DNA of 64,000 nt from Paragordius varius (GCA_964247055.1 OZ176051.1:7564001-7628000), one strand, 5' to 3'. Positions 1-64,000 are shown, counted from the stretch's first letter. Program-made: numbers and translations. The notes: generated by a model from the sequence alone, not told the origin.

Positions 1-354
1 TTTTTCAAGCAACAATATATTTTGCAAAGAAAAATGTTGCGTTTTGTTTATTGACTAAAAATTTTATAGAAAATTAATATGATATATGAAATGTACAATT
101 AATGTGTTTTTTACTTATATGGGTTTAATATAATTTATTTAAAAAAATTAATTTGAGATATTAAATTACGGGGACTTAAAGTATTTCAGCAATATTTTAA
201 ACATCCATTATTTAAAACTATTAATGTTTCAAAAATAAACATAACATTACGCAAAAATTAGCATTTTCGCACAATTAATGGTTTCGTTTTTTTATGATTT
301 ATTTAGCTCATAGGTGATTGAAATGCAAAAGAACGCGCGCGCTGCATTTACAAC

Positions 355-371
355 TTAAGGGGAGCCCACTG
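355..371. mobile_element. Isolated pogo/Tigger-like terminal inverted repeat end (partner end not found, possibly outside the window)
   Basis: TTAAGGGGAGCCCACTG followed by TA. The reverse complement TA-CAGTGGGCTCCCCTTAA resembles Tc1/pogo-type TIR starts. Confidence 0.3.
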
Positions 372-530
372 TATTTTATTATAATTATTGTATTTAAAAT
401 TAATATTTATAATTTAAAAAATGTCCTCTTTACATTACATAACTAAGTTGATTATAATCATTCAAATATTTATACACAATTTACATCACAATGCATATAT
501 ATATCTACAATCAATTTATATTCTTATGCA

Positions 531-1937
531 TTACATAACTACGGCATAATTTACATTATTCATATTATGATTATTTCTCAAATTTTTTTTCAGTACTACT
601 GTATTCTGAGTTTTAATGTGCTGAACTACTGTTGGTTTATTCATTGGCGTTTTTTTCCCAAATTGACCAAAATACCTTTCATCAGTATCATCGTCCTTTT
701 TAGTATTGTTATTTCGCATTTTTCCCATGTTTGCCGTCTTTTTAGTTACGAGGCGGCCTGCCGTTTTAAGGATTCCCACTTCCCTTAAATAAGTTTGCAT
801 AGATAGGGCAGAGGTCGGACTTGATTCATCAAAGAATGAAAGGATAGCATCTGGGACATGTTCATAACAATAATTTATTTCTTGCTCTCTTCGGTTTCGG
901 GGTTGATGTGGTGTCTGTCGGCATAAAACAAAATAAAATATATGAAAAGAAGTAATTAATGTTAAGCAGTTTAATTACAGGTGAATTGAAAATATATGGG
1001 GTAAAACAACCTCTCTTTTAACTTTTTTAACTATTTAATTGGAGATTTACATAAGAAAATATTGATCATATGCCGAATTATAAATAAATTAACTATACTA
1101 TATTGTAAATTGGCTAAAGTTCCTTAATATAATGTAGAGATTTTTATTAATTCGTATATGGAAAGAACCTTCAAATAAAATATTATAAATTTTTATACAA
1201 TAAAACAACTCATTTTGGAGGCGCTAAATATAATAAAAACGATAAAAACTTATTTTTTGTGTAAATATAAATTGGGCATGAGATTTTTAACTTCGAGTGA
1301 TATTTTATTATAAAAAGTTATTTAAATTTTTTTTCAAACTTTTTATATTCCCCAGAGCCATTAAATTCAATATATTTGGCTAAATTTTACATATGTTTTC
1401 TTTAGCCTTATAGGCGCTTAAAATAACATATAAATATATTTTAAAAATTCTCCTCTCAAACTTTTTCGCCGCCATTTTCCATTGTTTTTTACTCATTCAG
1501 CCCATTTTGATGATATAAACCAAAAATAATACAGATCAAAAAATAAAATTACTTTAGGTATGAGATGCTGAGTCGTATTTGCTCCAGTACAAGTGCTGAA
1601 ATATAAAAAATAAAAGTATATAAATATCTTATATTATATATTGTCGAAATAATTTAATATCTTTTATGCAAATTAATTTTGAAACAATCGAAAAAATAAA
1701 GCAAAAATACTGTTCGTTCGGAGATTTATTGAATCGAACTTCATTAATCATTATGTTGGGTATACTATATCAATAAAGTAAAATAAATTTTTTATGGTAA
1801 ACTTATGGTAAAAATTTAAAATGTAATATAAGCATTTATGTATATTCTAACTTGAGATTCGTCGTCTGATTAGTTGAATTTTGATTGGTATATTCATCAA
1901 GGGAATTTGTTGGTTTTTTATTCGTCTAAATTTATAG

Positions 1938-1980
<43 letters not shown>

Positions 1981-2929
1981 CAGGGGTTTGTAGTTAATTT
2001 CTATGTTGACTGCATTAACTTATTTATTCGTATATTAGGTTAAAAAACGAATATTATATACCCTGGAAAGATAGAAAATGACGAATTTCAAAAATAAAAA
2101 CCAAGTATTAGGACCCTAACCTTAAAATTGTTTCTCCAATCCATAAATTTCTATTCAAGTGTTGGTTTTGTAAAAAAATATATAAAAAAATTTAAAATTT
2201 TTAACCTTTTTTCGGTTAGAGCATTCATATTTTTTGCTTTTGGGTGTTTTAGGCTCAAAAATGGTGCTATACATATAATTAAAGTTAAACCTGGATAAAT
2301 CTTTTGTCATCAGTTTACATTTTTCAAATGAAAAACCTGATTCAACAAATTGTTTGAATGGAATATCATGAATCTATTTATTATTATCAAAATTAAACTT
2401 CAGTATAAAAATTAAGAAGACTTTTAAAAGCCACATTTTGAGATCCTAATTTTTGCGTAAATATATCGGTAATATTTTGCCATTGACAACGTACTAAAAT
2501 TATATTACATTATTAAAATATACAATCGGATAAAATATTTGGAATATCCAAATTCTTTTCTCTTAATTTTTGATAAAAATCATTTTCATTATAAGATTTG
2601 TAGGATGAAACGCTAAAATTTGATAAGGATGAATCTTCATTCAGGGTATGTATATGAGAATGTGTTCCCTTTTCAGATAATTCAGTGAACAACTGACTTT
2701 GGGATGATTCAGTATAGTCATCTGTTTCTGGATCTTGCTGTTTAGTACTTTGTAAAAAAGATGGACTAATCTTACCCTTTTTCTCCTTCTTTTTGGTAGT
2801 TTTTGCCTTACGTTTACCCCTTTTGGGACGATCATTAATACTATCAAGAAAGAAATTAGTTGTATCCTCCAATACCTTTTTTCTTGATCTGGTATTGTAT
2901 CTAGTTGTGGTAGAAGAGTCAACATTCAT
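531..2929 (-). CDS. Hypothetical multi-exon protein with a Lys/Arg-rich (NLS-like) and Ser/acidic N-terminus
   Basis: Exons 2929-2524, 2493-2399, 2373-2291, [unresolved ~2290-1926], 1925-1852, 1595-1553 and 914-531 join in phase across GT-AG introns, including 30-nt and 25-nt introns. No family recognised. Confidence 0.7.
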
Positions 2930-3027
2930 TATACATTCTTGAATTCAATATTTCCAGTGCTTTCAAAAGGGATTTCAAATTCCGCGGAGTCTATGTGAAT
3001 TTATGAAATGCAGCTGTTACCTCTACC
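2930..3027. promoter_or_regulatory. Putative bidirectional promoter / 5' UTR region (98 bp between divergent ATGs)
   Basis: The minus-strand ATG at 2929 and plus-strand ATG at 3028 are head to head. The interval contains CG dinucleotides (TTCCGCGGA) in an AT-rich background. Confidence 0.5.
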
Positions 3028-6000
3028 ATGTCGCAAAATAAAGTTGGCCTTTTTCCTCATATATTCCTGGACATAAAAATTAATGATGAATACAGTACTA
3101 CTTATATTAATATTAGTTGGAAAAATTATATTTGAATTATGCGTTGATGAGGGCATACGGATAAGTGAACACTTTTTAGCTCTCTGTACTGGATTTTCAA
3201 GACTATCACCTTCCGATCAAAATGATCCTAATTATCACCCATTTCTCAAGGGGTCATTTATAAAAAATGGTTTTAAAATATTAGTATATTGTAGTCGATA
3301 ATTCAGCCATAGAAATTGGGAGTCAAGAAATTACAAATTTAAATTATCCTGAACAAAAAGCTATCGTAATTTATATATATATTTATCAAAATCTTTTAGG
3401 ACACATCGCTAATTTATTTGGGATGTATTAAAAACGTTACAATTCCTAATCTATATTCGTATTATATACTGTCATCGCATTTTGTAACTATGAAACCAAA
3501 TATCCCATTATATGCTTTCGGTTGCGTGAATAATGGTTTTGGTGTTATTAAACAAATAAAAAATCTTGAAACTTCTGGAAATGGAAAAATATTGAAGGTT
3601 ACGTTAACCTAAATGATTTCATTAATATTTTACTTATTAATTATTTTGGGGTTTGGCCCACAAAACGTATTGTTCTATTTATTTTAAAATATGTGTATTT
3701 TTATATTATTACAAAATATTTGAGTTATTTGTCATATACTCCTGAATTGTAAAACACTGCTAATCTTCTATGGTCAATTAATCATATTTTTCTACTATTT
3801 TTTTAATTTTTTTGAAGAATGCATATTTTTTATTCAAACTTATCGGTTAAGAAGACAATTTCTTTCTTTTAATTAATTATTTTTCTCTTACTTTATAGAA
3901 ATGTACCATTTCTGATTGTGGTATATACGATGGCACCAGCAAAATCTATGAGACAGTAACAGACAAAATATGTGATCCTTATGCCGATTGTCCCGAAGAT
4001 CAATTCGCTCGACTGAAAAATGGCCTACCTATGTCTTATAATGAGGTTTTTAAAAATATTGTTGGTTTTTTTCTTGCATCTTATGTTTTTTACGCGATTG
4101 AAATGTATGTGGTAGGACATTATTTTATAGGGCGAAAAGGTATATAATATAGTATAGTTTTTGGAGATAATGTTTATTTAACATTTATGATATAAATGAT
4201 CATTTATTATTAATTAATAAAAATATAAAACGTGACAAAATTATTAAACAAAATTAGTTAATAAAAAACAATTATTTAAAATAAAAGAATCATATGATAT
4301 GTGTGCAACCCTTCTGTGGGCTTTAATTTAATTAAACTCTTTTTTTCGCTTTTTTGCGATACCATTTTATTACACTGTGCACATAAAGAGGTTTAAATCT
4401 AGTTTGGTTTTGAGACGACGACAATTTAAAATACTTTATTATTGCACATGTGTTAGTTTGTCATAAAAAAACAAAATTGCTTTTTTTAAAAATAAAATTT
4501 GTCTTTTTACCAAATCGATTTATATAATTTAACCGAGCCATGGTATAACATTATCATGGTAACACATACTCCGACAAGAATCGAATTCATATACCATAAA
4601 CAGTTCAAATTCACCCTTGAACAATTTAAATCACCCTAAAAATTAATTAGGTGTTTTCGAACTAATAAAACCCATTAATTAATATGAAATATATATTTAT
4701 GGCATAGTTTATTATTTTTTCACTATTATTTAAATTTAAAACATAACTTTTATTTTTAAAAAATATATGAAAATATAGGTAATTTTTATTCTTAAAAAAC
4801 ATATTTTATTTAAGGGTGAATTTGAATTGTAATTGGTATATATAAAAATGAAAAATTATGATATATAATTGGTTGAGACACCACATTTAATCAGAGTCAA
4901 AGCTACATTTTTTTCGACTTACTATTATGTTTTCCAATTAGTTCATTAGCAATAAGCCCTAATTTTTAAACTTTTGTTGAAATAATTGACTTGATATTAG
5001 AAATTATCTTATCATAAAAGATTTATATATCTAAATTATTAAATTATTTTTAAATTTCAATACCAATTTTAGGTAACGAACTCGTCAATATTAATCCATT
5101 TTAAATTTTTATATTATATATTCAAAAATTCGGAAAAATTGAATAATTATGGGTTATTAGCATTTAAACTAAAATCATATATAATGTATCTTAATACCTT
5201 CAAATAAAACTCATTTTGGTATTATTATAGTATTTAAATAAGCTTTTTTTGTTATAACCAGCATACATGACACATATTTATGTTTTAAACCTTTATACTT
5301 TAATTTAAGTTTAAAATTGATATATTGAGATATCGAAATGTACACTTTAAATAATATTTTTATACAACAAAAAAAATATTATTGAAAGCTTAAATAATAA
5401 ACTATTCATATAAATATATTTAGGTGTGTTCATTAGTGGCGATAGTCAATCACATCAAGTATTTTGGTAAATTTTTGTATCTCAAACAAGATTATGAACT
5501 TAGTCTCTCCAAGTATGCCAAAGCATTGAGGTAGTATAACTTTAATATATTTGATTATATACCATTTTTCATGCAAAATCATCATTTTTTCAACTAAATG
5601 CAACATTTTTTCAACCAAACTCAACATTTTTTCAAGCAAATGCAACATTTTTTCAAGCAAAGACAACGTTTTTTCGAGCAAACGCAACATTTTTTCAAGC
5701 AAAGACAACAATTTTTCAACAAACGCAACATTTTTTCAAGCAAACGCAACATTTTTTCAACCAAAGACAACATTTTTTCATCCAAACGCAACATTTTTTC
5801 AACCAACGACAACATTTTTTCAAGCAAAAACAACAATTTTTTTAAAATAAAAAACCATTTTTTTATTTTAAGACATATTAAATTTAAAGTTAATGTAAAT
5901 TAATTTTAGCGTAAAATTATGATTTTTGTTGTTTTATCATCAATATTTAATGGTATGATTGATTTTCAAACATTTTAATTTATCCCATAAATTGCATTAT

Positions 6001-6996
6001 TTATTTATAAATTTTTTTTCATCAATCAATACAATTTGCGCTTTAAGACTCTCTTTAAAAATTAATATCCTTCGCTTAAAATTCCTTACATTTTTGCAGT
6101 TTCCATACCGTTATTTTGTGTGTAAATTATCTATTTTTTAAATTTTAACTAATATCCCTATTTATTAGTTTTTGAATCAAAATTAATATTTTCATAGTAA
6201 AACAACTTTGTTTGGAAATTTTCTTTAATTTATCAATATTATAAATTTATTATTGTTTTAAACTAAATATTACCATCATTAACTCACAAAACATAGATAT
6301 TTTTTAATATTAATGTATAGAAAATAATAAGGATATACGGCTCTTATGAAAGAAATGTATTCACTTAAAGGTTTAGGTTAAATAAAAAAATAGGTAATTA
6401 TCGAATAATGATTATTTTAGTGCCTCATTAATAAACGTTAGAATCAAAATTAAAATATCAAAGGATCAACTTGAAGTGTTCTAGGACTAAGTTTAAAGTT
6501 AAAAGAACAATCTTGAAGCGCAGTATAGATTGATTAGGTGAAACTCAAGTTGTAAAAGAAAATAATAATTAATATAAATAAATAATGCAATTTATGGGAT
6601 AAATTAAAAATGTTTGAAAATCAATCATACCATTAAATATTGATGATATAACAATAAAAATGATAATTCTACGCTAAAATTAATTTATATTAACTTTAAA
6701 TTTAATATGTCTTAAAATAAAAAAATGGTTTTTTATGTTAAAAAAATGTTGTTTGCTTGAAAAAATGTTGTCGTTGGTTGAAAAAATGTTGCGTTTGGAT
6801 GAAAAAATGTTGTCTTTGGTTGAAAAAATGTTGCGTTTGCTTGAAAAAATGTTGCGTTTGCTTGACAAAATGCTGTCTTTGCTTGAAAAAATGTTGCGTT
6901 TGCTCGAAAAAATGTTGTCTTTGCTTGAAAAAATGTTGCGTTTGCTTGAAAAAATGTTGAGTTTGGTTGAAAATATGATGTTTTTGCATGAAAAAT

Positions 6997-7039
<43 letters not shown>

Positions 7040-8435
7040 GTAATTTATGTTTGAACTTATCGATTTAATTAAAATTATAAAATATTTTTTTTTTGCGCTT
7101 CACCAAAATATTTTTATTTGATAAATATGCGAAATCCATTCATATCTTAATTTTTAAAGATATAATAAAGTTTTTTTTAAAATTAAATAAATAAGATACA
7201 TTTAAATATTAATTTAATTAAAAAAATAACTAAGGAAATTAATATAACCGAGTATGCAATAAATTTAAATAATAAACTTAAACCGAATTAATTATTATAT
7301 ATTTTAACCCCATTTTTAAGGTACTTAAATGCGCTCTTGGAATTTTCTGGAACATTGAATGCCCAAGAAAACGACCATATTATGAATCTAACATTAAGCT
7401 GTATTTTAAACAGGTAGTAATAACTACTAAACAAAATTTAATTTTTGAAATTATATAAATAAAATATATTCTTTATAATATAATATATAGCGCTGCTTGT
7501 CGGATTAAAATGAAACAATATGCGGAGGCATTGAATGATTGTGATGAGGTTTATTTTTGTTGACAGTTATATAAAAGAGCAAAAATTAAAATATTTTCAT
7601 TACGGCACGGTTTTTACTTATCGACCAGCTTAAAAATACCATAGTCATACCATAATTAATACCTTGCAATTAATATTATAACTGAAAAATTGGAAATCCT
7701 CAACCAAATTTTACCACATCTGTTTAATATTTTAAATTTAATGATATAACCATAATTTATATTTGTTTACATTATATTTAAGTTTGATACCATTGTTATA
7801 TAAGTAACTCATACCATAAGATAAACATATCCAATTTAGTCTTGTAGTTAAATTTTATAACGACAGGTCATTTTAATATATATTTTACTCTTTGAAGTGT
7901 TTTATTTTGCGTTCTTTTTTAATTAAAAATAAATTGTGTTATCAATAGCTAATTTTACATATGTATATATATATATATATATATATTTATCTAGGCCATG
8001 GATTTAGATCCCAAAAATCCTCGAATCTATTTCCGACAAGCTCAATCCTACCATGGACTCTCGTTGTACAATGAAGCACTCTTGGCCCTAAAGAAAGGCC
8101 TGACCCTTAAACCCTGCGACAAAGCTATGATGGCTGAAATGATTGCTATTAATGGTGAAATGGCGGTTTATTCTTCTATCAACGCACTGCAAAAGTCATC
8201 AAACAATAGCGAAACCAATCCTATAATGTACAACCCCATGAGTTCGGAAAATAGCGATCCAAATGATCCAAATCTCATTTATTCCAATTATGTGAATATG
8301 TCATCAAACAATTTATATTGTCAACAACCAATTACATTGTACGACAATAATTACATCACACCACCCATAGAATTAGCCGTAAACTCTTCATCAAGTTCGG
8401 CCAATTCTAGCAAAACTATCTCATCAGGTATGTAG
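3028..8435 (+). CDS. PPID: Cyclophilin-40 (PPID)-like: degenerate cyclophilin domain + 3 TPR + Ser/Asn-rich tail
   Basis: Exons 3028-3094, 3117-3269, 3295-3365, 3400-3597, 3899-4045, 5424-5530, 7321-7413, 7491-7548 and 7995-8435 splice in frame. Motifs IFLDIKINDEYIGKIIFEL, FLALCTG, KCTISDCG, DPYADCPED, SCILNSAAC and LDPKNPRIYFRQAQ match Cyp40 architecture. Confidence 0.85.
4594..4836. mobile_element. MITE family A (CCAT...(A/T)TGG ends, TA flanks, 21-bp subterminal repeats), copy 1
   Basis: Left end TA-CCATAAACAGTTCAAATTCACCC, right end GGGTGAATTTGAATTGTAATTGG-TA. Internal sequence is shared with copies at 16758, 23647, 32680 and 55127, in the opposite orientation to copies 2-4. Lies in a PPID intron. 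Confidence 0.85.
5562..6998. mobile_element. Foldback-type non-autonomous DNA element: ~430-450 bp inverted arms with internal 21-bp tandem repeats around a ~565 bp spacer
   Basis: 5562-~6008 is the reverse complement of ~6574-6998. Termini are TA-CCATTTTTCATGCAAAA / TTTTGCATGAAAAATGG-TA. About 11-12 copies per arm of a unit like CAACATTTTTTCAAGCAAACG (period 21 measured at 5726, 5747, 5768, 5789, 5810). Lies in a PPID intron. Confidence 0.92.
6999..7032. repeat. (TA)n microsatellite abutting the foldback terminus; other (TA)n tracts at ~1944-1974, ~7963-7986, ~9186-9220, ~11507-11540 and ~23625-23646
   Basis: Directly visible TA dinucleotide runs. Confidence 0.95.
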
Positions 8436-9181
8436 TATATAGGCATGTATTCCGAAAACTAAATATAAGCCTTAAATGAGATAGGTTATTTTTAATTTAG
8501 TTATTGTAATTTCTTTAAATAATTAATAACCATAGCTTAAATTTCATAATTTATATTAGTTAATAGTTCTTTGATAAAATAGATTATCTCAGAACACAAT
8601 CGAATGAAGCCATGCTTTATAAACAGGCATTTGTTCAACCCATTTACAATAATAATAATAGTAATCCGAATAATTGTATAACCCCCACAGATAAGGTTCA
8701 ACAATCGATTGATGATAATAATAATTATAGGTCTAATCAACAAAATTACCATTTTATTAATTAATTTTATCATTTGTTTGATATTTCTTTTCAAACCTTG
8801 AAATATTATTTTACCCCAAAATTTACCTCTCCCTTACTTAAATAGATTTCAGCATAATTTTTATTTATTAAAGAGATGTGATTAAATTTTCTGTAAAAAA
8901 AATATAGATTTTTGGGTGCTAATTTACATTCCCTACTATTACAAAATAATTATTCAATTTTATATTATGTTATAAATATTTAGTTTACAAAATTTTGTCC
9001 TCAAATCTCTATCATTTAATCTAGTCATTTCTTATTCATTTGCTCTTAAAATAATGATCTATATTTAATCATCCAACAGAAATTTTTTATTATATAACAA
9101 TATGATCAGATTATGTATATTTTTTATTTATTATATTAGAATTATCAAAATCATCGTAAATATATTTTATAATGGGCGCAT

Positions 9182-9223
<42 letters not shown>

Positions 9224-9282
9224 GAAACGAACAAAAAATAAATTATTTGGAAAATATTATAAAAATTAAATAAATTTGCGTG

Positions 9283-10199
9283 TCAGCGAAATTGGTAAAC
9301 CTGTGTATCGTCTTCAGGGACATAACTTAGATTGAGTGATTGAAACCTAAATATGTCAAATTAGGTATATTATTCAACACACCCAACATATAATATAAAA
9401 GGTAAACTTTTAACAAACAACAATGGCATTTTTTTATTGATTATCTCAAAAAAGCTTAGGATTATAAAGTTATTCTAATTTTCTTTGATTCATTGGTTTT
9501 TGTTTAAAAATATTTTTTCACAACATTCTTGTGCGATGACCTTTGTTTACATATAAATAACTGTATATATGCCACAAAATGTCTTACCACTCTGAACTCC
9601 TATGATAATAGTATCCCTCTATAGTTGACGTGGATTTTTGGAAACATATGTAATAAAACCCGGCAAAAGATGCTCCATTTATTTCTTTAATTGTATGATC
9701 GGGAACCAAAAAATGTTCTTTCCATCTCATATATACATAATCTGATTTCTTAAGTTCATCATAATCAAAATCGTCAGAATTAAAAGTTTTAGAATATTGA
9801 TAAAAGTTTAGAAATTTTCCCTGTTATAAACATATAAAAAAAAGGTAAACCCAATGCTTTTTATCAACTTCTTCGTCTGCTTCCCATTTACGGGTTAAGA
9901 AAGGAAATTTTTTACTGATAATTTCTCCATCAAAAAATGTGGTTAATTTAGGATATTCTAGTGTTAAACCCTTAATTTTCAAATAACCACAGATATAACT
10001 ACTTTTGTTATCTACATTCTTTAAAATTATATCATATAGCAACCAATAATATAACTTCCACATCATAACAATTCCCTTTACTTTTTTGATGTCCTTGAAA
10101 ACGAGCCCCACTATACAAAGGGCAAGTAAATAAACCGTTTGGACTAGAATTAAAGGGTGGATTGGGATTAATATTTGATGTTATGTTATTTGAAACCAT
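9283..10199 (-). CDS. GID4: GID4 / Vid24 homolog (substrate receptor of the CTLH/GID E3 ligase)
   Basis: Exons 10199-10044, 10018-9851, 9820-9588 and 9346-9283 translate to [22 protein letters not shown]...[20 protein letters not shown]...[33 protein letters not shown]...[17 protein letters not shown]...VYQFR*, very close to GID4. The start ATG is inferred. Confidence 0.95.
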
Positions 10200-11464
10200 A
10201 TGGGAATATGCAAAGATATTCAAAAGTCTGTTTGTATAATAAATTTATTTTTTTACATTACATGAATTTTGCATTTATTGAAGTTCTAATTCATTAGCAC
10301 GTATCTTAGTTAATATTATAAATTTTTTTAAATATTGAGCCCGGTAATAATTTTCAAATTGATGAAACCATTCGCCCTCAAAACACTCTTTATCATTTTA
10401 CCACACTACTCATTTTTGGAGTCCATTTACAAAAACATATTATTATTTTAAATTGATTATCAACATTGCATTCGAAATAAATTTACAATTTAAATTCTTT
10501 AATTAGTTAGTAGTGAAATCTTTAGCGTTTATTATATTAAATATTTTACAAGATTTATATATAATTATTAATTTTAAATTTTCGAGAATCAAATTTTTTT
10601 GCGGGTTAACGGAATCGATTATAGCATATTTTTATATGCCATGTTCTTAAATATTAGCAAAGCTTTTCTAATAATTTATCATCTTTTGTATCCAATTTGA
10701 AGATAATTAGTCAAAGTTTATCAAATAAATATTATTAGCAAAGGGTTTAATTGCATATAATGCTTAAATTACATAAAAAAAAGTTTCCAAAATAATTCTA
10801 ACCACTATCAAATCTGCCCTAGGCCACACCAAAATCTCTAAGTTTTACTTGATTATTTTTATCACCTCCGAATCTACTTCTCTTAGGTCGTAGGATGTTA
10901 ATTTTTTTACCGCATGAAAGCAAGCCATGACTTGAAAATCAAGTCAAAAAAATTATTTTATCACCCCACCCTTAGAGTCTAAGATTGGGACAGCTAAAAC
11001 CCATTAATAGAAACAGCATGAAAATATATCAAGTTTTTGCTGATAAAATTTAGCCTAAGCTTTTATAATGTAATTATTTACGTTTCTAACCATAATAAGC
11101 AATTAGTTGCCTGTTGCATTAGCGATTTATAATTCTAACGGAAATTCGCCTTAAAACATGATAGAACCAAACATCTGATATAAAATTATTATATACTAAA
11201 AAATTGCTGGTATATGTAATATCAAAAATTATGAAACTAAAATAATATTATATTTAACCATAAGAAAATATATTTGCCTCTTGTCACCATTTTAAAAATA
11301 AATAATGACGGCAAAAAAGTAAAGATCTTTTTTAATTTTATAGATATGTATCATAAAGAATCATAATTTAAAATTGAGCTCAATGCTAAAAATATGTTTT
11401 AATATATTAAAATTTTAAATGGCCGTCCATAATAGCCGAAATTATTAGTTTTAATCATCTATAA

Positions 11465-12534
11465 CACTCTGTCCGAAATCGGGGGTATAAAAAAGTAACC
11501 TGATGTATATATCTATATATATATATATATATATATATATTGATAGGAAAATATATCAGGATCATGTTTTTGGTTTTGGCCCTTATGCGTGATATAAGAA
11601 AGGTTTAAAATATGATTAAAGCTATTGGGTTCATTCTAAATATCATTATATCATAAACTATGGGCTCCGAAGTTCCAATTTTTTTGCTCTTCGAAAATAA
11701 GCAAGTTCTTCTGAGATATATTCAAATATGCCAAGATTGCGGAATAAATATTTTAAATATATGCTAAATTATAAAATATTTTTGAAATGCATATTTTTAC
11801 AATTTCATTTTTAGCAAAATTTTAGTGAAGCCTTTTTTATACTATTTTGAGGTATGTTATAAATGTTATATAAACGCTATAATAAAAACACTTTTCCTAT
11901 TTAATTTAATGATGCTTATTTGTATGCTTTCGGAATTAAATTTAAAGTTTCGTTTTTTTCAAAAATTTTGCTGGATTTTTGTAAAAACATTACCATAAAT
12001 TTAATGATACTTTAATCAAAATTTTGAGGTGATAGAAATATTCAAATAATCAAACTGTCTGGAAAAATATTTTATCGTTTCTATCATGCCCAAAGTATCG
12101 AGTACGCTTAAACAAAATTTTGATAAAATCTAAATATTTGAAAAAAGTAAGCAAAATATAATTTTTTTAATTGATATCAAAATTTACCTTGAATAATATT
12201 TATCTTGAACTTTTGCTCTCCATTTTAGAAGAACCAAAATTTAGGACCTAGGGATCACAAATCTATGAATTAAAATTTTTTAGAAATTTTGTTTTGCTTT
12301 TTATAGGTAGTATATGATATATTTTAGTTATACTTTTTAGATTGAATAATTAAGCTTTCACCAAAACTATATTTTTAAAAATATGCGCAAAGTCATTTTT
12401 TGATATGGAGCACTTACCATAAAAGAGTGAATATCTTTCTTATAAGGCCAACAAAAGCACCATGATAATCCTAATAAGTTTTCCTATCAGAATATATATA
12501 TATATATATTTCAACAGTTTTTTGTTGGACACTG
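11465..12534. mobile_element. Tc1/mariner-like non-autonomous element (~1.07 kb) with long imperfect inverted ends
   Basis: Right end TTTGTTGGACACTG-TA (reverse complement TA-CAGTGTCCAACAA). The left arm GATAGGAAAATATATCAGGATCATG...GGCCCTTATGCG is the imperfect inverse of the right arm GGCC...CCATGATAATCC...TTTTCCTATC. Related pieces at ~12990-13155, ~30600-31240, ~60370-60620 and ~61250-62300. Confidence 0.6.
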
Positions 12535-15500
12535 TATTATGTTATTTATAATTTAAATTAAAATATCTGCTAGATCTTTATTAATGGATAAAGTAAAACA
12601 AAAAAATTTTTGTTGATAAAATAATAAACACATTTTATATTATTTATATCAATTCTGAGGTGATATAATTTTTTCGTATTATCGATATCATAGAAAGGTT
12701 TAAATGTTTTAAATGTTTTTCGACCGTTTGGCCCTGCTTTTTACGGTTTAAATTTTGCTAAAAATTTAATTTTTCATCAAAGTGTGCTTTTTAAAAAATA
12801 AATTCTTATAATGTCATAATCAACCATTAAATTTTTTATAGTAAATCTCGGCATTTTGCGTTTATTTGGGAACATCCGATTTTAGCAGGAATTTAGAGTC
12901 CACATCGAAGTTAATAATGTTAGGCTTTTAAAACTTAGATTTAAATATATTTATGAGATAGTTTTGGAATATAACGTCTAGCTTTTACAGAAAAAATACT
13001 TGGAATAATTGCGCAAATTGTGATAATGAGTTGGACTACCCAAATATAAACAATTTTCTTAAGGACGCGTAAGGCCGTATTCAAAAACACCATGAGAATC
13101 CTGATGAATTTATCTCACCGATAATATCTAATACAAAATATTTCCCGTGTCTGTAAATGTATCCCTATTTTGAGGGTGGTTTAGGTTTTATTAGAGATTT
13201 AGATTTATTACCATTTTTATTAACTGCCTAACGAAAAATCACAAATATTTAGAACATAATGATAAATAAAAAAGTTTGCTATGATCCATTTCAAATAATA
13301 ACATAGAAATATATTATACACTATATAAAAAGTAAATTCATATATATTCGATGTGGTCTCGGAAAGACTCATTGGCCTTCTCTACAATGGGCAATATTCT
13401 TTTTTATACCGATGTCTGTTATAAAAATTTGTTGAACTGGACCAATCAGTTAATTTAATTTCAAACTAAGTGTTCAATTATCAAAACAAAAAGTTGAAAA
13501 GAAGAGAATTCGCTGTCAAACATAATCAAATGCTTTTAAAGTTGATTAATTTTAAGTTATAACCAAAACTGCATTCATACGTATGCGAGAAAGAAAATAA
13601 ATCTGTTTAATAAAAATATTTAAACTTTTGTGCTCATTGCTTTATATGCAAAAATCTTAAATCAGTGCATATTGAGCTAAATATCAATCATAATTAAAGT
13701 TTTTAAGGAAGAGTAATTGCTGAAATACATAATATATATTGTAAATTAAATATGCGGTTTATTAGCGTTTAATTATGTATGAAAAAAAATATCAATAAAA
13801 CATTCTTAATGTTTTAAGATTGTCATAACACATTATTTGTCAAGCGGATATTATATTTATAAGGTCTTAGTGTTTTGTATTAAAATATTAAATAAAAATC
13901 TGAATAAGCGCATTTATTAATTGCATAATATTTTAATACGTTTTTGGCTTCTTTAATTTTTTACACAACTTTTGCCTTTGATAAATAATATGTTTTTATT
14001 TAATAAAACACTTTAATCCCATAATTTATCACAATTTACCGTAAAATATTAATTTTAATAAATATATTCTGGGATGGGAATCACTTATTTTCACATTGTC
14101 TCAAATATTCAGAAAAATAAGTGTGGCTTAAAAACAATCAAAACTCAATGGCCTTTCCATTCCATTATGCTAAATTACGAGAAATAAGCTTTTTTTTCTA
14201 AGTCAAATGTGAATTATCTAAATATCGTAAATTTAGAGAAACCGGATTACAATTAATATAACCATTTCTCTTTTTTGTTGGATAATAATCGAGCCGTTTT
14301 TCGCCGATGGGTAAGTCAAAGCAAGATAAAAGCAAAATGCATACCATTTAAATTGAATGTAGTAATAAATATCAAGTAATCAAAAGAAATTTTTTCATTA
14401 TTTAAGAAATATAATGATTGCATTGCAAAACCAATTATTTATTTGTTTACTTAAAAATAATCTAAAATTATTTCGTTTTGGTTATCAAAATATAAATCTT
14501 AAAAACATATTATTTTAAAACAAGTTATATAGTGATATAAATTTTGATTCCTCATATTGAAGCTAATACTAATATGTTAAAATATAGTTCTGAATGATTT
14601 CGATTCCATGTTCTTAAAGGATTTATTTGTTTTGATCAGTGATATTACATCTGCACATCCAACATTCACACTCATCACGATACCATTCCGCAATCAAGCA
14701 AGGACAAGTGACCATTGGGCATGCTTAATTGACAGAAAAATAATATTATATTTGCCTTCTAAAATCATTTGAGCCTTTACACCGATGATAAAATCTGTAT
14801 TCGGTTCAAAAACTTTATAAAAGTTAGTTATCCGATATCATGCTTATATTTGAAGATTAAAATTAGTTTCTAGAGAAACCATTTTTGGAGAGAAGCCGCG
14901 GCTCCTTTTTATAAATTCAAACCCGGTTTCGTTTCTATGATTTTTAAACTGGTCTCGTTAATATATTTATAGAGAGATAAACAATCAAAATAAATAAAAA
15001 TTTAATGTTATTGTCTATGAATACTTGAACATAGGATCGGTGCTTTGGTGATTTCTTCACTATTAACTCGTGTGTGAGATATAACAAGCGAAATCAAAAT
15101 AACGCTAACTGTAAATTGAATAAGATTAAAGGCCATTATAATGAAATAATATGAAGTGATTTTGAATAGGTAGTGTTGCACATATATACACCTTTTATCA
15201 AAACCGACTAAGATAAGAGTAATATCTATTGGATTAAGTATTAAATATACTATATCTACTTTGAAATATAAGATATAGATATTATAAACATGTCAAGATA
15301 CAAAGCGTGTAAAGTTTAATGATACATTGACATATAATTAACTTTGTAAACCATTTAATTAAAACAGGACCTGGGATCTTAACACAGTTAGACTATTTTA
15401 TAGAGCAATGGTTTTAGAACTATAATCAAAACTTAGACTAATACAGTATTAACACCTTAAAACCGACCCATATAATTGTTGGACTAGTTATGCAACTCCA

Positions 15501-16757
15501 TAGATTATTAACACAGCTCAAATTCTTAAAAAAATATATTTAAATTTGTGTAGTTCACCAATATCCTATGAATTTATGATATTACTTCGCGTATATACAG
15601 TATATAAAACTCTCGGCAAATTTTTTGAAATGAGATAGCTTATAATCAGCCACATAGTTTTTGAAACATTAAAAAAAATTCAAAATGGCCAAAAAGTAAT
15701 ATTAAGGATAATTAAAAGGAGGATAAAGTTTGAGACATTAATATTTAGTAGTCATCTTCTCAGATGTTTACAAATGAATATAATTAGGGTTTTTATAAAT
15801 CTCAGATTAATAATTGTTTTTCATTTAACAACTTAGACAAAAAAATTTTTACTATCTCAAAATATTTTTTTAATTATTTACTAGCTAGGCTCACTTTAAT
15901 TTAACATCCACAGTTTATACAGTAAAAATAACTTACATATCAAAATAATAAATTATGGTTTTTTATTTTTCATTTTTTTGTCATCCGGTTTATGAGTTTA
16001 TAATAACTTTAATGATTAATTTAGAACATAAGCAGGAAGTTTATAAATTACAAATTGGTTGCTAGTACTAGAATATCAACCAAATATCCGTACAACAGTA
16101 AAAGTATAATTTGTAAAAAACAAACTTGTTACTGGGATCTCTACGGATTGTTGGTTAATATTTTACTGCTTGCATATCCTATAATATACTTTATAGCTCT
16201 AAAATTCCGATATATAACAGTAAATTTATCATACACTCATAAAACAGAGGACAGAAATATGAAAAATAAAAAACAATATGTACTAATTTTATTTTGATAT
16301 ATAAATTATTTTTTGAATAAAATATGAATGTTAAGAGTTTAATAGTGGGTTTAGCTAGTAAATTAAAAAAATTTTAAATATAGTTTCGCAAAATTTGTAT
16401 GTTCAAAAAGAAAAACACGATTTTATGATCTGTAATTTTATAAAAACCTAACTCTATGATTTTGCTATTTATAATTTAAAATATCGGATAATAAATCTAT
16501 TCAAGTTTTATCATTATTTTTTTGATTATTCTCAATTTTAACTTTTTGATCAATTTCTATTTTCTCTCAATATTTTAAAAACTAGGTCGTCAACAAAGAA
16601 AAACTTTTGCGGCAAATGAATTCGCAGGTTATAGCCACATGGAAAAAAAATTGTTAAAAAGGAATCTTATTTGCACACAGGTTTAACGGCATACGTCTCC
16701 ATTTTAATTTAAATACAGAAGGCATGATTTGTATTAAAGTGGTAAAGCAATTATATG

Positions 16758-17032
16758 CCATTTACAGTTCAAATTCACATTGGAACAATTCAGATTCACC
16801 CTGAAAGTATTGTGTGTATAAGATTAAAAACTACCTATATTTTTCTATATTTTTAAAAAATTAAATTACGTATAAAATTAATATAATTTGAAAAATAACT
16901 ATGCCATAAGAATATTTTTCTTATTATTGATGAGCTATATTAGCCCGAAAACACATAATTTATTTTTAGGGTGAATTTTAATTGTTCAAGGGTGAATTTG
17001 AATTGTCGAGGGTGAACTTGAATTGTAAATGG
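16758..17032. mobile_element. MITE family A, copy 2
   Basis: CCATTTACAGTTCAAATTCAC...GGGTGAACTTGAATTGTAAATGG, with 21-bp subterminal repeats. Confidence 0.85.
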
Positions 17033-17698
17033 TGTATAATTAATGGATACTATATTAATATATAATTTACGCAGACTAATAAACAAATTTGTGATATAGA
17101 GTTGAACAATATATTCGGCATGCTTTATCCATAAATTTTAGATTTCATAATATATGGTGGTTATGCTATTGTATGAGCTCAAACAAAAGCTATCAAATAA
17201 TTCACTCTTTGTCCCTCACTCCCCTGTTTTCCCACGTTTGTATAAAAAAATGGTTTTTGGCTTAATTTTTTAATTTTTATCAATTTTTGTAGTTAAGTTT
17301 TGCCATCGGGTGCGGTATCTGGTATCATTTCATTTTATTTCTATTCTGTTTGAAGATCAGTTTAAGGGCATAAATTATTCAAATAAACAACTTTGTTATT
17401 AATTTTAGTAATATTTATTTTGACGGAGCGATTTTTAATTAAAAAACTGATATAACTATTGGGGTGAAACAAGTTGCATATTATTTATTGTATTTAACCG
17501 TTGTTCGAAATTTAATTAATAATAGTTATATTGAAAAAATTTGATAATTATTTCTATTTCCCACAAAATTACAGTTTTTAGGCATATAATATATAAATAT
17601 ATATAATATATATTAAGTGAGTATAATATAAGTATTTTTGGAATGGGTAACATTATTTCTGTCTTATATTTAAATTTATTTTCCAGTATCAAGAAGCA

Positions 17699-20600
17699 AT
17701 GAAGATTCTAAATTTTATAAGTATTTATTTTGAATAAATAGTATTTATACAGCAAAACATTAATCCATCATTCGCATTATTTAATCGATTGCCAGAAAAT
17801 CTAATTCATTAGTGTAATTTAATTTATAATTGAGACAACACTTAAATCTTCTTACATTTTAACTAATTTTTATAATGAAAGAAAACGACAATATTTTTTC
17901 CTTTTTAACAAAGTATAGTATATTTAAAATCTATGATGACTAAATTAGTTATCACAAACATATCCACAAACAGCGAAGCATGGCCCTCTAATATTGATCT
18001 CTTTATTAAAATTTATATTATGCTATTAGGTTATTTCAAAACAGCTCGATTTATTTTGGCACTTCTGGGGTTTCTGGGTTTCGTTATGGTATTTGCTCTT
18101 CGGGCAAACCTTAGTGTTGCAATTATTACAATGGTCAATACAACTGCTCATTCTAACCCCAAAACGCAGTCATATTGCGCTAACAAAAATGCTTCAAAAA
18201 CAGCACAACCGAAACAAAGGAGCGTTCGAAAAAATATTATAGTAAATGCATTTAACAAATATTTAAAAACTATTAATACTGATTCAAAACCATATAATTT
18301 TTTCTAAAAATTTAGGAAAATCTGGTTATTATCTAGTGTTAATTTACTTTTCATGCTCAATTAAATAACCTTCTGACCGATTAAAAATATGCTTTTTAAC
18401 AAAATGGTGCTTCTATTTAAAACTCAATTTAAAAAGTATTTACATATAGCTCAATATTATAATCGATATTCAATTTTTGCAGATAGGTGAATTCAATTGG
18501 GATGCCGCTGTTCAAGGGTATGTCCTTGCTGCCTTTTATTATGGTTATACGATTACTCAAATCCCGGGTGGTTGGTTAACTACCATAAGTGCAAAATATA
18601 CCGTTGGCTTAGGGATACTTTGGACAGCTATCCTTACCCTATTTACCCCTATGGCTGCGAGGATGAGCCCATGGGCCCTTTTTGTATTACGATTTTTTCA
18701 GGGATTAGGACAGGTTTGATTAACATACATATGTATTTGACCCTATTATAATGACCTTTATCCCTCATAATGAGCCCTTTTAAATAAATTGCGTCTATTT
18801 CCTAATTTGTTCATGCTGATAATCGTAAAGTTTTACAAATATAGATTTAAGTCCTAGTTTCACCCTACCTATTATTCCAGGGGCTGGCAACGCACGGTCT
18901 GCGGCCGGCGGCCCAAATAATTATATCTAATTTTGGATAGATTCTTTATATAAAAATGTATTTTTTGTTCGAATAATAAGATTTTTGAAACAATTTTTAT
19001 AAATACATAATTTATAATTTTATAATCATTCATTATCCAGTTTTTCTTAAATGTTTGGCACACTGATTTTTTTACCAAAAGGGCCAGCCATACGCCGATT
19101 TCTGTATAAGTTTAAGTGTGTTTTGCATAATAATGAATCAAAGGAATTTTAAAATAGCTTATAATGAAACTTAAAATTAATTGAAGTTTTGTTAAAAGAG
19201 TGAAATTTAATTTTTATCAAAAAAGGGTCATGATGCAGTTATTTAACCATGTACTTTTTCCATCTGGACATTTCAGACGGGGTTCACGATGTATAATATT
19301 TTGATTGTACTAAAAGGGTGTAATATCTCCAGCCCTACATGCCATGTTATCAAAATGGGCGCCACCCCTAGAACGAAGTCAGTTGGTAGCTTTTACATAC
19401 GCGGGTATTTCAAATTACAAGTTTTTAGGTGTCCCTATGGGAAATGTAATAGCATATCCTCTGTGTGGCTGGTTAAGTCTGAATGGTTTCGCTGGAGGCT
19501 GGCCCTCTGTTTTTTACGTTACCGGTTAGTTTTTACTAGTAATCTATATATACCATACGTGAACTTGCAAAATGTTTCCAAATTATATTAGCTATATCAA
19601 ATTGGGTTTTTGTTTACACTTGCATTTTTCTATGACATAATATAAAAAATTAATTATACAATTTTTTGTAAATACTATCCCATACAATATGTCATTAAAA
19701 CGATTCTAGGTTTATATGTACGCAAGTATTCCAACTTTTGTTTTTATCTTAATATAAAAAAACACCATTTCATTTTTTGCTATTTTAATATCTTAAACCT
19801 AGTATTTTTTGTAATTTCGAATTGTATTGATTTTATTAATGTCAATTGTAAACTGAAATATATATAAACAGGGATTATGGGGTGCATTTGGTTTATATTG
19901 TGGGTGTTTTTTGTTTATGAAACGCCTCAACAACATCCCAGAATCTCGCATAAAGAATTAGAGTACCTAATAAAAACCGTGCCGGCTCTCCCAAAAAGGG
20001 TAATCATCTGTTTTATTTATTTAAGAAACACGATTTCCTATGTATTGTAACAATATTACTCGGTTATGAATGCATTTGTCTATAACCGCATATTAAAATA
20101 ACCAGTCAAAATTTTTGAAACAAATGTTTAAAAGGAAATAATAAAACTAGTTGTTATAAAACACTGTTTATTTTATAATATTATATATATGTATGTAATA
20201 AATTGCATTCATAAATAGTTATAGCGGTCATTTTTTTTCAACGTCGAAAACCTAAATAGTTACCAAACAACATATATGCACAATAAATATATTCAACTTT
20301 ATAAGCGTAAAAGCAAATTTATATCGATTCGGGCTATTAATAACTGATGATTTTTTTATTCTCGTTTAGAAAATACTTCAATGATATAAAATAAAGGCAA
20401 AAAATAGGGTTTCAAGCCATGTAATATTGATTTACTTTTGATTATATAATTAATACTGAACAACTATTTTTGTTTATACATTTACTTTTAAGAAACATGT
20501 TCCATGGCTAAAAATTTTTACTTCCCTCCCGTTTTGGGCTATCGCTGCTGCTCATTTTGCCTATAATTGGGGTCTTTACACTTGGATAACTGTTATGCCG

Positions 20601-21498
20601 ACTTTCTACAAGCAAGTACTGGGATTGGATGCCGAAACTGTAATTAACTGTTTTTCCTAATCTCAAATTTCAATTTTATTCTTTTTTTTTCTAATTTATT
20701 CATGCTAGATTGGATTTTATTCAGCTTTGCCTTTCATCACACAATGGATATTTGTTGCCATTTCAGGACCTATTGCTGATTATTTTAGGTCTCAGGGATA
20801 TCGAACCAGATCCGTCCGTCGATTTTTTAACACAACCGGTAATTTACCTTAAAGGAAAAAAAATATATTGTATATGCCATTTTTTATATAAAATTCCATT
20901 TTTATTTACAAGGTTTGGTCATCCCTGCTATATTACATTATGCTGTTGGTTTTGTGAAATGTAATATTCCATTGACCATAACTCTGGTAACATTGAGTTC
21001 TGGTATAATGGGTATGACTTTTGCCAGCTTTTTTGTCAGTCACCTAGATATATCTCCCAGATATGCAGGTTTCTATATAATATACCAAACATTTTTATAT
21101 TTTTTTAACAACTTACATATATATGAAGTTTTCCCTTTTTTATACGTATCCAATTTTTTAACTATTTGAGAGATCAAAAAGGTGTGATAAAATTTGAAAA
21201 AAACTATTTCATATTTTTTTCAGGAGTGTTGATGGGGTTAACAAACACGCTGGCCACTCTGCCTGGAGTTATTTCTCCATCCATTACAGCTTTGATCATT
21301 AAAGATCAGGTACTCCCCGATTTCACAAATAAAAATTGGTATAAAAAATAATTTATTTTTTTAATTATTGTATAGCCGGATTTAGAGCATTGGAGAACAG
21401 TATTTTTAGTCGGTTCATGCATCTACATAATAGGTGCCGTGATTTATTATGCCTTCATTTCTGACGAAGAACAAAAATGGTCGCGTGAAATTCAATAA
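17699..21498 (+). CDS. SLC17 family (sialin / vesicular anion transporter-like) MFS transporter
   Basis: Exons ~18030-18222, 18483-18713, 19317-19404, 19429-19524, 19872-19999, 20493-20639, 20709-20838, 20913-21068, 21224-21309 and 21376-21498. Motifs ARFILA...ALRANLSVAI, GEFNWD...QGYVLAAFYYGYTITQIPGG, KWAPPLERS, PQQHPRIS, HLDISPRYAG and W..VF. The 5' start is uncertain (17699 is a candidate ATG). Confidence 0.92.
18878..19104. mobile_element. hAT (Charlie-like) MITE in an SLC17 intron
   Basis: Left end CAGGGGCTGGCAAC followed by GC-rich GCGGCCGGCGGCCC; right end GGGCCAGCC...GCCGATTTCTG. No clear TSD. Confidence 0.5.
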
Positions 21499-21586
21499 AA
21501 TTATTGCAAACATAATTATAGTTAGTTAGTATAATAATATAATATATATATCCTTTATAAAACAATCAAATTATTATTATTAAAAT

Positions 21587-24500
21587 TTATTTAGTGGTAG
21601 AAAATTGGTCCGGGGTCGAAATTTGTGGAGAATCATTCACTAAAAATGTATGATGTTGATTATGAGTATTTAAATCGTTCAACATTTCAGATTCTCCTTG
21701 GTTAATACTGCTGCTTGCATTGGGTGCAAGTATCAAAGGCATCCAAATCATACCGGGAGGCGGTGGAGGCAAATATTTAAATGGCAATGTAAAATCTGTG
21801 TGGACACTAAATGTGAAAAAATGCGAAAAATTTTAATTTCGAACCAAGTATTTAATTTTCCCAAAAAAGGGTAAATTATGGCTTAGCTTTTGACCATTTT
21901 AATTAACTAACATAATAGATATATCTTTAAAAAAAAATTAATGCAAAAAACCAATACATAAAACATAGCCATTTATCTCGTTTGAAATTATTTGAAAAAA
22001 AACCAGACGATAGATCTATTTTAAAAATTTAAAAAACGTTATCGAAAACCTGACGCCTTGATTCTGACAAGTAACTTTCTGATCTATAAAGCCATTAACA
22101 CCATTTTGCAATGCATGATGTCCATTTTCAAGGTTGTATTGAATATAATTTAAGTGTTGGTTCAATTGGAATCCGGGATACGCATGAGAATGCATATCTA
22201 GGGACGGAAAACTATTTTGAGCATTGTGACCAATGGTTAAGTTATTGAATGAATTAGAAAGCGTATCAAAATCGCCTGGGAGTTTAAATTTGTCAATCAT
22301 GGTTTCATTATTCATCTCCTTCTAAATCAAATTAATATTTAGTTTAACAACGATTTTAATTTCTTATGACTTAAGTTCATAATTTTATGAAGGCAAAATG
22401 CTCCTAGGTTATCGCTAAAAGAAAGATAATTAAATATTAAACCGCTTCCTCAGCGTTATGGAACCCATTGTGAGGATGATGACCATTGCTACTTGACTCC
22501 CCATTTTCGTAGCCAAGATTCAAAGCTTTTTCATTCATTTCTCTGGGTTGTTTTTTACGGCGGACAAGCGTTCCGTTAGATGCATTAAGTTGTTCAAATT
22601 TCCCTCCATTTTCACCTCTAAAAGGTTGTAAAATGCAATTATCAATAATCATTGTTTTCAAATGTGAACTAATGAAATTACCTAGTTAACCAAAATTTAT
22701 CATTGTTTGGGGCATGACAGACTTCTTCGTTACGGTAATTACCAGTGGTCTTAGGGCCCATGTAAAGGCCCTTGTTACCATACCTACGTCTGTTTCGTTT
22801 TATCAAGTGATCAGCATTCGCCGTCACCAAATTGAGTTGCATGGGACATGGATATAATTGATCCGTTTTAACTGTAAATCTATAGGAACGGAAAAATACC
22901 ACTGTTAAAATGTATGAATTTTTCGCAATAAAGTATTTTATAATTTAATATCTTAAATTAAGTACGGTCGCTCCCTTTCCCCTCCCACAAAAATAATAGT
23001 CCCTCAATCAAAAAATAACCCTTTTGAACAGCGCTCTTTCCAACATATGGCTTCCTGTGCAGGCATTTAGCACCGCCATCAATTATACTTTGCCAATTTC
23101 TCACATTGCACCGATGATTAACATTTACAAAACGTGTGTTTACTTTGTTTTTTACAAATCAATAAATTGCAAAACAAATTATATATATTTGTAATCTAAT
23201 TCACCATAGCTATTATTATATTTGCATTAAAACATACTTTTTCCCCAACTCCTCAATAAACACTAAAATAGCTTCTGGTTGACCACCCTTCCCCCCATGA
23301 CAATTTTCCCGGATAATTTCTTGTATGTTAGCCATGAAATATGATGGTGATGATGATACATTTGTACATATAATGTTATTCATGTCAGTACTTTTCCAAT
23401 CTTGTTCATTCAATTTGACTAAACACGGGTCCCCGGGTGAATAATCGAAATGGAGCACAGCTTTTAACTGAATCTTTTGATTATCTAAATAAAATATTTT
23501 TGGTGTTGATCAATAAATAAATGCTTGTGCTTTTAAATGAAAAACTAGCATTGTTAGTTTTTATCGACGTACAGAGTAATAAACAATTTTAACCAAGACA
23601 CAGGCTAATTGTATATATTATATTTATATATATATATATATATATACCATTTACAGTTTAAATTCACCCTTAAACAATTTAAATTCACCCTCGAACAATT
23701 CAAATTCACCCTCAAATAAATAACATGTTTTTTAAGATTAAAAATTACCTATATTTTAATATATTTTTAAAAAATAAAATTTTGTTTTAAATTAAAATAA
23801 TATTGAAAAAAATAATTAATTATGCCAAAAAGATATATTTTATATTAATAATGATTTATATTAGTTCGAAAACACATAATTTATTTTTAGGGTGAATTTG
23901 AATTGTTTGAGGGTGAAATTGAATTGTTTAAGGGTGAATTTGAACTGTAAATGGTATATATTAATTGTGGCCATATTTTTTTCTATAAGGAAGCTATCAT
24001 TTACAGACTTATTAAAGACTATTTAATAAATCAAGCGGCCGGTTTTATCATTTTTTGAGAGATTTTAAATGATTATTATTAAATTGTTTTTCCATCAATA
24101 AAACAAAAAAGTATTGATTTTTAACCTGTCAATGCATTGAATTATAGGTTGCTGGTAGATAAGCTTATAATGGTACATTCAAATTTTTAATAAATTTAAA
24201 AGCAATCAGGAAAACATAATTTTTTATACACCTATATCTACAGATTAAATAGTTATCACGAATGTTGACTGCAATAAGTGATAAAACCAGTTATTAGACT
24301 AAGCAAAACTTGGATTTTAATTTCACGATAAAAAGGTTTGACAAAATAAACACTTCCATATCTCAAAATATTAAATAAACCTCGTTTCGCATCAAACCAC
24401 GCATCTAAACCGACATTTCTAAAAATGTAGGGATCCAAAGATTTCAGCATTTTCAGTGGTATGGAAAATGTTCGTGAATACTTTCGCAAAATATTTTCCT

Positions 24501-26770
24501 AAAAAATAAACCATATATGTTAGGTTTACCCGGCGAGAAGCGATGTACGTGTAATCGTCAATGTTGGAATAGTAGAGTTCATTTTTACTTTCGGGCGAAG
24601 AGCTGTTATACAACATAGTAATTAATTTTTACCTTAAATAATATATATAATTTTCGACAAATGCTTAATTATATATAAATTAGATTTTAAAATTAGCACT
24701 TTTAAACTTACTGAAATGGACAGAAGCATTAAATAACGTAACTATATTTGTATTTAGTAGTATAAAATTTTTGTTACGTTACAGTTTTATAACCTTTGAC
24801 AATTTTAAGGGCATTTAGGTGAAGGATTCCCAACAAGCATTGGTTTTTAGTTAAATTTTAATGTAGTTCCAATTTCAGGGTTACATTAAATATAATATTT
24901 ATAAGTGTCAAAAATTATTATATTTAAAAGAAATTGTTCGCTCTCTTATACTTTTGACTCGTACTGTCCGTTAAGTGTTTTATATATCCATTGCTTTCGG
25001 TACTGCTGCTCCCCTTATTGTTGGCATGATAGTCAATGTAAGTTGTCGCATTATACTCCGATGAACAAATAATGGCATCCAGTTGGGATTGAATGTGCTT
25101 ATCAAATTCGTAAAAATAACCAAACACATTCTTGTACAACAATTCATACAACATGGCTATGTTTTAACCAAAATTAAATATGTAAATGCATTCATTATCT
25201 TTACAGGTTTATGATGGAACTATTATGAAAATGTGTGTTTAATTAAATTTTTAACTAAAAAATTAATATGAATAGTAAAAATTGGTAAAATCTTTTAATA
25301 TTTGAATAAAGAGATCTAAAAAGTAAGCAAAAAACTAGATTATGCAAATGATAAAAATTGATAAAAATATTTATAAAAGACTGTTTTACCAGGTTTCTTT
25401 TATACACTGATAAAATATATAAATGGGAGCAAAATTACAAATAGAAGCAAATATTGGTATATTGTTTTAGTATAAATTAAAATGGTCCGCCTTATTGATT
25501 AACCGGAATAGGCAAACCCGTTATAGTTTTGGTTCCAGTTACGAATAAACTGTCTTTGGTTTTTCGGCTCCAAATAATTATTTGAAAAAAACTATATTTT
25601 CAGACCAGACTCCGATATCGATTCAATGAAATTTTTCAGTCAAAGGTAATTCCTGGTTCTTTTGTGAAAATCAGGGTTCTATTGTACTCTTTTATAAATT
25701 ATATTCTTTTAATTTACAGATATGTGCATTAGCCGCAAAATAAAAAATTTTGGTATATTTTACCATGCTTTAAAAAATCACATATACTCTTTAAACCAAT
25801 ATGGAAAATCGGATTGGTAACATTGTATCCATTAATAAATGACGAATTTGAATATCAAATCACATCTTTAAGAAAAAACGGTCCCGAACAGTATTAAATT
25901 TTTTGTTCCAAAATGTTGTCAAGCTTCCGGTTCCGATTCTAATCCCTAATCGATTCCGTACTCAAATGATAGGCTTAGTAAAAAAAGTATAAAAAATGAT
26001 TTAACTTCGTCGCAAAACTAACCATATAATAAATACCATATTACCTTGGATAAATCCGCTAGTTTTGTAATAGCTAACAGGGTAGGCGCAGTCGAAATGG
26101 GTATTATTTGAGGTGCAAATAGAAAACTAGTAATTATTATATTATGAATATGTAACAAACTTTGAGTGAATCCGTATGATTTGGCACTTCACATTCAATG
26201 ATATTTAATGATGTTTCCTTGATATTGTATACATAAACACTTGTTCGCCACAAATGGGATATCGTTTGTAATATCACATCTATATTCCAACGTTTAAGAT
26301 TCTAAGAAAATAAAATTTAAAGGGTGTTAATTCGTCAGTGATAGTCTGTAGTGAAAAAAATTGCATTCTGCAAAAAAAAATTTGAGATAGAAAAGAATTA
26401 TCTTAAATATATTAGTTACCAATATTTTATGAAATATATGATGCAAAATACCATAGATTTTATAGATTTTTTTAAAATAAACATAACAAATATCATGCGG
26501 GCCGACAATTTTAATAATTATATAAAAAACTATAATTTTAAATATTAAAATATAAAAAAAATGGTTTATTTAGAAAATAATATTACCGTTTCATTTAAGA
26601 AGAGGGAAACCTCGTGATAAACTTTGTCATAAAATATTTGACTTCCATAAATCTATAATTAGTAGAATTGGATGATTACTAACTTGTTCAGATATTGCGC
26701 GAAAAAGGCAAAACGAATCCTTTGGAATATTTTTTTTAATTAAGCCAAGAGTTAAAAGATAATTATCCAT
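21587..26770 (-). CDS. OTUD4: OTUD4/ALG13/Otu-like OTU deubiquitinase + Tudor-like domain + low-complexity Pro/Asn/His-rich tail
   Basis: MDNYLLTLGLIKKNIPKDSFCLFRAISEQ (26770-26684), CTSNNTHFDCAYP (His loop, ~26126-26080), MLYELLYKNVF, IPLKMLKSLDPYIFRNVGLDAWFDAKR and YSPGDPCLV...ANIQE...VFIEELGKK match OTUD4/ALG13. A further 5' exon may exist upstream. Confidence 0.85.
23647..23954. mobile_element. MITE family A, copy 3 (inserted at the end of a (TA)n tract)
   Basis: (TA)n-CCATTTACAGTTTAAATTCACCC...GGGTGAATTTGAACTGTAAATGG-TATATA, with three 21-bp repeats per end. Lies in an OTUD4-like intron. Confidence 0.92.
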
Positions 26771-27930
26771 ATGTATGGAATTTGTTGTTGAACCTTATAA
26801 TTTTTATAAAGCCTTTTTCTTATATCAAAGACCAAGAATATATTAGAATAAATATTATTATTATTATTATTCATAAATCACACACTCAACTATTCGCATA
26901 ACAGTATGCAAATATTATCGTAGGGATTTTAGTTTTTTATGTTTTGATATTAATCAGACAAACATTGTTTGCTTTGCTTATTATAATTGGGAAAAAGGAT
27001 ATCTTTTTTTGCAAAAAAGTACAGATTTGGGCTTTTAACTGCCTTCATTTAACATTTATTAATTGTAGACTACTATAAACGTACTTATGCGTATGTTAAA
27101 TGTTAGTTGATATAAAAAATTACAACTATATTTTTAAACAATGTATAAATTATGATAAATGAGTTTTTAATATACTAATTAATTTTTACATTATATTTTC
27201 ATTATCAAATCCAAAATCTCGTATTGCACAATTTCAATTTAAAGCTAAAAAATTAGCCCCACTGGAAATATGAAATTAATAAAACAATTTGATATATTCA
27301 TTTTTAGTTTTTACAAAGATTTAAAGCGGGTATAATACCGATTTTTATTCCAATTTAAAAGCCATATAACCAAATCGGATTTTAAAAATACTGAAATGGT
27401 ACACCGGTAATTCCCTTTAAAATTTTCCCATTCGGTTTTGATTACTATGATTCTAGATAAAAGCCGTAATTATCAAATCTTTTGCCAGTTTTAGATGAAA
27501 ACGCTTTAAAACATAATAAAGCATTTGTGTTTTTGGGATCTTTAATTTTTTTCAACAGTTTAAAATTCGAATATTATGAGTAACATGGAATCATTATGTG
27601 TCAAATTTAGCCATAATTAAAATTTATTATAGCTCTAAAATAAAAAGTGAAACTTTTTTCAAAAACGAAACTTGTTTCAATAGGCATTGGCCATTTATAG
27701 ATAACATTATTCATTTGGATTAAAGCATAATAAGGAAATCTCGAATGTTTTTACAATTCGGTCTGGGATAATCATTTGGAGGACTATACAATTCTAAAAA
27801 AATCTTCCAGAATACAGTAATGTAAAACTTTCCCTCTTAACATAGTTTACATCCTTTAAAAAAGTATTAATATCATTTATTATAATAATATTATATGATC
27901 AGTAATAATATTTAAATGCCATCTCCGAAA

Positions 27931-30900
27931 TTAATATTGTCCCTTCCCCTTTTTCTTTTTGCCACCTATATCAGATTGAGCAGATGAACAGTAATCCTTG
28001 GCACCAGGTTTGGCTTGATACCAGACTTCATTGTGACGATTAAGGAATGTGTAATCTCTAAAGCGCATAAAAAATATGTTCATTAACACTTAGATTCAAA
28101 TAAGGGTATCTAATACCCCAGACTATATTTAATTTGAAATTTTTAAAAACTACTGAAAGAAACGGTCCCAATTTAAATTTATGCTTCGATCATAATAAAA
28201 TTATATAAATAAGCTGAAATATCTAAATAAAATTTGGTTTTGAAAAAAAAGTTTCATATCAAACTACTTCGGCGCCATTTTTATTTCAAAACATTTTTGC
28301 AAATATCATGTTTATTTGATTTTGCTAAAATAAAAGCTATTTTTCATTCAAATCACATCTAACATTGATAGAAACAGAAAAAGTGGTTTGTTTTTTATAA
28401 TTTTTAAATTTAGCTAATGCACCATGTCATCTTGACTAAATTTTTACCTTGATGAATAAATTTTTTTAAATATTTCGGTTCATTAATGTTATATATGTGC
28501 AAATTTTTGCCATGGTTTCAATTCATTCCATAATTTTTGAATTACTTAATTTTAAACAAGACTGGGGTATCCAACCAATTAAAATCGAAGGACAATGAAT
28601 GTGTTGTACCCAAGTGTTAATAATAATAAAAAAACTAATTGGGCTATTAGCTCTATAAGTAGGGCGTAACTTTTGATATAAAATTGTAAGTCTTTTATGT
28701 TTGCCCCTATTAAATGAAAAAATGTAACTGACAAAATATCATCTTTAATAATGTCATCATAAATTAGAGCTGTGATTTCCAAATATCTTTTATATTATCA
28801 AATTAAAGTATTTAAAGGTTTCTAGTCATGCACAGATTCCTAAATTTTCACTTTCTGATAGCTGGGTTTAACAACAACGAAATATGTTTTGTTTTTCTGT
28901 TTTAATGTTTCAAATAATTACTCGTCGTAAAGAGCAATCAAAGGTGGACTTTCAATGACTTGGTTACTAAGTTGAAGAATTTTAGAAAATATACGAGCTT
29001 TGCCCAAAAAGGTAGATGGTAAAGCATATCCTCCAAACATACTCACATAATACATTGGGGATTCCAAAACACAAATTTTCAACTAATCAAATATATAATT
29101 ATGTATTCAAATTTGATTCCAGTTTATAAGAGTATATACCAATGTAAGGTGTAAGTTTTAAATATTGGATACTATTTTATAAATTTTATGTAAATGTTAA
29201 AATACAGTAGCCAACTTATTGGATCACATATTGTTAGGCATTTAATAATACAGTAGCTTATGGTATAAAAAATAAATTCTATCCATAATTAATTCGACAA
29301 ATATAATGTAATTAAAGAGGATAAATTGTTTAATTTCTACCACAAAATCAACCCCTAACCAGATTAATAATTTATTATATTTCATTCAGTGTATATGAGA
29401 TTTACGGTACAATAAAATGTCAACAATAAAATTTACTCGGCTATCGCTAGGCATAGGTGGATTAGAAGCAAATGGTTGGGGTAAAGCTATTTGCAACGAA
29501 GGCGCCTCCCCAGAATCTGAAAATAGGCTGTAGAAAAGAGCTGACTCATCGGTAAAAGAGACTTTAGGTACAAAAGTTACTTTAGGCACGGTTTCAGGAA
29601 TTATGGCATCTATTATTATATTTTTGTAGTAAACATTTAAACAAAATTTCTGGTTCATTAAAGTTATCAAATAAATGAGGATAAATATTTTACTTTGATC
29701 ATTGGCCCCATTTAAATATTGTAAGATTATTCTGTATGCCCGGCTAAGTACTTCAAAACTATAGTCAATTGAACTCAGTTGAACGCGGATTAAGGTTATA
29801 TTAGGATATTTTCGCACCTCGTACAAATCATTTCGACACACAATGTCAAAAGATGTACATGGCTTTGAACCGCAGAAATCGGGTTTCCCGCTTAAAATTA
29901 TATATACATATTTAAATTTAAGTTATCATTCAAAATTTAATTTTACAAATTTGAGGAAAAATTATCGGGTTGCTTAAATTTTCTATAATATTATAATTCT
30001 TCAACTAAATATCTCACAAATAAAATAGATTTCGTAAATTTAAACTGGTATACCTTTACTATGGTTAATAAAGATACTACATTTAAATGTAACATACTTT
30101 TTATTGGTATCATAAGTGTATATATCGTTGTAAAATTCTCCTATAAATTTAAATGCAGCACTGACGAACGGAATCCGTGTGGCCTCAAAGTTAGCATAAA
30201 ACTCGCTCAGTTTAAAGATTTCCTCCAAATCAAGGGGAGCAGCTTCTGTAGAACTTTCATCTGCAAGTGAATGATAAACTATATCATGGCCCTTTTTCCC
30301 ATGTTTCGAGCCCCATTTTTTATTTTTGCTCTTTGATTTGTGTGAATGCGAATCCTCTCCCATATCTGAGGAAGAGAATGATTTCCATTTTTGATCTCCA
30401 CCCTTCTTTTTCCAGGTCTTGGCAATTTTTTTCCATTTCCCGGCATCGTTGGCCGCATCTGGGTAACTAAGGCCATTTACGCTTTCTTCATCGTCACTCT
30501 CCTCTTCGTAATCAGATGCATCTTCATATTGCCCTGTATAATTTTTGGTATAAATTTATCATAGATAAAGACAAACCGCGGCCAACGACCCTAAATACTG
30601 CTTCTTATGGCCCGGAATCTTAAAAATATGATGTCTTATTTAGAGTATAATAATAAATTTTTATGATGTGAGCTCCAAAAGTCTAAAATTTAAATAAACG
30701 CATACAAAACTTAACATTTTTAATAGAGAAAATTGACATTAAAAAATTATTTTTTAAAAGATAATTTAAGTCTATTTTATGGGTTTTTGAATCATGGCAA
30801 ACAGAAAAAATTTTACATAGCATAGGGTAACTGATATTGTGATTTTTTATATGGAATTAACATGTTCATAATGCATTATTCAGGTTTTATGTAGCAAAGA

Positions 30901-31981
30901 TAGTTTTAGACCTAATAAATTTATGGGATATTATTGAGAAGGGCATCATAAATGAGTCTTTTTTTTACTAATTGTTTCTTTACTCACCAAAAAAATAAAG
31001 GCCAAATTAAATATTTTACTTGTTTCAAGGTCCAATATTAATATAATGCCGACCAGCTTTGCATAAGCTGTTTGTACATATTATTTTGAACCAAAACGAT
31101 TTATTTAAAATGATGTGCGCAAATTTTGCTTTTTTCGATGTGGATCAATTTCCACAGAAGTATAATAACTTTCTTAAACTACTCGAACACAAAAAGCATC
31201 GAAAGAATCTTGATGAAATTTAGAATATTTCCCCCGATTTCGTGCACTACTTTATTTTTTTCGTGTGGAAATATTCAAAAATTATAAATTTTGATTAGTT
31301 ATCTTAAAAATAATTGTCAGCCCACATAAAACCACTAAGAACCGCATGTGACCGCGTGTTTGGAATTTAGATATCAAATATAGCTTCGGAAAACATACTT
31401 CAAAATAAATGAGTATACTAACCATGTCGATGGGTGTCGAATCTTTTTATTTTACTAGTAATTTCATCAAGTTCGTTTGATTTATTAGTATAGATATAAT
31501 TTTCTTCAGGGTTTTGTGAAATTACATCCTTAATCAAAATGAATGCAAGTGCCGAAAATATGACAACTATTGAAAATTTAAATAACATTTTTGTCTCAAA
31601 AATTATGAAAAAAATTAATGTTATATGAAATTATAATTTTGATACCTTATATTTATAGGTGTTTGAATTAAATATGCCAAATAAAAAATTTTTGTTTTAT
31701 TACATAATAAGTATTTTGTAAAACAGAATGGATAAGGGTCAAGGAATATGCTATAGGGTAATTGACTTATGAGGATACGCATAACCTATATAAAGCCAAA
31801 GCCATACCATATTAAAATTATGGTACAAACCATAACATATAATTAAGTATGATAAATGGGATGATAAATGTTTAAAAAAACGAAGTTTGTTCTCAACCTT
31901 GAAACAAATGTTCTTTTGAGCGTTTTTGTTTAAATAAACACACACTTTACGTTTTGAAATGCCAAACATGGATGTTGACAT
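27931..31981 (-). CDS. SOUL / heme-binding protein 2 (HEBP2)-like protein with a long charged N-terminal extension
   Basis: Exons 30533-30098, 29890-29694, 29609-29437, 29082-28922 and 28057-27931 join in phase: FCGSKPCTSFDIVCRNDLYEVRKY, QYLNGANDQ, LPQPFASNPPMPSD, YYVSMFGGY, LYDEDYTFLNRHNEVW. The 5' exons (~30640-30570, ~31981-31765) are tentative. Confidence 0.8.
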
Positions 31982-32679
31982 GTGGTCACTTTAAAAGTCG
32001 TAAATTATGACATTTAACACGATAATTTACAAAAAACCGGTATCAAATCAAATTATGCATGAAAATTTAAAAAGAATTTCATTTAATGTAATATTTGCAA
32101 AAAAACTGCTCATTTATTTATTTATACATGTAATGACTTAATTGAATTCATTATGTATGCATGATAAAAAAATAAAATTAATGGTTTTAAGGATAACGCG
32201 TGTCACAAAACTTTCATATATTCAATAACAATCTGTCGAATTTTCGGTTCCACTTTACCAAGTATATTTTCAATCTAAAAATATATTAAGGATAAATTAG
32301 TGTATAATAAATAGTTATATAATTGATATGAAAAACCATTAAGTTATTTAATTTAAACTATATTTCACATGGTTGCCTTCACTTATGACTAGGTCAAAAA
32401 AAAGTAAAAATAATTTAAAGATATAATATAGTTAAAGAGCCAATGTGACTAATAAATGGGCCCTTTCATTGTTAAATAGTGAAAAGTTTAATTGTATGCA
32501 TAAGCAGGACATTATTTAATTGATTTCCTACTTCAATACACATACATATTTAAGAATTGAGTATATTATGACTAAAATTCAGACCTTCTTAAATACAACC
32601 AATTTTATTCTCTATACCCTCTAATATAAAAATAAAAAACCCTTAAACTTAAAATTTGGCTCTTTACTGTTAATATATA

Positions 32680-33007
32680 CCATTTACGATTCAAATTCAC
32701 CCTTAAACAATTCAAATTCACCCTTGAACAATTCAAATTCACCCTCGAACAATTCAAATTCACCCTCAAATAAAAAATATATTTTTTAAAATTAAAAGTT
32801 ACCTATATTTTTATTTATTTTTTAAAAATATGAATTTTGTTTTAAATTAAAATAATACTAAAAAAATAATAAACTATGCCATAAAGATATATTTTTTATT
32901 AATAATGAGTTATATTAGGCCGAAAACACATAATTTATTTTTAGGGTGAATTTGGATTGTTCAAAGGGAATTTGAATTGTTCAAGGGTGAATTTGAACTG
33001 TAAATGG
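32680..33007. mobile_element. MITE family A, copy 4
   Basis: TATATA-CCATTTACGATTCAAATTCACCC...GGGTGAATTTGAACTGTAAATGG-TA. The 21-bp period was measured at 32691, 32712, 32733 and 32754. Lies 11 bp beyond the last identified CSE1L codon. Confidence 0.92.
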
Positions 33008-33018
33008 TATTAATGACA

Positions 33019-36000
33019 TCATACCAATCCAGGATTCGTCGTATTCAATTCTCTAAGTTTGGTCACTAAGGCACGTTTAGTTTCTTCCTTGTATTGTTGC
33101 ATATTTTTTTGTGCAGTTTCTTTCGCCATCTGTATCTGAGCCAATGTATTTGGTGTTTGAGGTGTCATGGGGGTCGAGGGAGTCGAATCATTGGCTAATA
33201 GGTCAGGTGTGAGGGGTGGTATAAGGAATAACCTATTATTGCTGCTAGTATTATCAAAATCGTCAACATTTGGACTTTCGCGCAAAGCCACGAGTTTACT
33301 AAATGCGGCCCGGTACTCTTCCTCCAGGGGTGGATCCAAAAGGTTTGATAAATCTTCTGCCGTGGTATTGCTATTATTAGTATTGCTATCCGCATCTAAA
33401 GTATGTTGGCCTGTAGTAGGATACAGATAGAAAGAGTATATAGGTTTTTTCGAATAAATTTTATATGAGCCAACATTTTAAGAGGGGAAAAAACTAGAAC
33501 CGAAACCGTTTTTTGGAAGCATCATATGTTTTTAAACAGAAATACGTATTTTCGATAAAATATTTTTTATGGTTTTGTAATGGTGTTTTTTTATTTTATG
33601 TTCATAACAAAAGCATACTAAATATTTCCGAAAATTTAATGCAATATTTGTGGATACTCATAAAGATGGTATCAAATTAAATAGGTTAATTTCAAAAAGT
33701 CATAACTTTGGAACAAAATCAGATCAGAAAGTGAGTTAACGTTCGATAAAAACGGTTTATATTCGTCTGTTAAAGTAACCATATTACCAAAGAAAAAACA
33801 AGCGATATAAATCAATTGCCCTTAATCGGCAAATTAAAAAAATAATTAAACAGAGCCTATTATAGTATGTTATAAAAAAATTTAAGCAAAATGCTAGGAT
33901 ATACATTACTAATCAATAAACATCATATAAATTCTATATAAATTTACTGGATAAAGAATGTCCATTCAAATGCCTCTTGGTATCTTTTTTCGGTTGTCCA
34001 AAAATATTAGTGAAAGAATCAGGAGAAATGCTATCAAAATTTATAAAGGTCGTATCTTCGAGTAATTTGACTAAAATCTCTAATAAGGAACACCTATGAG
34101 TAAAAGAATAATTTTTAATTTATTATAAACCATTTTACATGCGCAATAAAATTTTAAAGACAAAGAGAAATTTTTTTAACATTATATTATTTCCATATCG
34201 TTTTGAGTTGCAAAATTATTAAAAAAATCGTAATCCTTATAAATTGTATGATTAGAGTTATAATTTTTATATTTTGTCTTTATTCTTAACTTAAATGTTT
34301 TGATAAAATAATTATATTTATCGATTAAACTTTCAAAATATTTACCATAATTCTGGATTTTGTTGAATAGTGAATTCCGGACAAAGTGTTAAAAGTCTAA
34401 TAAGTGCTGTAGCGCATAATCGTTTCTCAGCCGGTTTGACGATATTATTGAGTAAGTTAGGGACAAACACTCGTTCAAGCGTCATATTAAACATCCTATA
34501 CACAATGGTTTTAATTAAAATATTAAATTAAAATATTAAATCATATATATCAAAACAATAAAATGTTATTTTATAGATACTAATAAACTTTGGGGTGTAA
34601 GATATCTAATCTGGATACTTTTATAATGAAAATTTTTCAAGTTAGACATTTTACTGAAATTATAAATTTTCAAACACATAAACACTTGTCATATATTAGA
34701 TTAAAAATCAAATAGCATATTTTTTAATTAGATACCAAATAAATTATTCAAAAAGAATATATTTGATCAATACGCCGCCTTAGCAATTTATAAAACTTAA
34801 AAAAACATCTACCCAGTTTGAATCCCTTCTATGAGTGCATAAAGTGGTGAGGGTCCAAAACGATCCACATAAAAACTGAAGAATATGATTAAATCTAAAG
34901 ATAAATATATAATTTTATACTTTTCATATATTTCTGAGTTTTTGCCAGCTGTAACCTTTGAAACAGTAAAACGAAAATTTGTTTGACATATGGTTCCAAA
35001 TTTGTCCTAAATACAAAAGTTAGTAAATTAATATATCGCTATTAATGCAGGGTAGGATTATATTATGTGTAAACTTACGGAGATATATATTGAAACAAAT
35101 ATCTAAGTAATCGGAGTGCTTCATGATCATTGGCTTTGCTAAAAACCAATTTTTGGAAAATGACCAAAATAGCAGTCTGCAAATATACACAAACAATTAT
35201 GATAAAATATCATTTGTAAACATAACATTATAAAATATAAAAATGAGTTGATTAGAACGGGTGTAATGTGGTGATTTTAGATAATTAATAAGTTTTTTTA
35301 AACATTTGTCTCGTTTTCCCGTTTTTTTCTTATCTGAATAATACCCAACTTCAAAACTAAATAAATTACGATTTTTCTGTTTTGCACATTAACGAAAAAG
35401 AATCTTACAATTTTAGCTGTATCTGTGCCAATATCATTCGAGTATTTGGACAGAAAGGACATAAGGAGTCTAACAAGGGCAGGTATATTTCCTGGTTTAT
35501 CCCACAGAGTTGGTACAACAACGCTAGGGAAAATATCTTTCAAATACATGCTTTTGGTTACATTGTCCTCTAAAACACTATTTGTTGTGCTATCTATAAG
35601 AGCGGCTACTTCTTGGAATACGTATGGAACAAATTCTGAAACAAACATGTAAAATATTAAAATTTAAAGATTTGGTTAAATATATTTTTTAAGATTTAAT
35701 TAGAAATAATTTTTAAATTTCTAAAAACATATTATTACATTAATATATCCTATTTTTAAGTGACATCTTTTTTGTGCATGGGGTACACTTTTTAAATCAA
35801 AAACAATTGTTACAACTTCAAATTTACATATTCATTTTTCAATAAAATAAAATTGGATATGGGTAACAACCTTGTATATCATTTTTCAAAATTTCCTGAA
35901 ATACGGTAAACATTGGTTGCATATAAGTTGCAATGATATCTGGAGTTGAATTATTGATTAAAATGCAAAGCGTTTCAAACAAATAATGATTGAAATAGGG

Positions 36001-39000
36001 CTTGGTTGGATTCTAAGATATAAGGTAGAGCGAGATTATTAAAATTGCATTATCTGTATATTAAACAAATAAATATTCGCCTATTTTTTAATATCGATTA
36101 AACAAAACACTTAAATTAAAATCTCCAACACATGGTTATATAATAGATAAATCAAATATTTTAATTCAAATAACAGCTATATTCTGTAATTAACAAAAGT
36201 TTTTTTGGATAATATTTAAAATATGGTACAATGAATTATCTATCTATATATATATATATGTAGTCCTAACCATTTTGCAAACAGAATATTCAGGCAAGTT
36301 AAATAAACGATTCAAAAATAAAACTTTAGTAAATGTTTAAAATATTCGATAATTCCTTTATGAATCTTACTTTACTTATTTTGACAAGAATTTGTGTGAG
36401 TTTGAGGGCAAGTGGCGTAATTACCGGGGTTATATAAATTCTGAATGTCGTAACAATCCGCATCAATGCTATATAATATAGAATAATAGATTTTTTATAT
36501 CTTATCTTAATAATAAATAATTTTTATGAATTTTTTAGTTCAAATATTGATAAAAACCTTTCATGACAAATTCATTTTGATCGGAACCGGGAACGGTCAA
36601 AGCTATAAACAAATTTTCAACCATGGCTGGTAATACATCTTTTACTTGATCAGCTGGTAGTCTGTTATTAAATATGAAATGTATAACTTTATTATATGTA
36701 ACATTTTTAAAAAATTTAATTTAATTTTATAAATTATTCAAAGATTAATAAATACAAAATTTCTTTCTGAAACATATCTATCTAGCTTAGGAATTTTATT
36801 AACTATATAAATTTGAATTTTGTAAAATATAAGATAAACAGTTGTCCTAGTGGCCATAAAATTTGGACCCTACCTTCAAAGACACCCTCTTAATTCCTAA
36901 TTAATTTTTAACATAACCTAATATTTTATATAAGTATATATAAAAAATATACTGTTTTAATCCCTCTGACCAAAAAATAAAACTGCTGAAACCATTTTTA
37001 AAATTTTTTATAATACACACATATAAATAATATCTTTTACTTTATCAATTTTTTAACAAAATTAAATTTACTACATATTTAAAACAACCTACAATTTTAT
37101 TATTAAACAAGCAGAGTAAAATACGAATTTTCAGCAAAAGCTAATAATTATTTGTTGAAAAGCCATACAGTGTTTTAGTCCCGGTGACCATAAAAATTTT
37201 GTCCAAAAAGATTGCGGAATACGAATGTATAACTATGCATGGATAAGCAACGTATGTCGAAACTATGGCCCGCGTACAATTTGCCAGTAGCTCAGTATTC
37301 GTGGCCAACAGGTGTCGATACAAAATGCAAAATTTTAAAGCATCAGCTTTAATCATACGGACGGACAGATTATTGATTTGATTAGCGGATGAAGCTAATG
37401 AAAATTAAATTTTAAGATTTAAAATGCAATTAAACATTGTCCATAATTGGAAGAAAAACTTGATAATGTTGTAAGATAGAAAACAATTGTTTATCAAGAT
37501 ATATTGTAGTGCCATTTGACCAAAAATAATGTGAATTGGACAACAAATTGAAACTATTCGGAGACAAAGCGTAAAAACATAAAGAAAAACATTTTTTTCT
37601 AAAACACATTCATACATTATAAATTTTGATTTTATTTAAATAAAACTCATTGTTTGAAATCTGGAATAGAGATATAGTAAAACCATCAATTATACATTAA
37701 ACAAATATAATCAAATAGTTTATATGGGAAAAATTAAATTTTTAAAAAGTTTAATTGCTTATGGAAAAAATATTTGTCTTATTACATTTTTATTTTGTCC
37801 AAAATTTCAATTTTTACTGTATATGAAATAAGTTTACGAAATTGTTTGGGGTAAAAGTATTAGTATAGCCCATTTTGGTACTTAATATATGATGGGTTTG
37901 ATTGAAAAAAAACTCAGTATTTATTAGACACAAATTTTATGCAAATAAATAGTGTTTTTGGTGAAAAATAAGGTTATAATTCTTTGGTTATTTAATAATA
38001 CAATATTATTTAAAACTAATTTAGCAGTCAAAATATGATTTTTTATAAAATGATCATATTTATTTGAAAATTATTGTTACGCATATAATTAAAATTTCAT
38101 TATGTAATGTACATATGTACGAATTAAAATTTATAATCGAATTGATTACTAAGAAACTATGTAAAGACATTAATAAAATAAAAATTGCTATAAAAATATA
38201 TTTTTACTATTGACTAATTCTGATAGCACATGCGTTTGCAAAAATTGGAAAAGTTTCATTAGTTGAGTTTGATCCGCATCAGAGCTAATAATTTTTGCAA
38301 CTTGCATGGGTGGGAATATGCACGTGTACAGGTAAAACGCTAAATCCTATTGCGAAATAAGAAATTTGTTTAAGAATTCAAACACCTTTTTTTATATAAA
38401 ATATATGAGATCGCAGAAAATTTTTAAAAAAAAGATTAAAATTGACAATAATTACTTACTATGTATAGTAGACAATATTTAAATGCGAACAAAACAAACT
38501 TTTTTATTATAAAAAAAAAATATAAAATTACAATTAATAAAAATTTTTTACAAACTTTGTAGATCCAAAATTAAATAAAATAATAAAAATCATATTTATC
38601 AGAAAAAAGTCATTTAATACAATTTTTATTTGACAAAGAGTGAACTATATCACTCGAAAATTAATAATTAATTTTTATAAAATATATCGGATTTAAAGGT
38701 TACTATTTTATTATTAGAAATAATAAATTTTTCTCTTATTTATTCTATTAATCATCTCACTTCGCACTAAAAAAAGACTTTTTTTAAAATTTCATATAAT
38801 TCTAACCATTTCAACAACTTACTTTACATTTCCAATTCGCACCAGCGTTTTCATTAAATTGGGCAATGAGTGAATCGGAAAAAGTTATAAAACTTTGTGA
38901 TAACGCATCAGATCCTAAGACTTCTGCTGTCGTTTTTAGGGTAGGAACATTAAATTTACCATTACTATTATTATTATCTAAATTTTGTGAAGCACAGCCG

Positions 39001-42000
39001 GTAATTATTAGCGGAGGTGGTGATAGTTTAAGTTTAAGAGCCTTGGCTAGATCAGAAGCAGCCTTTCGCCGTGTACCACTATCTAAAAAAATTAATTTTT
39101 TATTTTAGTCGATTTGTTTTGGAAAAACATAAAAAAATTGTCAATTAAATTTATTAAATTTATCTAAATATTATTTTGCTTTTTTCATATATATTTAAAA
39201 AATTGATCGCCAATAGAGTTTTAATAAGGAAAACTCTATAATATCGAGCCGTGTGCTAATATCTAAAAAATTGTTAATTTTAGCTTTTGTTTTAAAATTC
39301 GTAAATTTATTAAATTTATCTAAATATTATTTTGCTTTGTTTAATGTTTCTTATATATTTTTTTAAAATTCATCGCTAATCACATTATAATAAAAGATCA
39401 TATGGAAAATTGGATTAACCGCGAACCAACACCTAAAATTAAATTTTGATCTTATTAAAATGTTTAATAAAATAAAAAAATGCAAATTTATTTTAATTTA
39501 TCCGAATATTTTAATTTTCATATATCATATATACATTTATTTAAAATTTATCGCCATTAGAGTTATAAATATACAAAAATTTGGATTAAATAAAAGATAA
39601 ACATGTTAATCATATATTATAGAATTTAAAAATTAATTTTTAAACCTGATGATTCCAAATCAAAACGCACGTATTCAAAGGGATTATCTTCAAAATTTTC
39701 AACATCGCTTTCCCGCAAATGCATGTTTGGTATAATGAGTTTTGAGCAAATATCCTGGCACAGTAAAGATTTCCAATCTAAAATACGTAAGTAGTAACAT
39801 ATTTAAGTTTATAATAATATTTTTGAACGGGTTAAAATTTTTAAAGTAAGCAATACCGTATAAATATACAGTGGTATTAAGGTTAAAATAAAATAATTTA
39901 TATCATATATATACAAATTTATCAACCGAATAATTGTTTAGATGATATAAATTTTTAATTAATTATGTTTAAAAGCGATCCCGTCACGGTAAATGTATAA
40001 ATGTAATGCATTTATTACGTGTCAGACACAAGACTTTATAAATTAAATTTTTTAAAAATCATGTTTTCAATGAAAATGGAAAATAAAATTTGTTTAGTGC
40101 GGAGGTGTCCAACACAAATGGCTTTGCGGGCCGCATTCGGAAATTATATGGGCATTCGTAACTGTTTTATTAGATTTTAAGTATAAAATTGCAAAAACAC
40201 ATTTTTATTAGCTAGTTTACAACCTAAATTCGGAGAGATTTATTTAGAAAATTGGTTTAAAATAATAAATGTTACTTAAAATAATTTTGCATTTGAAATT
40301 TCTCGCGGGCCGTAGAAAGCCGCGGGCTGCGTATTAAACACCCCTAGTAAATATTCGTCAAATATAAAATTAAGCCTAAAAAAGCATTAATACTAAACTA
40401 AACAATAAATTTGGGATATGTGTAACCCTTTATTTGCTATGCTGATCTTTACAAAACATTCTAAACAGAGTGTGTCCAACACAAATGGCTTCGCAGGCCG
40501 TATTTTTGACTTAAGAAAGACGGCAGGCCGCATTCAAAGAATATATAGGCATTCATAAAAATTTTATTAGATTTCCCAACGTGGTGTTGGAAAAATGCGA
40601 TGACAATATAAATATTTAGACCAATTTTGAGAGTTAGATGCCGAAATTTATTATTTTTATAGAAAATTGAAATATTTTAAGAAAGGATTTCGGAAATATT
40701 TGTGCAGGTTAGGAATTATAATATTTAATATTTTTAATTTTTTCGCAGGCCCAACATACTATCTCAAAGGGCTGCAAAACTATTGATTTCTTAATAATCA
40801 ATATAAAATAAAGATACCATCATTTGAAAGGGAAGTGGGTATAATTATTGATAGAGGAGGTAGAAATTGACTAAGGTCTTCACTTTTTTGTATGGCTATT
40901 GCAAGATACTCCATACAAGATATTATAAGCTATATAACAATATAAAATGAAATGTATATAAATGGATATTTACGTGCTAATTTATAAAAATTCAATTATT
41001 TGGTATAAAGTTTGAAAAAGAATTATAGTAACGACGCCCCCTTATAATAAGCATTTTTGACATAAAATAAGCAATCATCTTATGGTGATTTTCACGCACT
41101 TTTCCAATTTTGAAATAGGTTTCTATTTTTATAATAGTTCAAAGCTGGTCATATTTTTTAGCTAATTTATAAATATAGCTATCAAAATAAACCAAAAAAA
41201 CATTCAAAAAGATAAAAGTACATTAATGTTTTTTGATTTTTTAAAAGTATATCGGTAGAATAATATTACTTATTGCAGTTTGAATTTTAACGGTTGCCTA
41301 TTTCAAGCTATAATTGCAACATAGAAGTTATGGAAAAAAGAAAGAAAAATATTGTTTATTTAACATTTTGTAGTTTTCTCCATACACTATTGTTTTACGA
41401 AATTCCCAACTATAGTGTGAAATAAGCAACCATTAATATGCATACTCTAATAATTAAGCAGTTATAAAGTCATGTAAAGGAGGTCAACCCTACTTTCGGA
41501 TTAAATAAAAAAAATACCAAATCGTATTTAGGTTTGTCGGACAGATTGATTGCAATGTTCCAAACGCTTGAAAAAAATGGTAACATATAACTCCGAAATT
41601 CCTCATCATACTTTTGGGCATAAAGGCTTAGGATATCACAAATTTTACTCTTTAAAACATCAATGATATCTGGATTATCTTCAGACTGTAACAAAAAATA
41701 AATGAAACAATTATTATTATATTACCATTTAAACCTATATATATTATATTTGAAAAAGCTTAAACTATATACAAGATATTTGATACATGGTAGTATATTT
41801 TTCAACAAATGAAATATAAAAGGTATGCATACTCAATTGATGTGTGAAAATATTTTGAATGCTAATTAACAAGGACATATCTAATCTGCAACTAACTGCA
41901 AAGAATGTCAAATATCATATCATTTCAAGTTTTATCAGTTTTTATTAGGTTATATTTTAGATTATGTGTATAAAACCTTTTGATAAACTACTGTTTCCCT

Positions 42001-43907
42001 ATTCATATTTGAAGAAATTTATAACCACAAATATATTTTAAAAAGATAAAATAAAATAATTTCTACTTCTAAAGGTGTAATAGCAGGTGACATAATTAGC
42101 AGTTTGATAAAACCTTCCATCCAAATCTTCATATTGTCCTCAAAATATTCTGGCAAATCCTAAACATAAAAAAATATTAAATAAGTATTTCGAAAAAATT
42201 AAGAGAAAATTAATTAAAATCACTTGGTAATTGAGACTATAAAAAATTTCGCAAATATATGTAAGGGAATTGACAATTATATTTAAGGCTTTGGGTTCTG
42301 ACGCATATTGTTCAAGTAATCGGATAGATCCCTTTATCAATAAAATAAAAAAATATTATAATTAGATTGCAAATAAATTACAAAATTATGTTTAACGCTG
42401 AACTCAACATTTGAATACAAGTATCTTAATCCTAAAACACATCATTTTCTTATATGGTTCAATCTGAAAGCATTCTTTAAACCAGGGTCATCAAAAACGC
42501 GGCCTCTTGACCGTAAGCGGCCATTTGAAATATTTATGTAGCTTACAATTTCGAAAACAAAAATTTTACAAAATCTAAGAAAAATTGATATTCTTAAACA
42601 AATTTTCTGTATATGTCTTAAATTTTAAAAAAGTAGTTTTTACAGTCTAAAATAATTGTTAGTGCCCAAATATTTTGGGAACGGCCCACCGGAATTTATA
42701 ATCCAAAAATGCGACCCACGAAGCCATTTGGGACACCCCTGATTTAAATATTTCAAAGAATTAGCAAAGATTAAAAATTAAATTATGCTTTAGCCATTGT
42801 ATTCTTAAAGTTTTAAGTTCGTCTTAGAATATAAAAACACAATACATTACCAAAAAAATAAAAAATGTTGCGAAATACTTTATTAAATTATTTTAAAAAA
42901 TGGTGATTAATAATAGTCAAAGAATATTTTATTAACATATAATAAAATGTATACATGAAGTTATATATTTCAATATTATTATGTTGTAAAAATTATCGTA
43001 AATTTAATTAATAAATACCTGAAATAATTCCGTCAATGGTTGGGCAAAATTAATAAGCACCAATTTGATTTCACTCCACAACCGATCTGATTTAAATTCG
43101 TGCTGATATCTAAAATAAAAGAAAGACATTAATTTGTAAATAAACGGAAACAAATTTTTATATGCCAAAACATGTTCTAAAAATCGCATATATAAGAATA
43201 TTATCTCAAATAAGAAATTTATTAAAAAAGATTCAGATTAAAATTGTAAATATCATGCAGATCTATGATTATATACTTAGGATCATAAGATTCCAATAAC
43301 TCATACTTATATTAAACTTTGATTGTGTAAATACAAAATAACCTTAAAAAAATGGAATTAGCCGTCTGTAGGACGCCATTTATCATTCTAAAGTCTCCAG
43401 ATTTGAATTTTTCCACCATGTCCGATAATAGATCTGGCCATTTATCTGGAAAATCTTCTTTACCAATGATACTAATTACTTCACCCAACTAAAAATATTT
43501 ATCTTAAAATGTAAAAAAACTTGTTTTTGGATGTTTTCAGGCATGTTTGTCATAACATCTACAATTTGACCCTTCAAATGTTTCCTATCATCTTCAGAAA
43601 TAATGGATGGCATGTCACCTTCTTCAATCTAATATATGTTAATTAAAATAAACCTTCCAATTATTTTTAACATAATTTTTTAAGATAATGGATGAACTAA
43701 GCCGAACATTAGGATCTGCATCTGCCTTTGATATCAAAGCCAAAAGTAAAATTGAAAATCCTGGATTTTTTTCAGCACCTTCGATATATGATTCAGCTAG
43801 CAGATATAGATATATTAAATACCATTTTTACGTCTGGCAGCATCAGAATGAAATGTTTCTTTAATATTAAAATCAAGAGCATCTAAATTTTGAATGTTGA
43901 TTGCCAT
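33019..43907 (-). CDS. CSE1L: Exportin-2 / CSE1L (CAS), importin-alpha re-exporter
   Basis: About 20 exons. Motifs RRKNAESYIE, ILKNYVKNNWK, IGKEDFPDKWPDLL, RYQHEFKSDRLWSEIKLVL, DLPEYFEDNM, LYAQKYDEEF, FEDNPFEYVRFDLE...TRRKAASDL, IKADALKF, EFVPYVFQ, LWDKPGNIPALVRLL, KANDH and EYRAAFSKL follow the CSE1L order. The C-terminal end (stop at 33019 or a further exon) is unresolved. Confidence 0.95.
40100..40346. mobile_element. hAT-type MITE family B (CAGGGGTGTCCAA-like TIR)
   Basis: CGGAGGTGTCCAACAC...GCGGGCCGC at the left end and TTAAACACCCCTA at the right end. Lies in a CSE1L intron. Confidence 0.7.
40466..40780. mobile_element. hAT-type MITE family B, adjacent degenerate copy
   Basis: CAGAGTGTGTCCAACACAAATGGCTTCGCAGGCCG is nearly identical to the left end of the 40100 copy. 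The right end is eroded. Confidence 0.55.
42483..42741. mobile_element. hAT-type MITE family B
   Basis: CAGGGTCATCAAA...TTTGGGACACCCCTG. The flanks CTTTAAAC / ATTTAAAT match at 6 of 8 positions, consistent with a decayed 8-bp hAT TSD. Confidence 0.7.
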
Positions 43908-44166
43908 TTCACTTTGTGTGTGTGCGGTTATTTTAGCATGCCTTTATCATCTGACAAATGCGATGATACATATTACTGCTAGAAAAACAACGTCCTTTTT
44001 TTCCTGGATTTACCTCCAATACCTATTGATTACATCGCTTTATCTACTAAATAAACGTGAACGTACTGCCTTCAATTTTATATTTATAATTTTTTTTGTT
44101 ATGAGCCTTTATACATCTTATTTTTACGTTTCGAATTTTATATCTGCTCTCACTAGTTAATAATCA
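43908..44166. promoter_or_regulatory. Putative bidirectional promoter between CSE1L and a small ORF (259 bp)
   Basis: Divergent ATGs at 43907 (-) and 44167 (+). Confidence 0.4.
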
Positions 44167-44373
44167 ATGTCCAAACAAATTAACTGGCCGCCTAAACTAA
44201 GTCCAGACGAGATTTTGGAAGACATTGAATATGTAAAGAAAAATAAAATTAATTTAAATGAAATTTTGGATATCATTCCCGATAAACCCATTCCCGCCAA
44301 TGATATTGAAGATAAACTAGTGGAACTTTATGAAATAAATGAAAATCTAAAAAATTTTTTAGAACATAGTTAA
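44167..44373 (+). CDS. Small 68-aa protein, possibly UPF0449 / C19orf25-like
   Basis: ATG-initiated single-exon ORF. WPPKLSPDEILEDI recalls the C19orf25 motif P.PPTVEQILEDV, and a predicted helical C-terminus follows. The similarity is from memory only. Confidence 0.45.
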   Translation: MSKQINWPPKLSPDEILEDIEYVKKNKINLNEILDIIPDKPIPANDIEDKLVELYEINENLKNFLEHS

Positions 44374-46105
44374 TTATTCATTATCTATATATATAATAAA
44401 TTTTTTATGTCCTATTTAATTTTTATATATTTGATAAATCATTCTATATCTTTATTTGTTTTAATAATTGTCATTTTGTGTGTTTTACCTAAGGGTATAG
44501 TAGTGAGCAGTGCTTACAAAATTAACCTTTGAATACTTATTTATTTAATTAAATTATGCTTTATATAAAGGTAATTTCCGAAGATACTAATATTCGCATA
44601 AGGCTTTTCGGTTAAGGGTGTGTATTGTGGCGGGCTGGGTTAGATGATTGCATTGTCAAAAATCATAAAACTATTTCTATATAACATCAAAATTAACACA
44701 TTATTCAGCGTAAAAATATTTAAACAGATTTAATAATTAAGATATTTTCTATAATTAAAAAAATTATCAAATATCACAATTTGAAATATATGCTCAAAAT
44801 ATGGTAAGCATATATATTTATGAATTCAAAAATTCCTGCTTGACCAATTAATTACACATATTTTAAAAATATTTAACAAAATTTTTATATTCTAAACAAC
44901 TTATAAGGAATATATCTAAAACCACAAATGATAATAATAACACTAACATGATTTTTCTGCCACTCTTTTTTGCATTTTCTCATATTTTCATCATTTCAAC
45001 GGTATATATGAATTAAAAATTATGATTCTACCTATTTTTTGTAATTAGATTTTCAATTATGCTCCCTCTTAATCAAAGTTTTACTAAAAATATTTTTCTT
45101 TAAAAAATACCAAATGCTCGTTTGTAAAATATTATTCGAAAGAGTTATAAAAGCTCTATAAAATTCACATTGATATTTCCATCAATAGTTAATATTGGAG
45201 ATAGAAAGCGACAAACCCGCGAAGCGAGAGCGTTTTCGTATAATATATTTTTAAAACTAACGGATATAAATAGCTTAAACATAGTATATATGGCAATGAA
45301 TGTCTAAAAAAGATATAAAAAAGTTTTTTGTGTAAAGACTTATTAATTGTCTTTATGTCCTTCAAAACAGCAATTTTATAATTTTTTTATCTTAAAAATT
45401 ACCATCTCATCAATATTAATTATCTTGGGAAGGCTAATAATATTAAAATTCCAAAGACTAGAAATAAAATTTAAGTCGTTGATCTATTATAAATATAATT
45501 AAAATTTATTAAAATTTACACTTATAACTATGCATTTTAGTATTCCGTAGGTACAATAATTTTAACACTAATTTAAAAAAGCATACTAATGTAACTCTGA
45601 TAATTATATAAAAAAATATATGATTTTTATATTAATACGCCTGTGAGATTGGACTTTTGTATGGCTTAAAAATTTTGACCATAAATAGCCATATAACTTT
45701 TACATCAGATTAATATAAATGACTAATTATCCTTTGAAACAGACTTTTGCGCTCTTAATGATATAAAATACATGGCTATATATCTAAAATTTTAGTTTTG
45801 AACATTTCGAGTTTAATTGTCAGTTGGAGCCAAAAAAAATTATAAACCCTAATAAAAAAGCTTAGGTAGCACACCAATTTCTTTCAGATATACAATTTAT
45901 GTACTTTAAAAATAATTTTTAACTTTACAAAAATGGCACTCAAAAAAGTCAAATTTGTTGTCGAGTGTAATTAATTTTCCCTTGGCCTATTAAATTTAAA
46001 TTTTCTCGTTTTTTAGGCTTACCATTTTAAGATACATTTATTATTCTATATATGATCGAAAACTAAAACGTCGGAAATTCTGTTTATTATTGTTTCCGTA
46101 TAAAA

Positions 46106-46496
46106 CAAAGGTGTCCAACACGCCGCCTGTAAGAAAATTTTTTTTAAATTTAAGAAATTTGTAAAATTATAATATATATGATTTACTTTAAATTATTATT
46201 TTTTTAGGAATAATTTTCAGAATTGTATCAATTTTGTTTAACATCATTGATTGTTTGATAAAAGGTTTTTTTAGGCCCTTAAAATTTATATACCACATAT
46301 TACCCTTAAGTTTTATATCCAATAGCCAATGAAATAAACAATCTAAATAATTATTATACATATCGTTAATCACAGTTCCATAATTAAAATATAATATATT
46401 TACTGATGTTTATTTATTATATATTTTTCATAGCGGCACGCCGAATCGTTTGAGCTGAAAATGCGGCCCACGAAGCATTTACGTTGGACACTCCTG
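46106..46496. mobile_element. hAT-type MITE family B
   Basis: CAAAGGTGTCCAACAC...AATGCGGCCCACGAAGC...TTGGACACTCCTG; the right end is shared with the 42741 copy. Confidence 0.7.
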
Positions 46497-47687
46497 GTGT
46501 GAATCTAAAATTATTTTTCCAGTCTATTTAAGGATATTTATTTACTTATTATTTCGAAAAGCCGATTTTTCCCTAAGTTATTTAAGGTTAATAAAGTTTT
46601 TATTTTTTATTTTTCTTTTACTCTTAGCTTTATTGTGCCCTTACACTGATTTGGAATAGCGTTTTAGATATGTTCTAAAAGGTTATGCACAATATGTGGA
46701 TAAAAGGGCTCTCAGACTATGTCACTAAAAAAGTTTTGAATAAAAACATATGCTTCCTAACTTTATGTTTTGTAAACCGTTTGGTAGATGGAAAAATAAA
46801 ATATAAATTATTAAGAAACTAAAATATGTAAAAATAAAATTTTTAAGCTTAAAAAAATATAATTTGGATTAATTTAATAAATCATATATATCGAACGGGT
46901 AAGTCATATATTTTCATTCATCATAAACACAGTATATTCATGTTACAAAATTTTACGAGGTTTGTTTTCTCAAAAAATGATTTTTACTTACGCTTTATCA
47001 AAGCGTATTTAAAAAAAATCATATATTATTTCGGTTTTTTAAAATCGATTTTAAAAGCTACCTTATTCGTAAAAAAATGTTAAGAAATATATTTAAAAAA
47101 CTATTTTCTTAAACTCAGTTTTTTGGTAGATGCAACGTAACCCTCTTTTAAAACAACTCGAAATACTAATAAAAAACATTTTTAAACCAAAATTTGGAAG
47201 ATTAATATATATATTTGATTCCGCAATACAATAAAACAATAGACGAAATTGGAATTTTTTATAAAAAATTAGAGTTTTGGGGAGAAGGATCATTATCATA
47301 GATAAGGAAAAGGGATAATTTTACTCTAAAATAATTCATACTTAAAAATTAAATATATATTTGCTTAATTTATGTCACATATTTCCAACATGGAGAGTTT
47401 TTAAAAGGTTAGATAAACGGCTAATGGAGACTTTCTACCACAATTGGTTAAAATTTGTATTTTATATTTATTTGAGGTTTGGGGCCTCTTTTCCAAGATA
47501 TAATTCATGTAAAACACTGTTTTAGTTTTTATATTTTAACGGGTAAAATTGAACCTAAAGTATAGGTTTAAGGTCTATTCCGAAAGTAAGATTATAACAA
47601 AATCATTAGAATAGCGTTGCAAAAATAATGATGAATTTAAATTAATGAAATTCTAAACTAAAAAAATTTTTTAAATAAAAATTGATA

Positions 47688-49108
47688 TCTAACAGCAATT
47701 CATAATATATTTAAAAAAAAGGAAAATGCTGGCTTTGTGATCTGTTTCCCGAAAACCGATGGACCCATTTGAATCCAAACATCGAAAAAATATAATCATT
47801 AATGAATGCCCCGACAATATCTTCGCCCTTTTTTGAATTAGGCCCCCAGTTCGTACCCACCCCATGTGAAAAACGGGTTTTTTAAAAAACAATGTCCACA
47901 AAAATGGTTCCTTTGAGACAATTATCCGGAGAAAGTGTTCACCATTCAATTTTTTATTTTCGATTGCGCCGAACATAGTCGTCTCGCTTTTTTCATTTAG
48001 GCCCTCTTTTTACCCGCTCCCCCTAAGTCCACAAAAATAATTTTTTGAATCCATTTTTTGCCCAAAGTATGAGACCGTAAAAATTCAATAAGAATTCCAG
48101 GTGTTCCCTGTTAAAAGGCAAAAATTAAGTCAAGCGTTTCTTTGATGATAGCTGCTGGTTAAGGAGATACCCGCTAAAAATTGACCCGTCATGTCGAAAT
48201 GGCGTGCCTTTGGGCTAAGTCCCAGAAAACATATCATGTCATATGAGTTAATTAACTGCTCAAAGAATTACCCGTAAGGCATATATTCAGATCGTGCGGT
48301 TTTTTAAAATTAGCTATTAATTAGGCCCTTAACGCCCTGAAAAATGCGCCACCATAGAATGATTTTTTGATTTTGAAGCAATTTTTTCAAAAACTAATAA
48401 GAGCATATTAAGGCAAAAAAATTAATCAAGCGCTTATTTGTATCTGCCTCTAAGTAAGGAGCTACTCGCCAAAAAATGCGCCACTATATAGGAAATATGT
48501 TGTTTTGGAACTATTTTAAATAAAACTTATGCCATATGAGATCATATAAAGTTCGAAGTATTGTCCGTAACTAGGTAAAAATCAAGGTCAGTCCTTTTTT
48601 TATTAGCCGTTAATTTGGGGCCTTTATGCCCTAAAAATACGCCATCATATAACTAATATTTAGTTGAGGTATTTTTTCGAATAACCCATAAGACGATGGT
48701 CTCAAAGATGATTCCAAATATTTTCCCTATAAAGGCAAAAAATTTAACTTAGCGCTTTTCCATATAGGCATATGGGTAGAGGTCTACCGGTTTAAAAGTG
48801 TTTCAAAAAACTTAAGAAGCCATACGAGTTCAATATTTCAAATTATACCCATAAAAGGGTAAAAATTAAAGTATAGTGGTTTTTTCCGTTAGCCGTCAAT
48901 TTGGGGCCTTTACACGAGTAAACAATATATTAGTATGAATGCACCGTTTAGCAAATCCTATGAGATGATAGCTATTAAATAATGTTTCGAAATAATCCAC
49001 ATATATGGATCATTTTATTGATCCCTTTTTTTAAACCCCCCCCCCCCCCCCCCCCTAGAAGTTCGAAGGACTTCCTCGAGTTGCGTAGCAGTCCGAGATT
49101 TACGCTAG
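47688..49108 (+). mobile_element. Non-autonomous Helitron, copy 1 (~1.4 kb) with about three degenerate ~300-bp internal repeats and a poly-C tract
   Basis: The 3' end has an imperfect hairpin CTCGAGTTGC-GTA-GCAGTCCGAG, then ATTTACG-CTAG|T. A candidate A|TC 5' end lies at 47687/47688. Long homology with 56455-57284. Confidence 0.8.
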
Positions 49109-49839
49109 TATATATATATTTATATATTTATTAAAACTTCCAGCTATCATCTAAAACTGGGAAATCTTTGTTAATTAAATAAAAACATGATCTTTTATTA
49201 TAGGATATTGGGAAATATTGTAATATTGGATTTAAATAAAATAGGTTTAATTAAATGTACCAATTTCTGCCAAAAAAAGTATGGTGGAATATTTCTAAAA
49301 TCTGTTGCAACAATGTATAAAATAATCCTAATTCTTCCATAAATTATTGATTTTGTTAACTACTATTCCTTCCTCCATATGGTATATTATTCGTTTACAT
49401 ACAAGTAAATAAAATAACATTAAATATATATAAATCCTTCTTTTGAACCCGTAATATTAAATATTTTGCCATCATTCGAATGTATCCTGTACATAATAAA
49501 AACGGAGTTTAATTGGTTTTTTGTCAGAATACCATAAATCAATATTGCAATAATAAATGTATGTATCTCATTTTCATAAAATATAAGTTATTGTAATTAT
49601 AGTTAATAACACGAATTTTAAGTATTTTTTATGTTTACACTAATATATAATTGGGATTATATAAAAAAACACAGATCCTTTTTTAATGTCATAGCCTACA
49701 TCATATCATTTTATTTTTACTTATGTATTGATCCAAATCGTAATTGCACTATAGTATTTTTCTAATGAACTTTTTGGTTTATATATTTATCTAAACTACG
49801 AGAAAGTATTTGTTTTAACTCATTCCTTTGCTGTTGCTA

Positions 49840-51195
49840 ATGGATAAGGGGTTGCGTTTGACCCTGCTTGTCTCTCTACGTGAAGTCAATAAAACGAAAC
49901 AAACAAGTTCCATAGTACCGAACAAAAAAACTTCCATATCTTCGAATTCCAATGTTACAAATTCATCTCATGACAATGCTCGCTTTTTAGATAATTCTAG
50001 TGCAAAATCTCAATCGAATGACAAAAGTCACATGGCATACCTGACTGATAAATTAAATCGCGAAGAGGTGTATGATAAACATCACACAGGCCTTGGTCAT
50101 CTTGCTGATGTTAAATTAGCTCAAGCCCAGGCACAACAAAGGAATGAAATAATTAAATTTGTGACAAATGATTCCATCAAAAACAATACGGTTAATGCTC
50201 CTTTCCAAGAACTCTTACCCGTCTTTTTTAAACATGATGGAAGTAGATTCTGCAATTCAGCTACCATCAAAATTAGGGCCAATAGTTTGTATGAAATGTT
50301 CTTTTTCCTAAAATCGGACCAATTCAAAATTAAGTAGGATTCTATTATTTATTTTTCTATTAATATTATAATGATTGTTAAGTCGGTGAGCTATGATTAA
50401 CTTTCAGGTGTCGTCTCATTAATTCATAAGTTGTGCGCTTCTCTTTAATATTTTCCGTTTTTTATAAATTTTAGGACTTTTCTTTATGGATTCAAAATAT
50501 TTTTCGGACTTATGTAAAGTTGACCATTTTAATATTCTACCTACCATCGCAAATTTCTAATAAATAATTAAAAATTGTTGATCAAGATATATTTTGTAGG
50601 TTATCAAATCGTCCGCTAATAAATAACATGCTTATATTTTTGCTTTCAAAGTTTAATAAACAACAATATCATTCATTTAACTTGAAAATTATAGTTAAGT
50701 TTTTTTAAAGGATATTTAAAAAATTACATGTATTTATTCATTTCCTATTCATTTAGGAGCATAAAACTTGACATGGTGTGTGCAATGTTTTATCAAGCCG
50801 ATCCATATAAAAGATCCAATTTACAGTTTATGGGCATTAATGAAAAGCTCAGTGAAAGTTTTCCAGTTTATTGGTGCAGTTTGAACACGGAAGGATTTGA
50901 AGCCACCAAAAGTGGTGGACGTATGGTTTATCCCGTAGAAATTGAGGTGCGCTTTAAATTTTAAATTTTTTTAAAACTTATCTATAACTTTGTTGATATT
51001 GATTTTTTGTTAATTTGTTAATAATTTAAGATTGAAGACATGGGGATTCTGTCTATCAATATGCAGTTTAAAATATACCAAGAACAAAGTAAACAGCATT
51101 TGAATTGGGGAGATGTTTTACATTACATTGATTATACCTGTCGATATGATTCTAGTCAAAGATCATTTGTGGTTATTTCGGAAAATATCCATTAA
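49840..51195 (+). CDS. Hypothetical three-exon protein (~290 aa) with an Asn/Ser-rich N-terminal half
   Basis: Exons 49840-50333, 50757-50946 and 51031-51195 join in phase across GT-AG introns and end at TAA. No family recognised with confidence; the start is inferred. Confidence 0.65.
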
Positions 51196-52297
51196 AATGT
51201 GAATTAACAACCTATTTCAAATTTAAAATTTTTTTGTACTTATGAAAATATTCATTTAATGAGGATCTCTTATAAATATTGTGATTTTTTTGATTTAAAT
51301 AAATTATTAAGTTTTATATTAAAAATTCATATTCGTCATGTAATGTCCGACGCTGCAAGATTGGGTCTCTAACATAAAAAATTCATTTTAAAATCATAAA
51401 AAACTACAGATTTTGTGCCTCGCTAAACAATTTATATGGTAAAATTTAGAATTTATTACACGACATCGATATTTTAAGAAAGCCTTAGCACAAACTATCT
51501 TATTTATAGGATTATTTAATTATTATATTGTGGATATTTCACAATTGCTATAGGATTTATTGTAGAGAACAGCTTTTTATTATTGATTAAATGATTTAGT
51601 ATTAAACAACATTTTAGAGAATTTAGGTGCATTCGCCGTCATAAATAACCTTTGTTAGGCTCTACACAAACACGAATGAAATATGATTGACCATTAAATA
51701 TTATTAATAGGTTAACGGATTGTACATTTTTATAAAATGATTATCATTTTTTGAGAATAATTAGATTCGGGAAATATTTGGCATTCTAAAAAAACAATTT
51801 CAAATGTTTTAATTATTTTGTGTCAGGCGATTGAAAAAAATGTATTTTGCGGGAATGCGGCTAAAGGATTAATTCAAACAAAGTTTAAAATGAGTCGTCA
51901 TAATTATTTAGATAGGTATAAAGCAAAAATCACATTAATAGGCATATCATTTATATGGAATTAAAAATTAGTTCAATACTTATTATACTGCCATATCTCA
52001 TAATACTTGCGGGTAAAATTAAATCTATACCAAAAAATTTTCGAATAAATAGGGGCTCTAAATTTTAGCCAAGAAGTTTATTCATTATATAAAATAATTG
52101 CTATAATTTGACTGGTAGAAATCTCAAATAAAATGCTTTATTCACAGTAATTTCATTAAATAATGTAAATAATTAAATAAATAAATTTATTAACTACTAT
52201 AGTACACTTATTTAACATTTTGAGAATATATGGCTTTTTGGAAAAACCCTGAGCTAATATAATGGACTATGATGTGTATAATTATATAAATTATAAA

Positions 52298-52984
52298 TTA
52301 AACATAAAGTATGCGATTGGAATGTTCATTATTGTTTAGCTTTAATATATGTGGAAGAGAGGATATATTATCATTAATGTTATGATTTGAACCGGAATCA
52401 TTAGGGTTACGGTCAGCATTTCTTTGAGGTAAATTTACTGATTTTATGGAATTAGTTGTATTGGCAACCGGGATATCATAATTAAACATATTGTCATTAG
52501 GGATTTTTGGGGTTTGTATTTCATCACTCCTATTTTCATTGATACCATTATGATAATTGGGATTTTCCAAAAAAGTTACAATATTTTGCTCAGGTTGTTT
52601 TATACTTTCAGTATATGATTTTGCGATTTGATTTTCACCCCCATTATGGATAACGGAGGATCTGTTAGGAACTATTTGTAATCGATCTTTAGTTAAATCT
52701 ACCATAAAAGTGTCCAAATTTTCAGGTCGGCCTTTATAGTTATTTAGAGTGGGTATTTTGCTTAATGCTCTTTGTTCTTTTTTATTTTTTAATTTCAGTG
52801 ATCGGAGGTAGGCAGTGGGTGCTGTTTGCCTTCGTTTATTTATGTTAGTTGCTTCATTTATAGGGTTAGACCCAATTAACCATGGATGATTGCCTTGATT
52901 AAGCCATTCGGTGAACACTTTTTTAAGTTTCATAACCGGGCTATTAGGAGCACTCCTTGATAATGCGTTTTGTTTTAATATCAT
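52298..52984 (-). CDS. Intronless 228-aa orphan ORF, in frame with the upstream 561-aa ORF
   Basis: ORF track. The junction reads AAT TTA TAA ACC ATG ATA on the minus strand. Confidence 0.6.
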   Translation of the reverse strand: MILKQNALSRSAPNSPVMKLKKVFTEWLNQGNHPWLIGSNPINEATNINKRRQTAPTAYLRSLKLKNKKEQRALSKIPTLNNYKGRPENLDTFMVDLTKDRLQIVPNRSSVIHNGGENQIAKSYTESIKQPEQNIVTFLENPNYHNGINENRSDEIQTPKIPNDNMFNYDIPVANTTNSIKSVNLPQRNADRNPNDSGSNHNINDNISSLPHILKLNNNEHSNRILYV

Positions 52985-52987
52985 GGT

Positions 52988-54673
52988 TTATAAATTTTTG
53001 GTAGCCATTTCCTTTGCGTTTGCAATCGTTTTTCGATCACTATCATACACGCGCAATTTTCCAGATGGAAACGTTACAATTTGAACGGGGGAGATTTGAT
53101 CCGTTACGCCTGACTTGGATTTCCCTATGTCCATGTGAAAACCTTTGTGTATAACAGGGTAGGGTACTTTTACTGTTTGAGTCGTACATTGTTCATCATC
53201 AACATCTACCATGGAATCTCCATCCATAAACATATCATATTTTTGTGTATTTATAAGTTCGGATTTATCAGAGATATGGCTGCGTGGCTGTTTTTTATGG
53301 AAAGAGCCAAGCCCTAAAAATTTCCCTGAAAACAAACGGGGCGGTGGGGGAGGTGCTTGAAAAACGCTAATATCTTTCTGTGGAATAATTGTTCCTTTAT
53401 CAAGTACTACGTTACCATTAGAATCAGTTATGTACGGTCTAGGTATAATATTATTTATAATGATTCTGTCGCGCATTGTGGCATCATATTTCTCATACCT
53501 TTTCCCTCCTGGCTTTTCAACAATCGTTTGGGATGTTTTTTTGTCCTTTTTGCTGGAAACGACTTTTTTCTTACTGCTAAATCCGCATTTACAACCAAAT
53601 TTATCTAAACAATTTGTAGCTTTGAGGAGATAACCAGTCCCTAAGAGAGCTGCTAATCCGACTGCCGCACCCGCAACATAAGCACCTGTATTCCGATTTT
53701 TCTTTCTTTTGACTGGATTTTGCTGTTTATCGGTGCTTGCTAAAGTGGCGTTTGGATAGGATGTTTGCATTCCAGGTGTGGACAATGTTCGATTTCTGAT
53801 TATAATCGTATTCTTATATGGTAATTCTTGTTGTACATAAATGGGTTTTGAGGTTCCATGTCGCTTATCACCTTTATCTAAAGTGTCTTTGACATGTTCC
53901 TTCAGGTCATCGGGATCAGGTGAGATATCACCACGTAATTTCTTTAATTTATATTTGATGATTGTATTATCATTTATATTTTGTCGTTTAGATCGGACAA
54001 CTTTATTAGTTTTTAGGGCATTCTCGTCACTTTTATTTGTTATCGCATCAACATCTAGTTTGTTCACAGTATCATGTTTAATCATGAAAAACTGTAAACA
54101 GATAAAGGATGACATTTTGTTATCGTTAGCAGATGGAACACTAGCATAAATATCAAATTTGTGGGTAATGCATGGTACCATTATTTCATTTGATATCACA
54201 GTACCTGCCTTTTGAGCATCTTTCTGGGCCAAAGGACACCGAATACGTATCCGGTTTTGTTGAAACACACCATAAAGTTCTGTTAAGTTTGGTTTTTCGC
54301 CTAAAATAAGTGAAAGTTTACGGACCGATTGATTACCCTGATCCCATGCTATTTCCGGGTTAGGTGGTTTATAAAGTTCAGAAGTTTTATACCATTGAGT
54401 GCTAATGATTTTCTTTAAATATCTCTGATTAATCTCGGAATTGAATTTAGCGTGCAAATTCAGTCTTATATCGTGATCTAAACAAGTCAATCGCATTATT
54501 TTATTTTGTCGTGAGTTTGGAGTTTGTGATGAAATATTGGTTACTTGAGGATTAGATATTGTAAAATGTTTACCAGATATCAATAGAGAATGGGTTGTTA
54601 TCATTTTCTTATTTTTTGTTTTATTAGATTGTTGGGTGTAATTTTCTCTGATTACATATGTATGAGATGGCAA
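52988..54673 (-). CDS. Intronless 561-aa orphan ORF; putative single-pass membrane protein with an RSKR motif and a Gly/Ala-rich hydrophobic segment
   Basis: A 1.7-kb stop-free frame in roughly 75% AT DNA is very unlikely by chance. It contains VVRSKR, KRKKNRNTGAYVAGAAVGLAALLGTGYLL, CLDKFGCKC and APPPPPR. The true start is unclear: first ATG near 54604, AG acceptor near 54650. Confidence 0.8.
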   Translation of the reverse strand: MPSHTYVIRENYTQQSNKTKNKKMITTHSLLISGKHFTISNPQVTNISSQTPNSRQNKIMRLTCLDHDIRLNLHAKFNSEINQRYLKKIISTQWYKTSELYKPPNPEIAWDQGNQSVRKLSLILGEKPNLTELYGVFQQNRIRIRCPLAQKDAQKAGTVISNEIMVPCITHKFDIYASVPSANDNKMSSFICLQFFMIKHDTVNKLDVDAITNKSDENALKTNKVVRSKRQNINDNTIIKYKLKKLRGDISPDPDDLKEHVKDTLDKGDKRHGTSKPIYVQQELPYKNTIIIRNRTLSTPGMQTSYPNATLASTDKQQNPVKRKKNRNTGAYVAGAAVGLAALLGTGYLLKATNCLDKFGCKCGFSSKKKVVSSKKDKKTSQTIVEKPGGKRYEKYDATMRDRIIINNIIPRPYITDSNGNVVLDKGTIIPQKDISVFQAPPPPPRLFSGKFLGLGSFHKKQPRSHISDKSELINTQKYDMFMDGDSMVDVDDEQCTTQTVKVPYPVIHKGFHMDIGKSKSGVTDQISPVQIVTFPSGKLRVYDSDRKTIANAKEMATKNL

Positions 54674-55126
54674 ATTAACTATTTTAATGGGGACAGGTGT
54701 GAATTTCGATCCATGGTCTTGAGCTGTTTCTAACGATTAAATAGTAAATTTGATAAAATAAATTATAAACTTATTTAATTTTGATATATAAAAGCGTCAA
54801 AAAAAATTTATTAACAAAAATTTAGAGTGTTGGCGTTTGTTTATACTTTATGCGTATAGTCAAACCCGAACTCCACAATTTTTCAATCTTCGGTGTCAGT
54901 CGTGGACCGGCGGGAGTTTTTAATACCCATGGTCCTTAACTCAAATTTATAACTTACTCTTTGAAAATTAGAAAAAAGGGGACTTTAGAATATATATGTT
55001 ACAAAAATGTATTAAATAGAAGAGGAATTTAAATTTAAAGCTTTGATTAAAATAAAAGCATAAAGCACAGAAAATATTTGAAATAAGGTTTTGCATAAGG
55101 GAAATCTATTAGTTTCCAACTATATA

Positions 55127-55402
55127 CCATTTACACATAAAATTCACCATTTACCACAAATTGACCCTTGAACCTTCAAATTCACCCTAAAAATATTATG
55201 TGTTTTTAAGCTAATCCGACTACTTATTGTTGATATAAATCATTTTTTCTGTATTATGTAAATTTTAAATAAAGTTTTATTATTATAAAAATCAAAATAT
55301 ATAGGTAATTTTTGATTTCCCAAAACATACTTAATTTTTAGGATACTTGAAATGTTCAAGGGTTAATTTGAAATGTTTTAGGGTGATTTGAGCGTAAATA
55401 TA
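55127..55402. mobile_element. MITE family A, degenerate copy 5
   Basis: TATATA-CCATTTACAC...AAATTCACCC at the left end and eroded GGGTTAATTTG / GGGTGATTTG repeats at the right end. Confidence 0.65.
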
Positions 55403-56454
55403 TGTATGAGGTAACACTTACTTTGCTAAATGTCCATATGTTTATGTACGAAAATCGGTTAATTTTAAAATGGTACCTAACTTATCGAACTTTTACTTAC
55501 CTGCTGATATTTCGAATTATTGTAATAGAGTCGAAGACACTAATTCCGATATTGGTAAATTAAAAATAGGAGGAGCTTACTTCCAAACAAACATATGCAC
55601 CTTAATAATATTATAGAATAGTTAATATGCTTTAGGGAAAAATTATATGTTTTACATTTTTATATTTATAACGTTATCAAAATGTTAGTATCTCTCAGAG
55701 AGGTTTTTTAACACTTCATTAACTTTTCACTTTTTTGTCCTAGTTTACATTTTGAGGTAGTTTTATTATATCCAGAGTTCAACATTTTCTAAATAATCTA
55801 CAGTTTTAAAAGTTATTTTATATCAAATTGTCATGTATTAAATAAAAAAAACTTATATTTTTTACAACTTTGTGTCTATAGAGCCTAAAATTGGGACCTC
55901 CAACATAATCGGAACAAACAGCTGATATTAAAATAATATTAAGTTCATGGTAAAATGTAATTTGAAGCTTTTTAAATTAATTATTTACATTTTCCAACCA
56001 TAATATACATTTATTTGCCTGTTGCTTTCGCGATATCAAAATTTGTGGAAGAAAATGGCGACAAAAAAGTTTGATGAGGATTTTTTTACATTTTTAATTA
56101 AAAAAATTTTTTGTATAATGTGGTCAAAAGACAAAAAAGCATATATTTAAATTCGGCTTAATACCTTAATTTAGATATTCAAATGATTCTGGGATATTTA
56201 ACTACCCCAAAAGGTAATGAAGTGTTAATAAACATGCATTGGCATTTAACAAAGCGAAGTGTTAAAGTCGTATAAAAATTTGATAAATGGAAAATATATG
56301 GAGAGGGGTGAAGTGAAACCAAAACCTAAATCAAAAATAACGCTTCAGATCTGTGGAAATAACTGAAATAAGAATGATTATATTCATATTTTTTCATCTT
56401 TAAATTAGGTGTATATTATGAGTGAGGTTAAATTAATGTTAGATAGAATTATAA

Positions 56455-57284
56455 AAATGGAAAATGCTGGCTTTGTGATCTGGTACAGGAAAACCGGTAG
56501 ACCCAATCAAATCCAAACTTCGAAAAAATATAATCATTTATGAATGCCCCGACAATAGCTTCGCCCTTTTTTTGAAATAGGCCCCCAGTTCGGGCCTACC
56601 CCGTATGAAAAACGGGTTTTTTTTGAAAACAGAAGTCCACAAAAATCGTGTCTTTGAGACAATTTTCCGGAGAACGTGTTGGACCATTCATTTTCAAATA
56701 TAATTTTTGTTTACTTATTTTCGATTGCGCTGAACATAGTCGAGCCACTTTTTTGATTTAGGCCCTCTTTTTACCCGCTCCCCCCGTAAAATGCCACCTT
56801 TTTCAAAAAACAAAGTCCACAAAAATAATTTTTTAAATCGATTTTTCGCCCTAGGTATGAGACCGTAAAAATTCGAGAAAGAAAGATTTTTCGTATTGTC
56901 TGTTAAAAGGCAAAAATTTTAGTTAAGCGTTTCTTTGATGAAAGCTGCTGAGTAAGAAATGTCTATCATATGTATTGGTTGTTAAAAATTATATGTATAA
57001 TAAACATTTTACCCGCTACCCCCGTAAAATACCATTTTTTTCAAAAAAAAACAAAGTCCACAAAAATAATTTTTTGATTGTATTTTTCCCCCAAGTAAAC
57101 AATATATTATTATGAATGCACCGTTTTAAAATTCCTATAAATTCATTTTTAAAGAATGTTTCGAAATAATCCACATATGTGGATCATTTTATTGTCCCTT
57201 ATTTCAAATAGCCCCCCCCCCCCCCCCCCCCCAGAAGTCCGAAGGACTTCCTCGTGCTGCGTAGCAGCACGAGATTTACGCTAG
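56455..57284 (+). mobile_element. Non-autonomous Helitron, copy 2 (~0.83 kb)
   Basis: Perfect 10-bp stem CTCGTGCTGC-GTA-GCAGCACGAG (57251-57273), a 7-nt spacer, then CTAG|T (57281-57285): the canonical Helitron 3' signature. The body is homologous to copy 1. Confidence 0.85.
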
Positions 57285-60200
57285 TTACAAATAATATCAA
57301 GTAATATTTAACAATAAAATTTCTTTAAACTTCATGAAGAAACAACTATAATTGAATTGGTTACAGCCATAAAATTTATAAATCCATTTCTTAAAAAACA
57401 TATATATTGTGGTAATATTGTAGCGCGACTGCGCTACACGCTACTCCAGATATATAAGTAGAATGATAGCATGGTCGCCTTTTGATAAAGAGATCAATTA
57501 TAAAAAAACTAATTTTATTATCAAATTTTACCGTTAGCTAATTGGCGGACCTCGATATTATTAAGTAAGTTTCAAAATTGATTAAAAATAATCTTACCCC
57601 CAAAAACGATTGGTGAAGGAGGAAATGGAATGTTTAGGTATTGTGAATAATGAATAATATCTTCAATGATCACAGATATGATTGCTAACACAATCAACGG
57701 TTTGATAAAATAATTAATAGATACGGTTGTAAAAGACATTTTTTGGGTTTTAAGTTATATTTAAATCCAATTTTTTAGAAATATAATATATTGGGGAGGA
57801 TTAAACATAGGTTTTTTTTTCGATAGAGAATTATTATTGGATGCATATTTTAATCTGTGTGGACAGTTGATTATGTCGGAAAAAATTTGTGATATATAAA
57901 TGTCATCAACGAAAAATTTTAGTTAATTATATATTATCGTGCGTGTTTATTGATTAAAAAGCGATTTGTTTATATAAAAAAAGGTGACGAAAAAGGCAAA
58001 AAAGGGTAAATATTTTGCGATCGAAATTAAAATTTTTAATTTTATTCTAAAAATATTCATATATATGTAAATAACATGGAAAACCCGATTTTTCACAACT
58101 AAAAATAATACAATTTAACACATTTATTTAAAACAATAGTTGTGTATAAAATATGAAAATTAATGCCTTAATTAATTAATTTTTTTTATAATTTATGTAC
58201 ATATCTCGTTGACAATAATATTAAATAATAATTGTTTGATGGTAGGATAAACCCATGTTGTGATAATGTTTTTTTCCCAGGTATTTGAATTGTGGATCTT
58301 GATTTTTTTACATAATTTTTGATAATATTTATCCTATGTTACGCGGAAGAATAAAAGAAGGCATTTATTAATATAAAATAATTTGATAAAACTCCATTAA
58401 TTATTTAACATTTTTGTTTAAGCTAAAATATTATTATCTGGTAATTTTATATTTTAAAAGCATTTTTAAAAACATTATTATAATAATATATGTTCTCAAA
58501 AAACCGTTATCATTTCAAAAGATTCATATATACATATTGATATTACAACATCCGCCTTATGTCAATAGACAGTTCATAAATATAACTTTATATTGTTTAA
58601 TCCATTTGAAAAGGTGGAATAGGGATACATTAGGTTATCAATAAACACCTTATTGTTATATAAAATTAGTTAAAATGGAGATTGTTATCTTAAAACAATA
58701 TTATTTATTTTTGTAAAAAGTTAATTAATTACGCCCACTTCTTGATTAATTTACTTATTACTAAGTCCATTCCCTTTTAAATTACAAAAAAAAAGTTAAT
58801 TGGTTTTTGATTAAATTGTAATGATTGGAAAAACGAGGATTATAAATAAAAGTGATATAACTTTACAAATATATAACAATTCAGTTTTCTTTCAGCTAAA
58901 AATGATGATAACCTTAGATAATAAACAACACGGTTATAACTATAAAACAATAATTTTTCATGTACACACTATTTCCGCTAAACTCTAACAATACTCAAAA
59001 TTTATAGAGTCATTACGCCTTTTTCTGTTTCAATGATCTTTGCACGTTTTAATTAATACAACATATAAATTTTATGGGCAAGGTTAACTTATTATTGTGC
59101 AATAAAAAAATATACATAACCTAATATTTCATTCATACTATAAATATTTTTGTACATATTAAAGGTCAAAATTTATTATTCGGTTATAACTGTAAAAACC
59201 GGAAATTTAATTAAATAAAAATTTTTTTTGCAATACTATAAGGTTAATGAATAAATAAATAAATATTTGTTGAGTGATAATAAAATTGGATGTGTGACAA
59301 TTTTTTGATCATTAGACTTTGGTGGTGTCATTTAAAGCACATATACAAATATATGTATATATGGGTAGAATGAATAAGCTATATGTTGGTTATTTATATA
59401 TAAATTATAATTATTTTAAGCCATTAATTTATGACATTTTATAATATAATTTATATAACTTCAAGGCAAACGAATGCCGCAGGGTAAATTTAATCTCAAT
59501 CATATATTTTGGTATAAAATTTAGCAAATACATAATTGAAGACCTAAATTTTTGAAAATACTGTGGTATTAAAGAGTTTACATAATTTTAAATTATTATA
59601 ACAGTATTGATATCAAGTTAAAATATCGGTTACCACTATATATAAGTTTTGATGGTTTAATTTATTTCAAGTTTACTTTTCCGCATCCTTGGTTACATGA
59701 ATATATTAATTTAATTCTACATATAAATAAAAAGTAACAGTATTTCATATGATTAATGTCAGATAAATTTAACATAATTATAAATTCAACCTGACATTAA
59801 ATATGTAGAGACACTGAAGAAATTATTCAATTATATAACTAACCTCTTTTAGTGTGGAAAGACGGAGCCCGCTTAAATTTTTTTCGGTCTAAATGTGTAG
59901 AGCCCTACTTAGCTCATGAGCAATTTTATGTTGAGAATTTAAATATCTGACCCTTTAAACCACTTGAATTCTTAAGAAAATTAGAAGTTTGTTAGTGATG
60001 TAACCGTGTTTATAAGCCCCTAAGCATTTACCCTTAACATTACCTCAAATAATATTAATCTCCGTACTAGACCGGAATTCAGGAATTTTGTTCAAATTAA
60101 ATCATAAGGATTCCGATTTAATAAATATAATATTAATTTTAAAGATGGGAATTTTCTAGGAAATTCCAAAACTATGGAAACAACACATTTGGAAAATATT

Positions 60201-60369
60201 TAAACAATTAAGCATTTTCTATTTATTACATGCACAAAATTTTTTCTGCCGAATACGGTAATAACCAGTTCTATTTTTTTATAAATATCAAACAGATTCG
60301 GTTGATTTAAAATGTCGGCAAGAACTTAACTCTAAAAATGCGATTTTTTATATATACTAAATCGTAAAT

Positions 60370-62300
60370 TGGCGGGTATAAAAAATATCCTGATGAAATC
60401 TAATATTCTGTAGGAAAATGTATAAGAATTATCATGTTGTTTTTAATTTGTATTTCATCATTTTTATTGATATCTTTTTCGATAGGAGGATTTAGTTTTA
60501 ACCTTTAACAAAATGTGCGCAAATTTTGCCATTTTTGGAAATAACTTTTTAAATCACGCGTAAGGGCTAAATCCAAAAGAACCATTGCTAATCCTGATAC
60601 ATTTTCCTATCAGAATATATTACCATTAACACTTCAAGCGTGTCCTTGAATACTTAAAGTTCGTCCTTTATACTTGTTTTTTTTAAACTATTATCAATCA
60701 AATCGTGTATCATTTATCTATTTTATCATTTTTAATCTATTTTGTTTATTTAACATAAACTTTAAATCAATATCAATTTTTAATAATTCAGAAACAGTTT
60801 AAAATTTTGTTTATATATTTTTAAGATTTTTACACTAATAAATATAAGTTTTGGTAATTACAATTTTTCATTAAAAACATTTGCAAATAATTTTATAAAT
60901 TTGGAAAAATTAGTTCAAATCAAAAAATTTGTTTTTCAAAAAATTTATTTATAATGAAATTATAATAAATAGATTAGGTGAAAAAATGATGAAATATCAA
61001 AATACATGCAAAAATTATGGCTACAAAAGTAAAAGTTTTAAGGAACAACTTCAAGTTTTCAAAGACCAATTCGAAAGGTCCAACTTGAAATGTTCAACAA
61101 CACTCTTGCAAATGGTTGATAGTTCATCGTATGTTTTTTAACATCCCTCCTAATTTCGGACGAAATGTATATTCTTTAAGCGCCGGCCATATTTTTGACC
61201 CAAAAATACGGCTAGCGAAGTTATTAGGCCCCATCTCTAAACAATAACATACTGTCAACAAAAAATAAGCTAATGAAATATATACATTCGGCCAGGAAAA
61301 TGTATCAGGATTGTCATGATGTTTTTGGTTTCTGCCCTTACGTGTAATTTAAGAATTTACAATTTTTTGGTACGTGCGCCTATTTTGATAAACAAATTTT
61401 TTCGGCGAAGGTTAATTCTTCTTTCGGAAAAAATATCACAAAAATATATCCTTTATATATAAAAAGCAGATCGATATTTAAAATAGTTTTAAATTTTTAT
61501 TGTGGGCTCCAAAAGTCTCAAATTTTTGATTCTTCTTAAATGGGCTAATTTCTAAAATAAACGCAAAACTCCGAGATTGCACGAGAAACAATTCTAATAT
61601 ATATATTATATATATAATTTTCATATCAACTAAAAATATTTCAAAAATGCATCCATTTTCCAAAATTTTTAAATTTTCTTGAGGTGTACTTTATATTAGT
61701 TTTAGGTACTATGAAAACGGTATAAAAGAGCGTTAAGATATATAAAAACACCTTTCAATATAATTCGATGATATTTTATAACCTCAGAATTGTAGTTAAA
61801 ATATTCACTCGTCTTCAATTTTTTAATACATATTGTTTTTTAAAAAAACTCACCAATAATTAACGAAGGATCCTTTTAAAATTCTAATGCGATAGAAGTG
61901 TTCAACATCATCGATTTACATAGAAAAAGTGTTTTATAGTATGATTTTTTTTATACCGTTTCCATCATGCTCCAAAACAGTGTGATACGCTTTAAAAAAA
62001 TTTCTGCTAAAAATTAAATTTTTGAAAAAGTATGAGTTTTACATTTAGATATCGAATTTTAACATAATTAAAATTTATATCGCCTAATATCGGCATTTTT
62101 GGGTTTATTTTAACTTAACTTGCCTATTTTAGAAGAGCAAATTGACTCGGAGCCTACGTTTAATAATTATTTTAAAAATAATCTATTACTTTTTAATGTA
62201 ATTTGTGATCTATTTTAGTTATATTTTTTGGAATGAAGCAATTGGCTTTCACCAAAATATATATTTAAAAATTGTGCGCAAACTTTGCCATTTTCTCATA
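60370..62300. mobile_element. Two degenerate copies of the Tc1-like family seen at 11465-12534 (~60370-60620 and ~61250-62300)
   Basis: Shared motifs AGGAAAATGTATCAGGAT..CATG..TTTTTGGTTT..GCCCTTACG, GGGCTCC.AAG and TGTGCGCAAA.TTTGCC. Boundaries are approximate. Confidence 0.45.
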
Positions 62301-62519
62301 TGGAGAGATATCCACAAAAATCGAAAATTACTTTTAAATTATTTATAAGGACGATAAAGCACAATCATAATTAATACATTTTCCTATTTATCTATATATT
62401 TATTTCATCAATTTTTGTATACCTCCCGATATTTAACTCAATGTAATGCATAATAATTATATATAACTATGGGGATGATAATTGGTTAATTTAAACTATA
62501 ATACATAAGTTTGCCCTAA

Positions 62520-64000
62520 ATACTAAAGGTCGGTTTGTCAAATGGATACTAGCAATAAAGGCAAATTATCTTACCGTATATGGTAATATAATAAGAACAC
62601 TTGTTACCAAACTCGTTTTAAACAATTCTGCCATCCTACAATATACAATAACTTGGACACTAAAGAACAAAAAATGGGTCAAAAAGTCTAATGCAATCAG
62701 CATAAGGACACGATTAGCGGCACTTTATTCCACGGTCAACAACTTAATCGCTTTTTGCTTAAAGCAAAACATTATGGTCGCATGCCACATATTTCAAGTA
62801 AGTTATATACAATATATTGGTTATAAATATAAATTGGTAAAATAGAAACAGTGTTACACATTTCTTAAAGTTCGGACACAAATGTTTTCTTAAAGAGCTT
62901 GTGACTATTCTTGTGATTTGATGAAGCTCATAATTATTAATAAGGAAGGGGATATTTGTAATTTAGATGTAGAACCTAATGTTTTAATTGAAAAGGTATT
63001 TTATTTTTTTTATTTAGTTAAAAATAATGGCTTTGGGACATTTTGGAGCATATTTGGATAGTCCCACAGAAAAACAAAGAACTCTATCTCGCTTTAGATT
63101 ATTATATATAAAACAGTTTAGAAAGTTAGATGAATTAAAAAGTATATCCGAAGAAGGTCTTATAGATGAAGGTTATTAGCCCGTAATTTTTAGATGAATT
63201 GTTATTAAAGAAAAGTCCACCCATTTTTTACGATGAAAAAGTTTTCTTTTAAATTTATACCTTGTATAGAGAGATTATCCTTTAGGGCCATCAATAAATG
63301 AGATAATGGTTGCTACAGCTTCTATATCAATTAAACCAGCGCCTAAACCAAATTCAAAAACCGTTTCCCCTAACGTAAATCCTTTTTGTAAATTTATTAT
63401 AGTTCCAATTGGAGATACGAAAAGTTTTACTTACATTGATACAAACATCACACAGTCTTATTTGTTTAAATCCTGAATCAAAGCACGTCTTTCAAATTTT
63501 ACAAAGTAAATAATAAAATGTTTTTTGATGGTATCATACTAAATATCTTTACATTTTGGCAAATTCTATGTAATAAAGGAAAAAATTTTCCTGTAATATT
63601 AAATATGCATAAATTTTTTATTGTTAAATCACAAAATTAGCTATACAATTTTCAAGTATATGAGTGTATATTTTAAGCTAGAGAATTTTTGATAGCTTTT
63701 AATGTCCAAATTTATAACTACGTTTTTAACTCTAATTTTATAATTTAAACTTTCCTTTTTTTATATTATGTTAATTAAAATTATTTTGGTTAATCATTTT
63801 TTATTTTCGGCTTAGCTTCACAAACTCTTTCCCAAACACCTAATCTTAGCGGTTCTAACACAGCTGTGAATAATCCAAATAACTCCAATAATAATGGCGA
63901 TCATACCCCAAACGATGGTGGTTTAGACGCTATTGCAAATTCTCCCGCCCTTCGAAATTTGGAAGAAATGGGTTTTAATAAAAAATTGGCTATGCGGGCT
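62520..64000 (+). CDS. UBAC1: UBAC1 / KPC2 (Ubl-UBA protein), partial; continues beyond the window
   Basis: Exons ~62520-62788, 63018-63171, 63194-63240, 63270-63374, 63403-63505 and 63816-64000 join in phase. EEGLIDEDELLLKK, FQLEIRKVLLTLIQTSHSLICLNPE and the UBA start LRNLEEMGFNKKLAMRA match UBAC1. The start codon is unresolved. Confidence 0.8.

Follow-up and report, generated by a model that had tools for sequence, protein, structure and literature searches.

Within the 64,000-nt stretch of DNA analysed here (the window), segments of 22–34 nt interrupt ordinary housekeeping genes of a very AT-rich animal genome, and it is highly probable that these segments are ordinary U2-type GT-AG spliceosomal introns at ancient positions, which have shrunk in this lineage to near the spliceosome minimum. 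The first-pass annotation had listed 17 such introns, and all 17 run from GT to AG on the strand assigned to them and measure 22–34 nt; one further micro-intron, absent from that list, lies at 34895-34920 in CSE1L. For seven segments (two in GID4, four in CSE1L and one in SLC17), the protein is colinear with its orthologs after removal, and the break falls exactly at GT/AG. Support among the 17 is strong for five, two in GID4 and three in CSE1L, where the exon pieces fall on contiguous ortholog or Pfam coordinates, and good for one, 19405-19428 in an SLC17 transporter. It is moderate for eight in cyclophilin-like (3), OTU-like (2) and UBAC1-like (3) genes, and weak for three in two genes without a family assignment. 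The list is thereby upheld for the existence, bounds and length of every entry, and for homology in GID4 (two), CSE1L (three) and SLC17 (one); the others have weak or by-eye family support, or open frames and weak codon usage only.

GID4 and CSE1L segments at conserved intron positions

The five strongly supported segments, together with the additional CSE1L segment, lie in two genes on the minus strand:

9286-10244 (−), GID4 gene: 4 coding exons, separated by introns of 25, 30 and 241 nt
10019-10043 (−), GID4 intron 1: 25 nt, phase 0; Pfam profile contiguous at 2-25 / 27-84
9821-9850 (−), GID4 intron 2: 30 nt, phase 0, in-frame stop; Pfam profile contiguous at 27-84 / 86-152
9347-9587 (−), GID4 long intron: 241 nt, starts GTAAGA
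34345-43907 at least (−), CSE1L/exportin-2 gene: ~22 introns, of which four measure 25-32 nt and the others 64 nt to ~1.8 kb
43797-43822 (−), CSE1L intron 1: 26 nt, phase 1; ortholog residues 1-27 / 30-76
43629-43653 (−), CSE1L intron 2: 25 nt, phase 0; ortholog residues 30-76 / 80-111, 1-residue indel
43489-43520 (−), CSE1L intron 3: 32 nt, phase 0; ortholog residues 80-111 / 112-160
34895-34920 (−), CSE1L extra micro-intron: 26 nt, phase 1; ortholog residues to 787 / 788 split / 789-813, contiguous

The GID4 exon pieces match Pfam PF09783 at profile positions 2-25, 27-84 and 86-152, and alignment of a sturgeon GID4 fragment across 9821-9850 leaves a gap of exactly 10 codons with the stop inside. 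In the oyster Pinctada, GID4 is interrupted at both positions, by an intron of ~7.3 kb, in the same phase, at the site of 10019-10043 and by one of ~0.6 kb at that of 9821-9850. The CSE1L pieces fall on sponge exportin-2 at residues 1-27, 30-76, 80-111 and 112-160, and under the ortholog constraint the GT-AG solution is unique at 43797-43822 and 43629-43653 and is one of two at the third junction; a PDB search with the short exon 3 piece gave nothing meaningful. Intron 1 of both Corticium and Trichoplax lies at the same place and phase as CSE1L intron 1, where the animal contig L005 also has a phase-1 acceptor. At the position of intron 2, L005 has an intron of ~2.5 kb at the identical site and Trichoplax an intron within one residue, and both have an intron at the identical position of intron 3. 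The introns of L005 at the CSE1L micro-intron positions measure 1.9-2.5 kb.

Position and phase are thus common to introns of other lineages in all five cases compared (Trichoplax, Corticium, Pinctada and L005); each of the five strong cases coincides, to the codon and in phase, with an intron of 0.2-7 kb in other animals. At the matching sites, the introns of oysters, sponges and placozoans run to hundreds or thousands of bases, and the segments would be ancient introns, at positions common to other animals, that were shortened in this lineage to 22–34 nt. The proposed animal origin of the DNA is borne out by GID4, which shares 85% identity with its vertebrate and mollusc counterparts, and by the CSE1L and GID4 intron positions common to placozoan, sponge and oyster. 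As the intron positions are animal-specific, a protist origin is ruled out, and conservation of the exons rules out pseudogenes.

Presence in DNA and probable excision from RNA

Two independent DNA data sets contain the segments, and one of these, run X1, covers the CSE1L micro-introns without any joint skipping them; their presence in X1 DNA rules out an assembly error. Among the sequencing runs matching 52301-56300, none is on record as RNA. Contigs from three runs, X8-X10, presumed to be RNA of a diverged relative (their RNA status is a guess, and divergence is ~10% even in a conserved exon), read IQRQ/LGQA straight across CSE1L junction 3 (43489-43520), with identities of 20/30 to the exon-exon form versus 12/30 to the unspliced form. 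We infer that the 22–34 nt segments are excised from RNA in the source species. It is hardly conceivable that they are instead removed at the DNA level, as ciliate-like internal eliminated sequences (IESs) or by programmed elimination: their size range is like that of Paramecium IESs, but they are bounded by GT..AG rather than TA, five of them sit at conserved spliceosomal intron positions, and the independent X1 DNA, from unspecified tissue, retains them.

A segment within an open frame of an SLC17 transporter

The segment graded as having good support differs from the other 16 in that it lies inside a single continuous open frame and is unneeded for frame:

19405-19428 (+), candidate intron of an SLC17 (sialin/VGLUT-like) gene: 24 nt, phase 1, in frame, stop-free

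Because it is in frame and stop-free, this segment could be translated, and retention in the SLC17 mRNA as an 8-residue insertion would agree with the uninterrupted frame and with a HMMER alignment of the read-through to sialin, which opened no gap. Against this, Smith-Waterman alignment of the read-through ORF to human sialin opens a gap of 8 residues whose ends coincide exactly with GT and AG, the flanking pieces mapping to sialin residues 176-204 / 205 / 206+, and removal of the segment restores the register of the AG-xxx-G-x-VI-xx-PL-x-G motif. Retention is therefore regarded as unlikely, and 19405-19428 is taken as a candidate intron.

Frame restoration, codon usage and the less supported genes

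Each of the other 16 of the 17 segments connects two open stretches and either contains an in-frame stop or displaces the frame. GT..AG pairs that bridge open frames are not enriched in the window relative to TG..GA, GT..GA and other control pairs, either with or without a filter for T at −3. As control pairs bridge open frames just as often, a GT-AG segment that restores frame proves little, and frame restoration was dropped as evidence; support for the introns comes from homology. The 18 cases were also picked partly for shifting the frame, which affects any count of 3n depletion or stop signatures. For the 11 cases outside the seven with colinear orthologs, homology is weak and the set could include chance picks, since frame-restoring GT-AG pairs are no commoner than the controls. 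These 11 candidates are:

3095-3116 (+), cyclophilin-like gene intron 1: 22 nt, phase 1; connects open stretches of 29 and 60 codons
3270-3294 (+), cyclophilin-like gene intron 2: 25 nt, phase 1; frame only, 64 / 44 codons; codon usage weakly coding-like
3366-3399 (+), cyclophilin-like gene intron 3: 34 nt, phase 0; connects 27 / 70 codons
26653-26683 (−), OTU-like gene: 31 nt, phase 0; connects 37 / 28 codons
26127-26160 (−), OTU-like gene: 34 nt, phase 0; connects 47 / 41 codons
63172-63193 (+), UBA-domain (UBAC1-like) gene: 22 nt, phase 1; connects 51 / 18 codons
63241-63269 (+), UBAC1-like gene: 29 nt, phase 0; connects 18 / 68 codons; flanking codon-usage percentiles 0.99 and 0.96
63375-63402 (+), UBAC1-like gene: 28 nt, phase 0; connects 35 / 36 codons; weak
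2374-2398 (−), Lys-rich gene: 25 nt, phase 0; connects 37 / 72 codons; codon-usage percentiles 0.91 and 0.92
2494-2523 (−), Lys-rich gene: 30 nt, phase 1, stop inside; connects 140 / 32 codons
24499-24529 (−), second gene without family: 31 nt, phase 0; connects 33 / 80 codons only

In the cyclophilin-like gene, the piece downstream of 3095-3116 aligns from its first residue with the G(R/K)I..EL strand in 11 cyclophilin chains, with weak E-values of 0.07-1.5, and the last piece, after 3366-3399, matches the Pro_isomerase profile at 122-150 (E 0.11). By-eye reading of the OTU-like gene finds a Cys-loop-like motif that runs on across the 26653-26683 junction and a His-loop-like motif after 26127-26160; no Pfam support was found for the OTU-like gene at 26653-26683, and PDB searches with two short OTU-like exons gave no matches. 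A UBA-like match (E 0.013) lies downstream of 63172-63193 at the window end, and a PDB search with the short exon 1 piece of the UBAC1-like gene gave nothing meaningful. The read-through of 63375-63402 stays open for 33 more codons, and the codon-usage percentile of its downstream piece is 0.37. Pfam profile and look-alike searches found no family for the Lys-rich gene or for the gene at 24499-24529, the latter being the weakest case; open frames of such size are expected by chance in the window. In sequence searches for relatives, an orphan ORF of the window had no match in the sequence collection and a SOUL-domain ORF drew a blank.

It is somewhat unlikely, though to be reckoned with, that part of the list of 17, above all 63375-63402 and the entries in the two family-less genes, consists of GT..AG pairs that lie by chance between open frames which are themselves accidental. 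Besides the result with the control pairs, a composition-based estimate of ~16 open frames of 70-80 codons by chance in the window, the lack of a family for the two genes and the weak codon-usage support of single pieces speak for such an origin. Against it, the 19 unverified exon pieces are collectively coding-like in a codon-usage frame test scored against a stop-free null (mean null percentile of ~0.79, a support that is collective only, individual pieces being weak), the 140-codon exon beside 2494-2523 is far beyond chance length, and the unverified candidates match the proven introns in length range and in 3′ motif.

Splice signals and the machinery

The 5′ signal of the 17 segments is reduced to about GTa, with A at +3 in 7 and T in 10, and no G at +5. 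At the 3′ end, T occupies −3 in 15 of the 17 (0.30 background), although this TAG preference may partly stem from the choice of candidates in the first-pass annotation, and among the five best-proven introns the ending is CAG in one and AAG in another; T likewise occupies −6 in 15 of the 17. The micro-introns have a GC content of 18% versus 32% in exons. A branch-site motif is not enriched, TRAY occurring in 8/18 introns and 71% of shuffles reaching the same, and the excess of A at −9 to −12 is weak. The mode of recognition is probably intron definition, guided by a 5′ signal pared down to GT then A/T and, at the 3′ end, by a short T-rich tract ending in TAG/YAG.

A specially remodelled or reduced spliceosome, in which parts of the U1/U2 snRNP, SF1 or U2AF are lost or truncated, had been proposed to permit 22-nt introns. 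The cut-down 5′ site and the absence of a branch consensus accord with such a reduction, and the reduced signals resemble those reported for dicyemids and myxobolids (PMC13644364). However, the micro-intron-bearing genes also hold introns of 64-1,800 nt with canonical GTAAGT/GTAAGA donors, one of these longer introns has a perfect TACTAAC branch box, and the other animal lineages with such introns, myxozoans included, have kept a conserved U2 snRNA and U2AF1/2 (PMC13644364). Because the same genes carry both sizes, one conventional machinery must handle both. Rfam and tRNA scans found no snRNA or tRNA genes in the window, and no window feature bears on the proposal, which is not supported and which we regard as very unlikely; it is more likely that a conventional spliceosome works on introns of minimal length.

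The micro-introns would form a discrete size class that tends to occur in runs at gene 5′ ends, as seen for introns 1-3 of CSE1L, introns 1-2 of GID4 and the first three introns in the UBAC1-like gene, and that coexists with introns of 64 nt to kb size in the same transcripts. Their description as window-wide does not hold as a norm, since they make up only 4 of the ~22 introns of CSE1L; with 2 of 3 in GID4 and the others at 64-1,800 nt, introns below 30 nt are not the majority (median) in the window.

Relation to known short introns

Until September 2026, animals were believed to lack introns of <30 nt; such introns were then published for Myxobolidae and Dicyema, two parasitic lineages with compact genomes and the only animal groups on record with them, and were explained as part of genome reduction (PMC13644364). 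The view of the present introns as an under-described system therefore survives in part: animal introns of this size are already on record, and we found no report of them from hairworms in the literature. The chances appear evenly poised that a third independent animal lineage, probably Nematomorpha, evolved introns of <30 nt, here, in contrast to dicyemids and myxobolids, as a separate size class concentrated towards the 5′ ends of genes in a large, transposon-rich genome that keeps kb-size introns. The GC content of the window, 26%, matches the 26.93% published for the hairworm Gordionus montsenyensis, whose genome has many DNA transposons. Sequence comparison brought up no close relative with a name: GID4 is too well conserved for a placement, the named CSE1L representatives examined come from distant phyla, and a CSE1L exon drew two distant matches.

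As in Dicyemida (Dicyema japonicum; PMC13644364, citing Lu 2019, Zverkov 2019), these are animal GT-AG introns of <30 nt at conserved positions, with a 5′ signal of GT plus one weak base and no clear branch or polypyrimidine signal. Dicyemids, however, combine a compact genome with introns that are nearly all short, whereas here short introns are a subset (4/~22 in CSE1L), the others run from 64 nt to kb size, and introns contain high-copy repeats. The myxobolid Myxozoa (Henneguya, Thelohanellus, Myxobolus; PMC13644364) have canonical GT-AG introns with a median of 22-27 nt, in which short introns also cluster beside other short introns; these are fast-evolving cnidarians with small genomes, in contrast to the GID4 of 85% identity to vertebrate and the two-class sizes found here. 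Depth in X1 spikes to as much as 412,000, revealing high-copy repeats inside the kb-size introns, so that the genome is not a compact, repeat-poor one. Because the micro-introns share genes with kb-size, repeat-filled introns, a further lineage of this kind would separate intron shortening from compaction; in that case extreme shortening would be no side effect of a genome becoming compact, and two splicing regimes could be compared within one transcript.

Genes like GID4 here are unreadable by ORF callers or by predictors that impose a minimum intron length. If such genes are broken up by gene finders with a limit near 40 nt, the 'rampant loss of universal genes' and the ~72% BUSCO reported for hairworm genomes could in part be an annotation artefact, and gene-loss claims and completeness scores of such genomes would need micro-intron-aware re-annotation.

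The size class is, as had been noted, comparable to that of dicyemid and ciliate introns; those of Paramecium (~25 nt) and Stentor (15-16 nt) are likewise AT-rich with minimal signals (PMC13644364, PMC5014332). Ciliates differ in being unicellular and in having essentially only tiny introns. The short introns of nematodes have a UUUUCAG 3′ splice site and no branch consensus, with a mode of ~47 nt and a practical minimum of ~40 nt in C. elegans. The present introns share with them the T-rich tract abutting AG, the absence of a branch consensus and the preference for short introns, but measure 22–34 nt and end in TAG more commonly than in CAG.

Reading frames and chance

The 17 segments proposed as micro-introns in the first-pass annotation all run from GT to AG on their strand, and all are 22-34 nt long. 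Their removal had been said to restore the reading frame, and this holds for 16 of the 17, where keeping the segment causes a frameshift or a stop and removing it joins two open stretches; only 19405-19428 (24 nt) departs from this, sitting within a single continuous open frame. The window has a GC content of 26%, and from its composition we estimate that ~16 open frames of 70-80 codons are expected by chance in such a window. Across the window, short GT..AG segments bridge open stretches as often as control dinucleotide pairs of matched composition (TG..GA, GT..GA, TG..AG, AG..GT and others), with or without a filter for T at -3. Frame restoration by itself is thus not beyond chance, and the case for micro-introns must rest on homology.

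Micro-introns of GID4 and CSE1L/exportin-2

Homology support is strongest for two genes on the minus strand, one of which holds a micro-intron missing from the first-pass list:

9286-10244, minus: GID4 gene (Pfam PF09783)
34345-43907 (at least), minus: CSE1L/exportin-2 gene (Pfam IBN_N and Cse1 matches)
34895-34920, minus: fourth CSE1L micro-intron, 26 nt, across which ortholog coordinates are contiguous

The three GID4 exon pieces occupy positions 2-25, 27-84 and 86-152 of the PF09783 profile and are contiguous over both candidate introns (10019-10043 and 9821-9850), while alignment with a sturgeon GID4 fragment (P0001) leaves a gap of exactly 10 codons at 9821-9850, with a stop inside it. 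Both micro-introns are identical in position and phase to introns of ~7.3 kb and ~0.6 kb in the GID4 locus of the pearl oyster Pinctada imbricata (L006). The third GID4 intron is 241 nt long and begins GTAAGA. The public P. imbricata GID4 model (P0002, GCA_033119305.1; 125 aa) omits the exon equivalent to window 9851-10018, which is present in the oyster DNA (L006 8474-8638), and the omission appears to be a mistake of the public annotation.

Full-length orthologs found from one CSE1L exon are named exportin-2 in Corticium, Trichoplax, Macrostomum and others. Aligned singly, exons 1-4 fall on sponge residues 1-27, 30-76, 80-111 and 112-160, and when contiguity with the ortholog is imposed there is a sole GT-AG solution at each of junctions 1 and 2, and two solutions at junction 3. 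Intron 1 (43797-43822; 26 nt, phase 1) shares codon and phase with intron 1 of Corticium and of Trichoplax. When introns 2 (43629-43653) and 3 (43489-43520) are compared with those of Trichoplax, one is an exact match and the other lies at most 1 residue from an indel; both match exactly the positions of ~2.5 kb and ~1.9 kb introns in an animal contig carrying the CSE1L locus (L005). The remaining CSE1L introns range from 64 nt to ~1.8 kb, with lengths of 72, 233, ~381 and ~687 nt among them; that of 72 nt (35007-35078, minus) starts with the donor GTAAGT, and 11 nt upstream of its AG lies a TACTAAC box of perfect yeast type.

Evidence from sequencing runs

The DNA run X1 spans the entire 6-kb CSE1L stretch, micro-introns included, with no joint skipping them, so that the CSE1L micro-introns are genomic and not an artefact of assembly. 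Its depth spikes, to as much as ~412,000 against ~500-1,000 nearby, at 41405-41446 and also at 40001-40200 and 40401-40600. Loose ends and opposite-strand joints are numerous there; the spikes mark short, MITE-like repeats of very high copy number inside CSE1L introns. Three further runs under the same species label (X8-X10, guessed to be RNA) match only 41 nt of a conserved CSE1L exon (43436-43476) at ~90% identity, which in so conserved an exon indicates that they come from a diverged relative; either the label spans more than one species or the window organism is mislabelled. In all three runs, exon 3 sequence lies directly beyond the start of exon 4, reading ..ETIQRQ/LGQA, with 20/30 identities to the exon-exon junction vs 12/30 to the unspliced DNA. 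Judged from these reads, X8-X10 show what would be a contiguous message across CSE1L junction 3 in a relative, not splicing in the window's species.

The SLC17 segment and weaker candidates

The open frame that contains 19405-19428 (19314-19526) matches sialin and VGLUT structures, and Smith-Waterman alignment with sialin places an 8-residue gap precisely at the segment, the pieces falling on sialin 176-204, 205, and 206 onward. Because the segment is in frame and free of stops, it may also, though with lower probability, be kept as an insertion in an SLC17 transporter.

The other assignments are weaker:

3007-3609, plus: cyclophilin-like gene (weak cyclophilin and Pro_isomerase matches)

Its second piece matches 11 cyclophilin chains with weak E-values, the alignment starting at the first residue of the piece, on their G(R/K)I..EL strand, and its last piece matches Pro_isomerase at E 0.11. 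The OTU-like and UBAC1-like labels come mostly from motifs read by eye in translations, together with a truncated UBA-like match, and PDB searches with the exon pieces of both genes were blank. In the middle of the OTU-like gene (26290-26570, minus), no GT-AG pair of plausible length joins open stretches between 26569 and 26301, and the model may therefore lack an exon or a non-canonical junction. The two unnamed genes (2158-2944 and 24259-24628) gave no family match. Against 1,035 other stop-free open stretches, codon usage in the 19 unverified exon pieces averages the ~79th percentile, which is coding-like collectively and weak individually.

Splice signals and mechanism

Position +3 is A in 7 and T in 10 of the 17 segments, and G is absent from +5. 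At -3, 15/17 carry T, against a T background of 0.30, and at -6 also 15/17. This TAG preference may partly reflect the choice of candidates; among the introns with the firmest support, two have CAG and AAG as their 3′ ends. GC content is 18% in the introns vs 32% in exons, and no enrichment for a branch motif, nor any branch consensus, was found in the micro-introns. Micro-introns stand in runs at gene 5′ ends (CSE1L introns 1-3, GID4 1-2, UBAC1-like 1-3), with mostly long introns downstream; in Henneguya, too, short introns adjoin short introns (PMC13644364).

Reduced snRNPs had been suggested as what permits such introns. This explanation is disfavoured, as long introns with canonical signals lie within the same transcripts, so that the machinery cannot have lost the ability to recognise them, and U2 snRNA and U2AF are intact in myxozoans that have such introns (PMC13644364). 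On the sequence, the most economical reading would be that the micro-introns are introns shrunk to a physical minimum and removed by conventional U2-type splicing, presumably via intron definition.

Relation to known short introns

Among 51 metazoan genomes, introns <30 nt were found in Myxobolidae and Dicyema only, and further lineages were predicted (PMC13644364, Mol Biol Evol, September 2026). The window's micro-introns are a further case of this recently described kind. Unlike those lineages, the window's genome combines a GID4 85% identical to vertebrate GID4 with abundant long, repeat-filled introns; the two-class architecture of its introns also differs from the published cases. The system had been called under-described, which stands for hairworms, as a full-text literature search linking Nematomorpha with intron length found no report, but not for the kind itself, already published for Myxobolidae and Dicyema. 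A preprint on Gordionus montsenyensis gives 26.93% GC, a repeat content of 64%, for the most part DNA transposons, and a BUSCO score of 71.6%; the word 'intron' is absent from it and from a comparative hairworm preprint.

Other features of the window

A 178-aa ORF at 29389-29922 (minus), in which Pfam recognises the haem-binding SOUL domain (E 2.9e-8), drew no relative at E <= 0.001 from a search of 5.8 billion proteins of comparable length. Two long intronless ORFs of 561 and 228 aa at 52298-54673 (minus) matched no Pfam family, and the gene collection contains neither as an exact record. Part of this region is found in runs under three different organism labels, and the region is possibly a mobile element or one specific to the lineage.
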